A stretch of DNA of 41,855 nucleotides, from positions 1 to 41,855 of the forward strand of contig CAXCCM010000002.1 of the NCBI GenBank assembly GCA_963981005.1. The letters are read 5' to 3'. Numbering within the stretch: the first letter of the stretch is position 1; each line of letters starts with the position of its first letter. The notes under the pieces were generated by a model. The model was not told the DNA's origin, ran no database searches, and was given only the letters and a program-made list of their open reading frames with translations. Positions 1 to 41,855 of this stretch are shown piece after piece. Both the position numbers and the translations under genes were made by a program. This DNA is from an uncultured bacterium. Its GTDB lineage: Bacteria; Cloacimonadota; Cloacimonadia; Cloacimonadales; TCS61.

Positions 1-11
1 AGCGGGAAGGA

Positions 12-2924
12 TTGATCTCTACTAAAAAGAATATCGTAATTACTGATGTGGGAAGCACTACAACTAAAGCAATTCTCCTGCAGCGTGAGGGCAAAGATTT
101 CAAATTAAGATCACTGCATCATGCGGCAACTACAGTAGAAAAACCAGTAGAGGATGTAAACATTGGAGTACTTAAAGCGATCAAACATATCGAGAAAGAG
201 ACCTCCATTCCTCTCCTGTTAAAAAGTTCTCAAGAAGCGGATATAAAATTCAATGATGACACTCTCTACTTAACTACCAGCAGTGCTGGTGGAGGATTGC
301 AGATTTTGGTAATCGGCCTCACACTTTTTGATTCTGCCAGTAGTGGGAAGAGAACTGCTTTTGGAGCAGGCGGAGTGATCTTGGATACATTTGCGATTGA
401 TGATAAGCGCAGTAGTTTGGAGCAGATGCAAGCCATGAGCGTTCTGCATCCTGATATAATCTTGATGTGCGGTGGTATTGATGGAGGAGCTGTTTCATCG
501 ATTCTAAGATTGGGGGAAATATTACAATTGGCAAATCCTAGTCCAAAATTTGGTGATAAAACTAATATCCCACTGGTTTTTGCTGGTAATACAGGAGCAA
601 GAGCGTTCATTGCAGGATTGTTCAGCAAAAGGTTTGATCTGTTTATCGTGCCAAATTTACGCCCCAAACTTACCGAAGAAAATTTGCAGCCGGCCAGAGA
701 GAGGATCCATCAACTCTTTATGGATAATGTAATGGAGCAGGCTCCGGGCTATTCCCAACTGAAAAAGATAGTGAATGACGACATTATTCCCACCCCGATG
801 AGCGTGATAAATTCTCTGCAACTTGTAAGTGAAAAACTAGATGAGAATATAATGGCTGTTGATATCGGAGGAGCTACAACTGATATTTTTTCCAATATTT
901 TGGGTGAATATTTCCGTACGGTTAGTGCCAATTATGGGATGAGCTACAGTATCGCTAATGTGCTTAAGGATACAGGATATTCCAATGTGAAAAGATGGAT
1001 TCCCGGTGGATTGAGCGATGATTATATAGCAAACTACATTGCCAACAAGATGCTCTATCCGACCTTCAACCCATCAGATGAACCGCAGATCGCAATTGAA
1101 CATGCGATCTCCAAAGAAGCGATCAGGATGTCTAAAAAGCAGCATATGGAGATGAATTTTAATACCAGAGAGATCGGATTTTTGGATAAATTAAAAATGA
1201 AGCAACACGATCTAGAGAGTATTACAGAAGCATTTTATATTGAAGAAGCTAAAGATGCGAAGAAGTTCCACATGTATGATATCAACATTCTTATTGGTGC
1301 AGGTGGTGTTCTCTCTCATACCGATTCAAATGAGCAGGCTCTTTCTATAATCTACGATGGATTCCAGCCTGAGGGGATCACCGAGATCTGGAAGGATAAA
1401 CACTTTATCTCACCTCACCTTGGTAAACTGAGTGCAATTGATGAGGGACTTGCAACCAAACTACTAATTGATGAATGTTTTGAAAAGATCGGAATTACGA
1501 TTCGTCCCTTATCCCAAAAATGGAAACAGGATAAACCTGCTCTTGAGATAACAGTTGATGATGAAAAGCATACAGTTAAAGTTGGTGAACAGCTTTACAT
1601 TCCAAATAAGAAAAAGATTTCTAGAGAGATCAGCATCGTCTTGGAAAAAGGATTTTATCTAAATGAACAGGGTCACGGACTGAAATTCAAATCTGAACTT
1701 CCTATCTATATTGATGCATCACATGATGAAAATAAAAGTTTGGAAAATGATGCGCTACAACTTTTTGGACAATTTCATAAGATCCCCTCAATTGAAGAGA
1801 GCTTTACTAAATTCATTAAACCTAAACCAATAATTACAGGAGTTCAGGAACACAAAATTTCTCTTCCCTATGAAGGAAACATACTGGTAAATGTTGGTGA
1901 TGAAGTTAATTGTGACACTGTTATCGGAGAGAACCTGTTTGATCCTCCCCGGGTTTATGTGCTCTCACTTTTCGATAAAACTTACCTGAATTTAAATAGT
2001 GAAAATATAGAAAAATCACTTCGTATTAAGGAAGGTGAAGAAGTTAAATTTGGTCAGCGCATTGTCGAGATCGGAGACAGAACATTAATCCAGGAATTAA
2101 AGTTCCAACACTACTATTTTGATGCTCCAGTAAGAGGGAGAGTAGAGAAGATCAATCTAGATTCAGGAACAATTATTATGCGTGAGATCCAAGACTACTC
2201 GACCAAACCCAAAAAAGTCAATGTAGCCAAAAGAATGGATATTCTTCCTAAACAGATAAAAGCCTATATGAAAAAGAATGAGGGAGATTTTGTTTATGCA
2301 GGAGATACCTTGGCTTCCAGAATTTTTGATAAGAATGTTGCACTTCCCTCTTTTGTTCCATCCCCAACAACCGGTACAGTAAAAGAAGTTAATATGGAAA
2401 CCGGCATTGTAACAGTACAATATGATAAAAAGCCCTATCTGCTAAAAGCAGGTATTAATGGCAAAGTCAAAAAAATCGATGAAAAAGCATCTGCAGTCAT
2501 CTCCTACAATGGCATCACATTGAAAGGAGTAATCGGTTTTGGAGCAGAAGCTAGTGGAAAATTAAAAGTGATTGCACAGCCATCGCAGTTAGACAATTGT
2601 CGCGAAAATGAGATCCTTGTCTTTGCTACAGCGATCAATCATGAGATCATTCAAAAAGCTGTGGATAAAAAAGTTAGTGGAATTATCGCACCTTCTGTTA
2701 GCAGTGCAGATCTCGTGCTGTTTATCGGCAAAGAGATCGGTGTTGCTCTCACCGGAAATGAGGACATTCCTTTTCCACTTATCATAACAGAAGGATTTGG
2801 AAAATTTGAGATGAGTGGTAAATATCTAGATACTCTTAAAAAATATAATGGCAAAGACATTTATATTAATGGACATACTCAAATTCGTGCCGGTGTTACC
2901 AGACCGAAGATAATTATTTTCTAA
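12..2924 (+). CDS. GlmL/MutL-like (glutamate mutase accessory, ASKHA-fold) protein with a ~490-aa C-terminal extension
   Basis: The N-terminus has VITDVGSTTTKAILL and later AVDIGGATTD, typical of GlmL-type ATPases. The C-terminal half has repeated hybrid-barrel-like motifs (GDEVNCDTVIGE, VKFGQRIVEIGD, GDFVYAGDTLAS). The TTG start lies at the window edge and the frame is open to nt 3, so the 5' end is uncertain. Confidence 0.6.
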   Translation: MISTKKNIVITDVGSTTTKAILLQREGKDFKLRSLHHAATTVEKPVEDVNIGVLKAIKHIEKETSIPLLLKSSQEADIKFNDDTLYLTTSSAGGGLQILVIGLTLFDSASSGKRTAFGAGGVILDTFAIDDKRSSLEQMQAMSVLHPDIILMCGGIDGGAVSSILRLGEILQLANPSPKFGDKTNIPLVFAGNTGARAFIAGLFSKRFDLFIVPNLRPKLTEENLQPARERIHQLFMDNVMEQAPGYSQLKKIVNDDIIPTPMSVINSLQLVSEKLDENIMAVDIGGATTDIFSNILGEYFRTVSANYGMSYSIANVLKDTGYSNVKRWIPGGLSDDYIANYIANKMLYPTFNPSDEPQIAIEHAISKEAIRMSKKQHMEMNFNTREIGFLDKLKMKQHDLESITEAFYIEEAKDAKKFHMYDINILIGAGGVLSHTDSNEQALSIIYDGFQPEGITEIWKDKHFISPHLGKLSAIDEGLATKLLIDECFEKIGITIRPLSQKWKQDKPALEITVDDEKHTVKVGEQLYIPNKKKISREISIVLEKGFYLNEQGHGLKFKSELPIYIDASHDENKSLENDALQLFGQFHKIPSIEESFTKFIKPKPIITGVQEHKISLPYEGNILVNVGDEVNCDTVIGENLFDPPRVYVLSLFDKTYLNLNSENIEKSLRIKEGEEVKFGQRIVEIGDRTLIQELKFQHYYFDAPVRGRVEKINLDSGTIIMREIQDYSTKPKKVNVAKRMDILPKQIKAYMKKNEGDFVYAGDTLASRIFDKNVALPSFVPSPTTGTVKEVNMETGIVTVQYDKKPYLLKAGINGKVKKIDEKASAVISYNGITLKGVIGFGAEASGKLKVIAQPSQLDNCRENEILVFATAINHEIIQKAVDKKVSGIIAPSVSSADLVLFIGKEIGVALTGNEDIPFPLIITEGFGKFEMSGKYLDTLKKYNGKDIYINGHTQIRAGVTRPKIIIF

Positions 2925-2948
2925 GAAAATTATATTAAGGAGAAGATC

Positions 2949-4013
2949 ATGGTTAAATTTTTAGGAATATTATTTATATTTATCATAGTAGTATTAATAC
3001 TTGAAGCAAGTTCAGAAGAGCCCTCAAAGGTCTATTTCACAGATAATATATCGGGAGATGGTGTATTAGAAATCTTCCAAAATATTGGACAGGAAGTTAG
3101 TGGGAAAGTAGCAATCAAAGTTCACTTTGGTGAAGACGGTAATAGAAACTACTTGAAGCCGGAACTTATCGAAAAACTAACCCGAGAGCTTAATGCAACT
3201 CTTGTTGAGACTAATGTGCTTTATCGTGGTAAAAGACGTTTTACAGAGCATCACATTCAATTAGCAAAAGAGCATGGTTTCGATTTTGCTCCAATCGATA
3301 TATTAGATTCCGAAGGAGAAAAGGAAATAAATGTTGATCTAGAGCATTTTAAAGTTGTTAGTGTGGGTAGCCATATCGACAATTATGATAATCTGATCAT
3401 CTTCTCACACTTCAAAGGTCATGCTATGGCAGGTTTTGGAGGTGCGATCAAGAATGTAGCAATGGGATTAGCTTCAATTCCCGGTAAAATGGCCATGCAT
3501 GCTTCCAATATCCCTCTATTCAATAATTCACGCTGTACTTCATGTAAACTTTGTTTAGATGTTTGTTCTGTTGATGCCATTACACTTGATCCGCTTGTGA
3601 TCGATGTTGATAAGTGTATTGGCTGTGGAAAATGTATCGGAGTATGCCCAACAGGAGCAATTCAGGTCCCCTGGGGTAGCACTGGTAAAAATGAATTTAA
3701 TGAAAGACTTGTCGATTATGCAAAAGCTATTTCAAATAATTATGAAATGGTTTATATAAACGTTCTGGCTAATATTTCCAAAAGTTGTGACTGTGATGCC
3801 TATGCACAAGCTCCTTTTATGGATGATATTGGAATTTTAGCATCTACCGATATTGTTGCTATAGAAAAAGCTAGCCTCGATCTAGTAAATAAAGCTCATA
3901 ATTGTGAGGATACTTTTTTGAAAGTAAACTCTACAAGTGGGAATGGTCAGATCGATTATGCTTACAAAATAGGATTGGGTAATATTAAATACGAATTGAT
4001 TGAGATTAAATAA
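2949..4013 (+). CDS. DUF362-type protein with a 2x[4Fe-4S] ferredoxin insert and an N-terminal membrane anchor
   Basis: An AAGGAGA RBS precedes the ATG. Two Cys clusters are present, CTSCKLCLDVC and CIGCGKCIGVCP. The N-terminus is hydrophobic (FLGILFIFIIVVLIL). Confidence 0.7.
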   Translation: MVKFLGILFIFIIVVLILEASSEEPSKVYFTDNISGDGVLEIFQNIGQEVSGKVAIKVHFGEDGNRNYLKPELIEKLTRELNATLVETNVLYRGKRRFTEHHIQLAKEHGFDFAPIDILDSEGEKEINVDLEHFKVVSVGSHIDNYDNLIIFSHFKGHAMAGFGGAIKNVAMGLASIPGKMAMHASNIPLFNNSRCTSCKLCLDVCSVDAITLDPLVIDVDKCIGCGKCIGVCPTGAIQVPWGSTGKNEFNERLVDYAKAISNNYEMVYINVLANISKSCDCDAYAQAPFMDDIGILASTDIVAIEKASLDLVNKAHNCEDTFLKVNSTSGNGQIDYAYKIGLGNIKYELIEIK

Positions 4014-4123
4014 ACTCTGTTTTTAACATGTCAAAATAATGCAAATGTTAAAATAATGGAAAATTCTTGACCTTGAATGAGACAAATCATTAATCTATAT
4101 CAAATTATTAATAGGAGGGGAAA

Positions 4124-4519
4124 ATGTATGATAACATGTATGCTTCGGAAATGAGTTCGGGTCCTGGAATAGTATTCTGGATTTTTTACTTTGCTCTGAT
4201 TATTTTCATGATCTTTGTTCAATGGAAAATTTATGTAAAAGCCGGAAAACCTGGTTGGGGATGTATTGTCCCTATCTATAATGTTATCCTGCAGTTGGAA
4301 ATTGCTGGCAGACCGATCTGGTGGATATTCTTGATGTTTATTCCATTTGTAAATATTGTCGTTTCTATTATTATCCTAATCGATTTTGCAAAAGCGTTTG
4401 GAAAGGGAACTGGTTTTGCTATCGGCATGATATTTCTACCCTTTATCTTCTTCCCAATCCTTGCCTTTGACAGTTCTGAATATCAAGAGACAATTCATAT
4501 TGTAAGTGAGCCGTATTAG
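4124..4519 (+). CDS. Small integral membrane protein, DUF5684-like
   Basis: GGAGGGG RBS. The motif GKPGWGCIVPIYNVILQLEIAGRP followed by hydrophobic helices is characteristic of this family. Confidence 0.6.
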   Translation: MYDNMYASEMSSGPGIVFWIFYFALIIFMIFVQWKIYVKAGKPGWGCIVPIYNVILQLEIAGRPIWWIFLMFIPFVNIVVSIIILIDFAKAFGKGTGFAIGMIFLPFIFFPILAFDSSEYQETIHIVSEPY

Positions 4520-4544
4520 ATATAACATAAAAGATTAAAATTAG

Positions 4545-4580
4545 AAGCCTCTCGGATTATAGAACCGAGAGGCTTTTTCT
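4545..4580. terminator. Rho-independent terminator between convergent genes
   Basis: Perfect 11-bp stem AAGCCTCTCGG / CCGAGAGGCTT with a 9-nt loop, followed by TTTTT on the + strand. Confidence 0.8.
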
Positions 4581-4590
4581 TACTTAAATT

Positions 4591-4887
4591 CTAGCAAGTG
4601 TCAGAATTCAGATCATTATCATTTTCATCCCTGAAATGTTTATGTATAAATTCCGGTTTGTGATGGATACTCTTCTTATGCTCTTTATGCACTTTGTAAT
4701 TGGAATTGAACAAGATTTTAAACAGTATCAAGATCATAATTCCCTGCCAATAAGTAATAGGCGTTAAACTGAAGATCGGTGTGATCGTAGCATTCCATAA
4801 CAACTGCACTGCCCATCCAACTAAAAATGCTACTCCAATTCCTAATAGAATGAATAGCGGGATAAATTTTTTGTGTTTACATTTCAT
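4591..4887 (-). CDS. Small two-helix membrane protein, last gene of the ECF sigma operon
   Basis: Two hydrophobic helices and a His/Lys-rich tail. It follows the sigma-factor genes on the same strand. Confidence 0.5.
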   Translation of the reverse strand: MKCKHKKFIPLFILLGIGVAFLVGWAVQLLWNATITPIFSLTPITYWQGIMILILFKILFNSNYKVHKEHKKSIHHKPEFIHKHFRDENDNDLNSDTC

Positions 4888-4909
4888 ATTTCCTCCAATA
4901 TGTTTTATT

Positions 4910-5131
4910 TTAAATTTCTATTATCGGGTTTATTCTGATCTTTTGCCCTGAGAGTAAATCTCTCAACAAGAACAGAGTGCTGACACCTGGCAACCAACTC
5001 AGATAGTCACTTAGCTCAGTTTCCGGTTCGTTTTCTATTTCAATATTCTCAGCAGCATATAATAGGACATCTATCTCCAAATCATCCGGTGCTTTTTGCA
5101 TACCTTTTTTTAGGATTTGATCCTTAAACAT
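4910..5131 (-). CDS. Hypothetical acidic protein; possible anti-sigma partner (speculative)
   Basis: It lies 2 nt downstream of the ECF sigma gene. No recognisable motif. Confidence 0.4.
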   Translation of the reverse strand: MFKDQILKKGMQKAPDDLEIDVLLYAAENIEIENEPETELSDYLSWLPGVSTLFLLRDLLSGQKIRINPIIEI

Positions 5132-5133
5132 TG

Positions 5134-5673
5134 TTAACCTTCCTTTATTTGAAGTTGATCGTTCTGTAAAAACTTTCTTAAATAGTTAAGTGCATAACGA
5201 TAGCGTGAAGCAATTGTATCTCTTGAGATCTCTTTCAATTTACCGATCTCTTCAAAAGTCATTTTACTAAAGATGTGTAGATGCAGAACATCATGAAGAA
5301 GAGGTTTTTCTTGAGCCAGATAAGATAATGATTCCTTAAAGGTATCTTCGCTTACCTGCTCTATTTCTTCCGTTTCAATATCAGGAATATCAAATTCATC
5401 ACTAAGAGAGAGAACTTTTGCTTTGCGACTTAAATTGCGTACAAGATTCATAGCAATTTGAAATAGATATGCTTTGGGATTCGTTAGCTCTTTTTTAGAA
5501 GCAGAATCAATAAATTTCATGAATGTCTCCTGAAAAATATCGCTTGCATCATCTTTGCACCTATTGTACAAAAAAGTATAGAGTGAATCTTTATACTTTC
5601 CATAAAATATCTGAAAGGCATCCATGTCTCCGCTTCTATATGCAGCTATCAAATCCTGATCCGTCCACTTCAT
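5134..5673 (-). CDS. ECF (sigma-70 family, group 4) RNA polymerase sigma factor
   Basis: Region 2 is visible (DASDIFQETFMKF) and so is region 4 (MTFEEIGKLKEISRDTIASRYRYALNYLR). I place the start at MKWTDQD, preceded by a GAGGAAG RBS, rather than at the longer ORF-track start. Confidence 0.85.
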   Translation of the reverse strand: MKWTDQDLIAAYRSGDMDAFQIFYGKYKDSLYTFLYNRCKDDASDIFQETFMKFIDSASKKELTNPKAYLFQIAMNLVRNLSRKAKVLSLSDEFDIPDIETEEIEQVSEDTFKESLSYLAQEKPLLHDVLHLHIFSKMTFEEIGKLKEISRDTIASRYRYALNYLRKFLQNDQLQIKEG

Positions 5674-5900
5674 TTTTCTTCCTCTCACCTACTATGACAC
5701 AAAAGTGTTTGAATGTGTTTAATTTATTTTTATTTTTTTGTTAGTCAATAAATACACCCCTTAATTAATTCCATAGATTAGTTCACATAAAGTTAACCGC
5801 ATTAGAATATTGTAGATATCTTAATTATTTATTGAGTTTCTTAATAGTTAGTTAATTTAAGGTTAGATCCATTTAACGAATGAAAAGAGGAATCAACTCA

Positions 5901-5930
5901 TGTCCAGTTTATTAATTAAAATACTGGACA
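5901..5930. promoter_or_regulatory. Inverted repeat upstream of abiEi; candidate autoregulatory operator
   Basis: TGTCCAGT-N14-ACTGGACA is a perfect 8-bp inverted repeat ending 32 nt before the AbiEi start. AbiEi antitoxins are known to repress their own promoter through inverted repeats. Confidence 0.4.
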
Positions 5931-5961
5931 ATATTGCAAAGAAAAAATTAATGCTTTTATT

Positions 5962-6687
5962 ATGAAAGTAAAAGAATTTGTAATCAAGAAAATTGAAAGG
6001 CTTCCTGAGGGATTTGTCTTTACCTATGAGGATATCATTGAGGAAACAAACAGCAAGGAAGCTGTAATCAAAAATTTAAACAGAATGGTAACTTCTGGAA
6101 AATTGAGTAAGCTTTCAAAGGGCAGATTTTACAAACCAGAGAAAACTCCTTTTGGCAAACTGGAACCTAATGAATTCCAGATTGCAAAAGATCTATTAAA
6201 AAAAAATGAGAAACTTGTTGGATATTTAACAGGTTTAACTGTTTACAACCAACTTGGATTAACAACCCAAATAAGCAATATTATACAAATTGGTCGAAAT
6301 GAAACAAGACCTGCAACCCAACGAGGAAAATACAAAATATATTTCATTAAGCAAAAAAATAAAATTTCCAAAGAAAATATTCCCTTGTTACAAATTTTGG
6401 ATGCAATACGATATATAAAAGAAATTCCAGATACAAAAATTCAACTTTTATGCAATCGATTTTTAAATATTCTGTCTGAACTTTCACAAAATAATAAAAC
6501 TACATTAATTCGTTTGGCACTTAACTATTCACCTGCAACTCGTGCATTGCTTGGAGCATTACTGGATAAAGTAGGAGATGAAGAGCTAACAGGAAAATTA
6601 CAAAATTCTTTAAATCCTATCACAAATTATAAACTGGGTATCACAAGAGAAAATTTATCAACAATTGAAAAATGGAATTTAAAATGA
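5962..6687 (+). CDS. abiEi: AbiEi-family (type IV TA / abortive infection) antitoxin and transcriptional regulator
   Basis: The N-terminal winged-helix region (FTYEDIIE...AVIKNLNRMVTSGKLSKLSKGRFY) is typical of AbiEi/DUF6088. Its stop overlaps the next gene start in an ATGA. Confidence 0.75.
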   Translation: MKVKEFVIKKIERLPEGFVFTYEDIIEETNSKEAVIKNLNRMVTSGKLSKLSKGRFYKPEKTPFGKLEPNEFQIAKDLLKKNEKLVGYLTGLTVYNQLGLTTQISNIIQIGRNETRPATQRGKYKIYFIKQKNKISKENIPLLQILDAIRYIKEIPDTKIQLLCNRFLNILSELSQNNKTTLIRLALNYSPATRALLGALLDKVGDEELTGKLQNSLNPITNYKLGITRENLSTIEKWNLK

Positions 6688-7671
6688 AACTACATAATAA
6701 CACGAAATTATTTAAACAAGCAATACAAGCAACGTCTCAACATAAGGACTTTTAGAAATATATGTGGAAAAAGATTATTGGGTAACACTGGCTTTGCACA
6801 TTATTTTTCACAGCGATTTAAGAGATTTTGTTGTTTTCAAAGGTGGAACTGCACTTTCTAAAGCTTTCAAATCTATAGATCGTTTTTCTGAGGATATTGA
6901 TTTAGTCTTATTGCATAATGAAAACGAAACATCAAATCAACTCAAGAGAAGATTAAAACAAATAAGCAATATTGTATCTGAACAACTTCCTGAATTTGCT
7001 CTTGAAGGGATTACTCGAAAAATGGGAATGAATCGTAAAACAGCTCATTCTTATCAGCATATTTTTAAAGGTAATTTTGGACAGGTAAGAGATTGCATAA
7101 TACTTGAAACAAGTTGGTTAGGAAACTATGAACCAAATACAAAGCTAAAACTAAATTCGTTTATTTATGATATGATGATCGCAACAGGTCAGAAAAAATT
7201 GCTGAAGCATCTGGGTTATTACCTTTTGAAGTATTAGTTTTAGAATCTAAAAGAACAATTTGTGAGAAAATTATGAGTTTAACTCGCTTTTCTTATTCGG
7301 AAAAACCGATTGAAGATTTGAATTTTAAAATCAGACACATTTATGATATTACACGTTTACTAACCGATAATGATCTTCTGCAATTTGTGGAATCAAGTGA
7401 GTTTGATAAAATGCTATTACGTGTGGCAAAAGATGATGTTCATAGTTTTAAACAAAATAAATGGTTAAAAAAACACCCAAAAGATGCGATAATTTTTGCT
7501 AAATCGAAAGAAATATGGGAAGAATTAAAATTAGTTTACCATAACAAATTCAAAGATTTGGTTTATGGAGAACTACCAAGTAATGAAGAAATTTTATCGG
7601 CATTAAATAAAATTGTTTGTAGAATTTCAGCAGTTGATTGGTCTGAAATAGAGAAAGAGTTTACTAATTAA
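6684..7671 (+). pseudogene. abiEii: AbiEii/AbiGii-family nucleotidyltransferase toxin, disrupted by two frameshifts
   Basis: Three collinear pieces sit in three frames. Piece 1 is MKLHNNTKLFKQAIQATSQHKDF* (6684-6755). Piece 2 is ..LEIYVEKDYWVT...FKGGTALSKAF..DRFSEDIDL.. (to 7237). Piece 3 is ..PFEVLVLESKRTICEKIMSLTRFSY.. (to 7671). The second shift falls in the A6 run at 7193-7198. Confidence 0.8.
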
Positions 7672-8236
7672 AATATTCTAGTACTATAAATTATACTTTT
7701 TGATCTTTTTATGTAGCGTTGTGCGTTCTAAACTGATCTTGTTATTATTTGAATTTAACTGATAATCTAGATATTGAGATAAATGAAGATTTGAGAAGTA
7801 ACCTTTTTTTTGATATTAATTATTTTGGTGCAGAGAAAAGGAAAATAAAATACTTCATTGATACTTCGAATGAAAAAGAGATAAAAAACATTGTAACTCT
7901 ATGATTACAAATGAGCTGCTGAATTCATCTATTGAGAACATAACATATTCCTATTCTTTATCACATGAATTCTGTTTTTGACAATTCAAGCGGTCAATAT
8001 TTACTTATTTTGACAATTTCATTTGTCATAAATCAATAATTTAAGTAAATCACTATGAATTAATAATATTGAGGTGAAAATTGGTTATGTCTTTAGGGAT
8101 AATCAGGAAATAGGATACAATAACATTATACCACTTTATCTTTCTGGCTTTTTGTATTAAACTGTGAATAAACTCAAAAGTATTTCTACTTACCCAAATA
8201 CTTGACACTCTAATTTCAATTTGAGCTATTTGCATC

Positions 8237-9337
8237 ATGGCAAAAATAATTTATAGTTTATCAGGCGAAGGATCTGGGCATTCTTCACGTTCAAGGGAGA
8301 TGATAACTCATCTTATAAAGAGAGGGCATACCGTAAAAGTAGCCAGTTATGATAGGGGTTATAAGAACCTAAAAGATGATTTTGATGTTTTGGAAATTGA
8401 AGGATTCTCGATAGTTAGTGAAGATAATAAAGTCTCGATCAGTAAAACTTTTACCCAGAACTTCAATACGATCTTAGATAGATTTGAAGCTTCAAATACA
8501 CTAAAACAAAAGTATTTTAAAGAGTTCCAACCCGACTGCGTTATCACCGATTTTGAACCAATGGCTGCCTATCTGGCTAACGAGTTGGATGTACCGCTAA
8601 TTACAATTGATAACCAGCACCGTATGCGCTATATGGAATTCCCATGCCCCTTTGAGTGGAAAGCAGAGGCACTTTTTATTGAAAACCTCATCCGCGTAAT
8701 GATCCCGCGTCCCTGCGTTTCGCTGGTTACAACCTTCTACTTTGGCGAAAAGAAAAACGAGCGCACATTTACCTTCCCACCAATTTTAAGGCAATCTGTA
8801 ATTAATGCCAAACCGTCAATCGGAGACTATATTCTTGTATATGCAACCCAGGAATATGATTCTCTGATAGAAAATATACAAAATTATAAGAGAGAAAAGT
8901 TCATTATTTATGGCTTCAATGAAGATAAGGTTGAAGAAAATCTTACTTATAAAACCTTCAGCAGAGAGGGTTTTTTACAAGATCTAGCCGGAAGTAAGGC
9001 AGTAATTGCAACTGCCGGATTTACACTTATGACAGAATCTTTTTATCTTGGGAAACCCTATCTGGCACTGCCTATGAAGGGACAGTTTGAGCAAGTATTG
9101 AACGGGTTAATGCTGGATGAACTGGAATACGGCAAAAGCACACATGATCTTAAAAAGGAGAATATCTCAGCCTTCTTGTATGATATTCCGGAATATACAC
9201 AAAACCTTAAAAGTTATAAACATAGAGATAATAGTACGATCACTGAAATGCTAGATATGCTTCTTGAAAATGATCTGAAATTGCTACTTGAATTTCATGA
9301 TAAACGCAGAACAATCTTTCATTTTGATGAAAAATAG
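8237..9337 (+). CDS. GT-B glycosyltransferase (family 28 / MJ1255-like)
   Basis: N-terminal GEGSGHSSRS loop, a C-terminal ATAGFTLMTESFYLGKP motif, and a length of 366 aa. Confidence 0.7.
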   Translation: MAKIIYSLSGEGSGHSSRSREMITHLIKRGHTVKVASYDRGYKNLKDDFDVLEIEGFSIVSEDNKVSISKTFTQNFNTILDRFEASNTLKQKYFKEFQPDCVITDFEPMAAYLANELDVPLITIDNQHRMRYMEFPCPFEWKAEALFIENLIRVMIPRPCVSLVTTFYFGEKKNERTFTFPPILRQSVINAKPSIGDYILVYATQEYDSLIENIQNYKREKFIIYGFNEDKVEENLTYKTFSREGFLQDLAGSKAVIATAGFTLMTESFYLGKPYLALPMKGQFEQVLNGLMLDELEYGKSTHDLKKENISAFLYDIPEYTQNLKSYKHRDNSTITEMLDMLLENDLKLLLEFHDKRRTIFHFDEK

Positions 9338-9407
9338 GAATAAAATTATGAGAAGAAAAGATAGAGAGATCACAGACAAAAAGAATATTCAGAGGATAAT
9401 TTCTAAA
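9191..9407 (+). repeat. Left copy of the ~216-bp direct repeat (intact GT 3' end plus the first ~20 codons of a PNPOx-type gene)
   Basis: It aligns with 35056-35271. By eye there are about 13 mismatches and 1 indel. The core 9238-9312 is identical to 35103-35177. Confidence 0.9.
9348..9407 (+). pseudogene. 5' fragment of a PNPOx-family gene (MRRKDREITDKKNIQRIISK...)
   Basis: It matches the start of the intact gene at 35212 (MRRKDREITDKKKMQMIISK). Homology stops at about 9407 and the frame then runs into unrelated sequence. Confidence 0.8.
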
Positions 9408-9659
9408 ACTAACAAATCCAATAGCCAGGCTCTCATTATATTTTCGTATCATGGGATATAATATTAGTGCAAATCCGATGTATATGGGAAACAAGGTAAA
9501 TTGGAAAAAAGCTCCTGTTAATACTTGATTTTTATTTGCGGAAACTTCTGTAAGATAGTCTGAACTTTCTACAGAAGGAACAACACTAAGAATGCCTGCA
9601 ACCATTCCAATAATAATTAGTATTCCTGCCATGATTGCGGTCTTTCTGTTTGAATCCAT
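9408..9659 (-). pseudogene. Truncated DUF4386-like membrane protein (N-terminal ~82 codons only)
   Basis: MDSNRKTAIMAGILIIIGMVAGILS...LYPMIRKYNESLAIGFV with an AAGGAA RBS. The reading frame then continues into the antisense of the direct repeat. The 151-aa ORF-track call (9240..9695) is therefore a chimera. Confidence 0.6.
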
Positions 9660-9771
9660 TAATATTCCTTTATTAAACTCTAATTTTTTTATCATTGTCT
9701 GTAAGAAACTTTATAGTTTTACTTATCGAATCATTACCTAACCAAAATAAGTGTCCATATTCATTATTCCA

Positions 9772-10497
9772 TTATGTTGATGCCACATTATAAATCACGG
9801 GCATTTGCCCCTTCCACTTATTCCATAAATTTTCTTCCGTGATCAAATTAGCCATGAAGTGAGCAACATTAATTCTACTTGTTTTGCCAGCATCAAATAT
9901 TGGACTTCTTATGGGTGAAGAATGAACTGTATATTCTGAGACTTCAACTTCATTAATTAATGTATCAGGCCTTACCGCAATCCATTCAATAATTTTATTA
10001 CGCATACTTATCGTGTCGAATAAATATTCTATTGCTGATTCATTATCTCGTTGCGGTGGTGATAAAAATCGCATAATCTTCATTACTAAATTCTCTTTTT
10101 TATTGAATTTCTCATTCTGTAATTTATTGATGCACGCTGTAGTGTTCATCAATATTATTTTTATAGTTCTATTTGTACTTATATCATTAACAATACTAAT
10201 AACCCTAATCAATGAATCAGTTACGAGCTTGTAGGGTTTCCCTAATATTCCCTTTATCGAAAGATTATGACCTAGACAGAATATTACGGCATCAACATTA
10301 TTTAAACATTGTTTCAACTCTTTATTATCAATTTCTAATATGCTTGCATTTATTATTTCTAAGCGCTCGCTACTTTTTATAGAATCAAATTTTTCTACAT
10401 TTCTTGTAAATGCTTTAACACTAATACCACGTTTCAATAATTGTGTAACGACGTTAAACCCCGTAGCTCCATTAGCGCCTAATACTAAGACTTTCAT
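9772..10497 (-). CDS. NAD(P)H-binding Rossmann-fold oxidoreductase (NmrA/BVR-B-like), paralog 1
   Basis: MKVLVLGANGATG dinucleotide-binding motif and an AAGGAGA RBS. It shares about 45% identity by eye with 16940..17671, including PDTLINE and GQMPVIYN. Confidence 0.7.
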   Translation of the reverse strand: MKVLVLGANGATGFNVVTQLLKRGISVKAFTRNVEKFDSIKSSERLEIINASILEIDNKELKQCLNNVDAVIFCLGHNLSIKGILGKPYKLVTDSLIRVISIVNDISTNRTIKIILMNTTACINKLQNEKFNKKENLVMKIMRFLSPPQRDNESAIEYLFDTISMRNKIIEWIAVRPDTLINEVEVSEYTVHSSPIRSPIFDAGKTSRINVAHFMANLITEENLWNKWKGQMPVIYNVAST

Positions 10498-10540
10498 ATA
10501 AGCTATCTCCTTCTAATGTTTGTGACATACTGTAGTTGTC

Positions 10541-12178
10541 TTAAATTTTCTTCGCTCTGATTGAATACATATGAGGAATCTTACTTCCATATTTATTAGA
10601 AACCCACCTGCCTTTTTCAATTTCTGTTAGGTTAGGAAAACAATTATAAACTTGATAAGGGAATTCATTAAAAAACTCTATTTTCAATCCATTTGAGATT
10701 AAACTATTTAATACTTCACTTAAACTATGGTGCCACTCAATGTGTTTTAGGTTTTTATTAGAAACCTCAGACTTATCAGTATAAGATTTTTCAATAGCTG
10801 TTTCAAGTGCTTGTGATTTAAAATAACTATCAGATATCTCAGAATTGTTGTTAAGCGTGTAAATGAATGGATGAAATTCCACCATATAAAATATTCCATT
10901 AGGTTTCAAATAACGACTTATAATCTTCGCCCACTTATCAAGATCATTCAACCAATTAATTGCTCCATACGATGTATAAACAATATCAAAAGTCTCATTT
11001 AAAACACTCTCAATATCATATATATTTGAACGCACAAATCTTGCTGAAACTTTCAATTCATTTGATAATTCAGTAGCTTTTTGTATCGAAATATCAGATA
11101 TATCAACTCCCACGACTTCAGCGCCTTGTCTAGCTAATGATAAAGTGTCCATCCCAAAGTGACACTGAAGGTGAAGAAGCCTCTTCCCTTTTATGTCTCC
11201 TAATTCATTAATTTCAATTTGATTTAGCGAAGTTTTTCCTTTCTTAAAACTATCAATATCATAGAAGATAGAGTTTGCGTGTAAAGTTGTTAGTTCATTC
11301 CAGCTCTTCCTATTATGTTCAAAACTATCCATATTGATTTTCTTATTTTTATGCTTTTGTATTTTCAAAAGTTTACTCATATTTTCCCCAAGTATTAAAT
11401 CCTTTTCTTCAGTTGAAATATCAAGATTTCTTATTCTATCAATATTATTCTGCAAGTTGTCTTTCCCATAAGGTGTATCAGTTCCAAATGTAATATTTGC
11501 TGCTCCTACAAATTTTATTGCATCTATAAATCTTTTAGTAGATGTAAGTTGTGATGTTGATGTGTCAAAATAAAGATTACTATCTTTGAAGTTATCTTTT
11601 ATAAATAATTCTAATCCAAATAGATGTGCAATAATTAGTTTCAACTTCGGATGTTCTTTTTTATATTCAATGAGATGTTTTACATCATTATCAGAGTACA
11701 AATGAATAAATAAAGGCAAATCTTTCTTTTCTGCCCACTCGGCAATAGTTCTGAAAAAGTCTGAATCTACAGAATAGTCTTCCCAACACTGATGAAGTTT
11801 TACACCTTTAAAATTCCATTCTGTAAGCTTCTCATTTAAATATTCTGTCGGATTATCTATTTGTTGCGTAATCCAAATAAATTGAATCACTCTTCCATTT
11901 GTTCTCTGTGTTAAATTGTAAACATACTCATTTCCTTTTGGTATTTGCTTAACTGTTCCAGTAATTCTCATTACAAATTTAGTTAATAGGTTTGTAATTT
12001 TAACCACATTTTTTGTTGGAAATAGTTTTGCCAAATTTGGTAAAGAGTAATTTTTCGTACTTTCCAATTCCCCAGGTACAAGTATTACTTTATCTACACC
12101 AGATTTATCCAGATTCTTAATAATACTTTCTGGATTAATATAATCTCCTGCAGCATGTGCATGCCCATCTATAATCAT
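10541..12178 (-). CDS. Fusion protein: metal-dependent amidohydrolase (TIM barrel) plus class I SAM-dependent methyltransferase
   Basis: The N-terminus has MIIDGHAHA ... FGTDTPYG. The C-terminus has LLHLQCHFGMDTLSLARQGAEVVGVDISD (motif I) and FDIVYTSYGAINWL. AAGGAG RBS. Confidence 0.7.
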   Translation of the reverse strand: MIIDGHAHAAGDYINPESIIKNLDKSGVDKVILVPGELESTKNYSLPNLAKLFPTKNVVKITNLLTKFVMRITGTVKQIPKGNEYVYNLTQRTNGRVIQFIWITQQIDNPTEYLNEKLTEWNFKGVKLHQCWEDYSVDSDFFRTIAEWAEKKDLPLFIHLYSDNDVKHLIEYKKEHPKLKLIIAHLFGLELFIKDNFKDSNLYFDTSTSQLTSTKRFIDAIKFVGAANITFGTDTPYGKDNLQNNIDRIRNLDISTEEKDLILGENMSKLLKIQKHKNKKINMDSFEHNRKSWNELTTLHANSIFYDIDSFKKGKTSLNQIEINELGDIKGKRLLHLQCHFGMDTLSLARQGAEVVGVDISDISIQKATELSNELKVSARFVRSNIYDIESVLNETFDIVYTSYGAINWLNDLDKWAKIISRYLKPNGIFYMVEFHPFIYTLNNNSEISDSYFKSQALETAIEKSYTDKSEVSNKNLKHIEWHHSLSEVLNSLISNGLKIEFFNEFPYQVYNCFPNLTEIEKGRWVSNKYGSKIPHMYSIRAKKI

Positions 12179-12232
12179 TATTGCTCCTTTTTGACTTTGA
12201 TACAGTAAATGTTTCTTTTGTTGTTACTTGTT

Positions 12233-13177
12233 TTAATTTGAAATTACCTCTCCTTCATAAACAGTAGAATAGGCATTCCAATTGGGATTACCACCTACAG
12301 TTCCACCAATTACATAAATTTTATTTCCTATACTTACGCAACCGAAAAACACGTTTTTGGCTGGCAAAGAAGTAGTTTCTACCCAGCTGTCTGTTTCAGG
12401 CTTATAAATCAGAACCTTATCGGAACAATCATTTTTTCCATGTATCAAAGTCTGCCCACCCAAGACAAAGAGTTCACCATTCACCACAATAGAAGCCGGT
12501 TTAAAAAGTAGAAGTGGTAGATCGTTTTTTTGTTCCCATCTATCTGATTTCACATTATAAGTCTCGACTGTCCAAACATCACCCCAAACATCTTCCTTAG
12601 TACCTGCACCACCAATTACATAAATCAAAGAATCCATTGTTACAACTGCAGCATTATTCCTTAATGAAGGAATGTCTGCTCTCTCTACCCAGGAATTGGA
12701 TTGGACATTATATGCTTCATGTTTTTTTGTAATACTTTGCCAAGAAGTAAGACCTCCCATAACATAAATTTCATCACCAAAAACACCACAGTCTACGTGT
12801 TGTCTACCTGTCGGCATTGGTTCTAAGATTTTCCAGCTGTCTGTATCGGGGCTATATTCACGATTTGTATTTTGGAACAAATCACCACCTATGGCATAGA
12901 TCTTGCCATTAACAGCTGCTAAAGCCAAGTTGAATGTTGAGTTTGGGATATCTGCTAGTTGAATCCATTCATTCATTTTAGGATTGAATTTGAAAAGAAA
13001 TGGTACTTTTGCTTTGTCAGTTCGCCCTGCGACAAAATATATTTCATTTTCCAGAGTAACTGCATCACCAAGATAATAACCTTCTGGTAATGAGGCTAAT
13101 TCTTTCCATGCTATGGTTTGGGCAAAAGATGAACATATAACAATAAGTATTGCCAATGTAACTATTAATTTTTTCAT
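12233..13177 (-). CDS. Secreted Kelch-repeat beta-propeller protein
   Basis: Signal peptide ending SSFAQ. Repeated (I/L)Y(V/A)(I/M/L)GG blades are present (GKIYAIGG, DEIYVMGG, SLIYVIGG, GELFVLGG, NKIYVIGG). The start overlaps the upstream stop. Confidence 0.8.
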   Translation of the reverse strand: MKKLIVTLAILIVICSSFAQTIAWKELASLPEGYYLGDAVTLENEIYFVAGRTDKAKVPFLFKFNPKMNEWIQLADIPNSTFNLALAAVNGKIYAIGGDLFQNTNREYSPDTDSWKILEPMPTGRQHVDCGVFGDEIYVMGGLTSWQSITKKHEAYNVQSNSWVERADIPSLRNNAAVVTMDSLIYVIGGAGTKEDVWGDVWTVETYNVKSDRWEQKNDLPLLLFKPASIVVNGELFVLGGQTLIHGKNDCSDKVLIYKPETDSWVETTSLPAKNVFFGCVSIGNKIYVIGGTVGGNPNWNAYSTVYEGEVISN

Positions 13178-14352
13178 TTAATCTCCTTTAGATTTTGATC
13201 CATTTTGGCTATCTTGTTAGTCATTTCAACGCAAATACGATCAGTAACTCCAAAATCACACGAATTGGTAGCTACAACATAAGCTCTATCTATTGCAGGT
13301 GCGACCATAACTGCAGCATACCATATCTCATTACTTCCTCCATGTACTAGCACTATTCCTTTTGCCCATGGTTGTTCAGTCTGTTGGAATACCACCCATC
13401 CTGCTGCATAAAAACCAACAGGCTCAATTAACTTATTTAAAATTGTTCTATCAAGAAATGTGTTATCACCGGGTAATTGAAGAGATATAAATTTAGCCCA
13501 ATCTTCTATGCTGCAATGAATACGACCGGCAGGACTTATAGCTTCATTATAATATGCCCTACTGGGCTTCCATCTGTTTCCAATCCATGATTTTTTATGC
13601 CCCCAGGGTTGATCTGTTGAATTATTTTTTAAGGGATCACCGATACCGGCAGTTGTCATTCCAAGTGGTTCAAACAAGCGTTCTTTAATTAAAGTTTCCC
13701 AGCTTAAACCTGTTACTTGTTCTGCCATACAAGCAGCTATAATGTATCCGAAATTAGAATAATACCATTCTCCAACAGTATTTGCCGGAGCAAAAATTAT
13801 ATTATCCTTCAATAAAGAAAGTCGTCTTTCTTTGATCTCTAAATTAGTATGTGCTAACTCGTCTATAGGATTTTTAGGAAGACCTGCTCGATGAGTCAAT
13901 AATTGCCAAAGAGTTATATTTTCAAAACCAGCATGTATGTTATTCTTTAATTCAGGGATGGCTTCAATCAATTTCATATCCCAGCTTAATTTGCCATCCT
14001 CTACAAGAGTTGCAAGCATTGTAGCTGTCATCGCTTTTGCGCATGATCCAATATGAACAAGGTCTTCATCGGTCATAGCCACATTAGTGCCAGCTTTACG
14101 AACTCCCGCTGATCCAATAGCAAGAACACTATCACTAGAAATAATTGCAGCTATCATTCCGGGTGCATTTCCTTCTTTTACAATTTCAGATAGAGCTTTG
14201 CTAATCAGCTCATTTTTGTTAGATTCCAATTTATCTTGAGCGTAACTAGGAATAGTCGTAACTATAGAAGTTGCCATTAATATTACAGGTAGTATTAAAT
14301 ACTGAAACCTGTTTTTGAAGTTGTTTATTTTTAACATAATTATCTGGATCAC
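13174..14352 (-). CDS. Secreted serine hydrolase of the class C beta-lactamase / PBP4*-like fold
   Basis: SxxK (SCAK), YxN (YSN) and an HGG third motif, plus a signal peptide ending SYAQD. The start could instead be the ATG at 14337. Confidence 0.75.
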   Translation of the reverse strand: MIQIIMLKINNFKNRFQYLILPVILMATSIVTTIPSYAQDKLESNKNELISKALSEIVKEGNAPGMIAAIISSDSVLAIGSAGVRKAGTNVAMTDEDLVHIGSCAKAMTATMLATLVEDGKLSWDMKLIEAIPELKNNIHAGFENITLWQLLTHRAGLPKNPIDELAHTNLEIKERRLSLLKDNIIFAPANTVGEWYYSNFGYIIAACMAEQVTGLSWETLIKERLFEPLGMTTAGIGDPLKNNSTDQPWGHKKSWIGNRWKPSRAYYNEAISPAGRIHCSIEDWAKFISLQLPGDNTFLDRTILNKLIEPVGFYAAGWVVFQQTEQPWAKGIVLVHGGSNEIWYAAVMVAPAIDRAYVVATNSCDFGVTDRICVEMTNKIAKMDQNLKEIK

Positions 14353-14373
14353 CTTGGTCTAGACTACCCTTAT

Positions 14374-16884
14374 CTATTTATTAATGATAATATTTTGCAT
14401 TGGTTCTTCAAGAATTGTAACTTCCGGCAGACTGTCTTTCAATATCTCTATTGTCTTTAAAACCTCATTCTCTCCATCTTTATTGAACATAGAGAAATGC
14501 CCTAATATGATATGTTTTGGCTTTAAATAATTTTTTATTATTTCAATCCCCGGGCTATTGTCTCCCCATAAAAACCCACGATTAATAATTGCTAAATCAA
14601 TTGTTGAATTTTTTATTCCTGATAAATCATATTCCATCTCTCCACTCACAAGACTTCCTTCCCAGGCGTTTCCACATGCATCACCACCAATAAATATATT
14701 CATTCCTTCAATTGTAAATAGGAAACCAAGATTTTTGCTAGTACCGTTTCCATCAGCATGTCTTAATCTGAATACTTTTACATCTATTCCGCTAGCTTCT
14801 ATGCTGATAGATCTATATAAATCTGGTAATACTTCTTTTACACGGCATGTATCTGCTTTGTTTTCCAAAGCCATTTTCAATCTCTCTGATGTTTTGTTGT
14901 TGCAAATTACATTTAATTTATCGCTATTTATCATATATTCCGCAACCATATCAGGTGAGAAATGATCACCATGATCATGTGTAATAAGCATAAGATCCGC
15001 AGAGTTAAAAGGTTCTTCATGTTTGTTCATTTTTTTTACAATTTGCTTTGAAGGTGTTAAATATGAATCAAATCCCTGCTCAAAAAGAGCATCAACTATA
15101 ACAGTTTTATTGGCAGATGAGATCATATAACCCATATTAGCTATATATGTAACTTTGATTTCTGCTTTTCCTACTCCATTAAAGTTGATAGATCTTTCTT
15201 TTGATAATTTACCCCCTGTATTTTTAAGGTAATCAAAAATATCTTCATTTCCCCAATCTTGGGCTATGCTCAATGCAGTTCTTCCAGTGTTATCAACTGC
15301 ATTGATATCAGTTTCACGATCTATCAATAATTTTGTTAACTTTTTATAATTATGCATTACCGAATAATGCAATGCTGTTTTATTTAAACTATCAACTGCA
15401 TTAACATCAGCACCTTTTTCTACTAATTTTTTGATAATTGCATAATCACCACCAATTACTGCATTATGCAGGAAACTTCTTCCTATTTTATCTTTATTGT
15501 TAAAATCAGTGCATTCCTTTAATAATGTTTTTGCAACATTTGTTTGACCATTTGATAAAGATATGTGCAGCAATTTGTTTATCTCATGTTTATCATCAGG
15601 AAATTTCGCTCCTTTCTTCAAGATCAAATCTGCTATCTCTTTATTATTACCTTCTATTGCAGTTACCAGAGCAGTTTTCTCATTGTTATCAACTAAGTTT
15701 AAATCGGCTCCAGCATTTATTAAATACTCACTGATATCATTTGAATTGCTTCTCAAAGTTATGTGTAAAGCTGTTTCCATATTATTATTTTGGATATCAA
15801 TATTTGCGCCGTTTTTTACCAATTTTTTTACAAGGGATAAATCTCTATGTCTTAGAGACATTATTAAAGCATCAATTTTTGTTGTAGGATTTTGATAATT
15901 TATATCAGCTTTATTTTCTAATAAAAAATCACTTATCTCATTTTTTCTGTAATATATTGCAAAAATGAGTGGAGTATATCCAGAATTTGTCGAATCAACA
16001 AGACCGGGATTTTCTTTAACTAGATCTTTTACTTCTGCAATATTTCCATCCCTGATTAAAGTAAATATTGTCTGTGGTTGTTGTATCTCTTCTACATCTT
16101 CAAATATAAATTCAATTCCTCTGTAGACATCAGTATATGGAACATGTCCTTCGCCTTCTAATTCTTCCATTTTCCACTTTAGGCCTTTTGGTGCGTTGTT
16201 TTCTAAAAGTTTTCGTAGTGAAGGCATAGTCGTAATCACAGAATTATAATCCTTTTCACCATAAACAATATATACTTTTTTGTTAAGATTTTCTATGGCC
16301 TTAAATAATTCAGTAGTTTGATTTAAGACATAATTATTTTCATAACCCAGCATTGGGCTACTCAATATGTAGGATGAAAACAGATCAGGATCAGTATTTA
16401 GAATATAGGTTGCAAACATTCCAGTATTAGAAAATCCAGCAACAATTCTTTGAGAATCTGTTTTATATTCTTTCTCTATATAAGGAATTATTTCTTTCTT
16501 TATAGATTTCAGAAATTTTTTACCCACAGCTTTATTTTCAGGATTTCTGGTAATTTTAAAAGGGAAAACTTCTCCTCTACTTCCATCATCACAAATTCCT
16601 ACAATAATCATTTCCGGAATTCCGTTACTCCCGCCCAAATCTCTGGCAGCAGAATATACGCGTTCAAAAGAGAATTGAGGATAAAGTACATAAAGCACAG
16701 GATATGTTTTTAACGTATCATACACATCGGGTAAACTAATCATTAGTTCTCTTTCATTACCATAAACTTCCGAATCAAAGGAAATTCTTTTTCCTATTGA
16801 TATATCCTTGTTTGTTTGAGCTTGTAATTGTGCAAAGCTAAAATAGAATAATCCTACTAATACTAAAAATAGCGTTCTTTTCAT
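14374..16884 (-). CDS. Secreted tri-domain protein: alpha/beta esterase, ankyrin repeats and an MBL-fold hydrolase
   Basis: Signal peptide ending LQAQ. The esterase part has YPVLYVL..GFSNTG (GxSxG). There are at least 6 ankyrin repeats (GYTPLIFAI.., ETALHITL.., KTALVTAI.., RSFLHNAV.., KTALHYSV.., RTALSIA). The C-terminus has ITHDHGDHF (HxHxDH). Confidence 0.8.
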   Translation of the reverse strand: MKRTLFLVLVGLFYFSFAQLQAQTNKDISIGKRISFDSEVYGNERELMISLPDVYDTLKTYPVLYVLYPQFSFERVYSAARDLGGSNGIPEMIIVGICDDGSRGEVFPFKITRNPENKAVGKKFLKSIKKEIIPYIEKEYKTDSQRIVAGFSNTGMFATYILNTDPDLFSSYILSSPMLGYENNYVLNQTTELFKAIENLNKKVYIVYGEKDYNSVITTMPSLRKLLENNAPKGLKWKMEELEGEGHVPYTDVYRGIEFIFEDVEEIQQPQTIFTLIRDGNIAEVKDLVKENPGLVDSTNSGYTPLIFAIYYRKNEISDFLLENKADINYQNPTTKIDALIMSLRHRDLSLVKKLVKNGANIDIQNNNMETALHITLRSNSNDISEYLINAGADLNLVDNNEKTALVTAIEGNNKEIADLILKKGAKFPDDKHEINKLLHISLSNGQTNVAKTLLKECTDFNNKDKIGRSFLHNAVIGGDYAIIKKLVEKGADVNAVDSLNKTALHYSVMHNYKKLTKLLIDRETDINAVDNTGRTALSIAQDWGNEDIFDYLKNTGGKLSKERSINFNGVGKAEIKVTYIANMGYMISSANKTVIVDALFEQGFDSYLTPSKQIVKKMNKHEEPFNSADLMLITHDHGDHFSPDMVAEYMINSDKLNVICNNKTSERLKMALENKADTCRVKEVLPDLYRSISIEASGIDVKVFRLRHADGNGTSKNLGFLFTIEGMNIFIGGDACGNAWEGSLVSGEMEYDLSGIKNSTIDLAIINRGFLWGDNSPGIEIIKNYLKPKHIILGHFSMFNKDGENEVLKTIEILKDSLPEVTILEEPMQNIIINK

Positions 16885-16939
16885 TTTAATTCCTTTCGTT
16901 TTTTGTTTTAATTACATAAACATTTAAGTAGAAACCTAA

Positions 16940-17671
16940 CTAATCTTCATTATTGTAGATCACCGGCATTTGACCTTGCCACTTCTTCCATAAATCTGGT
17001 TCCATTAGAAGCCTGGCCATGAAATTACCTACATTTATTCTACTTGTTCTACCTGGGTCAAATACAGCGCTCCTTATGGGTGAACGGTATATCTGATATT
17101 CTGTTACGATATCTTCATTTATTAAAGTGTCTGGTCGAATAGACACCCATTCAATGAATTTATTATTCTGTCCGATTCTCAATCTTAAATAATCTGCAGC
17201 AGCTTCATTATCACGGTGAGGTGGAAGAAGCAGATGGATTAAGCTAAACACGATTTTTTGCCCCAACGATGTTAGCTCAGCAAGATCTTTGTTACGCACA
17301 GCTGTAGTATTCATCAAAACAAATTTAACCGGTTTTTGGGAAGAACCTGTTTCGATAGCTTCACATAACAATCTAACCGAGTCAGTCACCAGTTTTCTGG
17401 GATTGCCGAACATGCCTTTAAAGGTAAGGTTATGACCCAGGCAAGAGGCAACTGAATTACAATCAATCAAAAAGCTCTGGATTTCCTCTAAAGTAAGCTC
17501 AGAAATTGAAGCTTTAATCACAGTTACTTTCTTATTAGTCTGCCATTTATCAGCTACTTCACTGGTGGGACGGATAACCACTTTTACGTCTTGCCCCATC
17601 TTTAGCAGCTGCTCTACCAACTGCTTTCCTGTAACGCCACTGGCACCTAATACTAATGTTTTCATACTCAT
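16940..17671 (-). CDS. NAD(P)H-binding Rossmann-fold oxidoreductase, paralog 2
   Basis: LVLGASGVTG motif. It is collinear with 9772..10497 along its whole length. Confidence 0.7.
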   Translation of the reverse strand: MSMKTLVLGASGVTGKQLVEQLLKMGQDVKVVIRPTSEVADKWQTNKKVTVIKASISELTLEEIQSFLIDCNSVASCLGHNLTFKGMFGNPRKLVTDSVRLLCEAIETGSSQKPVKFVLMNTTAVRNKDLAELTSLGQKIVFSLIHLLLPPHRDNEAAADYLRLRIGQNNKFIEWVSIRPDTLINEDIVTEYQIYRSPIRSAVFDPGRTSRINVGNFMARLLMEPDLWKKWQGQMPVIYNNED

Positions 17672-17689
17672 ATTTACATTTCTCTTATA

Positions 17690-18625
17690 TTATTTTAAAC
17701 TTTCAGGTTTTCGTAACTTTCTAATTATATCAGTAGAAACCCAGAAGAAATCCTGTCCTGGTGTATGTCTCATAAAGAACATGTATTTCCCATCAGGAGA
17801 GACTGTAGGAAAGCGCTCTCTCAAATCGGTATTAACTTTATCTCCCATATTGATTGGATACCCCCATTTATCATCGTCAGTTTTAAAACTAATATACAAA
17901 TCAACATCACCAAATCCACCCTCATGCATCGCTGCAAAAATTACATATTCTTCCTTTGGAGACATATAGAAATTCCATACCGGACGAAATTCCTTATGTA
18001 TGATAACACTATCTGCAAAAGTGAAATTATTATTATTATATGTGTATTTAGAAATCTTGCCGAAAAGGTTCTTATAGACAATTCCTTTGTTGGAGAATAT
18101 TGGGTTATAATCCTTATCTTCGGTATTATATGGTTGTCCAACATCTACTGGTTTATCACTCCATTTGCCATCTATCTTTTCAATGTAATAGGTGTTCATG
18201 TCGGATGAAACCCAGGGACTTCTAACCTGGTAAAAGAATAATTTATTTCCATCTGGGGAGAATACAGGTCCGCCATTGAGTCCGTGCGGATTATTTTTTA
18301 TGAACGCGGCCAACTGGGGCTTAGACCAGATACCATTTTCAAATTTAGAATAAAATATCTGTTCAGTATTTTTGGATCCATCTTCTGATTTGTACTTTCC
18401 GGTCCAGGCTGACCAGTAAATCTCATCTCCTTGGGGAGAAATAGCAACCTGGCAGTGTTCTGCCCAAGTGGAATCTGATACAATACCGGGAGCAAAAACT
18501 TCAGGAATTAGCCCGGGTGGTGTAAGCCCAAAATAGGCATCTTTTGTTTCTATAAAATTCTTTTCTGTTTGAGTACAACTTACAAAGCTTAGTATTGCAA
18601 GCATTAACAATAATAGTTTTTTCAT
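17690..18625 (-). CDS. PD40/TolB-like beta-propeller lipoprotein
   Basis: Lipobox LSFVSC. Repeated SP(D/Q)G motifs are present (AISPQGDEIYWS, VFSPDGNKLFF, TVSPDGKYMFF). AAGGAAG RBS. Confidence 0.7.
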   Translation of the reverse strand: MKKLLLLMLAILSFVSCTQTEKNFIETKDAYFGLTPPGLIPEVFAPGIVSDSTWAEHCQVAISPQGDEIYWSAWTGKYKSEDGSKNTEQIFYSKFENGIWSKPQLAAFIKNNPHGLNGGPVFSPDGNKLFFYQVRSPWVSSDMNTYYIEKIDGKWSDKPVDVGQPYNTEDKDYNPIFSNKGIVYKNLFGKISKYTYNNNNFTFADSVIIHKEFRPVWNFYMSPKEEYVIFAAMHEGGFGDVDLYISFKTDDDKWGYPINMGDKVNTDLRERFPTVSPDGKYMFFMRHTPGQDFFWVSTDIIRKLRKPESLK

Positions 18626-18639
18626 TTTTCAATCTTCCT

Positions 18640-19602
18640 TTAAATTTTTCGATTAACAATAGGTTTTTGCTCAACTTCTAAATCACAAATGTATGGATCG
18701 TGACTAGGGTAAAACAAGTGTGTTTTTGACAGGATGTCCACCCTTCCTCTGCCGGTTTTGTTGTTATTTAGTACTTCAATATTATACACAATTTCATGTG
18801 ATCTTATCAAACCATAACCTTCCACAATTCTACCAAATGTTTTAAAAGTTGGATCAACAGGGATCCATCCATAATTCTCTAAATAAAACTCCCCCCATGC
18901 ATGACGATAGGCAAAAACATGGCGTGCGGGAATATTCTTACATCTTAATAGGGACAATAAAACAGTTGATAGACCTCCACAATCTCCACCCTCATTTTTT
19001 AAAATTTCCAACGTTGTTTTTCCGTATCCGGATGTACTTTTAAACGTGAGGTTGTCATTAACATAGTCAAAACATTTTTTAGCATAAGCATATACATCAG
19101 TTGCATCTATCCAGAGTTCATCACTGATCTTTTTTATAGTCGCATTTTCGATATCAATAATATCATAGTACTGTTTTGTATAGCGTTTGTAAATATCGGA
19201 AGTTGTATCGTATTCATAAATTCTATCTATATTTGCTGAAACATATTCTGTGTTTGAGGGTACATAGTCAAACTCAATCATCACTTCACCCCAATCACCT
19301 TCAGCCGGTTGTTGCTCAGGTGAAATAGTAAAGCGAACATAATTATCCGGAGAGTCTGGATTATCAAGTATCTCTCCGCTGTGTGTATCGATATTGGATA
19401 TCAGCTGATAATCATTATTACGTGGAAGCGGACAATAGATGAATTGTAAATTTTCTCCTGCCTTTACCTTCTTAAACTTTATTTTATGAGTATAACGATA
19501 AACCTGATCATCTATCGAATTATCAGTTGTTTCAGCGGTTAAACTATATGTCAGAAATACAAGAAAAAGTATGTTCAATAAATGTATTTTAAACTTTTTC
19601 AT
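18640..19602 (-). CDS. Secreted transglutaminase-like (papain-fold) protein
   Basis: Signal peptide, plus a Cys-His-Asp core: GGDCGGLS ... HAWGEFY ... GWIPVDPT. Confidence 0.75.
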   Translation of the reverse strand: MKKFKIHLLNILFLVFLTYSLTAETTDNSIDDQVYRYTHKIKFKKVKAGENLQFIYCPLPRNNDYQLISNIDTHSGEILDNPDSPDNYVRFTISPEQQPAEGDWGEVMIEFDYVPSNTEYVSANIDRIYEYDTTSDIYKRYTKQYYDIIDIENATIKKISDELWIDATDVYAYAKKCFDYVNDNLTFKSTSGYGKTTLEILKNEGGDCGGLSTVLLSLLRCKNIPARHVFAYRHAWGEFYLENYGWIPVDPTFKTFGRIVEGYGLIRSHEIVYNIEVLNNNKTGRGRVDILSKTHLFYPSHDPYICDLEVEQKPIVNRKI

Positions 19603-19604
19603 AT

Positions 19605-21398
19605 TTATTCCTCTAATTTAACGCATTTAGATTCTCTTCCACCTTGGGTTAATGTCATACTTTCTACTTTTCCATCATTCTTTAAATTAAATGTAAATTG
19701 AGCTTCGAATATTTTTGGATAAAAAACATTTTCAGATTCAGAAAAAATTTCAAACTGATCTTGACCAGTTGCCTGAGCTTTCATTTGCTTACCTTCTTTC
19801 GTAACAGTAATAATAAACCCTTCTCGTAGTTCATATTTACCCACATAACTTTCCAAAATGGCATTATCAACAGGCTTATCTATAACTAATCGTCCAACCA
19901 TAGCGTATGTTGGAGGTTCCATAAACGCGTTTCTAGTTGTAGGAAAACCTGTCATTCCTGATTCTGCACGTTGACCAGATTCTGAAACAAAACTGATATT
20001 TCCCGATTTGTCAGGGTAAATATTAAATAGGAAACATGAACCTAAGTAGGTTGAATAAAGGAGTTTACTATTTTTAATGTCGATTACAGAAACAAAAGAT
20101 TTTTTGCGTGCAAAAAAACCTGAGTTAAAGGTCTTCTCTCCGACTGGATAATCTGAATACAAAGCGTTCTCGGTAAGCGGAAAATCGGCAGAACTTGTTG
20201 TTCCTCCAATAACAATAGTATCATTATTAAGAAAATTTACTGACATGACTTTATCGGCTTCACTTCCTCCAAATAATGTTGAGTATTCTAATGTCATATC
20301 ATCAGAATTAAATACAGATATGAAGCAATCCTGTTTACCCTTACCTTTTTTGCTAATAGCATTATCAGTTACTGGGAAATTTTCTTCCTTAGTGCTGCCT
20401 GAGACTATCAATCTGTTTGGTTTTGTCCATTTTAAATTTGAGCTCTGATATCCATCGGCTGCGAAATAGCTTAAATATGAAATTTTGTTGTCTGCTGCGT
20501 TTATTTTGGCAATAAAATGATCCATTCTGGCTCTATTTTCAGGTTTGATGAATTCTTTGCGAATAGCATTATCAGTTACTGGTAAGTCTGCTGTAAGAGT
20601 ACCGCCTGTAATATATATATTATCTTTGTCATCAACATCAAGCCCAAGAATCATTTCCATTTGGCTACTTCCAAAGAATGTGGAGAATAAAAGCTTTTCT
20701 CCATCTGGATTAAATTTAGAGACGAAACCATGGTGCTTTTTACTTGTAGAGTCAATGACACCTTTTGTTAGAGGAAAGTCATGAGAAAGGGTAACTCCCA
20801 CAAGAATAATATTACCTTTAGAATCAATTTTAATGCATCCCCCGCTTACAGTTTCTTCAACTTCACCTCCAAGAAATGTAGAAAATATGATATCAGTTCC
20901 AGTTGGATTCATTTTAGTTAAGAAAACATCGCCAGCCCATTGTCCTTCACCATTAAAACTAGTATCATACACTCCTTCAGTTACAGGAAAATCTGATGAT
21001 TCTGTACCTCCTGCTAAATAAATAAATCCTTGTTCATCCACTGTTATAGCTGTATGATGTTCTCTTTTTGTACCACCAATTAATGTTGCAAAAACTATTT
21101 CCCCTTTGGGTGTAAATTTTGCTACAAAGACATCGGCCAAATCCTCACCCTTTAATTCAGTTTGATACGCTCCTTCAGTAGCTGGAAAATTCTTATCTTT
21201 AGTATTTCCTGAAATATAAGTATACCCTTCGTTATCGGTATAAATATCAAAACCTGATGCAAATCTATCAGTATGCGAAAGATAAGTAGAAAAACCAAGC
21301 TTATATGCTAAGCTATCTGCAAATTCTATTGTTTGCGAGTTTAGAATTCCTAGATTAAAAAGAATTCCTAATAAGATGAAACTAATTTTTTTTAACAT
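19605..21398 (-). CDS. Secreted SBBP-repeat beta-propeller protein with a C-terminal DUF3471-like domain
   Basis: Signal peptide. At least 6 repeats of G(G/N/S)T...(D/N)FP(V/L/A)T(E/D/K)(G/N)A type are present. The tail YVGKYELREGFIITVTKEGKQMKAQ...FTFNLKNDGKVESMTL resembles the domain usually appended to beta-lactamase-fold enzymes. AAGGAG RBS. Confidence 0.7.
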   Translation of the reverse strand: MLKKISFILLGILFNLGILNSQTIEFADSLAYKLGFSTYLSHTDRFASGFDIYTDNEGYTYISGNTKDKNFPATEGAYQTELKGEDLADVFVAKFTPKGEIVFATLIGGTKREHHTAITVDEQGFIYLAGGTESSDFPVTEGVYDTSFNGEGQWAGDVFLTKMNPTGTDIIFSTFLGGEVEETVSGGCIKIDSKGNIILVGVTLSHDFPLTKGVIDSTSKKHHGFVSKFNPDGEKLLFSTFFGSSQMEMILGLDVDDKDNIYITGGTLTADLPVTDNAIRKEFIKPENRARMDHFIAKINAADNKISYLSYFAADGYQSSNLKWTKPNRLIVSGSTKEENFPVTDNAISKKGKGKQDCFISVFNSDDMTLEYSTLFGGSEADKVMSVNFLNNDTIVIGGTTSSADFPLTENALYSDYPVGEKTFNSGFFARKKSFVSVIDIKNSKLLYSTYLGSCFLFNIYPDKSGNISFVSESGQRAESGMTGFPTTRNAFMEPPTYAMVGRLVIDKPVDNAILESYVGKYELREGFIITVTKEGKQMKAQATGQDQFEIFSESENVFYPKIFEAQFTFNLKNDGKVESMTLTQGGRESKCVKLEE

Positions 21399-21432
21399 AA
21401 TAATCTCCTTTATAATATCTATTTTTTAGTAC

Positions 21433-21448
21433 TGCATATTCTATGCCA
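21433..21448 (-). promoter_or_regulatory. Sigma-54 (-24/-12) promoter P1 for the nine-gene cluster
   Basis: The minus strand reads TGGCATAGAATATGCA, with GG and GC at the consensus TGGCAC-N5-TTGCW spacing. It ends 35 nt upstream of the ATG at 21398. Confidence 0.7.
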
Positions 21449-21511
21449 AACACCTAATATCACATTTTACAATAAGTTAGTTATAACTTACAGTTTATTT
21501 AGTCTTAAAGG

Positions 21512-21548
21512 TGTTCATCAACGTTCAATTTTTGTTCTCTTGTGAACA
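21512..21548. promoter_or_regulatory. Paired candidate enhancer (UAS) sites upstream of P1
   Basis: TGTTCatcaacGTTCA (21512-21527) and the perfect palindrome TGTTCtcttgtGAACA (21533-21548). The starts are 21 bp apart, and the pair lies 64-100 bp upstream of the -24 element. Confidence 0.5.
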
Positions 21549-21589
21549 GTGTAGAGCGATTCACCTGGAACAATAACTTCTTAAAAATT

Positions 21590-21958
21590 CTAACAAATAA
21601 CTGATCGATTATTATCTAATAGTTCTAAAAGCATTGGCATTGACACTGGCTTCACTAGATAATCGAGATACTTAGTTTTTTGCAACCTTTTAGTATATTG
21701 TGAAATCGGATCTGAGCTATGAAAAATTATATGAGTTTTATGCAATTCCTGAATCAAACATGCAATTTCGATCCCATCAATATCTCCCAAAACATTTATA
21801 TCCATCAAAAAAAAATCTGGTTTAAACTCTTCAGCTGCTTTAAGTGCACTTTTATAATCACATGCTATTGAACAGACATCATGACCATTTTCTTCTAATA
21901 AAAACTTGATATCTTGCGCGATCAATACTTCATCTTCTACAATACAAATAGTATTCAA
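21590..21958 (-). CDS. Stand-alone response-regulator receiver (CheY-like)
   Basis: IVEDE, FFLMDINV (phospho-acceptor Asp) and a conserved VKP lysine region. As sequenced it has only a TTG start, 2 nt after a G7 run; see findings. Confidence 0.75.
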   Translation of the reverse strand: MNTICIVEDEVLIAQDIKFLLEENGHDVCSIACDYKSALKAAEEFKPDFFLMDINVLGDIDGIEIACLIQELHKTHIIFHSSDPISQYTKRLQKTKYLDYLVKPVSMPMLLELLDNNRSVIC

Positions 21959-22088
21959 ATCCCCCCCATAATCACAGAGATAGAGTTTGCATTATACCCC
22001 ATCTCTGCTAAAAAATATTCTTTGTACTCAATTCAAGATCCTTGGAATAATCTTCCAGATTGGAAGAGGTTTTCCATGATTGTATTAT

Positions 22089-25000
22089 TTATTTCATTAG
22101 GATCATTTTCTTCGTTGAAACATACTTGTCGGCTTTCATCTTGTAGAAATAAACGCCACTTGAAACTTTTTTGTTAGTATAGTCAGTTCCATTCCAGGTT
22201 ACAATGTGATCCCCTGATTCATTCACGTCATTTACGAGGGTCTTCACGAGCTGGCCGCGTAGATTGTAAATTTCCAAAGTCACGTTTCCAGTTTCTTTGA
22301 CTGAATAAGCAATATTGGTTTCAGGATTGAAAGGATTGGGATAATTTCCAGCAAGCTCTGTTATAGCAATGATATTATTACCGGCATTAGTTCCCATATA
22401 TGTGAATTCAATGGTAACTATATCAGATTCACCATCATCATAAATTGCTTGTACACCAGCAGTATATGTTTGATTGTAAACCAAATTTTCTAATAACCAT
22501 TCTGTATCGGTTGTATTACCTTCAAAGCTGGTATCCAAAAATACATTGTAGCTTTCCAGTTCTCGGCTGGAATTTACATTGTGATCTAGTGCATTAACAA
22601 ATACTTTTTCACGTTGAGTTGTAGTATGTGCACCTACTTCTTTTAGAGGAGTAGGAGAAAGTTCCGCAACAGTTCCATCGCCATACTGAACAACTGCACG
22701 AATGAGATAAGCTTCAGACCAAGATGTCCAACCTCCACCATTATTATGATCCCAAGATCTTCCATTATTCAAATTTGTATTACAGCTCATATAAGTATCT
22801 TCATCGATTGAACCAAAGGCAACAACGAAATCATTATCAACCATTAGGTTTTCATCAGATACATCTATTATTACCCAGTCATCAAAAAGAGCATAAGCTA
22901 ATTCAGTGTGTAATAGATCTTCTGTAGGAGCCCCTGCATCCCAGCCCCATACTTCAGCATTGAACTCTGTACCTGAAGAGGTGTGTATTTTCAGTTCCAG
23001 AATTTGGCAGGCTTCACTAGGACTCATTTGAGTTCCCATACTAAAACCAACATAGCTGTATTGGCCGTTACTTACACCATTATCGTAGATTAGTTCCTCA
23101 ATATCACCGCCGCCACCAACTGGTGCATCCCAAGTGAAAAGTCCATCTTCATCAACTGCTAAGTTTGTTGGTGGATCAAGAGTTGTGGCTGGATTATAAG
23201 TGAAATCTACTTCTACGCACTCAGATATACCGTCATCATAAACTGCTTCTACGCCAGCAGTGTAAGTCTGACCGCTAGTAAGATCAGAGAACATCCATTC
23301 TATATCGATAGTATTACTAACCATTTCACCATCAAGATAAACATTGTAACTTTCCAATTCTCGGCTGGAATTTACATTGTGATCTAGTGCACCAACTTTT
23401 TTTACAGGAGTTGAAGAGAGTTCGGCAACAGTGCCTGGTGCATCCCAGGTGAAAAGGCCATCTTCATCAACTGCCAGGTTGGTAGGTGGATCAAGAGTTG
23501 GTATTACTACATCTGTCAGCATCACATCATCAATATACCAGTAGTTAATGCCGTAAGAATCACCATTCAGATAGAAGCACATTTGGAATGTAGCTGATCC
23601 AACATCTGCATTAGTTATGGTTACGTTAACTGTTTCAGGTCCAACAGCACCAGCTGGAATAATCGACCATGCATCATTCCAGGTTGTACCATCGCTGCTC
23701 GTAGCTACACCCAGTGTGTATCCACCTGAATAGTCATCAACACAGTGCTTGAATTCTACAGCTATTTCTGTCATCTCTGATGTATCCAGAACCATTGTGC
23801 ACATTCTTGATATATCATTAAATGGGGGTGTCCAACTGAACATCATCTCAGTTCCAGTACCGCCTGCATGGTTTCCTGCAGAGGATCCCCAGTTTGTTTG
23901 CCCCACTCCATCGATATACCAGCCGGCTGGTGGAACACCACCACCGAAATCTTCTAAGATCAGAATACCCTCTGCACCAATAAAAGCTAAATTGGAAGTG
24001 GCTTCTCCACCATCACCAATTAAATTATAGGGAACAACTGTGTAGCAATATGTTCCAGCTAAAGGAATTGTATTATCTATATAAGATGTATTTAGCCCGG
24101 TTACTTCAAATAAAACACCGTCATTTCTTTCGATGTGATAACCACCAATAACATTGTTAAAAGAACCGCCATGCAATCCGGTTGTGGGATTATCCCAAGT
24201 AAGTGTTCCTGATAAAATACCGGGAGATGTTTGCGTTAAAATAAGATTATTAACCGCAGCCGGAGCATCTTCTCCAACCCAAATAGTACTCTCAACCGTG
24301 ATCCCCTCACCAGCATCATTGAAGCCAACAACACCATAGGTATAAATTCCGGCCGTTAGCATACTAGAATCTACGTGAGAACCTGTGCCACCGATAACAG
24401 GAGCTGTATCTGTGTAGATGAGTGTTCCATCTCTGTAGACTCTCATCTCATCGAGATCCGCAAGAGTGTTTCCGCCAATTGTTGTTGTTGGACAAGTCCA
24501 GCCGATATCAGCTTGGAAAATACCATTAGCACCCGGGGTAACAGTTACATCTGTAGGAGCGGCAGGTGAATTAAGAGTTTCAGCTGACAAATTTATATCT
24601 AAAGTGGTTATCTCTTCAGATAAGATCTCCACATCAGGGATTGTTAGAGTATTATAACCATCCATTGTACATATCACATCATAAATCCCAGCCATTTTAT
24701 CAAAGCTGTACGACCCATCAGCAGCAGTTTCCGCAAAAGTAAAATACCCGTCTGTTATGATCGCACCTTCAATAGCATCACCTGTATCAGCATCTGTAAC
24801 CGTTCCTGCTACAGAACCGAAATCACATTCCTGATAGCAGCATAATCCACCCTCATATGTACCTATCCAGAGTCTGGATTCAGCATCAAGCTCCAGACTC
24901 AATATATTATCTGTGGGTAGTCCGGAGTTTGTACTATTGTAGGAATACCAATCATTACCATCATATTTTGCCAATCCTGCTTCAGTTCCTACCCAGACAT

Positions 25001-25775
25001 TGCCTTGATTATCGATCAGGATTTCCTGAGTATAATTACTGGGAAGATTGGAGTTATTAACATTGTACACTGACCAGATAGTGCCATCAAAACATGCAAC
25101 ACCACCACCAAAAGTAGCCATCCAAATATTGTTTTCATTATCAAATTCAATATCATAGACAGTATCATCCGGAATCTCTGAATTCCCTGTATTGTAAGAG
25201 CTCCATTCAGAGCCATCAAAGCTAGTCAGACCACCCCACTGGGTTCCAATCCATTTTACATCATCTTGATCAACATTTATTGTATAGATCGTATTATCGG
25301 GTAACTGACTATTATTCATGTCGAAAACTTCCCAGACAGAACCATCAAAACTGGCAATTCCACCAAAACTGGTTCCAATCCATTTAACATTATCTTCATC
25401 AATTGTAATTTCTGTAACCAGAGGATATGGGAGCGGAGATGCCCCATATGTATATTCAGTCCAGCTAGAACCATCAAAAACTGCAGCGCCATTACCAGAT
25501 CCGATCCAAATATTACCATTCTCCTCTCTGGCTATACACCTTATAGTTGCATAATCATAATAATAATTCTGCCAATTTACATCATCATAACTGGCTAGGC
25601 CACCACTGAATGTTCCTACCCACTTCACATTATCAGGAGCGATTAATAGATCATATACATCATCTGCCGGAATACCTGAGTTTGTAAGATCATAAATGTC
25701 CCATTCCTCAGCATAAGCTAAGAAAGAGACTGAAAATAAAATTAACATCACTAATAATAAACTTTTACTCTTCAT
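22089..25775 (-). CDS. Large T9SS cargo protein with propeller, CarboxypepD_reg, FN3-like, anchor-J-like and CTD modules
   Basis: Signal peptide. Repeated NVKWIGT..GGL..FDG..W blades are present, followed by GTVTDADTGDAIEGAII. The central region is shared with 25837..28347. The terminal NYPNPFNPETNIAYS...LEIYNLRGQLV...SGVYFYKM is a type A sorting domain. Confidence 0.8.
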   Translation of the reverse strand: MKSKSLLLVMLILFSVSFLAYAEEWDIYDLTNSGIPADDVYDLLIAPDNVKWVGTFSGGLASYDDVNWQNYYYDYATIRCIAREENGNIWIGSGNGAAVFDGSSWTEYTYGASPLPYPLVTEITIDEDNVKWIGTSFGGIASFDGSVWEVFDMNNSQLPDNTIYTINVDQDDVKWIGTQWGGLTSFDGSEWSSYNTGNSEIPDDTVYDIEFDNENNIWMATFGGGVACFDGTIWSVYNVNNSNLPSNYTQEILIDNQGNVWVGTEAGLAKYDGNDWYSYNSTNSGLPTDNILSLELDAESRLWIGTYEGGLCCYQECDFGSVAGTVTDADTGDAIEGAIITDGYFTFAETAADGSYSFDKMAGIYDVICTMDGYNTLTIPDVEILSEEITTLDINLSAETLNSPAAPTDVTVTPGANGIFQADIGWTCPTTTIGGNTLADLDEMRVYRDGTLIYTDTAPVIGGTGSHVDSSMLTAGIYTYGVVGFNDAGEGITVESTIWVGEDAPAAVNNLILTQTSPGILSGTLTWDNPTTGLHGGSFNNVIGGYHIERNDGVLFEVTGLNTSYIDNTIPLAGTYCYTVVPYNLIGDGGEATSNLAFIGAEGILILEDFGGGVPPAGWYIDGVGQTNWGSSAGNHAGGTGTEMMFSWTPPFNDISRMCTMVLDTSEMTEIAVEFKHCVDDYSGGYTLGVATSSDGTTWNDAWSIIPAGAVGPETVNVTITNADVGSATFQMCFYLNGDSYGINYWYIDDVMLTDVVIPTLDPPTNLAVDEDGLFTWDAPGTVAELSSTPVKKVGALDHNVNSSRELESYNVYLDGEMVSNTIDIEWMFSDLTSGQTYTAGVEAVYDDGISECVEVDFTYNPATTLDPPTNLAVDEDGLFTWDAPVGGGGDIEELIYDNGVSNGQYSYVGFSMGTQMSPSEACQILELKIHTSSGTEFNAEVWGWDAGAPTEDLLHTELAYALFDDWVIIDVSDENLMVDNDFVVAFGSIDEDTYMSCNTNLNNGRSWDHNNGGGWTSWSEAYLIRAVVQYGDGTVAELSPTPLKEVGAHTTTQREKVFVNALDHNVNSSRELESYNVFLDTSFEGNTTDTEWLLENLVYNQTYTAGVQAIYDDGESDIVTIEFTYMGTNAGNNIIAITELAGNYPNPFNPETNIAYSVKETGNVTLEIYNLRGQLVKTLVNDVNESGDHIVTWNGTDYTNKKVSSGVYFYKMKADKYVSTKKMILMK
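23195..24585 (-). repeat. Paralogous block shared with 26145-27535 (constant 2,950-nt offset)
   Basis: The alignment is collinear with no net indel. Identity is patchy, from near-identical around 24240-24570 to clearly lower around 23780-23990. Confidence 0.85.
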
Positions 25776-25836
25776 TTGTTTTCCTCCAATTTTTTATATT
25801 ACTTTTTTTGATACTTTTACTTAATCTGCTTTTTTT

Positions 25837-28347
25837 TCATTTCATTAGGATCATTTTCTTTGTAGATGTGAAATTTAGAGTTTTCATTTTGTAGAGGTAG
25901 ACTCCACTTGCAACAGTCTTACCTGAATCATTAGTACCATTCCACGAAATGATATGATCTCCAGATTCAACTACACCTCTGATAAGTCTCTTAACAAGTT
26001 GACCGCGTAGATTGTAAATTTCCAAAGTCATGTTTCCGAGTTCTTTGACTGAATAGGCAATATTTGTTTCAGGATTGAAAGGATTTGGATAGTTTCCAGC
26101 AAGTTCTGTTTTAGCAATGATGTTATTGCCAGCATCAGCTCCAATATAGGTAAAATCTATTGTCACAAGCTCAGACATACCGTCATCATAAACTGCTTCT
26201 AAGCCGGCTGTGTAAGTCTGACCGCTAGAAAGACTACTGAATTGCCAGAAGCTATCATCAGTACTGCCCTCAAAATATCCATCGAGATAAACATTGTAAC
26301 TCTCCAGTTCTCGGCTGGAATTTACATTGTGATCCATCACATCAACAAATACTTTTTCACGTTGAGCTGTAGTATGTGCACCAACTGGTGCATCCCAAGT
26401 GAAAAGGCCATCATCATCAACTGCTAGGTTTGTTGGTGGATCAAGAGTTGGTATTACTTCATCTGTAAGCATCACATCATCAACATACCAATAGTTGAAA
26501 TCAGATGAGTTTCCTACAAAATAGAAGCACATTTGAAATGTAGCGGATCCAACATCAGTTGTGGTAACAACAAAATTAACTGTTTCAGGTCCAATTCCTC
26601 CGGTTGGAACAATCGACCATGCATCATTCCAGATTGTACCATCGCTGCTAGTTGCTACACCCAGTATATATCCACCTGAATAGTCATCAACACAGTGCTT
26701 GAATTCTATAAATATCTCTGTCATATCTGATGTATCCAGAACCATTGTACACATTCTTGATATACCAATAAAACAGGGTTCCCAAGCTAGCACCATCTCA
26801 ATTCCAGAACCGCCTGCATGGTTTCCTGTAGAAGATCCCCAATTTGATTGGCCCATTTCATCACTATGCCAACCAGTTGGTGGAACACCATCACTGAAAT
26901 CTTCTGAGATCAAAAAACCCTCTGAACCAATAAAAACTAAATTGGAAGTAACACTTCCACCATCACCAATTAAATTATAGGGAACAACTGTGTAGCAATA
27001 TACTCCAGCTAAAGGAATTGTATTATCTATATATGATGTTGTTGAACCAGTTACTTCAAATAGAACACCGTCATTTCTTTCGATATGATAACCACCAATA
27101 GCATTGTTAAAAGCACCACCGTGCAATCCGGTTGTGGGATTATCCCAGGTAAGTGTTCCGGATAGATCGCCGGGAGAGGTTTGAGTTAAATTAAGATTAT
27201 TAACTGCTGCCGGAGCATCTTCTCCAACCCAAATAGTACTCTCAACCGTGATTCCTTCACCAGCATCATTAAAACCAACAACACCATAAGTATAAATTCC
27301 TGCATATAGCATACTAGAATCTACGTGAGAACCTGTGCCACCAACGGTTGGAGTTGTATCTGTGTAGATGAGTGTTCCATCTCTGTAGACTCTCATCTCA
27401 TCAAGATCTGTAAGAGTGTTTCCGCCAATTGTCGTAGTTGGGCAAGTCCAGCCAATATCAGCTTGGTAAATACCATTAGCGCCAGGGGTAACAGTTACAT
27501 CTGTAGGAGCTGAGGGTGAATCAGGAGATTCAGCATCACGCAGTTCCATTCCGTAAAGAAAATCAATTTCTCCTTGTCCAAGACAACCTAAAATAGTTTT
27601 ACCAGGAACCAGTCCACCTTCGTAATAGAATGCACCTCCAATAACTCCGGCATTACCAAGAGTAACGGAGTAAGAAGTTCCGGTTGGTGCACCACTTAAA
27701 TCATATTGAATAAATGTGGTTGGTTCAGCAAAAAGCCATAAGCAATCTGCATAGGAGTCATAAGCCAAACCATAGGCGGAGTTATCATCAGCATAAATAT
27801 TGATTACATTACCATTAACATCAAATTCATAAATGGGATCACTAAAACTCTTTGTCCAGAAATGGTTACCGTCATAAGCTAAAGCACGGATAGTTCCAAA
27901 TGATGTGCCAAATTCTGTAGTCCAGGTTTCTGAAGCAATATCAAATGAGAAGAAATTAGTCTCATTTCCACCATAGATTTTACCTTCAGAGGCAACATAT
28001 GCCAGGTCCCGAATTCCCCAGACGAATGCGGCAGCTGGTTGTTCGTAACTATTAACTAAGGTTCCTGCAATCGGATCTATTTTGTAGAGGTAGTTGGGAT
28101 CTACGCCATTTCCACCACCGGTAGCCCATATATTAGTACCATCATATTCTACACCAAGCAGTTGATTATCATTTGCTATGCCCTCCACATCAAGTGAATA
28201 TATGATCTCTCCAACTTCGTCTGTGATCACAGGGATTGTTGATGCTGGTCCAACATCATTCAACAACGGTGCTGCTTCTACTCTTTTATCAGCAAATAAA
28301 CCTGCTGAGACCAGCAATACTAACACTAACAAAAAAAACATTTTCAT
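25837..28347 (-). CDS. T9SS cargo protein, paralog of 22089..25775 with a different N-terminal propeller-like region
   Basis: I place the start at MKMFFLLV (AAGGAGA RBS) rather than the ORF-track 28386, which would overlap the upstream receiver gene. It has the same FN3-like and anchor-J-like core and the same T9SS CTD. Confidence 0.8.
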   Translation of the reverse strand: MKMFFLLVLVLLVSAGLFADKRVEAAPLLNDVGPASTIPVITDEVGEIIYSLDVEGIANDNQLLGVEYDGTNIWATGGGNGVDPNYLYKIDPIAGTLVNSYEQPAAAFVWGIRDLAYVASEGKIYGGNETNFFSFDIASETWTTEFGTSFGTIRALAYDGNHFWTKSFSDPIYEFDVNGNVINIYADDNSAYGLAYDSYADCLWLFAEPTTFIQYDLSGAPTGTSYSVTLGNAGVIGGAFYYEGGLVPGKTILGCLGQGEIDFLYGMELRDAESPDSPSAPTDVTVTPGANGIYQADIGWTCPTTTIGGNTLTDLDEMRVYRDGTLIYTDTTPTVGGTGSHVDSSMLYAGIYTYGVVGFNDAGEGITVESTIWVGEDAPAAVNNLNLTQTSPGDLSGTLTWDNPTTGLHGGAFNNAIGGYHIERNDGVLFEVTGSTTSYIDNTIPLAGVYCYTVVPYNLIGDGGSVTSNLVFIGSEGFLISEDFSDGVPPTGWHSDEMGQSNWGSSTGNHAGGSGIEMVLAWEPCFIGISRMCTMVLDTSDMTEIFIEFKHCVDDYSGGYILGVATSSDGTIWNDAWSIVPTGGIGPETVNFVVTTTDVGSATFQMCFYFVGNSSDFNYWYVDDVMLTDEVIPTLDPPTNLAVDDDGLFTWDAPVGAHTTAQREKVFVDVMDHNVNSSRELESYNVYLDGYFEGSTDDSFWQFSSLSSGQTYTAGLEAVYDDGMSELVTIDFTYIGADAGNNIIAKTELAGNYPNPFNPETNIAYSVKELGNMTLEIYNLRGQLVKRLIRGVVESGDHIISWNGTNDSGKTVASGVYLYKMKTLNFTSTKKMILMK
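26145..27535 (-). repeat. Paralogous block shared with 23195-24585
   Basis: See the partner entry. The 3' ~310 nt (25837-26150) also matches 22089-22400, at an offset of 3,748 nt. Confidence 0.85.
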
Positions 28348-28363
28348 TATTATCTCCTTATTT

Positions 28364-28762
28364 TCAAATGATTTCCCTTTTATCATGTATATCTTCTGCT
28401 TTTATTCTCTGAATTGATTCAATTAGAAATTCATAGTTAAATGGTTTTTTCATGAACAAATAGGCACCCCGATCTAAAGCTTCAGCCTGGGTTTCTTCAT
28501 CTGCAAAGGCAGAATAAATAATTACTTTGGCTTCATTATTCATTTGTAAGATCAATTTTAATACATCGATCCCATTGAGTTTTGGCATCCGAAAATCTGT
28601 TATAATAAGCTGGTAAATATTTTTATCATATTTTGATAGAGCTTCTTCCGGGTCTTTGAAGCCATGATTTGGAAAACCACCTATTTTCAGCGCATACCGT
28701 ATACTTTTTAATGTAAATTCATTATCATCAATCACCATTATCAATTTATTATCCTTTTCCAT
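28364..28762 (-). CDS. Stand-alone response-regulator receiver, first gene of the T9SS-cargo operon
   Basis: MVIDDNEF, LIITDFRMPKLNG and MKKP motifs. GGGAGGAAA RBS. Confidence 0.8.
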   Translation of the reverse strand: MEKDNKLIMVIDDNEFTLKSIRYALKIGGFPNHGFKDPEEALSKYDKNIYQLIITDFRMPKLNGIDVLKLILQMNNEAKVIIYSAFADEETQAEALDRGAYLFMKKPFNYEFLIESIQRIKAEDIHDKREII

Positions 28763-28799
28763 TTTTCCTCCCCCACTTTTTTCTCACAACTAAGAAAGT

Positions 28800-28815
28800 A
28801 GCAAATAGTGTACCA
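28800..28815 (-). promoter_or_regulatory. Sigma-54 (-24/-12) promoter P2
   Basis: The minus strand reads TGGTACACTATTTGCT, with correct GG-N10-GC spacing. It ends 38 nt upstream of the ATG at 28762. Confidence 0.7.
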
Positions 28816-28978
28816 AACAGAAAAGGTCGAGAAATGTAAGACTTATATGTTTAATATATAGATAGTTAAAGCTTTGAGGAACAAATTGTAATGAGTTATA
28901 TGAAAAGGTAGATCAATTCATTTTGAATCGTTCAAATTGAACTATAAATTCAGAATGGATCGGATAAAATTTGTTAGT

Positions 28979-30412
28979 TTATAGATCTCCGATTATTCGA
29001 CGAACCTTATTAATGGAAATTTTCAGATAGGAAGCAGTTTTAGTTTTATTTCCTTCAAACTTAGCTAGGATTTTTTCTACAACTTTCTTTTCAATATCAT
29101 ACAAACTAAGGTCATGTTCGGGAAAACTAATACTCAAACTATCAGAAGAATCAGTTGAATTCATTTTTTTATCCAGCAGAGATTTGATCCGATCTGCATT
29201 CAAAAGATCATCATTAGAAAGAAAGGCAGCTTGTTCCATTGTATTTTGGAGCTGTCGTACATTGCCAGGCCAATCGTAATTTAATAGAACCATAGTAGCT
29301 TCTTTAGTCAGAATTTTGACAGGTTGTTTCCTTAACCTGGCAAACTCTTCTAGGAACATTCTGGCTAAAGGAAGGATGTCTTCTTTACGTTGTTGCAAGG
29401 TAGGAATTGCTATTTTGGCTTTATTGATCCGGTAAAATAGATCCAAACGAAAACGATTTTCTTCTATCCCTTTTTCAAGTTTACAATTTGTTGCACAGAT
29501 CAATCGAAAATTAAGAGGAATTTTCCTAGATCCACCTACCCTGTAAATCTCTCTATCTTGCAGAGCTTTTAACAATTTCGGCTGCATTTCCAGCGGTAGT
29601 TCTCCAATCTCATCCAGAAATAGAGTCCCACCATTCGATAGTTCCATTTTACCCATCTGGCCTTTTCTGCTGGATCCCGTAAAAGCTCCAGCTTCATGGC
29701 CAAATAGTTCACTTTCGAATAAAGTAGGCGTGATTGACGCACAGTTTAAGGAGACAAAAGGTTTACCAAAATCATTATCTCCATAATGTATCATTCTGGC
29801 GATGATCTCTTTCCCAGTTCCAGAATCACCTTGAATTAATACGGGAATTGTAGAATCACCATGAAGTTTTTTAGCCATTTCAGTTACCTGTTTCATCTCT
29901 TCAGAAAAAATTCCAACTTTACCAATTCCTGAAACTTCTGCATAAGCATATTGCAGTTTTTTTAGTTTATCATTGATCAGGGCAGTTTCAGATTGAACCT
30001 TTTCATCGAACTTATTACGTAAAACAGTATTTTCCTTAAGCAGCTTTTGATGATCTTCCACCTTGCTAATAACAGTGACGAGCTCCTCAAGATCAATTGG
30101 TTTGCTCAGGTAATCGTAGGCACCTGCTCTTAATGCACCTAAAATACTTTGCGTATCTGTATGACCGGTTATTAATACAATGTCTGTATCTTTACCATCA
30201 GGATTGTCTTTGATCTTCTTGGTTAATGTAAAACCATCCATACCAGGCATGCGAATATCACTGATAATCATGGGAAACGAAGAATTTGAAAAGATCTTTT
30301 CACCTTCTAAAGCATTGTCGCAAACGGTTACTTCATGATTCAATTGATACTTCAGGAAATCGCTTATCGCTTTAGAAATCAATTTATCATCATCAATAAC
30401 TAATATTCTCAA
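28979..30412 (-). CDS. NtrC-family sigma-54-dependent response regulator (receiver, AAA+ and Fis-type HTH)
   Basis: ISDIRMPGMDG receiver, GDSGTGKE Walker A, ESELFGHEAGAFTGS (GAFTGA loop) and a C-terminal HTH (KTKTASYLKISINKVRR). The start overlaps the kinase stop. Confidence 0.9.
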   Translation of the reverse strand: MRILVIDDDKLISKAISDFLKYQLNHEVTVCDNALEGEKIFSNSSFPMIISDIRMPGMDGFTLTKKIKDNPDGKDTDIVLITGHTDTQSILGALRAGAYDYLSKPIDLEELVTVISKVEDHQKLLKENTVLRNKFDEKVQSETALINDKLKKLQYAYAEVSGIGKVGIFSEEMKQVTEMAKKLHGDSTIPVLIQGDSGTGKEIIARMIHYGDNDFGKPFVSLNCASITPTLFESELFGHEAGAFTGSSRKGQMGKMELSNGGTLFLDEIGELPLEMQPKLLKALQDREIYRVGGSRKIPLNFRLICATNCKLEKGIEENRFRLDLFYRINKAKIAIPTLQQRKEDILPLARMFLEEFARLRKQPVKILTKEATMVLLNYDWPGNVRQLQNTMEQAAFLSNDDLLNADRIKSLLDKKMNSTDSSDSLSISFPEHDLSLYDIEKKVVEKILAKFEGNKTKTASYLKISINKVRRIIGDL

Positions 30413-32103
30413 CTTTCTGCTCCCTCATTTTTTTTAAACGTTATCACAAACTCAGCACCACCGGATTTTTTATTTCCGGCCTTGATGTCAGCATTATATT
30501 TTTCTACATAATTTTTCACGATTGCCAAACCTAACCCCATTCCTTTGTCAGGTGATTTGGTTGAATAAAAAGGGTCGTAAATTTTTTCTCCCACTTCCAA
30601 AGCGAAGCCTGATCCATTATCAGAGATTTTTATTTCAGCATGATCGCCCTTACTCCTGGTACAAATATGTATTCGCTTATCTTTTTGGTTTGAATCATCC
30701 AGAGAATGGATTGCATTTGTGACAATATTCAGAATAATCTGTTCGATATGGATTGATTCGGCACAAATAAGTAGTTTCTGCTTTGCCAATTTAGTCTCAA
30801 TAAACACTCCATGCGAATAAAGCTGTCTTTCGATTAAATTTAGAGCATGTTTCACAGCTTCGTTAATGTCTATCGGTTTAAGCGAATTTGTCTTTGGAAG
30901 CTTCCAGAATGAGCGCATGTGTTTAATTATCTCATCGATTCGATTGCTAGCTTCGACAATATTTTCCAAGCCTTCTGCCAGGTATTCCGGTAAGATCAGA
31001 TCATTTTTTTTGTTCCAATATAAGATGCTTTCAGCACTCATTTTAATAGCACAGACAGGTTGATTGATTTCGTGAGTTATACCGCCTGAGATCACACCGA
31101 TTGAAGCTAATCTTCCGGCTTTTTCCATCATCTGTTTGGAAAGAAGTTCTTTTCTCTCTATTTCATGAGAAGAAGAGACATCTGCCAATCTCTTTGTTAA
31201 TTCTTCTGTGAAAAGAGAGTCTTTAATTTTTGAGTGTTTTTTATAAAATTTCAAGGCAGATTCAAAATCTTTCTGTTTTTCGTAATCCCTTGATAAATAT
31301 AGATATATATTTTTGATAAATTCTTTATATCCCAATTCTTCTGCCATTTGGAGTGTCTTGGAATGTGTTTTTACTGCTTCCTTGAATTGCCCCAAATTGC
31401 AATAAGAAGCTCCCAGATTATTCATAGCTGGTATCAATATCTTTTTATCTTCTAACTCACGAGCAACATCAATAGCTTTAGTAAAATATTGGATAGCCCG
31501 TTCATGCTGATCTAAAGCCATATATGCTTCACCAATATTCACAAGTATGATAGCTTCACTTCTTTTTAGATTGTGTTTTGAACAAAAGGAAGATGCTTCT
31601 TCCAGATACTTTAGAGCTTCATCATATCTTTTCATTCTAAGGTATACAATTCCGGTATTGATAATAATTGATTCAGTGTTATAAGTTGCATTATAATCAT
31701 CTTTTTGTGGAACGTATCTCTTTGCTTTCAGGAAATATTCCAGGGCTTTATCCAAATCGTTCATGTTTAAATAAATAAGACCAACATTTCCCAGAGAGAT
31801 GGCAATAGCAGGATTATTATCGATCTTCTTATAGACGTTGAGAGTTTGTAAAAAATAATTCAAAGCTTTATCATAATTATTGGATGAAACATTGATTAAG
31901 CCTAAGGTGTTCAAAGCTGATGCTTCCAAGTTCTGAAGATTATTATTTTGGGCCATGTTCAGAGTGAGTTGAGCAAATTTTTTACTGTTTTTCAAATCGG
32001 ATTGATGCCAATAACTGACAGCAAGTTTGCTGAATAACTCTACTTTTTTCTCAAGATTCTGCTCAGTGTTAGCTTGATGAATCCTTTCCTTCATACTTTT
32101 CAT
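30409..32103 (-). CDS. Cytoplasmic TPR-repeat sensor histidine kinase
   Basis: The N-terminal ~300 aa are TPR-like repeats (..ALNYFLQTL.., ..ALEYFLKA.., ..AIQYFTKAI..) with no hydrophobic helices. It has an H-box GGITHEINQP, a G1 box SDNGSGF and a G2 box GMGLGLAIV. I place the start at MKSMKER, after a TAGGAGCA RBS. Confidence 0.85.
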   Translation of the reverse strand: MKSMKERIHQANTEQNLEKKVELFSKLAVSYWHQSDLKNSKKFAQLTLNMAQNNNLQNLEASALNTLGLINVSSNNYDKALNYFLQTLNVYKKIDNNPAIAISLGNVGLIYLNMNDLDKALEYFLKAKRYVPQKDDYNATYNTESIIINTGIVYLRMKRYDEALKYLEEASSFCSKHNLKRSEAIILVNIGEAYMALDQHERAIQYFTKAIDVARELEDKKILIPAMNNLGASYCNLGQFKEAVKTHSKTLQMAEELGYKEFIKNIYLYLSRDYEKQKDFESALKFYKKHSKIKDSLFTEELTKRLADVSSSHEIERKELLSKQMMEKAGRLASIGVISGGITHEINQPVCAIKMSAESILYWNKKNDLILPEYLAEGLENIVEASNRIDEIIKHMRSFWKLPKTNSLKPIDINEAVKHALNLIERQLYSHGVFIETKLAKQKLLICAESIHIEQIILNIVTNAIHSLDDSNQKDKRIHICTRSKGDHAEIKISDNGSGFALEVGEKIYDPFYSTKSPDKGMGLGLAIVKNYVEKYNADIKAGNKKSGGAEFVITFKKNEGAES

Positions 32104-32264
32104 TTTTGCTCCTACTTTAAGCATTAATAATTAGCTATCATAATAGAAATTATTAATATCTTCTTCCTAATTACCTTATGTGCGTGGCGTTGATTTATTG
32201 CTTACTGCTTAAATCTACTTCGAAAAAATATTCATCTTAATACTATCAATTTCTGCATAATTAT

Positions 32265-32280
32265 TGCATTTTCTATACCA
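32265..32280 (-). promoter_or_regulatory. Sigma-54 (-24/-12) promoter P3, candidate autoregulated promoter of the HK/NtrC operon
   Basis: The minus strand reads TGGTATAGAAAATGCA, very close to P1. It implies a ~150-nt leader, unlike the ~25-nt leaders of P1, P2 and P4, so confidence is lower. Confidence 0.5.
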
Positions 32281-32345
32281 ATTTTTTTATCGTCCTATTT
32301 TACAGTATGTTAGATCATTACATATTATTGTTATCCCTTCATAAT

Positions 32346-32382
32346 TGTACAAATACGATCAGATTATGTTCGTATTTGAACA
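32346..32382. promoter_or_regulatory. Paired candidate enhancer (UAS) sites in the divergent HK / permease region
   Basis: TGTACaaatacGATCA (32346-32361) and the perfect palindrome TGTTCgtatttGAACA (32367-32382). The starts are 21 bp apart. The pair lies 66-102 bp upstream of P3 and about 204 bp upstream of P4. Confidence 0.5.
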
Positions 32383-32585
32383 TATTTTATCACTTCAAAG
32401 ACAAGGAATGTATTTATAGATAAACTAAAAGATCCAACGGAAATCTGAGCCATAATTTAGCATTTAAGTTAGGTCGATTTTATGCTGTGCAAAATGTCCG
32501 TAAATGAACGCATATTGTACTCCTGCGTACATATTTATTAGGAGATACTAATGCTATCTCTTTATAACAATTTATTTTATGCGTT

Positions 32586-32601
32586 TGGCATACTAATTGC
32601 A
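32586..32601 (+). promoter_or_regulatory. Sigma-54 (-24/-12) promoter P4 for the FtsX-family permease
   Basis: TGGCATACTAATTGCA is a near-perfect match to the consensus. It ends 34 nt upstream of the ATG at 32635. Confidence 0.75.
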
Positions 32602-32634
32602 ACATTTTAAAAAAAATATGTGGGAGAAAGAAAC

Positions 32635-35043
32635 ATGTTCAAGAACTATATCAAAATCGCTTACCGCAACATCCTTAAACAAAAAACATATTCAGCTATT
32701 AACATTTTTGGATTAGCTCTGGGCCTAACAGCCTGTATTTTGGTCGGACTATATATTTATCAAGATTTCAACTATGATAATTATCATGCAAATGGTGAAA
32801 ATATATATCGTGTAAGTATAGAAATGGTTACTCCAGATGATACTTTCAATTTTGCACAAACACCTGCTCCGGTAGCGCCAAGTTTAAAGCAAAATTATCC
32901 TGAGATCAATAAAATTTCCCGGATCTTTTTTGCCAAAAACGATCTTATCACATACGAAAAGAACAAATTCTATGAGGAAGAAATCGTCTTTGCTGATGAA
33001 GATTTTTTCAAGATCTTCAGCTACAGCACATTACAAGGAAATCCTAATACGTTCTTGCAAAAAGATAACTCTGTTGTGATAACAAAAAAAATAGCTGATA
33101 AATATTTTGGTACAGAAAACCCCGTTGGTAAAATCCTTAATTATAATAGCAGGATCGATCTGGAAGTTGTTGGTGTTGTCGAGAATGTACCAATAAACTC
33201 ACATTTCACTTTTGATATGGTAGTTACATATAATTCTCTTATTCAGCTTCCGCAGGGTAGATACTTAGATCAATGGGGAGCAACTTTTGGTTCTTACACT
33301 TATGTGCTAATGCATCCGGGAACTGATCTTGATAAATTTGTAGATAAAGCTGGTCCCTTCCTTACAGAAAAAATGGAAACAACCGATAGAGTTCATGAAT
33401 CTGTTATTTTGCAACCGATTAAATCTATTCATATGTTTTCTAATCTTGAGGATGAAATAAATCCCAATAGCTCAATTACATATATACTAATTCTAGGGTC
33501 AATTTCGCTTTTCATACTAATATTAGCATGCATCAATTTTGTAAATTTAACAACTGCCAGAGCAGTGAAAAGAGCTAGAGAGATTGGTGTGAGAAAAGTG
33601 TTTGGTGCCTTCAGATTACAATTAGTCAGACAATTCCTGGGTGAATCTATCATAACGACATTGATAGCATTAGCATTTGCATTTGTGTTTGTTGAGCTTT
33701 TCATTCCACTATTTTCTCAGTTAATAGGAACAACACTGGTCTACAGTCTTTTTGATAACCCTTATATCTTACTAATTATATTAGCAGGTTCTCTAATTAT
33801 TGGAATTTTAGCTGGTTTGTATCCAGCTTTTGTACTCACACATTTCCAACCTGCTTTAGTAATGAAAGGTGCAACCAAACAAGGAAAAAGTAGTTCAGCA
33901 TTACTTAGAAAAGGCTTAGTTCTATTTCAGTTTTCCATTTCCATAATTCTCATTATTTTCACAATTCTGATAAATAAACAGATTAATTTCATGCGAAATT
34001 TTGATATGGGATTTGAAAAAGAACAGATTGTTGTTCTTAAAACCCCAGAAAGAATGTCCCGTAATTCTGAAACTATTAAAGAAGAAATAAATGCAATTCC
34101 CGGAGTTATCGAGTCATCAACTAGTTTGGGTATTCCGTTGCAGAATAGCGGTTTTGGAACAAATCTAAGCCCATATGCTGATTCTGATGAGGATGAATTT
34201 TCTATATCTGTGAAGATGATCGACTCCGAATACATAGATTTTTACCAGATTCCACTATTGGTAGGCAGAAAACTTACTGAGACTGATGAAGCAAATTATG
34301 CAAATGTGACTGTTGTGAATGAAGCAACTGTAAAAAAGCTTGGATTTGCAAATAATGAAGATGCCCTAGGGCACAACTACACAATTGGTTTGAGTGATGG
34401 AGTAAAAAGATTTTCACCCGAGATAGTGGGTGTGATAGAAGATTTTCATTTCAATTCTCTACACGAAGAAGTCTCACCTCTTTTATTTATGTATTGGTAT
34501 TTTCTATTTCAAGAGATCTCTATAAAGATCAGTCCACAAAATGTTCCTGAAACAATGAAAGAGATTAAACTGGTTTGGGAGAAATTTTATCCAGAACATC
34601 CATTTGTATATTCATTTTTAGATGAAGATATAGATAAAATGTATAAAGCAGAAGCAAGATCTTTCCGCGTGATCTCAACCTTCTCATTCTTAGCAATTAT
34701 TATTGCTTGTATGGGTCTCTTGGGACTCACATTCTACACCACCGAACAACGAAGAAAGGAAATTGGAATTCGCAAAATCTTAGGTGCTTCCATACCGGGG
34801 ATTGTAAGGGATATCTCTTTAGAGTTTTTAAAATTAGTTGTTATCGCCAACGTTATAGCTTGGCCGATAAGCTATTTCCTAGTTAAAAAGTGGCTCATGA
34901 ACTTCCCATATAAAATTGATATTGGACTGGACGTATTTTTATTAGCCAGCGGGTTAGCATTATTAATATCTTTTGTAACTATTGGCTATACCGTTATCCG
35001 CAGTGCTTATAGTAATCCTATAGACAGTATTAAGTATGAGTAA
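32635..35043 (+). CDS. ABC-transporter permease of the FtsX/MacB type (two FtsX modules plus a MacB-like periplasmic domain)
   Basis: MFKNYIKIAYRNILKQK is the typical N-terminus. Two FtsX four-helix modules are present, each preceded by RAREIGVRK / RRKEIGIRK. I place the start at the ATG after a GGGAGAAAG RBS. No ATPase gene is adjacent. Confidence 0.85.
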   Translation: MFKNYIKIAYRNILKQKTYSAINIFGLALGLTACILVGLYIYQDFNYDNYHANGENIYRVSIEMVTPDDTFNFAQTPAPVAPSLKQNYPEINKISRIFFAKNDLITYEKNKFYEEEIVFADEDFFKIFSYSTLQGNPNTFLQKDNSVVITKKIADKYFGTENPVGKILNYNSRIDLEVVGVVENVPINSHFTFDMVVTYNSLIQLPQGRYLDQWGATFGSYTYVLMHPGTDLDKFVDKAGPFLTEKMETTDRVHESVILQPIKSIHMFSNLEDEINPNSSITYILILGSISLFILILACINFVNLTTARAVKRAREIGVRKVFGAFRLQLVRQFLGESIITTLIALAFAFVFVELFIPLFSQLIGTTLVYSLFDNPYILLIILAGSLIIGILAGLYPAFVLTHFQPALVMKGATKQGKSSSALLRKGLVLFQFSISIILIIFTILINKQINFMRNFDMGFEKEQIVVLKTPERMSRNSETIKEEINAIPGVIESSTSLGIPLQNSGFGTNLSPYADSDEDEFSISVKMIDSEYIDFYQIPLLVGRKLTETDEANYANVTVVNEATVKKLGFANNEDALGHNYTIGLSDGVKRFSPEIVGVIEDFHFNSLHEEVSPLLFMYWYFLFQEISIKISPQNVPETMKEIKLVWEKFYPEHPFVYSFLDEDIDKMYKAEARSFRVISTFSFLAIIIACMGLLGLTFYTTEQRRKEIGIRKILGASIPGIVRDISLEFLKLVVIANVIAWPISYFLVKKWLMNFPYKIDIGLDVFLLASGLALLISFVTIGYTVIRSAYSNPIDSIKYE

Positions 35044-35055
35044 AAAATCGGCTAT

Positions 35056-35202
35056 GAGTATACACAAAATCCCAAAAGTTATAAACATAGAGATAATAGT
35101 GAGATCACTGAAATGCTAGATATGCTTCTTGAAAATGATCTGAAATTGCTACTTGAATTTCATGATAAACGCAGAACTATCTTTCATTTTGATGATAAAT
35201 AG
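35056..35202 (+). pseudogene. Orphan 3' fragment of the glycosyltransferase gene
   Basis: It encodes ..YTQNPKSYKHRDNSEITEMLDMLLENDLKLLLEFHDKRRTIFHFDDK*, compared with the GT C-terminus ..YTQNLKSYKHRDNSTITEMLDMLLENDLKLLLEFHDKRRTIFHFDEK*. There is no upstream coding continuation. Confidence 0.85.
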
Positions 35203-35271
35203 GAGTAAAATATGAGAAGAAAAGATAGAGAGATCACAGACAAAAAGAAGATGCAGATGATAATTTCTAAA
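35056..35271 (+). repeat. Right copy of the ~216-bp direct repeat (orphan GT 3' fragment plus the start of the intact PNPOx gene)
   Basis: It aligns with 9191-9407. Confidence 0.9.
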
Positions 35272-35676
35272 GCAGAAGTTTGCTATATGGGAATGAGCAG
35301 AGATAATATGCCATACGTAATTCCTATTAATTTTGGTTATGATGATAACACGATCTATTTTCATTGCGCACTTGAGGGGGAGAAGATAGATATTTTACAG
35401 AAAAATCCAAATGTCTGCCTACTATTTAATATTGATAATAAACTTATCAACAACACTCCTCAAGACGATTGGACAATGTACTACAAAAGCGTGATAGTTT
35501 ATGGGAAAGTTGAATTTATTTTAGATATTGCACAAAGACAAAAGGCAATTAATCTTATGTTCAAACATTATGGAGGTAAAGATTATCCGCTTCCTAAACC
35601 AGTATTGGAAAAGACGATGTTCCTAAAAGTAGAAATTGAGAAGATGGCAGGGAAACAAAATATTCCAGAGGATTGA
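35212..35676 (+). CDS. Pyridoxamine 5'-phosphate oxidase family (NimA-like flavin-binding split-barrel) protein
   Basis: MRRKDREITD... and MPYVIPINFGYDDNTIYFHCALEGEKI are typical of the Pyridox_ox_2 family. AGGAG RBS. Confidence 0.75.
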   Translation: MRRKDREITDKKKMQMIISKAEVCYMGMSRDNMPYVIPINFGYDDNTIYFHCALEGEKIDILQKNPNVCLLFNIDNKLINNTPQDDWTMYYKSVIVYGKVEFILDIAQRQKAINLMFKHYGGKDYPLPKPVLEKTMFLKVEIEKMAGKQNIPED

Positions 35677-35806
35677 CCCAATACCTACTACAGATTAACC
35701 TATAATTATAACTACTCAAATTGAAGAAACAAATATCATAAAATTTCTTGCCTAAAAAGAACAAGATAGCAAATTTTGTTCAAAATTAATATTGGAAATC
35801 ACTAAA

Positions 35807-36391
35807 ATGAAAAAAATTGTAACCGTATTATCTATCTTTATTATTCTTATGGGATGCGCAAAAGAGCAGCAACAAGTAGACTACACTGAAGTATCCTTTA
35901 CTGTAAACAGGTCTCTATTATCGAATGAGTATATTAGCAAGGAGGCTGAGATCAGCTTTTCACCTCCAATTAATTGGAAACCGATCAGTCCTCAACTGCT
36001 TAGTTCGATCAAAGAAAATGTAAAAGCCTCTAAAGATACTGCAGATGTTGCTATTCTCCCGCTCAATGTTTTTATGGATATGGAGAGCTCATTCACCTGT
36101 TTTTTATCGATCTTCAATAGCTCTTCTAGGGCAGAACAGACCATTACATACTATTTAAATGAGCTCAGAACGAGTAATGAAAATTATCAAACTAATGAGG
36201 GTTCGTTCTCTCATAATGGCTTCGATTTTCATCAACTAATATTCACAAAAGATGAGCTTATAACCATAAAACTGATCGCAACCAATAGTGAAGATAAAAT
36301 TTTTATGATAGACTACATCCTACCTGCCAAAGCTTATGAAAATGAGTTAAGATCAATTGAATCATCAATTGGAACAATAAAGGAAATTTAG
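35807..36391 (+). CDS. Hypothetical lipoprotein
   Basis: MKKIVTVLSIFIILMGC lipobox. I place the start at the ATG rather than the ORF-track TTG at 35792. Confidence 0.55.
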   Translation: MKKIVTVLSIFIILMGCAKEQQQVDYTEVSFTVNRSLLSNEYISKEAEISFSPPINWKPISPQLLSSIKENVKASKDTADVAILPLNVFMDMESSFTCFLSIFNSSSRAEQTITYYLNELRTSNENYQTNEGSFSHNGFDFHQLIFTKDELITIKLIATNSEDKIFMIDYILPAKAYENELRSIESSIGTIKEI

Positions 36392-36471
36392 AGAAGAGAT
36401 CGTTTTGCAGAGCAAAGCCGACTCATAAAAAGAAAGAGATCGTTTTGCAGAGCAAAGCCGACTCATAAAAA
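36392..36471 (+). repeat. Two tandem copies of a 40-bp intergenic unit
   Basis: AGAGATCGTTTTGCAGAGCAAAGCCGACTCATAAAAA occurs twice with a period of 40 nt. Each unit holds a small hairpin, TTTGC-aga-GCAAA. Confidence 0.85.
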
Positions 36472-36485
36472 AAGAGGAGAAGTTA

Positions 36486-36776
36486 ATGAAAAAACTCGTA
36501 TTATTAATCACATTACTTGCAGTTATCGCAATGGTTGGATGTTCAGCTAATATCCATCAGGTTGGTAAAGGCGCTCAAGGCAATCAGGTTGTAGAAGCTC
36601 GTCAGTGGTATATTTTGTTTGGACTTGCACCACTTAACGAAGTAGATACTAACGCAATGGCTGGTGAAGCTGTTGATTATGAGATTAAAACTGAACAAAG
36701 TGCTATGGATATTATTCTTAATATCTTCACAAGCTATGTTACAGTTTATTCAAGAACAGTGACGGTTACAAAATAA
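36486..36776 (+). CDS. Small lipoprotein, Bor-family-like
   Basis: Lipobox MVGC and a GAGGAGA RBS. The overall pattern (W/Y-x-LFGL-x-PLN..VD ... TEQS..D..LN..T) resembles Bor/Iss-type lipoproteins. Confidence 0.5.
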   Translation: MKKLVLLITLLAVIAMVGCSANIHQVGKGAQGNQVVEARQWYILFGLAPLNEVDTNAMAGEAVDYEIKTEQSAMDIILNIFTSYVTVYSRTVTVTK

Positions 36777-36797
36777 TTGTTGATGCAGTTATTATTT

Positions 36798-36830
36798 AGA
36801 CTCTTCTTTTATTAGGAGAGTCTTTTTTTT
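36798..36830 (+). terminator. Rho-independent terminator
   Basis: AGACTCTTC-ttttatta-GGAGAGTCT stem followed by a T8 run. Confidence 0.75.
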
Positions 36831-37247
36831 ATGAAACGACTTGGTGCCAGCATAATATTTGTAAATGATCAGCAGAAAATTCTCTTATTCTTGCGTGATG
36901 ATAAAGTGGGTCTTCCTTACCCTAACATGTGGGATGTGCCCGGCGGTCATGTGGAGACAAGTGAAACTCCTTCTGATTGCATCGTACGCGAAATGAAAGA
37001 AGAGATGAACATTGACCTGCATGATTTCCAACTATTTTGTAAAAAAGAATTTGATGACAGAATTGAATATACATATTGGAAACAAACTAATTTAGAGATC
37101 TCTGAAATTGAGCTGATGGAAGGGCAACGTTTAAAATGGTTTTCCCGAGGGGAAGCAGCGCAAACAAAACTTGCTTATGGATTTAATGAGATAGTTGAAC
37201 GATTTTTTAATAAATATAAATTGTCCCTGATTGAAGGGAATACCTAG
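36831..37247 (+). CDS. NUDIX hydrolase
   Basis: Nudix box GGHVETSETPSDCIVREMKEEMNI (GX5EX7REUXEEXGU). No clear RBS. Confidence 0.8.
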   Translation: MKRLGASIIFVNDQQKILLFLRDDKVGLPYPNMWDVPGGHVETSETPSDCIVREMKEEMNIDLHDFQLFCKKEFDDRIEYTYWKQTNLEISEIELMEGQRLKWFSRGEAAQTKLAYGFNEIVERFFNKYKLSLIEGNT

Positions 37248-37285
37248 TTTTTCCTTTTTACAAGGACAATTATATATCTTAAGTT

Positions 37286-38140
37286 TTAAAACAATTTATA
37301 ATTTAAACCCAAGCCAAGCGTCTCTTTAAATTGAAGATCCTCTGCCTGCATTTTATTATAAAGAAGCTGAACAAAAAGTTTAAGATTTATCAACTTAGTT
37401 AAACTTATATCAACATCGTGCTGCCAGTCCATTCTAACCTGTTTCCAATCATCTTCATCTTCCTGATCTTCTAAACTTTCCGATTCAGAATAGACAATAG
37501 GTTTATATAGATTTAAGGTTGTGGAATATTTGATCACATTTTCTGCAAATGGTTTACGTAATTCACCCACAAGTTCCACTCCACCATCATTTGTGCTCTC
37601 ATCAAGGTTACTATCGAAATATTGTTTGAATGCCCCGCCTAAACGTGTACTGAATTCCTGATCATCATCCTTAAAAAAGACTTTAGCTACACCAAAGGTC
37701 TCTGTGAAAACATTGGGATTAAATATTTTTGTATCCATATAGGTTTCATCCATAAATTGAGTCTCATCTCTAAAGCTGGCAAATGGATCTACAAAAGCTC
37801 CGAGTGTAAATCGGAAGATCGATTCAAAATCAACAATATCTGTAGATTTATCTGGTTTTGCCCAATATTTTTCTCCCAGATCATCTTCCATCTGAGTATG
37901 TGTTTGTCCAAAAGCTAATTTGAGTGTGTTCTTATTATGTACTTTTGCACTTAGTTGTTTTTCAGCTAAGAAATTTGCATTGAACACCCAGGAGATTGAG
38001 CCCTTCTCTTCACCTGTCCAATTATCACTGTAAGCATTTTGATTCATGGTAAGTGAAATATCTGAAGCAAGATTCCAATCTTTGGCAAGTAGCAATGAAA
38101 ATGAGATTGTAATGATGAGAAAAATAATTACTTTTTTCAT
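37286..38140 (-). CDS. Outer-membrane beta-barrel protein (DUF3078-like)
   Basis: Signal peptide, alternating-hydrophobicity strands, an NWTGEEKGSISW motif and a C-terminal ..YKLF. I place the start at MKKVII, with its RBS inside the mscS stop region. Confidence 0.55.
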   Translation of the reverse strand: MKKVIIFLIITISFSLLLAKDWNLASDISLTMNQNAYSDNWTGEEKGSISWVFNANFLAEKQLSAKVHNKNTLKLAFGQTHTQMEDDLGEKYWAKPDKSTDIVDFESIFRFTLGAFVDPFASFRDETQFMDETYMDTKIFNPNVFTETFGVAKVFFKDDDQEFSTRLGGAFKQYFDSNLDESTNDGGVELVGELRKPFAENVIKYSTTLNLYKPIVYSESESLEDQEDEDDWKQVRMDWQHDVDISLTKLINLKLFVQLLYNKMQAEDLQFKETLGLGLNYKLF

Positions 38141-38144
38141 TTTT

Positions 38145-38957
38145 TTACTCCTCATTTTTTATTACATGAACATCCATTTGCGGATATGGAATATTTACAT
38201 TTTCTTTATCAAATTCCTCTTTTACACTCTCTAACAGATCGTGATAAACAGTCCAATAATCTCCTGTTTTTGTCCATACACGAACCTTAAAGTCAACTGA
38301 ACTATCACCCAGTTTAGACACTCTCACAAAAGGTTTAGGATCCTTTAAAATCAATGCATGTGCATCAATAAGTCTATTTAAAATCCCCTTAACCTGTTCA
38401 TTGCTAGATTCATATCCAACACCAAAGGAAAGATCAACTCGCCTGGTTTTCTGGGCTGTATAATTTATTATTGTTCCATCCATAATTTTAGAATTTGGAA
38501 CGATAAGTTTCTTATTATCAAAAGAAACAAGTACTGTCGTGAAGATATTGATATCTTTTACAACTCCGTCAATTCCGGCTGCTTCAACATAATCATCAAC
38601 CTTAAAAGGACGTAGGATTATCATCAGGAATCCCGCTGCAAAATTAGATAACGATCCTTGCAAAGCAAGACCAATAGCCAAACCAGCAGCTCCGATCACA
38701 GCTAAGAAAGATGATGTTTGAATTCCCAACTGTGCAAGTGCTGCAATGATCACAAAAACCCATAATGCGCTATAGATAAGAGATCCGGCAAAAGAGATCA
38801 CCTCCTTATCCACCCTCTTCTTCTCCATTGCTTTTACGATAAGTTTCCGCACACCCTTAACAACAAATTTTCCTATTATCAAGATAGCAATTGCGGCTAA
38901 TAGCTTTAATCCAAAAGTGGATATTAATTCTATTAACTTTGGTATCACCTCTTCCAT
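38145..38957 (-). CDS. mscS: Small-conductance mechanosensitive channel (MscS family)
   Basis: Three N-terminal TM helices including a Gly/Ala-rich pore helix (AVIGAAGLAIGLALQGSLSNFAAG). The beta-domain follows (VKDINIFTTVLVSFDNKKLIVPNSKI). AGGAGGG RBS. Confidence 0.85.
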   Translation of the reverse strand: MEEVIPKLIELISTFGLKLLAAIAILIIGKFVVKGVRKLIVKAMEKKRVDKEVISFAGSLIYSALWVFVIIAALAQLGIQTSSFLAVIGAAGLAIGLALQGSLSNFAAGFLMIILRPFKVDDYVEAAGIDGVVKDINIFTTVLVSFDNKKLIVPNSKIMDGTIINYTAQKTRRVDLSFGVGYESSNEQVKGILNRLIDAHALILKDPKPFVRVSKLGDSSVDFKVRVWTKTGDYWTVYHDLLESVKEEFDKENVNIPYPQMDVHVIKNEE

Positions 38958-39132
38958 GATCCCTCCTAATTAAAATAATATTATTTTATGTTGCGATAAG
39001 AAAAGGCGTTTAGAATTTTGCAAGTTTTTTCTATTTACTATAAGAAGTATCTCTACGATTTATCTTTACACCAATTTCCTATATTCATAAATCTTCATCT
39101 GGAATAATAAGATTTTTTTATGAGGTAACAAA

Positions 39133-41853
39133 ATGAAAAAAGCTACACTATTTATCATTATTTTTGGTATTACAATCCTAAATAGTATAAGTATTTATGA
39201 TATTCAACATACTACAGATCCCGGTCCAGATGGAACATATCCATCTCCTTATAATGGACAGATCGTGACAACCGGTGGCATTGTTAATGCAGTTGATTTT
39301 AATAGTGGAAGATTCTTTATTACATCTGGTATGGGTGAATGGAATGGAATTTATGTTTATAATTATGACCAGAATGTAGCTGTTGGTGATAGTGTAATAA
39401 TTGAAGCGGAAGTTTATGAATATTGGGGATTTACTGAACTCAGTAACCTAGTTTCCTGTGATATCATCTCTTCCGGGAATCCAATACCTGCAACGCTTGT
39501 TAATACAATATCCAACACAATAAATGAAGCTAGAGAAAGTACTAAAGCTGCAATTGGCTATTATGATCTAACAATTACACAAACTTATGATGAATGGGGT
39601 CAGTGGAAAATTGCCGATACAACTGGAGAATGTACGATCAGTACAGGATTTATGAATATGGAGGAGCTTGATATTCCAATTATTGAAGGATATCCATTAA
39701 GTGGAGTAAGTGGATTTGTTACCTATTTCTGGGAAGAATTTCAACTGAATCCAGTAAATTTATCTTCCATTCATTCAGATCCGGATGATCATATTATCTC
39801 AATTCAAGATCAACTTGTATTCTCTCCGGAGGAGTTTGAAATTCCAATTTATCATACAGTTTTTAATGATGGACAAGTTCAATCATATCAATTTGAAATT
39901 GCATTTAATGATCAGGTTTTGGAATATAGTGGATATGAAGATATTGGTACACTTTCTGCAAATGGAACGATAGTAGATGAGCAGCTAGGAAATGGGAATA
40001 TCGCAATTTCCTATAATGGAAATTTTTCATTTGAAAATATGGAAACTCTCCTCAAGCTAAACTTTGTTGGCATAGAGAGTGGAGATGGAGAGCTGGAATT
40101 TGTAGATTTTGCAATAGATGCTCTGCCTGTGGATTATTTTTCTGTTGAAGAGATCACACTGCAATTAGAAACCATGCCCATTGGCGATACTCTCACGGTC
40201 ATTCAAAGACCGATCCAAAATGTCCCGCAGATCACCATACCAAATGAAGAGTTCACAATTGAATGTTTAGCAGATGCTTCCACATCAAATTGGTCAGCAG
40301 AACTCGTACACCAGAATAAAGTGATCAGCCTAGATATTACAAATACCAATTACAATACTGCTGTAGATAGATGGTATTTAACGGCCATCTGTTCCCAACC
40401 TGAAATTTATGAGCTGTACGACCTAGTAGTAGATGCAGATGGGATTATAGCCGACACAACCAGAAATGCTGTACATCTGATTCCCGAAATAAAGACCAAC
40501 TACTCATTTATTCATATTACCGACACCCATCTTCCAACCCACATTTTCTATCCTGATCCCATTTCTCTCACTGATTCTACAGAGATTGAAGACCTGCGGG
40601 AAGTGATTAGAGATATCAACCTAATAAAGCCCGAATTTGTACTATTAACAGGTGATCTACTTAACGAGGGAGAGTTGGAAGATTTTGAAAATCGACGCGT
40701 CTATACAAAAGCCCAGAAGATCTTAGAAGAGTTGGAAGTTCCGCTCTATCTTACTTCTGGGAATCACGATCTTGGTGGTTGGGACAGCACACCTCCTTCT
40801 CAGGGAACTGCACGGCGTGACTGGTGGAGATTCTTCGGATGGAGCTGGCTTTTAGATCCACCAGCACTAGATCCCTACTATACACAAAATTATAGTTTCG
40901 ATTACGGGCCAATTCACTATATTGGAATGGAAGCCTATTTGAATTATGATAGTTATTTGTACAATATCTACGATGGCGAAAGTTTTACTGATCTGCAAAT
41001 GCAGTGGCTTGAAAATGATCTAAGTAATGCTTCAAGTAGTGAATCTCACGTGATATTCTATCACAACGATTTTTCGGATCAGATTGATCTTAATAGTATG
41101 GGAATCGAGATGGCTCTTTATGGACATATTCATTCCAATTCCGGTAGCATTACATCTCCACCTTATAATTTATCTACAGAGAGCACCTGTGATGGCAACA
41201 GAGCTTATCGGGTGATCAATATAAATGATGATCAGCTTGAACCAACAAACGCAGTTTATGCAGGATATAGTGGTGGGGAGCTAACAGCTACATTTACTCC
41301 TGAAAATAGTGGAGCTGCAGATAGCATATTCTGCTATGTTGAGAATTCACATAACCTAGATTTTAATGATGCTCAACTCAAATTTATTATGCCCAACAAT
41401 GCAGAAGAATATATTGTTTTCAATGGAATTTTAACCCAGGTTGATGAGTCTGGTGATTTTGCAGTTTGTTATATCTCTGTTGATATCCCAGCAAATGGGA
41501 ACGTCTCGGTTTCAGTAGTTGCAGATCTCGATGCTTCAGCACAAAACCCATTAACACCTCAAGATCTTCAACTAACCAACTATCCCAATCCCTTCAATCC
41601 AACTACAACAATCTCTTTTTCATTAGCAGAAAGTTCATCACTTATCACTCTAGGAATTTATAATCTTAAAGGACAGAAAGTTAAAGATCTTTCTGGTACC
41701 CTGAGCAGGATTGAAGGGCAAAGAGAAATGCAACATTCTGTTGTTTGGAACGGTACGGATGATAAGGGTGTTAGCGTTTCATCCGGAATCTACTTTGTTA
41801 GATTAAATTGTGGAAACAAAGAAGCCCAGCAAAAGATAATGTTATTAAAATAA
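39133..41853 (+). CDS. T9SS-secreted metallophosphoesterase (calcineurin-like) with N-terminal accessory domains
   Basis: Signal peptide. Phosphoesterase motifs are HITDTHL, TGDLLNEG, SGNHD and LYGHIHSN. The C-terminus has NYPNPFNPTTTISFS...LGIYNLKGQKV...SGIYFVRL. Confidence 0.8.
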   Translation: MKKATLFIIIFGITILNSISIYDIQHTTDPGPDGTYPSPYNGQIVTTGGIVNAVDFNSGRFFITSGMGEWNGIYVYNYDQNVAVGDSVIIEAEVYEYWGFTELSNLVSCDIISSGNPIPATLVNTISNTINEARESTKAAIGYYDLTITQTYDEWGQWKIADTTGECTISTGFMNMEELDIPIIEGYPLSGVSGFVTYFWEEFQLNPVNLSSIHSDPDDHIISIQDQLVFSPEEFEIPIYHTVFNDGQVQSYQFEIAFNDQVLEYSGYEDIGTLSANGTIVDEQLGNGNIAISYNGNFSFENMETLLKLNFVGIESGDGELEFVDFAIDALPVDYFSVEEITLQLETMPIGDTLTVIQRPIQNVPQITIPNEEFTIECLADASTSNWSAELVHQNKVISLDITNTNYNTAVDRWYLTAICSQPEIYELYDLVVDADGIIADTTRNAVHLIPEIKTNYSFIHITDTHLPTHIFYPDPISLTDSTEIEDLREVIRDINLIKPEFVLLTGDLLNEGELEDFENRRVYTKAQKILEELEVPLYLTSGNHDLGGWDSTPPSQGTARRDWWRFFGWSWLLDPPALDPYYTQNYSFDYGPIHYIGMEAYLNYDSYLYNIYDGESFTDLQMQWLENDLSNASSSESHVIFYHNDFSDQIDLNSMGIEMALYGHIHSNSGSITSPPYNLSTESTCDGNRAYRVININDDQLEPTNAVYAGYSGGELTATFTPENSGAADSIFCYVENSHNLDFNDAQLKFIMPNNAEEYIVFNGILTQVDESGDFAVCYISVDIPANGNVSVSVVADLDASAQNPLTPQDLQLTNYPNPFNPTTTISFSLAESSSLITLGIYNLKGQKVKDLSGTLSRIEGQREMQHSVVWNGTDDKGVSVSSGIYFVRLNCGNKEAQQKIMLLK

Positions 41854-41855
41854 AT

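Follow-up and report, generated by a model that had tools for sequence, protein, structure and literature searches.

Transposons and insertion sequences leave target-site duplications of 2–15 bp, and illegitimate recombination can introduce or relocate long pieces of DNA, although it usually deletes recipient DNA. Homology-facilitated illegitimate recombination (HFIR) in transformation was reportedly described by de Vries and Wackernagel in 2002. To our knowledge, no bacterial mechanism that inserts DNA in one step and duplicates 216 bp of the target has been well characterised. In Campbell insertion-duplication, a suicide-plasmid circle with an internal chromosomal fragment enters the chromosome by a single crossover, for which no integrase is needed. 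The e14 element of E. coli, one of those that enter the 3′ end of a protein gene and bring a replacement for it, encodes its own site-specific recombinase and is excised upon SOS induction. The icd gene runs on into this prophage, with the C-terminal pseudogene icdC at the opposite end (PMC13626634, citing Hill et al. 1989). Copies of the icd end differ at a few positions, and recombination between them can make hybrids (PMC13626634).

Here we describe a window, the whole stretch of 41,855 nucleotides that was analysed, in which a large block of native DNA separates a glycosyltransferase gene (GT) from a PNPOx-family gene and is bracketed by long direct repeats of the junction between these two genes.

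Anatomy and recurrence of the repeat-flanked structure

The direct repeats lie at 9191–9407 (217 nt) and 35056–35271 (216 nt), exactly where the preliminary description had placed them, and sequence alignment replaced its by-eye count of about 13 differences and one indel with 12 mismatches and one 1-nt indel in 217 columns. The 75-nt identical core reported there (9238–9312 = 35103–35177) was recovered, and it exceeds the length expected by chance (P about 0.047). At 216 bp versus 2–15 bp, the repeats are indeed, as had been pointed out, far longer than transposon target duplications. The features at the repeats are:

8237–9337, plus strand: GT, intact glycosyltransferase gene (Pfam PF13528, Glyco_trans_1_3, E = 3e-111, profile positions 1–322)
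9191–9407, plus strand: left repeat copy, with the GT 3′ end, a spacer and 20 orphan PNPOx codons
9348–9407, plus strand: orphan PNPOx 5′ fragment of 20 codons (sequence reading and alignments)
9408–35055, no strand: inserted segment S (25,648 bp, 17 genes; Pfam scans)
35056–35271, plus strand: right repeat copy, with the orphan GT 3′ end, a spacer and the functional PNPOx start
35056–35202, plus strand: orphan GT 3′ fragment of 48 codons and a stop, in frame and without internal stops
35212–35676, plus strand: intact PNPOx-family gene (Pfam PF12900, Pyridox_ox_2, E = 1e-20, full length)

The left copy consists of the last 48 codons and the stop of the full-length GT, a 10-nt spacer and the 20 PNPOx codons, past which the reading frame enters antisense DUF4386 DNA. 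In the right copy, the orphan GT fragment, whose frame is that of the FtsX gene, is followed by the beginning of the intact PNPOx gene.

The preliminary description had proposed an ancestral GT–PNPOx adjacency and a search for the empty site, and both were borne out by five related lineages in which GT stands directly before PNPOx (L032, L026, L128, L129, and L130). Four of the five are also collinear with one or both flanks of the window. The gene order in L032 is hyp98–sig70–GT–PNPOx–lipoprotein–Bor–NUDIX, and its collinearity on both sides is shared by L128, L129, and L130, which came to light when metagenomes were scanned for a GT anchor and a PNPOx anchor at a spacing of about 248 nt. The window GT is 81–87% identical to the GT of relatives, and the window PNPOx is 76–80% identical to the gene directly after GT in L032 and L128–L130. 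The JGI metagenome contigs yielded no same-species strain without S, and no close relative (>90% identity) with an empty site was found.

In this clade, small accessory modules have a hot spot in the flanks of GT. AbiE is found in the window and in L021; near GT, L021 also has a Fic gene accompanied by a partial copy of GT, and L023 has a putative small two-gene toxin-antitoxin-like pair, as judged from ORF sequence only.

Independent metagenome assemblies, in the form of more than 30 contigs and MAGs, reproduced both junctions, and the junction-bearing contigs were 99.9–100% identical to the window. Among the matches listed, the left junction was present in 10 of 10 GT-bearing contigs (22 matches read), and the right junction in 10 of 10 PNPOx-bearing contigs (23 read) as well as in all seven FtsX-bearing places. 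The left-junction contigs came from SPAdes, MEGAHIT, JGI, and NCBI MAG assemblies. Thirteen diagnostic states were constant in the 15 left and 17 right copies with a matchable 75-nt core; in addition, L110 and L131 have variant left copies. Repeated in so many independent contigs and MAGs, the junctions are therefore not an assembly chimera; the rearrangement is real, population-fixed, and chromosomal.

Contents and native origin of the inserted segment

According to Pfam, the products of S comprise NAD-binding proteins, an amidohydrolase-methyltransferase, Kelch, beta-lactamase-fold, esterase-ankyrin-MBL, PD40, transglutaminase, and SBBP proteins, two large T9SS-sorted proteins, three response regulators, an NtrC-type activator, a TPR histidine kinase, and an FtsX/MacB permease. 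Its two ends are formed by:

9408–9695, minus strand: 5′ part of a DUF4386 gene (Pfam PF14329, profile positions 1–81 of 210)
32620–35043, plus strand: FtsX/MacB-type permease, the last S gene (Pfam MacB_PCD and FtsX)

With the conserved Met at 9659 as codon 1, the DUF4386 gene is truncated after codon 86; its called ORF of 151 aa runs on as antisense of the repeat, and full-length homologues have 230–242 aa. S thus starts inside a cut gene and ends 12 nt past the FtsX stop at 35043, in agreement with the edges first described. The closest FtsX homologue (90%) is in the relative L104, where another FtsX gene comes next. An absence of integrase, transposase, and tRNA had also been claimed for S, and Pfam scans and a tRNA search upheld it: no tRNA was found in S, and no recombinase or transposase was detected by Pfam in any of its gene-sized ORFs (those of at least 95 aa that are not overlapping antisense ORFs). 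No recombinase remnant was found in S, whose intergenic spaces are at most 495 nt, and an inverted-repeat search found no terminal inverted repeats of S.

S also carries candidate sigma-54 features:

21433–21448, minus strand: -24/-12-like site TGGCATAGAATATGCA, 35 nt upstream of the SBBP operon start
28800–28815, minus strand: -24/-12-like site TGGTACACTATTTGCT, 38 nt upstream of the response-regulator/T9SS-protein operon
28979–30412, minus strand: NtrC-type sigma-54 activator (Sigma54_activat, E = 7e-61; Response_reg; HTH_8)
30409–32124, minus strand: TPR histidine kinase (Pfam HATPase_c, HisKA, TPR)
32586–32601, plus strand: -24/-12-like site TGGCATACTAATTGCA, 19 nt upstream of the FtsX ORF start

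At the motif level, the sigma-54 module suggested earlier holds, with the activator and kinase beside three intergenic -24/-12-like sites upstream of S operons. The FtsX upstream region with TGGCATACTAATTGCA is conserved in L104, and the motif is in excess across the window (27 matches versus 16.2 ± 3.7 in shuffles).

The view of S as acquired, foreign DNA did not stand. The GC and k-mer comparison inside and outside the repeats that had been proposed with it showed no difference in composition: the GC content was 0.350 in S and 0.348 in the flanks, the tetranucleotide correlation was r = 0.977, and S-to-flank chunk correlation was not below S-to-S. In the relative MAG JAOZPK, the PD40, Kelch, methyltransferase, NAD-binding, and DUF4386 genes are on contig 14 (73–87% amino acid identity) and the window's flanking genes are on contig 1 (67–85%). 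The beta-lactamase, SBBP, and FtsX genes are contiguous in L104, the closest relative of the S genes (85–92% nucleotide identity), which lacks two internal blocks, and the closest relatives of S hold the same genes in other orders. Because its composition is like that of the flanks and its genes are as diverged as the flank genes in a relative, S is relocated native DNA and not a foreign element.

Junctions and possible routes of insertion

9402–9407, no strand: left junction J1, 6-nt microhomology TCTAAA common to the PNPOx parent and the DUF4386 parent
35044–35055, no strand: right junction J2, 12 nt AAAATCGGCTAT between the FtsX stop and the right repeat

J1 was defined by alignment with the intact DUF4386 homologues L102, L103, and L123 and with the right repeat copy. 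The microhomology is 7 nt (9401–9407) when L102 or L103 is taken as the DUF4386 parent, and the BLAST match to the DUF4386 parent ends at 9402. This overlap of 6–7 nt between PNPOx-derived and DUF4386-derived sequences appears to be the mark of an illegitimate join, and illegitimate joining must have happened at least once at the left junction. At J2, the 12 nt had no counterpart in alignments with the sequence that follows FtsX in L104, L099, L105, or L106, and the octamer TATGAGTA occurs on both sides (35033–35040 and 35052–35059).

We give a slightly better than even chance to the reading that the 25.6-kb native block was set between GT and PNPOx by illegitimate, microhomology-mediated recombination, without an element-encoded recombinase. 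GT and PNPOx were ancestrally only about 10–15 nt apart. Two chromosomal breaks 216 bp apart, at GT codon -48 and PNPOx codon 20, would have been joined such that each side of the insert received the intervening stretch, and the duplication may have arisen by unequal joining of sister copies, by template switching in replication, or through a larger duplication later trimmed by deletions. Copy-type routes (template switching, or duplication with deletion) would predict a second S copy or a scar at the old site; the assemblies cross S without a break, and this speaks against a second copy identical to it. GT keeps its own 3′ end and PNPOx keeps its start and 156 nt of native upstream sequence, so both genes are intact, and the product may have survived through this. 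We infer the order of events, a source of S in the same genome or a close relative, and the making of J2. After the insertion, the useless orphan halves would drift, with occasional exchange between the copies by gene conversion.

The two repeat copies are 94% identical to each other and about 75–81% identical to any relative, and the many lineage-specific states they have in common point to a recent common source. Relative to all relatives, the orphan GT carries the derived replacements L to P, A to E, and E to D, and the functional GT end has one derived change. Three changes, each of them non-synonymous, separate the orphan PNPOx from the functional copy; K to N and M to I are derived relative to L130, and the third, R versus M, has no readable polarity. 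Where they can be polarised against relatives, derived states are mostly in the orphan halves, and none of the orphan variants was found among the 10–11 functional alleles sampled; the orphan PNPOx 5′ and GT 3′ halves thus seem to be decaying. In L131, the left copy has right-type states at 9313–9346, which suggests, from one contig, gene conversion between the copies.

It is possible, though we consider it unlikely, that a circle with S and a 216-bp GT-3′/PNPOx-5′ fragment was integrated by a single homologous crossover at the chromosomal GT–PNPOx junction (Campbell-type). The anatomy is that of a textbook single-crossover product, with direct copies of which the left ends at point b and the right starts at point a, but neither the circular junction nor the donor arrangement (FtsX–216 bp–DUF4386) was seen in any contig, and a prior illegitimate event would still be needed for J1, with its microhomology, and for J2. 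The 75-nt core, marginally above chance, could be the crossover or a heteroduplex tract, and the probable exchange in L131 suggests that the copies do recombine; however, the match of orphan variants to no functional allele of sampled relatives fits in-situ decay at least as well as foreign import. L099 has a DUF4386 fragment directly abutting the 3′ end of an FtsX gene, so the end genes of S can be neighbours, as on a circle, but this junction is at a different position and the L099 FtsX is only 62% identical. The lack of an S-less same-species strain among the JGI contigs also speaks against a crossover. If a circle was involved, it could form from an earlier integrated copy via repeat recombination and spread between strains without an integrase.

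A decayed island of the e14/icd type, integrated site-specifically into the GT 3′ end with a replacement end that pushed the native one to the far side of the element, and later deprived of its integrase and other mobility genes, is quite improbable. Its layout would match e14 and its site would be the accessory hot spot at GT, but S contains no recombinase gene or remnant, starts in a truncated host-type gene, and ends 12 nt past a different gene, with no element-like ends. Its composition is native, its gene content and the local order of its genes are seen again in the chromosomes of relatives, and the duplication reaches 60 nt into PNPOx, farther than a gene-restoring att region would require.

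Least credible of all is an assembly artefact in which strain variants or two loci were mis-joined via the 75-nt core: L108 shows that assemblies of this population do form chimeras at short common blocks, but both junctions, with constant diagnostic differences, recur across samples and assemblers, MEGAHIT contigs with k = 141 among them exceed the core, and the entire structure lies on at least one MAG contig (JABICE010000292.1, 40.5 kb). The proposed search for contigs carrying an intact DUF4386 gene yielded only L108, which passes from S to an unrelated DUF4386 locus within a common 30-nt block and is probably an assembly chimera.

Comparison with known systems

As in a transposon or IS insertion, the target sequence is directly duplicated on both sides of S; unlike in such an insertion, the duplication measures 216 bp, and there is no transposase and there are no terminal inverted repeats. 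The window resembles e14 in that one boundary repeat contains the 3′ end of the intact gene, here GT, in that the opposite boundary has an orphan pseudogene of its C-terminal part, and in that the two copies differ at a few positions. Unlike e14, it has no recombinase, phage, or plasmid genes, its repeat crosses the spacer into the next gene, and its cargo is native-looking.

Like a Campbell product, S is flanked by direct copies of a fragment, joined on the left at the fragment's 3′ end and on the right at its 5′ end, and the genes on both sides are intact, as with a junction-spanning fragment. Unlike such a product, it has no evident circular donor or vector-like replicon, its 25.6 kb are made up of genes native to the chromosome, its flanking copies show 6% divergence, and one junction between insert and fragment is a natural microhomology join.

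Usual illegitimate recombination differs from this locus, where 216 bp are duplicated, and an outcome in which 25.6 kb stand between two such long duplicates is uncommon. The locus shares with microhomology-mediated illegitimate recombination and template switching a junction of unrelated sequences at 6–7 nt of microhomology, with no dedicated enzyme nearby. The insertion looks like an ordinary recombination accident rather than a new kind of mobile element.

Direct repeats and population contigs

The direct repeats that the preliminary description had placed around the 25,648-bp segment (9408–35055) were recovered at 9191–9407 (217 nt) and 35056–35271 (216 nt). Their alignment contained 12 mismatches and one 1-nt indel, and 75 nt (9238–9312 = 35103–35177) were without any difference. 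The left repeat holds the final 48 codons and the stop of the glycosyltransferase (GT) gene, a 10-nt spacer, and 20 PNPOx-type codons (9348–9407). The copies on the two sides of the insert are direct and correspond to a single contiguous stretch of chromosome, each being cut at the opposite end. No promoters or terminators above background were found within the repeat.

Features at the repeats and within the inserted segment (window coordinates)
8237–9337: GT gene, full length (Pfam Glyco_trans_1_3, E = 3e-111)
35056–35202: orphan GT 3' fragment with the same 48 codons, in the right repeat
35212–35676: intact PNPOx gene (Pfam Pyridox_ox_2), with the gene start within the right repeat
5' edge of the segment: inside a DUF4386 gene, first 86 codons kept, Pfam profile positions 1–81 of 210 matched
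3' edge of the segment: FtsX/MacB permease gene (32620–35043); the segment stops 12 nt past the FtsX stop
Enzymes and repeat proteins in the segment: two NAD-binding, amidohydrolase-methyltransferase fusion, Kelch, beta-lactamase-fold, esterase-ankyrin-MBL, PD40, transglutaminase-like, SBBP
Surface proteins in the segment: two large paralogues with type IX secretion (T9SS) sorting domains
Regulators in the segment: three receiver-domain proteins, NtrC-type sigma-54 activator, TPR histidine kinase
Transport in the segment: FtsX permease

Population contigs were found by exact-protein look-ups and came from SPAdes, MEGAHIT (k = 141), and JGI assemblies and from three NCBI MAGs, with 99.9–100% identity to the window. 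The GT gene was followed by the shortened DUF4386 gene in all 10 GT-bearing contigs listed (of 22), and the order FtsX, orphan GT fragment, PNPOx was found in all 10 PNPOx-bearing contigs listed (of 23) and in the seven FtsX-bearing places listed (7/7). The left junction (J1, orphan PNPOx/DUF4386) or the right junction (J2, FtsX/orphan GT) was present in more than 30 contigs, which represent several samples and assemblers, and one 40.5-kb MAG contig contained both junctions with everything between them. States at the 13 diagnostic positions were identical in 15/15 left and 17/17 right copies that could be typed. An assembly chimera was excluded because the junctions recur independently across assemblies, one contig spans both, and the diagnostic states are uniform. 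The arrangement is fixed in the sampled population.

The window differed from otherwise identical contigs in short dense tracts, e.g. 12–332, 13501–13756, 18718–18751, and 40803–41151, and the population looks close to clonal, with short recombination imports being frequent or co-occurring strains being mixed in assembly. One contig (L110) showed nine clustered differences, almost all synonymous, in the core of the left copy (9236–9286). If this cluster were the unconverted native left allele, the orphan would have derived from a foreign functional allele. This reading was rejected given that short difference tracts occur across the whole window, and the cluster represents an ordinary short recombination import, since population differences generally cluster in this way. 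A 40-nt tandem repeat (36394–36473, two copies, 98% identical) is found between the genes for the lipoprotein and the Bor-like protein, and its copy number is apparently variable because the downstream genes were shifted by at least 40 nt in two other contigs (L013 and L018). Four contigs represented by L122 (1–305) break from the window at 31756, where AT-rich DNA without match in the window cuts into the histidine-kinase gene after ~122 codons; these contigs stop 305 nt on, and the break may reflect structural variation or an insertion within the segment.

Empty sites in relatives and gene content

Species-representative genomes were scanned with the GT protein, and relatives at 78–87% amino-acid identity were found under the labels Cloacimonadota, Fermentibacteraceae, or Sabulitectum. 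One of them (L032) has the order hyp98-sig70-GT-PNPOx-lipoprotein-Bor-NUDIX, with both window flanks collinear and 14 nt between the GT stop and the PNPOx start, and in another (L026) PNPOx lies directly after GT. A metagenome scan with a degenerate pattern (GT anchor and PNPOx anchor ~248 nt apart) yielded three further empty sites (L128, L129, L130), collinear on both sides. The GT–PNPOx adjacency that had been proposed to be split by the insert was thus seen in five related lineages, and these empty sites indicate that the adjacency is ancestral and that the segment is an insert. The pattern scan recovered only relatives at 76–81% nucleotide identity and no same-species empty site, and none of the empty sites found was closer than ~81% nucleotide identity.

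A further stretch next to GT (5753–8193, between sig70 and GT) comprises a DUF6088 (AbiEi-like) gene, two ORFs (6764–7237 and 7273–7671) that together represent a split AbiEii gene, and ~560 nt of non-coding DNA. It is absent, with sig70 and GT adjacent, from L020, L022, L025, L032, L129, and L130, and is, judging from these sequences, a second, independent insertion beside GT. A relative MAG, L021, has a partial, frameshifted duplicate of the 5' end of GT (8202–8665, codons 1–148, 84% nucleotide identity to the resident GT), followed by a Fic-family gene (8695–9735) immediately upstream of the intact GT, with an AbiE pair downstream. Partial GT duplications beside inserted cassettes therefore recur in the clade.

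The inserted segment holds 17 tightly packed genes, with a largest intergenic gap of 495 nt. Pfam scans of all ORFs of at least 95 aa in 9408–35055 detected no tyrosine or serine recombinase and no transposase, and a tRNA search of the segment was negative, in agreement with the initial reading that integrase, transposase, and tRNA are lacking. Pfam scans likewise found no phage or plasmid genes among the 17 genes, and no inverted repeat pairs the two ends of the segment.

The preliminary description had regarded the segment as acquired DNA, but the segment is not foreign. Composition was alike inside and outside the repeats: GC was 0.350 in the segment and 0.348 in the flanks, tetranucleotide usage was correlated at r = 0.977, and correlations between segment and flank chunks were no lower than those among segment chunks. 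Chromosomal orthologues in relatives showed flank-like divergence. In the related MAG JAOZPK, the GT region lies on contig 1, with flank genes 67–85% identical, and PD40, Kelch, methyltransferase, NAD-binding, and DUF4386 genes occur together on contig 14 at 73–87% identity, indicating that the genes of the segment have been in the lineage for as long as the flanks and are located elsewhere in this relative. The closest relative of the segment genes (L104, 85–92% nucleotide identity) has beta-lactamase, SBBP, and FtsX contiguous and is without window 14160–19624 and 21400–32194, so the segment itself is plastic. The segment looks like ordinary, native chromosomal sequence of the same lineage.

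The reported sigma-54 module was borne out at the motif level, with three candidate -24/-12-like sites (21433–21448, 28800–28815, and 32586–32601), all intergenic and directly upstream of, respectively, the SBBP operon, the operon of a response regulator and a T9SS protein, and FtsX. The segment carries a two-component/sigma-54 regulatory unit together with its likely target operons. Two adjacent T9SS-sorted proteins (22089–28386; 1228 and 849 aa) have extended internal stretches in common that are 77–96% identical in nucleotide sequence (D1–D6), pointing to a recent tandem gene duplication within the segment, and the NAD-binding genes at 9772–10497 and 16940–17671 are paralogues (D7).

Junction sequences and divergence of the repeat copies

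At J1, PNPOx-derived sequence extends up to 9407, and comparison with intact homologues (L102, L103, L123) places the limit of the DUF4386-derived sequence at 9402 or 9401. TCTAAA or TTCTAAA (6–7 nt; 9402–9407 for TCTAAA) is thus common to both parents, and this overlap is the signature that an illegitimate, microhomology-mediated join would leave. At J2, 12 nt, AAAATCGGCTAT, separate the FtsX stop from the right repeat and have no match to GT. In the search for a microhomology there, the DNA downstream of FtsX in four relatives (L104, L099, L105, L106) could not be aligned with the 12 nt. The octamer TATGAGTA occurs on either side of this filler (window 35033–35059), and the orphan GT fragment shares the FtsX reading frame; both may be traces of the formation of J2.

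Two leads concerning the junction genes were rejected. Contig L108 (ERZ27237645 k141_76628), considered as a same-strain allele with an intact DUF4386 gene, matches the window at 100% identity over 5.1 kb (14497 to 9402) and then enters a full 242-aa DUF4386 gene. Its continuation is essentially identical to a separate, unrelated DUF4386-amidohydrolase-hydrolase locus on at least 24 contigs (L123–L127; up to 163 kb, MAGs labelled Prolixibacteraceae), the switch falls inside a shared 30-nt block that DUF4386 genes have in common, and only a single contig encodes the hybrid protein; L108 is probably chimeric. In a relative, L099 (8270–8493), and also in L100 and L101, only 4 nt separate a 72-aa DUF4386 fragment from the 3' end of an FtsX gene that runs convergently. 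The segment in the window has members of these two gene families at its ends, and the arrangement is reminiscent of a circularised segment. This was not accepted as proof of circular permutation, as truncation is at codon ~68 versus 86 in the window; the FtsX in these contigs shares only 62% identity, and the genomes contain many FtsX paralogues.

The left and right copies are 94% identical to each other, and each is only ~75–81% identical to any relative. They have many lineage-specific states in common, so the duplicated piece came from this lineage. Where changes could be polarised with relatives, derived states were mostly in the orphan halves (L to P, A to E, and E to D in the orphan GT; K to N and M to I in the orphan PNPOx), and the functional GT end had one derived change. 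The ribosome-binding site is GGAG before the working PNPOx and GGAA before the orphan, for which the closest relative gives no polarity. The orphan variants were absent from the 10–11 functional alleles sampled. This pattern fits a duplication after which the useless halves drifted, or a copy may already have drifted elsewhere.

The length of the 75-nt core only marginally exceeds that expected if the 13 differences were placed at random (P = 0.047). One contig (L131, Logan SRR7265442_744776) has a left copy with right-type states at four consecutive diagnostic sites (9313–9346), so that its functional GT ends in ...HFDDK. The patch points to gene conversion between left and right copy, a process that might also account for the 75-nt core, or is instead a k = 31 assembly effect. 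As a candidate circle junction this contig (P0145/L131) was rejected, since its left copy lies in normal chromosomal context with an internal right-type patch.

Formation of the arrangement and comparison with known systems

The inference of an ancestral adjacency split by an integrase-less insert was right, and its best-supported explanation is a recombination accident that joined a block of native genes into the GT–PNPOx junction. Two illegitimate joins would have involved chromosomal ends 216 bp apart, so that the stretch between them was duplicated, and the product would have been viable because GT and PNPOx both remained intact. The route may have been a single event, through unequal exchange between sisters or a template switch, or may have begun with a larger duplication that deletions later trimmed; the block itself would have originated in this genome or in that of a close relative.

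Campbell-type integration, in which a circle would have brought in the 216-bp fragment, was rated in the preliminary description, together with an unusual recombination, as more likely than classical site-specific insertion. It yields the same anatomy of an insert between oppositely cut direct copies, and the excess of derived states in the orphan halves is predicted by this model and by illegitimate joining alike. It still requires an earlier illegitimate event. No circular or donor form (one fragment copy with both insert ends) was present among ~60 population contigs, although assembled contigs poorly reveal rare circles, and we regard this origin as a live but clearly less probable rival. 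It is unlikely that the segment is a recombinase-less translocatable island that re-enters chromosomes via a captured 216-bp GT/PNPOx 'homology handle'. Its circle would be excised by homologous recombination between flanking FtsX paralogues or its own 216-bp repeats, and would re-enter by a homologous single crossover. Such an island, if true, would be a natural counterpart of suicide-vector insertion-duplication, and could carry the sigma-54-regulated surface-protein module between strains with an empty GT–PNPOx site.

A decayed integrase island of the e14/icd type, a comparison based on PMC13626634, would account for direct repeats from the 3' end of a target gene at both edges, as the repeats include the GT 3' end in the way that attL/attR would, and for the empty target site in the five relatives. 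This origin is nevertheless unlikely, because a recombinase gene is absent from the segment (ORFs of at least 95 aa) and the cargo has neither atypical composition nor mobility, phage, or plasmid genes. A transposon or IS insertion is excluded by the absence of a transposase and terminal inverted repeats and by a duplication of 216 bp, compared with the 2–15 bp expected of a target-site duplication.

Under the recombination-accident account, the locus would be a clean, well-bounded natural case of a large chromosomal gene block relocated without mobile-element machinery in an uncultured marine bacterium, with a long target duplication that preserves both neighbouring genes. Chimeras and short recombination tracts in metagenome contigs of this population can mimic 'alternative alleles', and a gene block within long direct repeats is not automatically an island with att sites. 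The rearrangement is of a kind already known, to which this locus adds a further example; neither a new class of system nor a novel type of element is indicated.

Follow-up and report, generated by a model that had tools for sequence, protein, structure and literature searches.

A predicted sigma-54-dependent gene cluster of Cloacimonadota is a lineage-specific version of a widespread operon family built on an SBBP-DUF3471 propeller and an S12 hydrolase

We analyzed a 41,855-nt stretch of DNA from a Cloacimonadota genome (hereafter, the window) and found that a cluster of nine genes in it is a lineage-specific elaboration, that is, an enlarged version, of a widespread operon family not previously described. 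The cluster is predicted from its sequence to be a sigma-54-dependent operon, and co-transcription of all nine genes is part of that prediction. The constant core of the family consists of two secreted proteins, an SBBP beta-propeller that ends in a DUF3471 domain and an S12 (beta-lactamase-fold) serine hydrolase. The two are adjacent across phyla, and their adjacency follows the presence of the DUF3471 tail. We assign a probability of about 0.5 to the overall explanation, in which a switch-controlled operon would use the tail of the propeller protein as a lid in trans for the hydrolase and serve hydrolysis in the envelope.

All nine genes lie on the minus strand, and their coordinates in the window agreed exactly with the original prediction, as did the domain calls, which Pfam reproduced above the gathering score for every product. 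Gene 1 (19605-21398) encodes the secreted SBBP propeller with its lipocalin-like DUF3471 tail (597 aa). It is followed by gene 2 (18640-19602), a secreted transglutaminase-like protein (320 aa; PF01841, 63.8 bits) in whose sequence GDCGG, RHAWGE and PVDPT motifs and Cys-His-Asp can be read, and gene 3 (17690-18625), a PD40 beta-propeller lipoprotein (311 aa) with an N-terminus ending in ...LSFVSC. Gene 4 (16940-17671) encodes a cytoplasmic NAD(P)H-binding protein (NAD_binding_10, 243 aa). Gene 5 (14374-16884) is a secreted fusion of a PF00756 esterase, ankyrin repeats and a metallo-beta-lactamase (MBL) fold (836 aa); its HDHGDH motif is present, and the nearest structures to the esterase domain are the IroE-like 3gff and BES 2qm0 (E ~1e-14). 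The S12 hydrolase, also secreted, is gene 6 (13174-14352; PF00144, 145 bits), which probably starts at position 14337 (ATG) and would then be 387 aa long, in agreement with database gene calls. Gene 7 (12233-13177) encodes a secreted Kelch beta-propeller (314 aa), gene 8 (10541-12178) a cytoplasmic fusion of an amidohydrolase (TatD/Amidohydro_2) with an SAM methyltransferase (545 aa), and gene 9 (9772-10497) a second cytoplasmic NAD(P)H-binding protein (241 aa), 48% identical to its expected paralogue, gene 4.

The intergenic gaps from gene 1 to gene 9 were 2, 14, 18, 55, 21, -4, 54 and 43 nt, the negative value being the overlap of the start of gene 7 with gene 6. No terminator-like hairpin was detected on the minus strand inside the cluster, as had been claimed. 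N-termini judged by eye showed signal-peptide or lipobox features in the six products predicted to be exported and none in the three predicted to be cytoplasmic. A profile search for the T9SS C-terminal domain gave no match in the nine products, as expected, and did give one in each of two neighbours upstream of the cluster. None of the nine passed an NCBIfam equivalog cut-off, in line with the view that they match no known pathway, and no mention of DUF3471 was found in the literature searched.

The promoter proposed to head the cluster, P1, was a good -24/-12 match. It has the sequence TGGCATAGAATATGCA (21433-21448, minus strand), fits the strict pattern and lies 34 nt upstream of the gene 1 ATG. 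This pattern occurred three times in the window against 0.14 expected, and P1 was retained upstream of gene 1 orthologues in four loci (L011, L012, L030 and L073). A palindrome, TGTTCTCTTGTGAACA (21533-21548), which precedes the -24 element of P1 by 100 nt, is a candidate binding site for a sigma-54 activator. Exact TGTTC-N6-GAACA matched only twice in the window (0.07 expected), each time upstream of a sigma-54 promoter, and in two related Cloacimonadota loci (L011 and L012) the same palindrome precedes the -24 element by ~102 nt, so that the spacing from the promoter is kept. The second promoter (32586-32601, plus strand), with its palindrome copy at 32367-32382, precedes a MacB/FtsX-type permease gene (32620-35043), which, judged by these elements, probably belongs to the same regulon as P1. 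A further -24/-12 match at 39276 falls inside a coding region and is probably a chance match. Upstream of genes on the cluster strand, P1 was the sole sigma-54-like site, the second relaxed match lying inside gene 6. In sequence from related loci totalling ~1 Mb, there were 12 matches to the strict motif, 11 of them with an ORF downstream; these ORFs included four homologues of gene 1, three of MacB, one MBL protein and one PD40 protein.

A candidate regulator of P1 is encoded upstream on the cluster strand, namely an NtrC-type sigma-54 activator with REC, AAA+ and Fis-type HTH domains (28979-30412, minus strand; Pfam Sigma54_activat, 205 bits). Its gene overlaps that of a candidate sensor, a cytoplasmic TPR histidine kinase (30409-32124, minus strand; Pfam TPR, HisKA and HATPase_c), in whose translation no hydrophobic segment was seen. 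The claim of sigma-54 control was thus strengthened by the promoter and palindrome conserved at orthologous loci and by this activator and kinase, and the operon is probably controlled by a two-component system.

We then compared 66 loci carrying relatives of gene 1, which are spread over many phyla according to the labels of the metagenome-assembled genomes concerned, a taxonomy that may contain errors. The conserved layout was a sensor/regulator, the SBBP-DUF3471 protein, the S12 hydrolase, and then variable secreted propellers and hydrolases. Clustering of ORFs gave the same order, the last place being taken by PD40, Kelch, WD40, FG-GAP, MBL, esterase or S41 proteins. The sensor/regulator was of the LytS-LytTR, TPR hybrid kinase-AraC or NtrC type; directly upstream of the pair and on the same strand, 15 loci had a LytTR regulator and 8 a TPR hybrid kinase-AraC. 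As shown by the recurrence of PD40, Kelch, ankyrin, MBL, PF00756 esterase and S12 domains 3' of SBBP genes in other phyla, often fused to one another, the proposed combination of repeat scaffolds with hydrolases is a general feature. MacB homologues were found near gene 1 relatives in 14 loci.

The idea that the nine genes form one conserved functional unit did not hold, as the full order was seen in the same species alone. Gene 3 is a recurrent accessory gene, with homologues near gene 1 relatives in 17 loci, and PD40 was the commonest family among downstream ORFs (17/126). Gene 7 is another; it belongs to ORF cluster 10, present in 12 loci, and has homologues of 63-71% identity in L011, L034, L035 and L062. 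The three-domain form of gene 5 was rare, and split or partial forms were found elsewhere. Four genes, the transglutaminase-like gene 2 and the cytoplasmic genes 4, 8 and 9, are additions specific to this lineage. Gene 2, for which a sequence search found no PDB relative, is such an addition, with a homologue near a gene 1 relative in one of the 66 loci (L050), and NAD_binding_10 proteins occurred near gene 1 relatives in two other loci, L009 and L006, in the latter adjoining an esterase-ankyrin-MBL gene. The complete gene 8 fusion was found only in a close relative (L078), two further loci (L079 and L080) matching residues 201-545 up to a contig edge, and its halves are separate, unlinked genes in other metagenome contigs, where the cluster is absent. 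Gene 8 is a lineage-specific fusion belonging with a variable DUF4386-containing module.

The best-supported point of the original prediction was the partnership of the SBBP-DUF3471 protein with the beta-lactamase-fold enzyme, for which three lines speak: the two genes are neighbours in many phyla, they tend to be so where the tail is present, and the tail has the fold of a lipocalin lid. The S12 hydrolase gene immediately followed 21 of the 28 SBBP homologues with a tail versus 2 of 17 tail-less ones (Fisher p = 4.6e-5, which overstates the evidence because the loci are phylogenetically non-independent). Both families are tight and span many phyla, at 61-98% identity for gene 1 and 58-99% for gene 6, but their divergence across loci was only weakly correlated (rho 0.36, p 0.057). 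In the window the two genes are separated by 5.2 kb with four genes between, and no fused SBBP-DUF3471-hydrolase protein was present among 1.84 billion representatives. In Lentimicrobium sp. L6, the SBBP-adjacent hydrolase is another S12 enzyme, which shares 25% identity with gene 6 and has the start of a DUF3471 of its own.

The AlphaFold2 model of gene 1 (pLDDT 82.7) had CylK as its top fold match. Modelled alone, the tail (pLDDT 88.9) formed one helix and eight strands, and its eight top PDB fold matches were all S12/PBP-fold enzymes (IS11, D-aminopeptidase, Ulm16, SurE and Lip3), with query-normalised TM of 0.58-0.66 and E-values that were weak (5e-3 to 5e-2), although the hits were consistent. 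On this model, the DUF3471 tail is a lipocalin-like barrel resembling the lid domains found at the C-termini of IS11, D-aminopeptidase, SurE and Ulm16. D-aminopeptidase has a C-terminal lipocalin domain. Such a domain is also described in the papers on IS11, SurE and Ulm16, and the Lip3 paper reports beta-rich C-terminal regions without the term lipocalin. The lipocalin domain forms a lid above the catalytic cleft in IS11 (PMC9972953), helps to form the chamber of the active site in Pab87 (PMC2651629), and is essential for catalysis in Ulm16 (PMC11601455).

Gene 6 retains the SCAK, YSN and HGG motifs, as read from its sequence. Its closest PDB matches were Pab87, alkaline D-peptidase and ClbP, and its sequence relatives also include IS11, Lip3 and SurE. 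However, whereas IS11, D-aminopeptidase, SurE, Ulm16 and Pab87 carry the lid in cis, gene 6 has no lipocalin/DUF3471 domain of its own, nor did DUF3471 occur in any of its top 120 relatives, which carry PF00144 only.

We propose that the exported gene 1 product would dock its lipocalin-like tail onto the gene 6 hydrolase and supply in trans the lid that those enzymes hold in cis, so that the two would form a two-subunit periplasmic hydrolase. Docking would also tether a propeller that selects or presents the substrate. The remaining secreted genes may follow the same principle of a hydrolase with a repeat domain, and the transglutaminase-like and cytoplasmic genes would be add-ons acquired from elsewhere. 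The system may be inducible and co-induced with the MacB-type exporter, whose gene has its promoter type and palindrome in common with the cluster. A detoxification or processing role is plausible. With low confidence, it could be an inducible envelope system cleaving compounds from outside the cell, namely peptides or esters that contain D-amino acids (peptide or lipopeptide antibiotics, for example), a substrate idea drawn from distant homology alone, gene 6 scoring far under every NCBIfam cut-off.

Alternatively, the cluster could serve nutrient scavenging, as an inducible extracytoplasmic toolkit with which cells in anoxic sediments would break down cell-wall debris and peptides from detritus, among them peptides with D-amino acids. 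The propellers would then control entry to the hydrolases, as they do in tricorn and prolyl oligopeptidase. Pab87 and alkaline D-peptidase, among the nearest solved relatives of gene 6, are in keeping with this, Pab87 being D-stereospecific and proposed to process environmental D-peptides (PMC2651629). The hosts are heterotrophs that ferment and secrete peptidases (PMC8542988), S41, M1 and M28 peptidases as well as PDZ domains are found repeatedly at related loci, and relatives include MBL-PD40-Tricorn_N fusions. However, no TonB-dependent, SusCD-like or peptide-uptake transporter, nor any other uptake transporter, was among the 25 commonest Pfam families of the 126 downstream ORFs, and no such transporter was in the window around the cluster, whereas the Pab87 neighbourhood has peptide importers (PMC2651629). 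The transporter sharing promoter and palindrome here is instead the MacB/FtsX-type permease, and we regard scavenging as possible but doubtful.

It is less likely still that, beyond the gene 1-gene 6 pair, the cluster is a variable region of co-directional, unrelated accessory genes with no common substrate or pathway, P1 perhaps serving only the first gene or genes. The confinement of the nine-gene order to one species, the rarity or absence of genes 2, 4, 8 and 9 near gene 1 relatives elsewhere, the local origin of the gene 8 fusion, whose halves occur alone elsewhere, and content and order 3' of the pair that differ in every lineage would all fit, as would a strain-variant breakpoint (~9402) in the DUF4386 ORF at the 3' end of the cluster. 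Against this, the gaps are short (-4 to 55 nt) and free of terminator-like hairpins on the coding strand, a single sigma-54-like site stands upstream of a gene on that strand, and the same secreted families (PD40, MBL, ankyrin, Kelch, esterase and S41) follow the pair in unrelated phyla, repeatedly fused to one another.

A role in which the cell remodels or recycles its own peptidoglycan or envelope in response to stress, with gene 6 as an AmpH-like DD-peptidase, the PD40 protein acting in the envelope like TolB, and control of the LytS-LytTR type resembling that of murein hydrolases, is improbable: AmpH is the top NCBIfam match of gene 6 (PBP4B also appears), the PD40 protein partly matches propellers of TolB and OmpA-like envelope proteins, and 15 loci have LytS-LytTR genes ahead of the pair, but the scores fall far short (AmpH 74 bits against a cut-off of 266; TolB 21 against 343), the module occurs in scattered phyla at 60-87% identity, more suggestive of a transferable accessory trait than of core envelope maintenance, and it comes with esterase, MBL and ankyrin domains, which to our knowledge have no role in cell-wall turnover.

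Gene 9 is followed on the same strand by the DUF4386 membrane-protein ORF (9240-9695, minus strand; Pfam), which is truncated in the window. A strain variant (L003) matches window positions 9402-21227 at 99.94% identity, beyond which it has an intact DUF4386 gene and four more genes, extending the same-strand run by five genes past the cluster.

Nine ORFs were recovered on the minus strand between 21398 and 9772 (genes 1 to 9), at the coordinates of the original prediction, and each domain claimed for them was found by Pfam above its gathering score. These were SBBP and DUF3471 in gene 1, Transglut_core in gene 2, PD40 in gene 3, NAD_binding_10 in genes 4 and 9 (48% identical to each other), a PF00756 esterase with ankyrin and metallo-beta-lactamase (MBL) domains in gene 5, PF00144 beta-lactamase in gene 6, Kelch in gene 7, and Amidohydro_2/TatD with a methyltransferase in gene 8. 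The intergenic gaps, in order from gene 1 to gene 9, were 2, 14, 18, 55, 21, −4, 54, and 43 nt, and no terminator was found on the minus strand within the cluster, which is consistent with a single nine-gene operon. Clear AGGAG-type Shine-Dalgarno sequences preceded most of the genes (e.g., at 21399–21415). The N-termini of six products resembled signal peptides or lipoboxes and those of three did not, in agreement with the predicted six exported and three cytoplasmic proteins. As had also been claimed, the T9SS sorting domain was absent: Por_Secre_tail matched none of the nine products, and two large upstream neighbours (22089–28386) carry one. The T9SS cargo reading was therefore excluded. 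A polysaccharide utilization locus (PUL) was likewise excluded, since no SusC/SusD-like pair was found among the window ORFs or the 25 commonest downstream families of 35 related loci. None of the nine products reached an NCBIfam equivalog cut-off, in line with the claim of no known pathway; class C beta-lactamase, AmpH, TolB, NanM, and the Legionella ankyrin effector all stayed far under their curated cut-offs. Judged from these features, the cluster combines predicted exported hydrolases and propellers behind a dedicated promoter of the signal-responsive type. The closest named relatives of the window were Ca. Cloacimonetes bacterium (99% match) and Ca. Tenebribacter davisii (84%), which places the window in Cloacimonadota and not in Bacteroidota.

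The nine genes did not hold up as a conserved unit when co-occurrence was checked; the full order was confined to the same species, where it was seen only on contigs encoding an identical gene 5 protein. Elsewhere, genes 1 and 6 occurred together, with genes 3, 5, and 7 more loosely associated. An 83%-identical relative showed the order PD40, NAD_binding_10, esterase-ankyrin-MBL, SBBP-DUF3471, beta-lactamase, and MacB, and larger clusters, in which these secreted families are mixed with S41, WD40, FG-GAP, and others, were seen in a relative at 48% identity and in Lentimicrobium sp. L6. The gene 1 family was very tight, its best 120 matches being full-length (about 607 aa) with 61–98% identity, and clustering at 50% gave two representatives, one of 607 aa with the C-terminal DUF3471 domain (the tail) and one of 515 aa without it. 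A genome scan for gene 1 relatives yielded 66 loci, labelled Bacteroidales, Cloacimonadota, Aminicenantes, Zixibacteria, Chrysiogenales, Delongbacteria, Gemmatimonadales, and others, several of which lay on contigs of 0.1 to 4.8 Mb. ORF calling in these loci followed by ORF clustering revealed a recurrent layout, consisting of a regulator, SBBP(-DUF3471), an S12 hydrolase belonging to the family of gene 6 (38 loci), and after it a changing selection of PD40 (17 loci), esterase/ankyrin/MBL pieces (15), another alpha/beta hydrolase (13), MBL alone (12), and Kelch (12), besides S41, WD40, and FG-GAP. Among 126 ORFs located downstream of SBBP genes in 35 loci, beta-lactamase ORFs excluded, the leading Pfam families were PD40 (17), MBL (12), methyltransferases (9), ankyrin (7), S41 (6), and Kelch (5), and none of the top 25 was an uptake transporter. 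MacB homologues were located near gene 1 relatives in 14 loci.

In 15 loci the gene directly upstream on the same strand encoded a LytTR response regulator, accompanied by a LytS-type kinase, and in 8 loci it encoded a TPR-HisKA-REC-AraC hybrid, and an NtrC/kinase pair lay on the opposite strand in some loci. The 8 loci in which a hybrid kinase-REC-AraC directly precedes secreted degradative enzymes resemble the Bacteroidota PULs with hybrid two-component systems. However, the sensor is of the TPR type rather than the periplasmic propeller of those PULs, and the cluster unit lacks both a SusC/SusD pair and glycoside hydrolases. Four loci labelled Aminicenantes or Chrysiogenales (L041, L056, L057, and L063) encoded tail-less SBBP homologues of ~512 aa in a different conserved setting of ABC ATPase, membrane protein (542 aa), SBBP, ankyrin-MBL, small methyltransferase whose N-terminus resembles a signal peptide, and a protein similar to amino-acid permeases, which looks like a second, related operon type.

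Both domains of gene 1 were clearly recognized, SBBP (PF06739) with 41.2 bits against a gathering score of 20.5 and DUF3471 (PF11954, residues 509–584) with 51 bits against 29.3. The full-length model (pLDDT 82.7) was an all-beta propeller followed by a C-terminal beta domain, and its best fold match was the SBBP propeller of the Friedel-Crafts alkylating enzyme CylK (7FH6 and 7RON; E 1e-16, TM about 0.5). CylK is only 17–18% identical to gene 1, and the likeness of the gene 1 product to this enzyme is one of modelled fold; we know of no DUF3471 tail in the published CylK structures. The Leptospira LipL53-type SBBP lipoprotein (NF047494) was rejected for gene 1, with 42 bits against a cut-off of 400. 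Sequence searches against solved structures, conducted with the whole protein and with a tail profile, gave no meaningful match for the tail. Only a fold comparison made with the tail by itself was informative: its model (pLDDT 88.9) comprised one helix and eight strands, and its eight best PDB matches were all of the S12/PBP fold (IS11, D-aminopeptidase, Ulm16, SurE, and Lip3; query-normalised TM 0.58–0.66, E 5e-3 to 0.1).

By its sequence, gene 6 is a member of the S12/beta-lactamase-related serine hydrolase family (PF00144, 145 bits against a cut-off of 27). Its motifs read as intact, with S103-C-A-K for SxxK, Y198-S-N for YxN, and HGG, within VLVHGGSNE, for HxG, and it probably starts at 14337 to give 387 aa. 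No equivalog fitted it, as bla_class_C scored 60 against 415, AmpH 74 against 266, and PBP4B 33 against 385. The family was also tight (58–99% identity, about 385 aa). The gene 6 product, at 387–392 aa, carried PF00144 alone, and DUF3471 was found in 0 of its top 120 relatives, so the observation that DUF3471 resides on the SBBP protein and is missing from the beta-lactamase-fold enzyme was upheld. An S12 enzyme with its lid in cis was thus rejected for gene 6, because no lipocalin-like barrel follows the S12 domain. The closest proteins by sequence were Pab87, alkaline D-peptidase, ClbP, Flp, R61, IS11, Lip3, and SurE.

Lipocalin domains in cis are known among S12 enzymes, the D-aminopeptidase of O. 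anthropi (1EI5) having one at its C-terminus. In IS11, Pab87, SurE, and Ulm16, the lipocalin barrel is the domain after the catalytic domain. The barrel shuts the cleft like a lid in IS11 (PMC9972953), forms part of the active-site chamber in Pab87 (PMC2651629), and is essential for catalysis in Ulm16 (PMC11601455), and extra beta-rich domains shape the substrate cavity of Lip3 (PMC12903863). Gene 6 shares the S12 motifs of such lid-in-cis enzymes (the 'CubicO' peptidase Pab87, 2QMI; the esterase IS11, 7SPN; D-aminopeptidase, 1EI5; and the PBP-type thioesterases SurE, 6KSU, and Ulm16, 8FEK), which occur among its best sequence matches, and the gene 1 tail has their helix and eight-stranded barrel fold. 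In contrast, the modelled barrel is placed here on a separate polypeptide, behind an SBBP propeller of ~500 residues, and its coding sequence lies upstream of the hydrolase, not behind it, with both proteins predicted to be exported. The nonribosomal-peptide D-/DL-peptidases, including ClbP, BogQ-type resistance peptidases, and Lip3/Lip7, also share the S12 fold, and ClbP and Lip3 match gene 6. However, these matches are distant (E 1e-12 to 1e-16), and gene 6 lacks both the membrane helices of ClbP and the domain at the C-terminus of Lip3.

Linkage between the two genes tracked the presence of the tail. Among 28 tailed SBBP homologues (590 aa or more, with enough flank), an S12 hydrolase was the next gene in 21 and lay downstream on the same strand in 24, compared with 2 and 4, respectively, of 17 tail-less homologues. 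Fisher's test of tail against S12 adjacency gave p 4.6e-5, computed over loci that share ancestry and are not independent. Since the genes are linked, the tail has the fold of the lipocalin lid, and gene 6 lacks one, the simplest reading is that the tail of gene 1 would supply the lid to gene 6 in trans. Such a donation would attach a propeller to the gene 6 hydrolase. Several observations count against this proposal. No fused SBBP-DUF3471-hydrolase protein was found among the best 150 representatives, and across loci the divergence of gene 1 correlated weakly, without reaching significance, with that of gene 6 (rho 0.36, p 0.057). The two genes lie 5.2 kb apart in the window and 3.1 kb apart in Tenebribacter. 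In Lentimicrobium sp. L6 (L143/L144 and L145/L146), the SBBP-DUF3471 gene is preceded by a TPR hybrid kinase, and the SBBP-adjacent hydrolase is a different S12 protein that shares 25% identity with gene 6 and, at the contig end, begins a DUF3471 of its own. The gene 6 orthologue (73%) is found there on another contig, 940 nt in from the start and behind a methyltransferase, and both assemblies break at the same place.

Promoter P1 (TGGCATAGAATATGCA, 21433–21448, minus strand) is intergenic, with GG at −24 and GC at −12 in canonical spacing, and the ATG of gene 1 follows 34 nt on. The strict −24/−12 pattern had three matches in the window against 0.14 expected, and the palindrome TGTTC-N6-GAACA occurred exactly twice against 0.07 expected, one copy lying 100 nt ahead of P1 and its counterpart (32367–32382) upstream of the second promoter (32586–32601, plus strand). 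This second promoter precedes a gene for a MacB/FtsX-type permease (32620–35043, plus strand) with two MacB_PCD and FtsX repeats. The third match (39276–39291, plus strand) lies past the signal peptide within an ORF (39133–41853) for a calcineurin-like phosphoesterase with a T9SS C-terminal domain; being intragenic, it was dropped as a promoter and is probably due to chance. A relaxed search across the cluster gave P1 and one poor match within gene 6, and nothing else. P1-type promoters were kept before gene 1 orthologues in four related loci (L011, L012, L030, and L073), and L011 (Ca. Tenebribacter davisii) and L012 (another Cloacimonadota MAG) also carry this palindrome at a similar spacing. 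In about 1 Mb of related loci, 11 of the 12 strict matches had a downstream ORF, including four gene 1 homologues, three MacB homologues, one MBL, and one PD40 protein. Upstream of the cluster on the minus strand, Pfam identified an NtrC-type activator (28979–30412), and a cytoplasmic TPR histidine kinase is also encoded there, making them the candidate regulator and sensor. Because the promoter and palindrome are over-represented and conserved and candidate regulators are nearby, the predicted sigma-54 control of the cluster is well supported at the sequence level. The MacB-type gene probably belongs to the same regulon, since it has its own −24/−12 promoter and the common palindrome and is divergent from the TPR kinase/NtrC pair.

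This arrangement resembles that of NtrC-family sigma-54 regulons, with a −24 GG/−12 GC promoter, a palindrome ~100 nt upstream, which is a candidate site, and an activator and kinase nearby. In contrast to those regulons, the operon family in other phyla sits behind LytS-LytTR or a TPR hybrid kinase-AraC as its control. A sigma-54 promoter does not precede every gene 1 homologue (3 of 58 in a first scan); it was seen in Cloacimonadota-like and some Bacteroidales loci only, the other lineages having LytS-LytTR or TPR hybrid kinases. The stretch from the activator to the cluster (21590–28762, minus strand) contains four same-strand genes, of which two encode receiver-only response regulators and two encode T9SS-cargo proteins of 1228 and 849 aa, one with Reg_prop, CarboxypepD_reg, and fn3. 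In an Aminicenantes-labelled locus (L060), a strict −24/−12 match at ~11468 (minus strand) is followed by an ORF that by eye resembles a BlaR1/M56-type signal-transducing peptidase, which may point to a connection with sensing in some relatives.

For function, we favour an inducible envelope system that would act on exogenous D-amino-acid-containing peptide or ester compounds. This view draws on the S12 relatives of gene 6, which are D-stereospecific peptidases or esterases, on the permease of MacB type, which has the common promoter and palindrome and whose homologues recur near gene 1 relatives, and on the absence of importers from the top 25 downstream families. In its fullest form, which we put at a probability of roughly one in five, SBBP-DUF3471 and the S12 protein would be a new two-subunit periplasmic hydrolase with its lid in trans. 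This pair would form the nucleus of a toolkit that is under sensor control, spreads horizontally, and together with MacB-type exporters neutralises exogenous compounds (nonribosomal peptides, lipopeptides, or esters). If so, it would be an inducible resistance system that has gone unrecognised and is common among anaerobes of sediments in many phyla. A serious rival is that the operon serves to scavenge detrital D-peptides; the D-stereospecific relatives fit both readings, and the lack of importers among those families and the MacB-type permease count against scavenging. Remodelling of the bacterium's own cell wall and a loose assemblage are weaker rivals. One structural operon is connected to three different sensor types, among them the sigma-54 circuit common to the MacB-type permease, which points to a specific, signal-induced envelope function in poorly understood anaerobes such as Cloacimonadota, Aminicenantes, Zixibacteria, and Bacteroidales.

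S12 enzymes have been studied as D-peptidases, antibiotic-resistance peptidases, and peptide cyclases. If genes 1 and 6 assemble, S12 enzymes can acquire substrate-selecting modules non-covalently, which therefore bears on enzyme discovery and engineering. DUF3471 also gains a testable function, that of a detachable lipocalin lid for S12 hydrolases, and a large, strongly conserved family of ~607-aa proteins across many phyla is brought to notice. The literature searched on DUF3471, SBBP, and sigma-54 with MacB in Bacteroidetes yielded nothing relevant and mentioned neither DUF3471 nor the SBBP-DUF3471 family, and a Cloacimonadota genome paper (PMC8542988) does not mention the cluster genes. 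The operon family, the SBBP-DUF3471 protein family, and the proposed in-trans lipocalin lid appear undescribed so far, and the components themselves are members of known superfamilies. We regard the system as a good lead rather than a surprise, because its parts come from known superfamilies and its proposed substrate is conjectural.

Genes 3, 5, and 7 belong to the recurrent accessory set of the operon family. Repeated fusions among relatives (esterase-PD40, MBL-PD40(-Tricorn_N), ankyrin-MBL, and esterase-ankyrin) supported the general idea that hydrolases are paired with repeat domains. In some relatives (P0015–P0020, L008 11024–12703, and L009 800–3328), the gene 5-type esterase/MBL domains were fused to PD40/Tricorn_N and not to ankyrin; the repeat partner is therefore interchangeable. 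The esterase-PD40 and MBL-PD40-Tricorn_N fusions recall the propeller-gated hydrolases (prolyl oligopeptidase S9 and tricorn), which also combine a beta-propeller with a hydrolase. However, the folds here are S12, PF00756, and MBL with an SBBP propeller, on separate proteins and without an S9 domain. The N-terminal esterase domain of gene 5 (PF00756, 59.7 bits against 22) was closest to the structures 3gff (IroE-like) and 2qm0 (BES), with E about 1e-14, and its likely nucleophile elbow is G-F-S-N-T, not GxSxG; the C-terminal MBL domain of the protein (Lactamase_B_2, 42.4 bits against 27) has the HxHxDH metal-binding motif as HDHGDH at residue 636. Gene 2, a match to the transglutaminase-like cysteine protease core (PF01841, 63.8 bits against 23), has candidate Cys (GDCGG), His (RHAWGE), and Asp (PVDPT) residues, and a homologue was found near a gene 1 relative once only (L050). 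Gene 8 is a fusion. On other metagenome contigs its methyltransferase half occurs as a gene of its own, with the cluster absent, and its amidohydrolase half has a paralogue within a separate module made up of DUF4386, amidohydrolase, alpha/beta hydrolase, epimerase, and DUF4386. Methyltransferases near the gene 1 and gene 6 pair in other loci were 22–30% identical to the gene 8 half; we do not claim orthology, as they are generic class I relatives.

The region downstream of the cluster is variable. A DUF6088/AbiEii pair (5962–7237, plus strand) resembles a module of the type IV toxin-antitoxin or abortive-infection kind, and its AbiEii gene is missing from the strain variant L005. After gene 9, a truncated DUF4386 ORF (9240–9695, minus strand) is overlapped by a convergent glycosyltransferase gene (8237–9337). 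One metagenome contig (L003) was 99.94% identical to the window over 9402–21227 and then diverged, with the breakpoint at about 9402. There, intact DUF4386, amidohydrolase, alpha/beta hydrolase, NAD-epimerase, and a second DUF4386 (11533–16597) directly follow gene 9. The truncated DUF4386 is thus a strain-level structural variant relative to L003, and since L003 carries the separate module directly after gene 9, the 3′ end of the cluster is a variable join of two modules.

Follow-up and report, generated by a model that had tools for sequence, protein, structure and literature searches.

In the zraP-zraSR system of Escherichia coli, an operon encoding a kinase and an NtrC-family regulator is divergent from its target, both being transcribed from -24/-12 promoters with the inverted repeats of the activator located between them. 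Flagellar cascades represent another design, with FlrA followed by flrBC in Vibrio and FleQ followed by fleSR in Pseudomonas. The DNA analysed here (hereafter the window) is a 41.8 kb stretch from an uncultured Cloacimonadota bacterium, in which promoters P3 and P4 and their palindromes share the zraP-zraSR layout, and this autoregulatory layout favours binding of the palindromes by the local activator. Unlike ZraS, with its periplasmic metal sensor, the kinase is soluble and possesses a TPR sensor; the targets also differ, consisting of an orphan MacB/FtsX permease and exported hydrolase-like proteins, and binding of the palindromes by the local activator is putative. The preferred model shares its logic with the FlrA and FleQ cascades, where an activator acts on the promoter of a kinase-plus-activator operon, which in turn acts on further promoters through a different enhancer. 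In contrast to those cascades, no flagellar genes are involved here, the upstream activator is hypothetical, and the circuit would control T9SS cargo together with envelope or exported proteins.

Similarity to NtrB/NtrC-glnAp2 and AtoS/AtoC occurs in the receiver-AAA+-Fis-HTH architecture of the activator, in the AtoS-like catalytic core of the kinase and in tandem dyad-symmetric sites approximately 100 nt upstream of a -24/-12 promoter. However, the activator falls below the NCBIfam equivalog cutoffs for NtrC (328 vs 558.6 bits), AtoC (327 vs 714) and ZraR (281 vs 760), its sigma-54 contact loop reads GAFTGS, and the enhancers are unrelated to TGCACC-N5-GGTGCA. The palindrome TGTTC-N6-GAACA formally fits the NifA upstream activator sequence (TGT-N10-ACA), and its distance from the promoter is comparable, but the two are alike in pattern only: no GAF-domain activator of the NifA type and no nif genes are present here, and the conserved positions reach TGTYC/GRACA.

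Predicted sigma-54 promoter sites

Four 16-mers that an earlier note on this DNA had picked out as -24/-12 promoters are all present at the positions and on the strands it gave. These are P1 (TGGCATAGAATATGCA, 21433..21448, minus strand, 14.6 bits), P2 (TGGTACACTATTTGCT, 28800..28815, minus strand, 15.7 bits), P3 (TGGTATAGAAAATGCA, 32265..32280, minus strand, 10.5 bits and weak alone) and P4 (TGGCATACTAATTGCA, 32586..32601, plus strand, 16.5 bits and the top score of the window), with transcription predicted to start at approximately 21422, 28789, 32254 and 32612, respectively. The bit scores come from an approximate sigma-54 matrix based on the Barrios 1999 consensus. GG and GC are exactly 10 nt apart in all four, within a context resembling TGGCAC-N5-TTGCW, with ATGCA replacing TTGCA in both P3 and P1.

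Three of the sites had been described as lying shortly upstream of a start codon preceded by an RBS, and the measured distances of 33-37 nt agree with this: P1 is 34 nt from ATG 21398 (RBS AGGAG), P2 is 37 nt from ATG 28762 (GGAGG) and P4 is 33 nt from ATG 32635 (GGGAG). The ORF listing gave GTG 32620 as the start of the permease gene following P4; this is unlikely, and ATG 32635 is preferred. P3 is located 140 nt from the kinase ATG (32124) and 161 nt from a second ATG with a better RBS, and its predicted leader is approximately 130-150 nt. As claimed, the promoters precede an SBBP cluster (P1), an operon of a receiver plus T9SS cargo (P2) and an FtsX permease (P4), while P3 precedes the kinase/activator operon.

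A matrix scan of the whole window returned P4, P2 and P1 as its three best matches, and shuffled sequences yield 0.65 matches of at least 14.5 bits. The looser pattern TGG-N9-TGC occurs 26 times in the window versus 13.1 +/- 3.9 in shuffles. P1, P2 and P4 are all intergenic, on the correct strand and in promoter-competent positions (binomial P = 1.7e-4), defined as 20-160 nt upstream of a same-strand start and comprising 5.6% of strand-positions. The score of P3 falls inside the coding-DNA background; look-alikes within coding DNA occur at 39945 (14.4 bits), 12892 (14.1 bits) and 39276 (12.7 bits).

Such look-alikes, together with the low score of P3, would be expected if some or all of the sites were chance matches in AT-rich DNA, with sigma-70 or Bacteroidetes-type promoters being used. 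In keeping with this, rpoN was not found: no Sigma54 domain occurs within the window, and tblastn with the RpoN C-terminus gave no match in 650 kb of related loci. A literature link between Cloacimonadota and sigma-54 was likewise not found. Nevertheless, chance is a very improbable explanation in view of the positional enrichment and the intact sigma-54 activator encoded next door. Moreover, spacers differ among loci down to 40% kinase identity but GG and GC are retained throughout, and upstream palindromes at fixed distance accompany intergenic sites only, none being found at the three coding look-alikes.

Conservation in related loci

The position of P2 is kept in eight Cloacimonadota loci (seven beyond the window) whose kinases are 40-92% identical. 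In these orthologs, P2 sits 36-38 nt before the ATG of the receiver gene RR2, with GG-N10-GC and TTGC invariant and the spacer variable. P3 has a counterpart upstream of the kinase in L018 (TGGCATTAAAAATGCA), the sole orthologous kinase locus to keep it; it is absent from the closest kinase-operon orthologs L001, L020 and L021 (kinases 83-85% identical). The SBBP ortholog of L034 is preceded by a 16-mer identical to P3, and promoters of the P1/P3 type (TGGYATAnAAAATGCA) precede the SBBP orthologs of both L034 and L036. The P3 regions of the window and L018 can be aligned with the DNA preceding the SBBP genes of L036 and L034, the match covering enhancer, promoter and approximately 90 nt of leader. 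Promoters of the P4 type (TGGCATATTAATTGCT) were identified in L041 and L043, 40 nt before the FtsX genes of FtsX/MacB permease arrays. P1 to P4 are real, conserved sites that behave like sigma-54 promoters, and sigma-54 dependence itself is predicted.

Two classes of enhancer

The new result is that two classes of enhancer occur among the four promoters. Class I consists of tandem 16-bp palindromes (TGTYC-N6-GRACA) at P1, P3 and P4, at distances of 70, 91 or 100-102 nt, the centres of the tandem sites being about two helical turns apart. The P1 enhancer (21512..21548, minus-strand reading) comprises TGTTCACAAGAGAACA, a 5-nt spacer and TGAACGTTGATGAACA, site 1 starting 100 nt before the TGG of the promoter. 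That of P3 (32346..32382, minus-strand reading) comprises TGTTCAAATACGAACA, a 5-nt spacer and TGATCGTATTTGTACA, site 1 starting 102 nt before TGG, and is kept in L018 as TGTTCATATTCGAACA, likewise at 102 nt. The P4 enhancer (32495..32531) comprises TGTCCGTAAATGAACG, a 5-nt spacer and TGTACTCCTGCGTACA, site B starting 70 nt before TGG. Two exact copies of the palindrome TGTTC-N6-GAACA are present in the window versus 0.07 expected, namely at the 100- and 102-nt positions before P1 and P3. The distance from palindrome to promoter is 102 nt in L036 and 91 nt in L034 (one helical turn less), while the two-site layout of the FtsX type is constant at 70 nt in three loci (P4, L041 and L043). With a palindrome matrix, six real sites score 14-19 bits and the best match upstream of P2 scores -7.7 bits, a test that is circular because some of the window's own sites went into the matrix.

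A block between the enhancer and P1 (CTAACTTATTGTAAAAT, 21464..21480, minus strand) is mostly invariant among five aligned sequences and may be a candidate site for a DNA-bending protein, having a CAA-N4-TTR core on the opposite strand. The class I cassette precedes SBBP/FtsX operons in L034, L036, L041 and L043, where no activator gene occurs within 6-10 kb. The palindrome is predicted to act in trans, as the cassette occurs without a nearby activator gene and as, in L044, the palindrome follows an activator that has another recognition helix.

Class II is a tandem RTTC-N5-GAAY element unrelated to class I. It reads CCATTCTGAAT ... GTTCAATTTGAAC g ATTCAAAATGAAT TGATC (28911..28958), begins approximately 10 nt past the activator stop codon and is positioned 124-127 nt ahead of the P2 TGG. 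Both classes represent dyad-symmetric enhancers within about 70-150 nt upstream of their promoters (70-102 nt for class I). L001, L018, L019 and L020 keep the element, with divergent DNA separating it from P2, and in 650 kb of related loci it is confined to P2 orthologs. In five loci it co-occurs with an invariant activator recognition helix (ISINKVRRII). No TGT-N10-ACA site was found within the class II enhancer region, and no class II tandem element at P1, P3 or P4. A lone RTTC-N5-GAAY 13-mer lies 11 nt from the P1 palindrome on its upstream side, perhaps by chance or as a weak link between the classes.

The earlier note had proposed a compact regulon in which one kinase/activator pair serves three output units. 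Its promoter sites and units are borne out; its single shared activator is not, given two unrelated enhancer classes, cassettes with neither kinase nor activator nearby, and the lack of P3 in L001, L020 and L021. For the local activator to drive all four promoters, it would have to use both enhancer types or act nonspecifically at P2. It is the sole activator in the window with all four promoters no more than 11 kb away, TTC/GAA half-site cores are common to both enhancer types, and the class II-like 13-mer adjoins the P1 palindrome. Yet half-site spacing (N5 versus N6) and flanks differ, recognition of both geometries by one Fis-type HTH dimer would be unexpected, each class is missing at the promoters of the other (palindrome-type sites at P2, class II tandem elements at P1, P3 and P4), and each is maintained in its own set of loci, independently of the other. 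Control of three output units by one pair is therefore improbable, and no fewer than two DNA-binding specificities are required. The arrangement is best read as a two-regulator circuit of ordinary kind, not one compact regulon.

Kinase and activator

The enhancer-binding response regulator (28979..30412, minus strand) has the NtrC-family architecture of a receiver (PF00072, 94.6 bits), an AAA+ sigma-54 interaction domain (PF00158, 205 bits) and a Fis-type HTH (PF02954, 28.3 bits). Walker A and B motifs (GDSGTGKE and LFLDEIGE) and the phospho-acceptor Asp (in SDIRMPGMDG) were identified. Only one sigma-54 activator domain occurs in the window, confirming that this is its sole enhancer-binding protein. 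Its contact loop, given as GAFTGA in the earlier note, has a final Ser instead, as in all close orthologs; the loop is GAYTGA in L002 and GAFTDA in L044, F and T being kept across the activators compared while the last residue varies.

The histidine kinase (30409..32124, minus strand) has a TPR-HisKA-HATPase organisation, and its stop codon overlaps the activator start. It was correctly said to lack transmembrane segments: none was found, the highest 19-residue Kyte-Doolittle mean being 1.48 and located within the ATPase domain. A cytoplasmic signal is a reasonable prediction for such a kinase. The gene order kinase-activator-enhancer-P2-receiver-cargo is kept even at 40% kinase and 48% activator identity.

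Output units

The P1 unit (9772..21398, minus strand) spans approximately 11.6 kb with intergenic gaps of at most 55 nt. Its products are SBBP/DUF3471, transglutaminase-like, PD40, NAD-binding, esterase-ankyrin-MBL, beta-lactamase-family, Kelch, amidohydrolase-methyltransferase and second NAD-binding proteins, six products of the unit carrying signal peptides, and the gene set recurs in L034, L036, L038, L040, L045 and L046. Sensor kinases of the TPR type adjoin SBBP clusters in three Bacteroidota-like loci (L039, L045 and L046), which hints at control of P1 by the local TPR kinase.

The P2 operon opens with the gene for the stand-alone receiver RR2 (28364..28762, minus strand), orthologs of which hold the same position in L001, L019, L020, L002, L022 and L023. 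It is followed by two T9SS cargo proteins, cargoA (25837-28386, minus strand) and cargoB (22089-25775, minus strand; Reg_prop propeller, CarboxypepD_reg and fn3). Both possess a type A sorting domain (TIGR04183, 39.6 and 41.6 against a cutoff of 23) and hydrophobic N-termini (signal peptides). A second stand-alone receiver, RR3 (21590..21958, minus strand; PF00072, 62 bits), is the last gene before the P1 enhancer.

P4 precedes the gene of an 802-aa duplicated FtsX/MacB-type permease (32635..35043, plus strand), with no ATPase gene adjoining. The protein scores below the cutoff for ADOP (TIGR03434, 291.6 against 622.3) and 184 for DarB-like proteins, sharing only the duplicated MacB_PCD-plus-FtsX architecture.

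Proposed regulatory circuit

With confidence a little short of even, the locus is read as a two-tier sigma-54 circuit in which the local pair drives P2 and a second activator drives P1, P3 and P4. In the lower tier, an ancestral syntenic unit, the soluble TPR kinase would phosphorylate the adjacent activator, which would bind the class II enhancer just downstream of its own gene and activate P2 from approximately 125 nt upstream. P2 would then transcribe RR2, the two T9SS-exported surface proteins and probably the second receiver. In the upper tier, a second enhancer-binding protein encoded outside the window would recognise the TGTYC-N6-GRACA palindromes and activate P1 (mostly exported hydrolase-like and beta-propeller proteins), P4 (the orphan permease) and P3. 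This preferred assignment of activators to enhancers is drawn from synteny only.

P3 would derive from the promoter cassette of the SBBP cluster, copied together with its enhancer and leader to a place before the kinase operon in the lineage of the window and L018, which would put the lower tier under the upper one as a cascade. Indeed, the promoter before the kinase-plus-activator operon has an enhancer unlike that of the operon's target (class I at P3, class II at P2), in the window and L018 only. Conservation of P3 in a single orthologous kinase locus and its weak score alone count against a cascade.

A somewhat unlikely alternative is the reverse assignment, with the local activator binding the palindromes (P3 by autoregulation, P4 and P1) and another activator driving P2 via class II. 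The divergent P3 and P4, with palindromes in their shared intergenic region, correspond to the zraP-zraSR design; P1 is immediately downstream in the same orientation, and the TPR kinases beside SBBP clusters point the same way. Furthermore, the L044 activator (48% identical) is followed by the same palindrome (TGTTCAGAATCGAACA) and, after the same 101-nt distance, TGGCATGTCAATTGCA, and therefore this activator family may use such sites. However, the L044 recognition helix differs (RSALRS versus INKVRR in the local activator), every one of the eight orthologous loci has P2 and class II adjoining the activator gene, and the palindrome is missing from L001, L020 and L021 and occurs in cassettes on contigs without this activator nearby.

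Extending the two-tier reading, a portable regulatory cassette of approximately 330 nt may move between Cloacimonadota operons and have been copied before the kinase/activator operon, rewiring it; this is considered unlikely. It would comprise the tandem TGTYC-N6-GRACA enhancer, the bend-site-like block, the TGGYATAnAAAATGCA promoter and the conserved leader. If this were true, a formerly independent two-component system would have been rewired into a sigma-54 cascade or positive-feedback loop, and T9SS surface proteins, orphan MacB-type permeases and a widely shared exported beta-lactamase-fold/beta-propeller cluster would be coupled to one envelope-directed response.

Gene content of the locus

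Pfam and NCBIfam scans of the window identified a soluble TPR-HisKA-HATPase kinase (32124-30409, minus strand) whose gene overlaps that of an NtrC-family activator (30412-28979, minus strand). On the same strand follow RR2, a stand-alone receiver, two large proteins that each carry a signal peptide and a type A T9SS sorting domain (22089-28386), and RR3, a second stand-alone receiver. The P1 unit (21398 to 9772, minus strand) consists of nine closely packed genes, the products being SBBP/DUF3471, transglutaminase-like, PD40, esterase-ankyrin-MBL, beta-lactamase-family, Kelch, amidohydrolase-methyltransferase and two NAD-binding proteins, six of the nine possessing signal peptides. A duplicated MacB/FtsX permease of 802 amino acids is encoded divergently from the kinase operon (plus strand, from the ATG at 32635). 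As the earlier note had claimed, the activator carries the sole sigma-54 interaction domain in the window and the kinase sequence contains no membrane segment; the activator loop, described there as GAFTGA, reads GAFTGS. Domain scans of the window and tblastn searches of the compared loci identified no rpoN, and Rfam and tRNA scans of the window returned no matches.

The two T9SS cargo proteins have a large homologous central region in common, residues 402-860 of cargoB matching the cargoA orthologs of related loci L001 and L019 at 70-76% (tblastn). A further partial cargo copy occurs in L001, and the family is expanding by tandem duplication. Elsewhere in the window (5962-7237, plus strand), a DUF6088 gene precedes an AbiEii nucleotidyltransferase toxin gene, the two forming a pair of the type IV toxin-antitoxin or abortive-infection kind. 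At 157 amino acids, the AbiEii ORF aligns with no more than the first half of its Pfam model; it may be truncated, or it and the next ORF (7273-7671) may be parts of a split gene.

Sigma-54 promoter matches

The four 16-mers proposed by eye as -24/-12 promoters, namely P1 (21433-21448), P2 (28800-28815) and P3 (32265-32280) on the minus strand and P4 (32586-32601) on the plus strand, were all recovered at exactly those coordinates. The window is 34% G+C and 92% coding. Using a matrix that approximates the Barrios 1999 consensus, the bit scores of which are indicative only, the best three matches on both strands of the whole window were P4 (16.5 bits), P2 (15.7 bits) and P1 (14.6 bits); dinucleotide shuffles predicted 0.65 matches of at least 14.5 bits against these three. 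All three fall within the 5.6% of strand-positions that are promoter-competent, with a start on the same strand 20-160 nt further downstream (binomial P=1.7e-4). Their reported closeness to start codons with good ribosome binding sites also holds, with 33-37 nt to the ATG and the sequences AGGAG, GGAGG and GGGAG; the permease gene begins with the ATG at 32635 rather than with the GTG at 32620. P3 reaches only 10.5 bits, and the kinase ATG lies 140 nt downstream of it. Look-alikes of comparable score occur in coding DNA at 39945, 12892 and 39276. Judged by sequence only, P3 is unremarkable, in contrast to the conspicuous P1, P2 and P4.

The 16-mer at 39276 (TGGCATTGTTAATGCA) was considered as a fifth promoter, for a T9SS metallophosphatase, and rejected, as it is internal to the coding sequence and preceded there by a clear signal peptide (start at 39133). 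Within the Kelch gene, a near-palindrome at 12892-12908 (TGGCATAGATCTTGCCA) can be read as a -24/-12 element on either strand (14.1 and 12.2 bits); having no upstream palindrome, it is most likely a chance match. A sigma-70 and terminator scan showed no enrichment and was uninformative.

Conservation of P2 and its candidate enhancer

Homologs of the kinase were found on Cloacimonadota MAG contigs and metagenome contigs, with identities of 92% (L018, L019), 84-85% (L020, L021), 83% (L001) and approximately 40% (L002, L022, L023). The order kinase-activator-receiver-cargo-cargo is kept in every locus long enough to show it. The activator/RR2 intergenic region of every locus contains GG-N10-GC 36-38 nt before the RR2 ATG, the element reading TGGTACACTATTTGCT in the window, TGGTTCACCATTTGCT in L018 and L019, TGGCCCAGCATTTGCT in L020, TGGCTCCGCATTTGCT in L001, TGGCACAGATGTTGCA in L002 and L022, and TGGCACGCTTGTTGCA in L023. 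Across these loci GG and TTGC are constant and the spacer is free, which is the footprint expected of a functional -24/-12 promoter. That the promoter sites are chance occurrences or non-functional is very improbable, considering both this conservation and the positional enrichment of the best matches, even with look-alikes present in coding DNA.

Five close loci also keep a 50-nt block beginning approximately 10 nt past the activator stop codon (28911-28958 in the window), while the DNA between block and P2 has diverged. It consists of tandem RTTC-N5-GAAY sites, reading CCATTCTGAAT..GTTCAATTTGAAC-g-ATTCAAAATGAAT, and lies 124-127 nt before the TGG of P2; in 650 kb of locus sequence searched, the tandem arrangement occurs only at P2 orthologs. 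The loci in which the activator's recognition helix (ISINKVRRII) never varies are precisely the five that keep this element. In L001, approximately 0.9 kb of tandem repeats (13150-14050; four copies of about 210 bp) separates the activator gene from the P2 enhancer, so the enhancer need not abut the activator stop codon. A single RTTC-N5-GAAY 13-mer (GTTCCAGGTGAAT, 21559-21571, minus strand), one of seven in the window, precedes the P1 palindrome by 11 nt; it may be a chance occurrence, or the P2-type activator may bind it weakly.

A candidate palindromic enhancer at P1, P3 and P4

A different element, a tandem TGTYC-N6-GRACA, precedes P1 (21512-21548), P3 (32346-32382) and P4 (32495-32531). 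Exact copies of the palindrome TGTTC-N6-GAACA number only two in the window (0.07 expected) and lie 100 nt (P1) and 102 nt (P3) before the TGG, in each case with a weaker second 16-bp site 5 nt after it (centre-to-centre distance 21 bp). P4 has the same two-site layout (TGTCCGTAAATGAACG, then catat, then TGTACTCCTGCGTACA), its second site starting 70 nt before the TGG. With a palindrome matrix built from 14 sites, six of them the window's own, so that the test is partly circular, these six sites score 14-19 bits; the next best in the window, in coding DNA, reaches 11.3 bits. Upstream of P2 no site of this type was found, the best score there being -7.7 bits.

The same cassette precedes SBBP orthologs (84-87% identical) in L034 and L036, among quite different neighbours and with no kinase/activator nearby: TGTTCATAAGCGAACA, 91 nt and TGGTATAGAAAATGCA in L034, the 16-mer being identical to P3 of the window, and TGTTCACATGCGAACA, 102 nt and TGGCATATAAAATGCA in L036. 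Upstream of the L018 kinase the arrangement is TGTTCATATTCGAACA, 102 nt and TGGCATTAAAAATGCA. Homology among these regions spans the enhancer, a block CTAACnTAYTGnAAAAT, the promoter and a leader of approximately 90 nt, reaching about 85 nt further upstream in L018 and L036. As no such element was found upstream of the kinase in L001, L020 and L021, P3 seems to be the promoter cassette of the SBBP cluster, copied to a position before the kinase operon in the lineage of the window and L018. The leader (window 32125-32254, minus strand; L036 9900-10000; L034 9910-10000; L018 1743-1878) is conserved in sequence and contains a direct repeat of AAATTGAT. A structured RNA was rejected (consensus energy -0.09 kcal/mol, no covariation); with no conserved structure predicted, a possible role for the leader is that of a protein operator located past the transcription start.

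The pairing of FtsX with the kinase is not conserved in other loci; the permease orthologs of other Cloacimonadota occur in tandem arrays. The arrays of L041 and L043 are preceded by TGTCC-N6-GGACG, tttat and (T/C)GTTC-N6-GAACA, with TGGCATATTAATTGCT exactly 70 nt further on and approximately 40 nt before the ATG. The distances of this enhancer class (70, about 80, 91 and about 101 nt) differ in steps of approximately one helical turn. No sigma-54 promoters were found upstream of the Bacteroidota-like SBBP genes of L038, L039, L040, L045 and L046.

Assignment of activators to enhancers

A single Fis-type HTH dimer is unlikely to accept both N5-spaced RTTC/GAAY and N6-spaced TGTYC/GRACA sites, which implies at least two activators. 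The earlier note had predicted one compact regulon; its promoters are probably real, but with two enhancer classes they do not form one simple regulon, and control of all of them by a single activator is improbable. We tentatively favour a cascade, its enhancer binders being assigned by inference, in which a second activator would drive P1, P3 and P4 and the local kinase/activator pair would drive P2.

The reverse assignment, with the local activator binding the palindromes and another driving P2, is rather unlikely, although the divergent P3/P4 arrangement is the classic autoregulatory design of zraP-zraSR, and TPR-type hybrid kinases adjoin SBBP clusters in three Bacteroidota-like loci. Homology of the local kinase to those hybrid kinases was rejected, the similarity being generic (20-22%). 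In favour of the local activator acting at P2, and against the reverse assignment, the P2 enhancer unit lies beside the activator gene in all loci, invariance of the recognition helix tracks its element, P3 is missing from close orthologs, and the palindrome cassette works in trans in other loci.

For the cascade, a candidate palindrome binder is suggested by L025 and L044, where a 48%-identical activator with a different recognition helix is followed by TGTTCAGAATCGAACA, 101 nt and TGGCATGTCAATTGCA; this adjacency is suggestive of a paralogous activator of that type. Downstream of the homologous kinase/activator pair in L044 (8684-10253), a palindrome and sigma-54 promoter precede an ORF of approximately 21 amino acids (MAMEENQTKKDNDESGRFYFF), a 103-amino-acid ORF and a radical SAM gene, which together look like a sigma-54-controlled RiPP-type cluster.

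Predicted function and significance

The SBBP/DUF3471 protein (19605-21398, minus strand), the lead product of the P1 operon, is unusually conserved: full-length identity is 60-87% for more than 100 cluster representatives, whose assemblies carry the labels Cloacimonadota, Bacteroidales, Lentimicrobium and Acidobacteriota. Its gene always occurs with beta-lactamase-family, PD40 and Kelch genes, while its regulator is sigma-54 in some cases and in others a LytTR two-component system or an AraC-domain TPR hybrid kinase. This constant gene set under varied regulators suggests horizontal spread of a functional cluster.

The P1 operon is predicted to encode mostly exported serine-hydrolase, MBL-fold, transglutaminase-like and beta-propeller proteins, and the P2 operon two large surface proteins with predicted T9SS export, together with one or two receivers as possible modulators of the phosphorelay. 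The predicted output of P4 is an orphan MacB-type permease; such permeases elsewhere adjoin an outer-membrane efflux protein and a TetR regulator. Together these products suggest a response at the envelope or cell exterior, which may serve to detoxify or to process an external polymer or peptide. As its TPR sensor is soluble, the kinase may have a protein or peptide of the cytoplasm as its ligand.

It has been proposed that sigma-54 governs the cell exterior (PMC3162934), which the present result fits. The parts and logic of the circuit are already known, and no new mechanism comes to light.

Cloacimonadota are uncultured bacteria abundant in anaerobic digesters and sediments, and we know of nothing on their transcriptional control. 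Literature searches returned no link between Cloacimonadota and sigma-54, and the papers listed by a search on T9SS and sigma-54 make no mention of type IX secretion. The computational identification of predicted sigma-54 promoters and two enhancer motifs in this uncultured phylum is well supported. The locus gives a concrete promoter set and two candidate enhancer motifs with fixed geometry, together with a defined target set of T9SS cargo, orphan MacB/FtsX permeases and the SBBP/DUF3471 and beta-lactamase-family cluster, and the motifs could serve regulon mapping in metagenome-assembled genomes and metatranscriptomes.

Follow-up and report, generated by a model that had tools for sequence, protein, structure and literature searches.

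Paired TGTTC-N6-GAACA dyads as putative enhancers of sigma-54 promoters in an uncultured Cloacimonadota-like bacterium

Locus organization and sigma-54 promoters

The stretch of DNA analysed here (the window, 41.9 kb) comes from an organism known from metagenome-assembled genomes alone, and its features are collected in Table 1. A run of same-strand genes lies downstream of promoter P1. Besides an SBBP/DUF3471 protein of 597 aa, it encodes one protein each of the transglutaminase-like, PD40, NAD-binding, esterase-ankyrin-MBL, beta-lactamase-family, Kelch and amidohydrolase-methyltransferase types. This run (the DUF3471 operon) is presumably read as a single transcript. Downstream of P2, two large T9SS-sorted proteins of 849 and 1228 aa are encoded together with two stand-alone receivers of 132 and 122 aa, and the module is syntenic in four other loci (L007, L017, L019 and L021).

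A leader of ~150 nt separates P3 from the gene for a TPR-repeat histidine kinase, for which a start with a good ribosome-binding site was chosen; the longest ORF starts at 32124. The adjoining gene encodes a bEBP in which Response_reg (5e-27), Sigma54_activat (7e-61), AAA_lid_14 and HTH_8 (1e-6) were identified using Pfam, and its AAA+ loop reads GAFTGS. With its receiver, its HTH_8 domain and an AAA+ domain that has the GAFTG loop, the bEBP named in the original prediction is an NtrC-type activator. P4 faces the other way and precedes a MacB-like permease gene with a ribosome-binding site (GGGAG) 8 nt before its ATG at 32635.

Sigma-54 promoters were identified using the pattern TGGYAY-N5-WTGCW, which matched five times in the window against 0.39 expected; all but one of these matches lie between genes, immediately before a gene. 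P1 to P4 each match with 0 mismatches ~35-160 bp before a start codon, and each has the GG-N10-GC core on the same strand as, and shortly upstream of, its gene. A scan of the window for sigma-70 promoters stayed at chance level (46 vs 43 expected). The rpoN gene is absent from the window, and sigma-54 is implied in the genome because a bEBP is present.

Table 1. Promoters, candidate regulatory sites and genes, with positions in the window
Feature	Position	Strand	Sequence or product	Basis or remark
P1-downstream gene run	9772..21398	-		ORFs and domains
P1, sigma-54 -24/-12 promoter	21433-21448	-	TGGCATAGAATATGCA	pattern match
Conserved box between enhancer and P1	21464..21479	-	TAACTTATTGTAAAAT	
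P1 proximal dyad	21512..21527		TGAACGTTGATGAACA (towards promoter)	starts 21 bp from distal dyad
P1 distal dyad	21533..21548		TGTTCACAAGAGAACA (towards promoter)	perfect TGTTC-N6-GAACA; orthologous position kept in L032, L033, L025
P2-downstream genes	21590..28762	-		ORFs, domains
P2, sigma-54 promoter	28800-28815	-	TGGTACACTATTTGCT	pattern match
P2 enhancer block, different motif	28907..28963			conserved in family loci
NtrC-family response-regulator bEBP	28979..30412	-		Pfam domains
TPR-repeat histidine kinase, downstream of P3	30409..32103	-	564 aa	
P3, sigma-54 promoter	32265-32280	-	TGGTATAGAAAATGCA	pattern match
IHF-like conserved box upstream of P3	32297..32312	-	TAACATACTGTAAAAT	
P3 proximal dyad	32346..32361		TGATCGTATTTGTACA (towards P3)	21-bp pairing
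P3 distal dyad	32367..32382		TGTTCAAATACGAACA (towards P3)	perfect match
P4 distal dyad	32495..32510		TGTCCGTAAATGAACG	<=2-mismatch search; new
P4 proximal dyad	32516..32531		TGTACTCCTGCGTACA	starts 21 bp from distal dyad
P4, sigma-54 promoter	32586-32601	+	TGGCATACTAATTGCA	pattern match; new
MacB_PCD/FtsX duplicated permease, downstream of P4	32635..35043	+	802 aa	ORF, domains

Paired dyads upstream of P1, P3 and P4

The window was searched for TGTTC-N6-GAACA with <=2 mismatches, and the counts were compared with those in shuffled sequence. The search returned 43 sites, against 23.9 +/- 4.7 in the shuffles, including 2 perfect sites where 0.05 were expected. At a limit of 60 bp between partners, only three pairs of sites were found, and the spacing is exactly 21 bp in all three; the shuffles held 0.02 such 21-bp pairs, and none of 300 reached three. 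Each pair sits upstream of a perfect -24/-12 promoter (P1, P3 and P4), with the start of the distal dyad 91-102 bp from the TGG. In the composite layout, TGTTCA-N4-CGAACA is followed after 5-6 bp by its reverse complement, TGTTCG-N4-TGAACA.

The original prediction described such pairs at two promoters and held their repeated geometry to be beyond chance, and the counts above bear this out. The sequences that it quoted were located at 21512 (TGTTCATCAACGTTCA), 21533 (TGTTCTCTTGTGAACA), 32346 (TGTACAAATACGATCA), 32367 (TGTTCGTATTTGAACA) and 28930-28942 (GTTCAAATTGAAC), and its offsets from the promoters are 64 bp (21512-21448), 66 bp (32346-32280) and 115 bp (28930-28815), as given there. The pairs at P1 and P3 stand, and the third, at P4, had been missed. 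With 2 mismatches in each dyad, the P4 pair is weak, and the remainder of its region has no visible resemblance to the cassette of dyad pair, box and promoter found at P1 and P3.

The P1 and P3 regions align over their whole length and have a third conserved box in common. The reverse complement of the P1 box is ATTTTACAATAAGTTA, with a CAA-N4-TTA core that is IHF-site-like. Given that P1 and P3 are homologous copies, they count as two non-independent observations, and the geometry that had been emphasized for this pair of promoters is non-random but partly inherited through duplication of one cassette.

P2 has a different motif. Its enhancer block contains the dyads ATTCATTTTGAAT (28916-28928) and GTTCAAATTGAAC, with centres 14 bp apart, as well as ATTCAGAAT (28948-28956). 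These dyads are of the type RTTCA-N3-YGAAY (GTTC-N5-GAAC spacing, referred to as N5), with a spacer one base shorter than that of the N6 dyad, and the earlier description of a related palindrome with different spacing about 115 bp upstream of P2 was correct. Conserved copies of the block occur in L007, L014-L016, L022, L023, L025 and L029, and the same type of dyad was found in L017, L019, L021 and L026.

Conservation across loci

The dyad pair and the IHF-like box recur upstream of orthologues of the first P1 gene in three other loci (L032, L033 and L025). The sigma-54 promoter is also visible in two of these, L032 and L033, where the DUF3471 orthologues likewise lead similar operons; the L025 contig ends before it. 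L032 has TGTTCATAAGCGAACA, TGAGCGCTTGTGTACA 21 bp on and then TGGTATAGAAAATGCA, L033 has TGTTCACATGCGAACA, TGGTCGATTGTGAAAA 22 bp on and then TGGCATATAAAATGCA, and L025 has TGTTCATATTCGAACA and TGGTCGATTGTGAAGA 22 bp on, after which the contig ends. In the alignment of these regions (A4), mean pairwise identity was highest in the promoter (90%) and the distal dyad (84%), followed by the box (72%) and the proximal dyad (69%), vs 35-48% in the flanks; conservation in orthologous loci, which the original prediction had proposed as a check, was thus found for both dyads.

In the six composites of the window and other loci the two dyad copies are 21-22 bp apart and therefore in helical phase. The distance from the start of the distal dyad to the TGG is 100, 102, 91, 91 and 102 bp across loci, so that the shift amounts to no more than about one turn of the helix (91 vs 100-102 bp) and the helix face is kept. 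In L032 the distance is one turn shorter mostly because of a 10-column alignment gap.

P3 together with its leader is homologous to the region upstream of DUF3471 in other species. DUF3471 orthologues in L034 (75% identity) and L035 (63%) have no sigma-54 promoter and no dyads upstream, which indicates that the cassette is lineage-restricted. Among conspecific contigs, 6 SNPs were found just upstream of the P1 dyads and 1 within the enhancer, at a spacer position. As a negative control, a viral collection was scanned and gave 46 exact matches to TGTTCA-N4-CGAACA-N5-TGNNCG, none of which (0/46) had a -24/-12 match within 135 bp.

Proposed mechanism

Judged by sequence, the dyad pairs are best read as classical NtrC-type enhancers of sigma-54 promoters, each of them a composite upstream activating sequence to which a bEBP is predicted to bind (probability about 0.8). 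Their tandem and phased arrangement, their conservation and their position 91-102 bp from the promoter argue for NtrC-type activator sites, as originally proposed. bEBPs are described as normally binding tandem palindromes far upstream, with IHF aiding the looping (PMC6296734; PMC4641369), and tandem palindromes as promoting bEBP oligomerisation (PMC6296734).

Two helical turns apart, the paired dyads would present themselves on one face of the DNA, and two dimers of an NtrC-family activator most likely dock on each pair. Upon phosphorylation, the docked dimers would nucleate the active AAA+ oligomer, which would contact sigma-54 RNA polymerase 91-102 bp further downstream through a DNA loop; a bending protein at the IHF-like box (TAACnTAYTGnAAAAT) would probably help. 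The cassette is best seen as the ancestral control region of the DUF3471/hydrolase operon in this Cloacimonadota-like lineage, a homologous copy of it stands before the TPR-kinase/bEBP operon (P3), and a third, more diverged dyad pair would serve the divergent promoter of the MacB-like permease (P4).

Comparison with known systems

The layout resembles that of NtrC at the enteric glnAp2 promoter: tandem dyads share one DNA face and precede a -24/-12 promoter by ~100 bp. The local activator is likewise composed of a receiver, an AAA+ domain (GAFTGA-type loop) and a Fis-type HTH, with a histidine kinase as its partner. The NtrC motif is TGCACC-N5-GGTGCA, whereas the motif here is TGTTCA-N4-CGAACA in dyads 21-22 bp apart, the host is an uncultured Cloacimonadota-like bacterium, and the targets are the DUF3471/hydrolase operon, the MacB-like permease and the TPR-kinase operon, with no nitrogen genes. 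GlrR (QseF), also an NtrC-family response regulator acting at a sigma-54 promoter, has three sites of the form TGTC-N10-GACA upstream of glmY; these are repeated dyads of TGT...ACA outline as well, but they differ in core, length and number, and the regulon is unrelated.

The consensus given for NifA upstream activating sequences is TGT-N10-ACA (PMC6066989; PMC4999443). It is matched literally by all distal dyads and one proximal dyad (in the tally by locus, by three of the six window dyads and every distal dyad of the other loci), and the position ~100 bp upstream also agrees. The resemblance to the NifA regulon is formal only: the local activator has a receiver and not a GAF domain, nif genes are absent, and the conserved positions extend inward (TGTTCA...CGAACA). 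CbrB sites in Pseudomonas, as described in PMC6296734, read TGTTAC ... GTAACA, with a half-site close to the TGTTCA found here, several subsites and an IHF site between enhancer and promoter; by the same description, the CbrB subsites are non-palindromic with a variable spacing of 12-16 bp, whereas compact 16-mers form a symmetric pair here. Comparative genomics was similarly used to predict bEBP motifs in the sigma-54 regulome of Desulfovibrio vulgaris (PMC4641369) and in Clostridiales regulons (PMC6615313), where a palindrome is conserved upstream of sigma-54 promoters near the bEBP gene, usually at ~100 bp. The accounts given there cover whole genomes, with EMSA for some regulators, whereas locus fragments were used here.

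Candidate activators

The original prediction took the N6 dyad to be the binding motif of the bEBP encoded at 28979-30412. That assignment can be kept only as one of two candidates. The conserved gene-adjacent element of that family is the P2-type N5 dyad: it accompanies the bEBP in all family loci, and the N6 composite does so only in the window and L025. Given that the half-sites are the same and the spacing differs, the local bEBP and a paralogue encoded elsewhere are about equally likely as activators.

The neighbouring bEBP is the economical candidate, although its chance is put slightly below even. It would read both spacing variants (N5 at P2; N6 at P1, P3 and P4) and would therefore autoregulate its own operon and govern the T9SS and DUF3471 operons and the permease as a single regulon. 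Positive autoregulation is frequent in two-component systems. None of the three N6 composites of the window is more than 8 kb away from the bEBP gene, two of them flank its own operon, and the L025 composite directly follows a bEBP-linked T9SS operon. The two motifs agree in their half-sites, down to the CGAAC variants seen among N5 dyads, and in L017 a GTTC-N6-GAAT element stands 33 bp from an N5 dyad, at a second sigma-54 promoter.

A 1-bp spacer change is, on the other hand, usually not tolerated by Fis-type HTH dimers. The bEBP homologues (49% to 100% identity) have the recognition helix ISINK(V/L)RRI in common and only N5 dyads beside the gene, and N6 composites are missing from about ten family loci (L007, L014-L017, L019, L021, L022, L026-L028). 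In L007 and L031, whose bEBPs are 83-85% identical, the regions upstream of the kinase contain neither a sigma-54 promoter nor dyads, and in L032 the composite is present with no bEBP within 10 kb.

It is just as conceivable that the N6 composite is bound by another bEBP, probably a paralogue with its gene elsewhere, which would be the true regulator of the DUF3471 cassette, and that the local bEBP acts on P2 only. The two motif classes are distinct and each is conserved separately, the N6 composite tracks the DUF3471 operon and not the bEBP gene, and the DUF3471 control region has a homologous copy in P3 and its leader; in other lineages the kinase/bEBP operon of the family occurs without any sigma-54 promoter. 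Since the cassette was copied before the kinase/bEBP operon, such a paralogue would stand above the local system in a cascade. The survey of bEBPs covered the window and locus fragments, and a second bEBP was not seen in the window, L032 or L033. The motif of the local family also has the very same half-sites as the N6 composite, and cross-recognition by the local bEBP would therefore be hard to avoid.

A more far-reaching scenario, which is tentative and rather unlikely as a whole, is that one NtrC-family activator reads the N5 dyads at the ancestral promoter of the T9SS operon and the N6 pairs at later-acquired promoters, and that its regulon grew by cassette copying, the dyads, IHF-like box, promoter and leader having moved together from the DUF3471 operon to the kinase/bEBP operon.

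There is a small chance that the dyads are instead sites of a non-bEBP dimeric regulator (e.g. of the Crp/Fnr type) acting as co-regulator or repressor, with the bEBP acting elsewhere or from solution. Crp-family sites have a 5-N6-5 geometry (TGTGA-N6-TCACA), and the 16-bp 5-6-5 geometry and TGT-N10-ACA outline of the dyads also fit. Tandem phased dyads 90-100 bp upstream are, however, in the position of a bEBP enhancer and not of class I/II Crp sites; they lie at about -75 to -125 of a sigma-54 promoter and not at -41.5 or -61.5 of a sigma-70 promoter. The window ORFs that were scanned included no Crp-type gene. Sigma-54 promoters are described as strictly requiring a bEBP (PMC4641369), and besides the IHF-like box, the dyad pair is the sole conserved element upstream of the promoter in A4. 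That the dyad similarity is a functionless remnant of a duplicated promoter region would agree with the full-length alignment of P1 and P3 but is very improbable, as conservation is concentrated in the dyads, box and promoter while flanks fall to 35-48% identity, the same concentration is seen across species (L032, L033), and P4 has the dyad arrangement without visible cassette likeness elsewhere.

Regulatory context

The enhancer architecture is textbook, and the understanding of sigma-54 activation is unchanged by it. For this uncultured Cloacimonadota-like lineage, the analysis provides a precise predicted cis-regulatory map with four sigma-54 promoters, two distinct enhancer motifs and an IHF-like box. 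It ties sigma-54 control to T9SS-secreted proteins, to a MacB-like permease and to the operon for DUF3471, beta-lactamase-family, PD40, Kelch and ankyrin-MBL proteins, which is widely conserved and of unknown function. If a single activator does read both motifs and its regulon grew by cassette copying, duplication of an enhancer cassette would have traceably rewired a two-component system into positive feedback. The DUF3471 operon is a useful case of regulatory turnover, as it is associated with different regulators by lineage: here the regulator is a sigma-54 bEBP, whereas L034 has LytTR two-component systems and L035 a TPR hybrid kinase with AraC output.

Sigma-54 promoters and genes of the locus

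The window was scanned for the sigma-54 -24/-12 consensus TGGYAY-N5-WTGCW, and five matches were found compared with 0.39 expected from shuffles. Four of these are predicted promoters (P1 to P4), listed below with their dyad pairs and genes. The fifth (39276-39291, +) was taken as a chance match because it lies inside the coding sequence of a T9SS metallophosphatase that starts with a signal peptide. Perfect -24/-12-like matches were also intragenic at two homologous loci from other assemblies, L007 (20480-20495, -) and L025 (7745-7760, -), in the T9SS C-terminal sorting-domain region. All three intragenic matches owe their conservation to that of the encoded protein; chance is the best account of them, and they serve as a warning for promoter scans. 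The scan for sigma-70 promoters and terminators was no better than chance.

Predicted promoters, N6 dyad pairs and genes of the locus (window coordinates)
Feature	Position	Strand	Description
P1	21433-21448	-	Perfect consensus match
P2	28800-28815	-	Perfect consensus match
P3	32265-32280	-	Perfect consensus match
P4	32586-32601	+	Perfect consensus match; absent from the original prediction
P1 dyad pair	21512/21533		Upstream of P1
P3 dyad pair	32346/32367		Upstream of P3
P4 dyad pair	32495/32516		Upstream of P4
P1 first gene	19605-21398	-	597-aa SBBP/DUF3471 protein (Pfam)
P1 further genes		-	Long same-strand run: transglutaminase-like, PD40, esterase-ankyrin-MBL, beta-lactamase-family, Kelch and amidohydrolase-methyltransferase proteins (Pfam)
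P2 genes		-	Stand-alone receiver, two large T9SS-sorted proteins, second receiver (Pfam)
P3 first gene	30409-32103	-	TPR-repeat histidine kinase (Pfam)
P3 second gene	28979-30412	-	NtrC-family response-regulator bEBP (sigma-54 activator): receiver, sigma-54 AAA+ with GAFTGS, HTH_8 (Pfam)
P4 gene	ATG 32635	+	MacB_PCD/FtsX duplicated permease; GGGAG ribosome-binding site

Transcription across the locus is mostly on the minus strand. For the TPR kinase, the longest open reading frame (571 aa) begins at 32124; the alternative ATG at 32103 (564 aa) is the one with an AGGAG ribosome-binding site, and L014, L031 and some gene calls use this start too.

Paired dyads upstream of P1, P3 and P4

Allowing up to two mismatches, 43 TGTTC-N6-GAACA sites were counted in the window (23.9 expected from shuffles), and two copies were perfect (0.05 expected). 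Only three pairs among the 43 sites lay within 60 bp of each other, and the spacing was exactly 21 bp in all three (0.02 in shuffles). The original prediction that this repeated geometry exceeds chance was upheld, with the P4 pair as a third case; the sequences it quoted were found at their coordinates, and its dyad-to-promoter offsets (64, 66 and about 115 bp) were correct.

Read towards the promoter, every composite consists of X, 5-6 bp, and the reverse complement of X, where X is TGTTCA-N4-CGAACA. The outer half-sites are TGTTCA/TGAACA and the inner ones CGAAC/GTTCG in most instances, and the 37-38 bp unit therefore has a two-fold axis of its own. The distal dyad is the better match in every composite.

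Composites of paired N6 dyads in the window and at homologous loci
Composite	Distal dyad	Spacer	Proximal dyad
P1	TGTTCA CAAG aGAACA	AAAAT	TGaaCG TTGA TGAACA
P3	TGTTCA AATA CGAACA	TAATC	TGaTCG TATT TGtACA
P4	TGTcCg TAAA tGAACg	CATAT	TGTaCt CCTG cGtACA
L032	TGTTCA TAAG CGAACA	AAAAC	TGagCG CTTG TGtACA
L033	TGTTCA CATG CGAACA	TAAAAC	TGgTCG ATTG TGAAaA
L025	TGTTCA TATT CGAACA	CAAAAC	TGgTCG ATTG TGAAgA

Between the start of the distal dyad and the -24 TGG, the distances are 100, 102, 91, 91 and 102 bp (n = 5), differing in steps of about one helical turn, and L032 has a 10-column alignment gap. Viral contigs used as a negative control gave 46 exact partial-composite matches, none with a downstream -24/-12 match.

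Judged from sequence, the dyad pairs are read as a classical bEBP enhancer, with a probability of about 0.8 for this reading jointly with the following steps. A pair of activator dimers would bind the same face of the DNA, about 90-100 bp upstream, and would assemble an AAA+ oligomer able to reach the sigma-54 polymerase through a DNA loop, with bending at a conserved 16-bp box between enhancer and promoter probably helping. The N6 arrangement is predicted to work in the same way as NtrC-type enhancers, and resembles the bEBP motifs predicted by comparative genomics in Desulfovibrio (PMC4641369) and Clostridiales (PMC6615313). In the literature collection covered, a search for Cloacimonadota combined with sigma-54 found no paper.

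Conservation of the P1-type cassette and its copy at P3

Comparisons were made on locus fragments, with P4 outside the orthologous comparison. Window sequence matches marine metagenome-assembled genomes (MAGs; e.g., GCA_018652415.1), and its nearest relatives carry the label Cloacimonadota. The P1 gene has many orthologues; two were taken for comparison, L032 (GCA_974884005.1; 87% identity) and L033 (84%), the latter from a relative of Candidatus Tenebribacter (phylum Cloacimonadota). In both, the gene is preceded by the dyad pair, the box (TAACnTAYTGnAAAAT) and a sigma-54 promoter. L025 has a dyad pair at the syntenic position, directly before the contig end, so that conservation of the dyads at orthologous loci, a check proposed with the original prediction, was found at all three. 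In L034 (75% identity) and L035 (63%), whose DUF3471 orthologues are more divergent, neither a sigma-54 promoter nor dyads were found.

In an alignment of DUF3471-type upstream regions, mean pairwise identity was 84% for the distal dyad, 69% for the proximal dyad, 72% for the box and 90% for the promoter; it was 39% for the upstream flank, 35% between dyads and box and 48% between box and promoter. Conspecific contigs were identical at P2, P3 and P4, and at P1 they carried one spacer SNP within the enhancer versus six just upstream. On the opposite strand the box reads ATTTTnCAR-N4-TTA, similar to the IHF consensus WATCAANNNNTTR (PMC5963220), and many sigma-54 promoters have IHF sites where the box lies (PMC6296734). 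From this likeness and position only, we infer a putative IHF-like site.

Upstream of the window kinase, the sequence can be aligned to the DUF3471 control regions of L032 and L033 across enhancer, box and promoter, and for about 70 nt into the leader; the P3 promoter 16-mer is identical to that of L032. The kinase/bEBP operons of L007, L031, L017, L019 and L021 had no upstream sigma-54 promoter or dyads. The P3 control region is, on this alignment evidence, a copy of the DUF3471 cassette, so P1 and P3 owe part of their common geometry to descent from one cassette, though this geometry is maintained selectively.

The P3 leader (32103-32262, -) has in common with the DUF3471 leaders of L032 (9912-10000) and L033 (9900-10000) the conserved stretch GAAATTGATAgTA..AAGATGAAT..TTTTCGAA.T.GATTT..AGTAA. 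It folds weakly (consensus -1.9 kcal/mol), and an Rfam search of the window, including this leader, gave no match. Possible roles are as an RNA element or as an operator lying downstream of the promoter. The P1 leader in the window is short (~24 nt).

The P2 block and candidate activators of the N6 composites

Loci with relatives of the local bEBP (28979-30412) were collected by exact-protein look-up (L014-L021) and by a metagenome scan with HTH alignment (L022-L030). Among loci whose bEBPs are 49-90% identical and end in NKT(K/Q)TA.YL.IS(I/V)NK(L/V)RRI, a common module recurs: TPR kinase, bEBP, a spacer of 200-280 bp holding a sigma-54 promoter, a receiver and T9SS proteins. All the collected loci gave the P2-type N5 motif, RTTCA-N3-YGAAY, adjoining the bEBP gene. 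Two such dyads lie 32 bp apart in L017 and L026, and further sigma-54 promoters carry them in L017, L021, L026 and L028. Exact matches are almost confined to those enhancers: the window has two, both at P2, and L032-L035, which are without the bEBP, had none.

The P2 block (28907-28963, ~57 bp) is almost base-for-base conserved in close relatives (78-90% bEBP identity), and its dyads (28916-28928 and 28930-28942) are 14 bp apart centre to centre. It is a near-palindrome centred on GTTCAAATTGAAC with a GATC(C/A)ATTC arm at each end; the DNA between block and promoter is not conserved among the same relatives. As a degenerate N6 site the block was rejected, with no position-weight-matrix match of at least 11 bits there.

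Whether the local bEBP also acts on the N6 composites is a tentative proposition, rated a little short of even. It is encoded close to composites in the window and L025, autoregulation is plausible, and the N5 and N6 half-sites are identical (CGAAC variants included) with spacers differing by one base, in agreement with the earlier remark that the P2 palindrome is related but differently spaced. However, its family-wide motif is N5, the N6 composite is missing from all of these bEBP-family loci except the window and L025, and L032 has a composite with no bEBP within 10 kb. A genome scan found one true orthologue only, L007, which lacked N6 dyads and, as did L031, a sigma-54 promoter upstream of the kinase. 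The N6 site as the binding motif of this bEBP was thus not borne out as originally stated, and a paralogous bEBP encoded elsewhere is an equally possible activator.

Binding by a Crp-like or other non-bEBP regulator is improbable; a Crp/Fnr-type operator was rejected in a membership test. The N6 dyads formally match the NifA site TGT-N10-ACA (PMC6066989), but membership of a NifA regulon failed because the local activator has a receiver domain and nif genes are absent. That the dyads are a functionless remnant of the duplication is the least credible reading.

Further observations on the locus and its relatives

In L007, about four tandem copies of a ~220-bp repeat with internal inverted repeats lie between the bEBP gene and the P2 block (11,500-12,350), leaving the block intact, and L024 has an unrelated hairpin-rich insertion at the corresponding place. 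Both resemble miniature mobile or repeat elements. The stand-alone receivers without output domain (21590-21958 and 28364-28762, -) flank the T9SS-protein operon and recur in related loci (one in L019, two in L021); they may serve the TPR kinase as phosphate sinks or as connectors.

The 597-aa protein shows unusually strong conservation, with 60-87% identity between MAGs that bear the labels Cloacimonadota, Bacteroidales, Lentimicrobium and Acidobacteriota; some contigs carry several paralogues. Regulators beside its operon vary: the window has a sigma-54 enhancer, L034 a pair of LytTR two-component systems and L035 a TPR hybrid kinase with AraC output. The match of the window TPR kinase to the latter kinase is only generic (21% identity) and does not indicate a common sensor.

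A gene of the PF13941 'MutL protein' family lies near the DUF3471 operon in the window (12-2924, +) and in L032 (14768-17765, -), which suggests wider synteny around the operon. The window protein (970 aa) has weak C-terminal matches to biotin-lipoyl and NqrA_N barrel-sandwich domains, and this part resembles a separate RnfC_N protein encoded next to the L032 gene.
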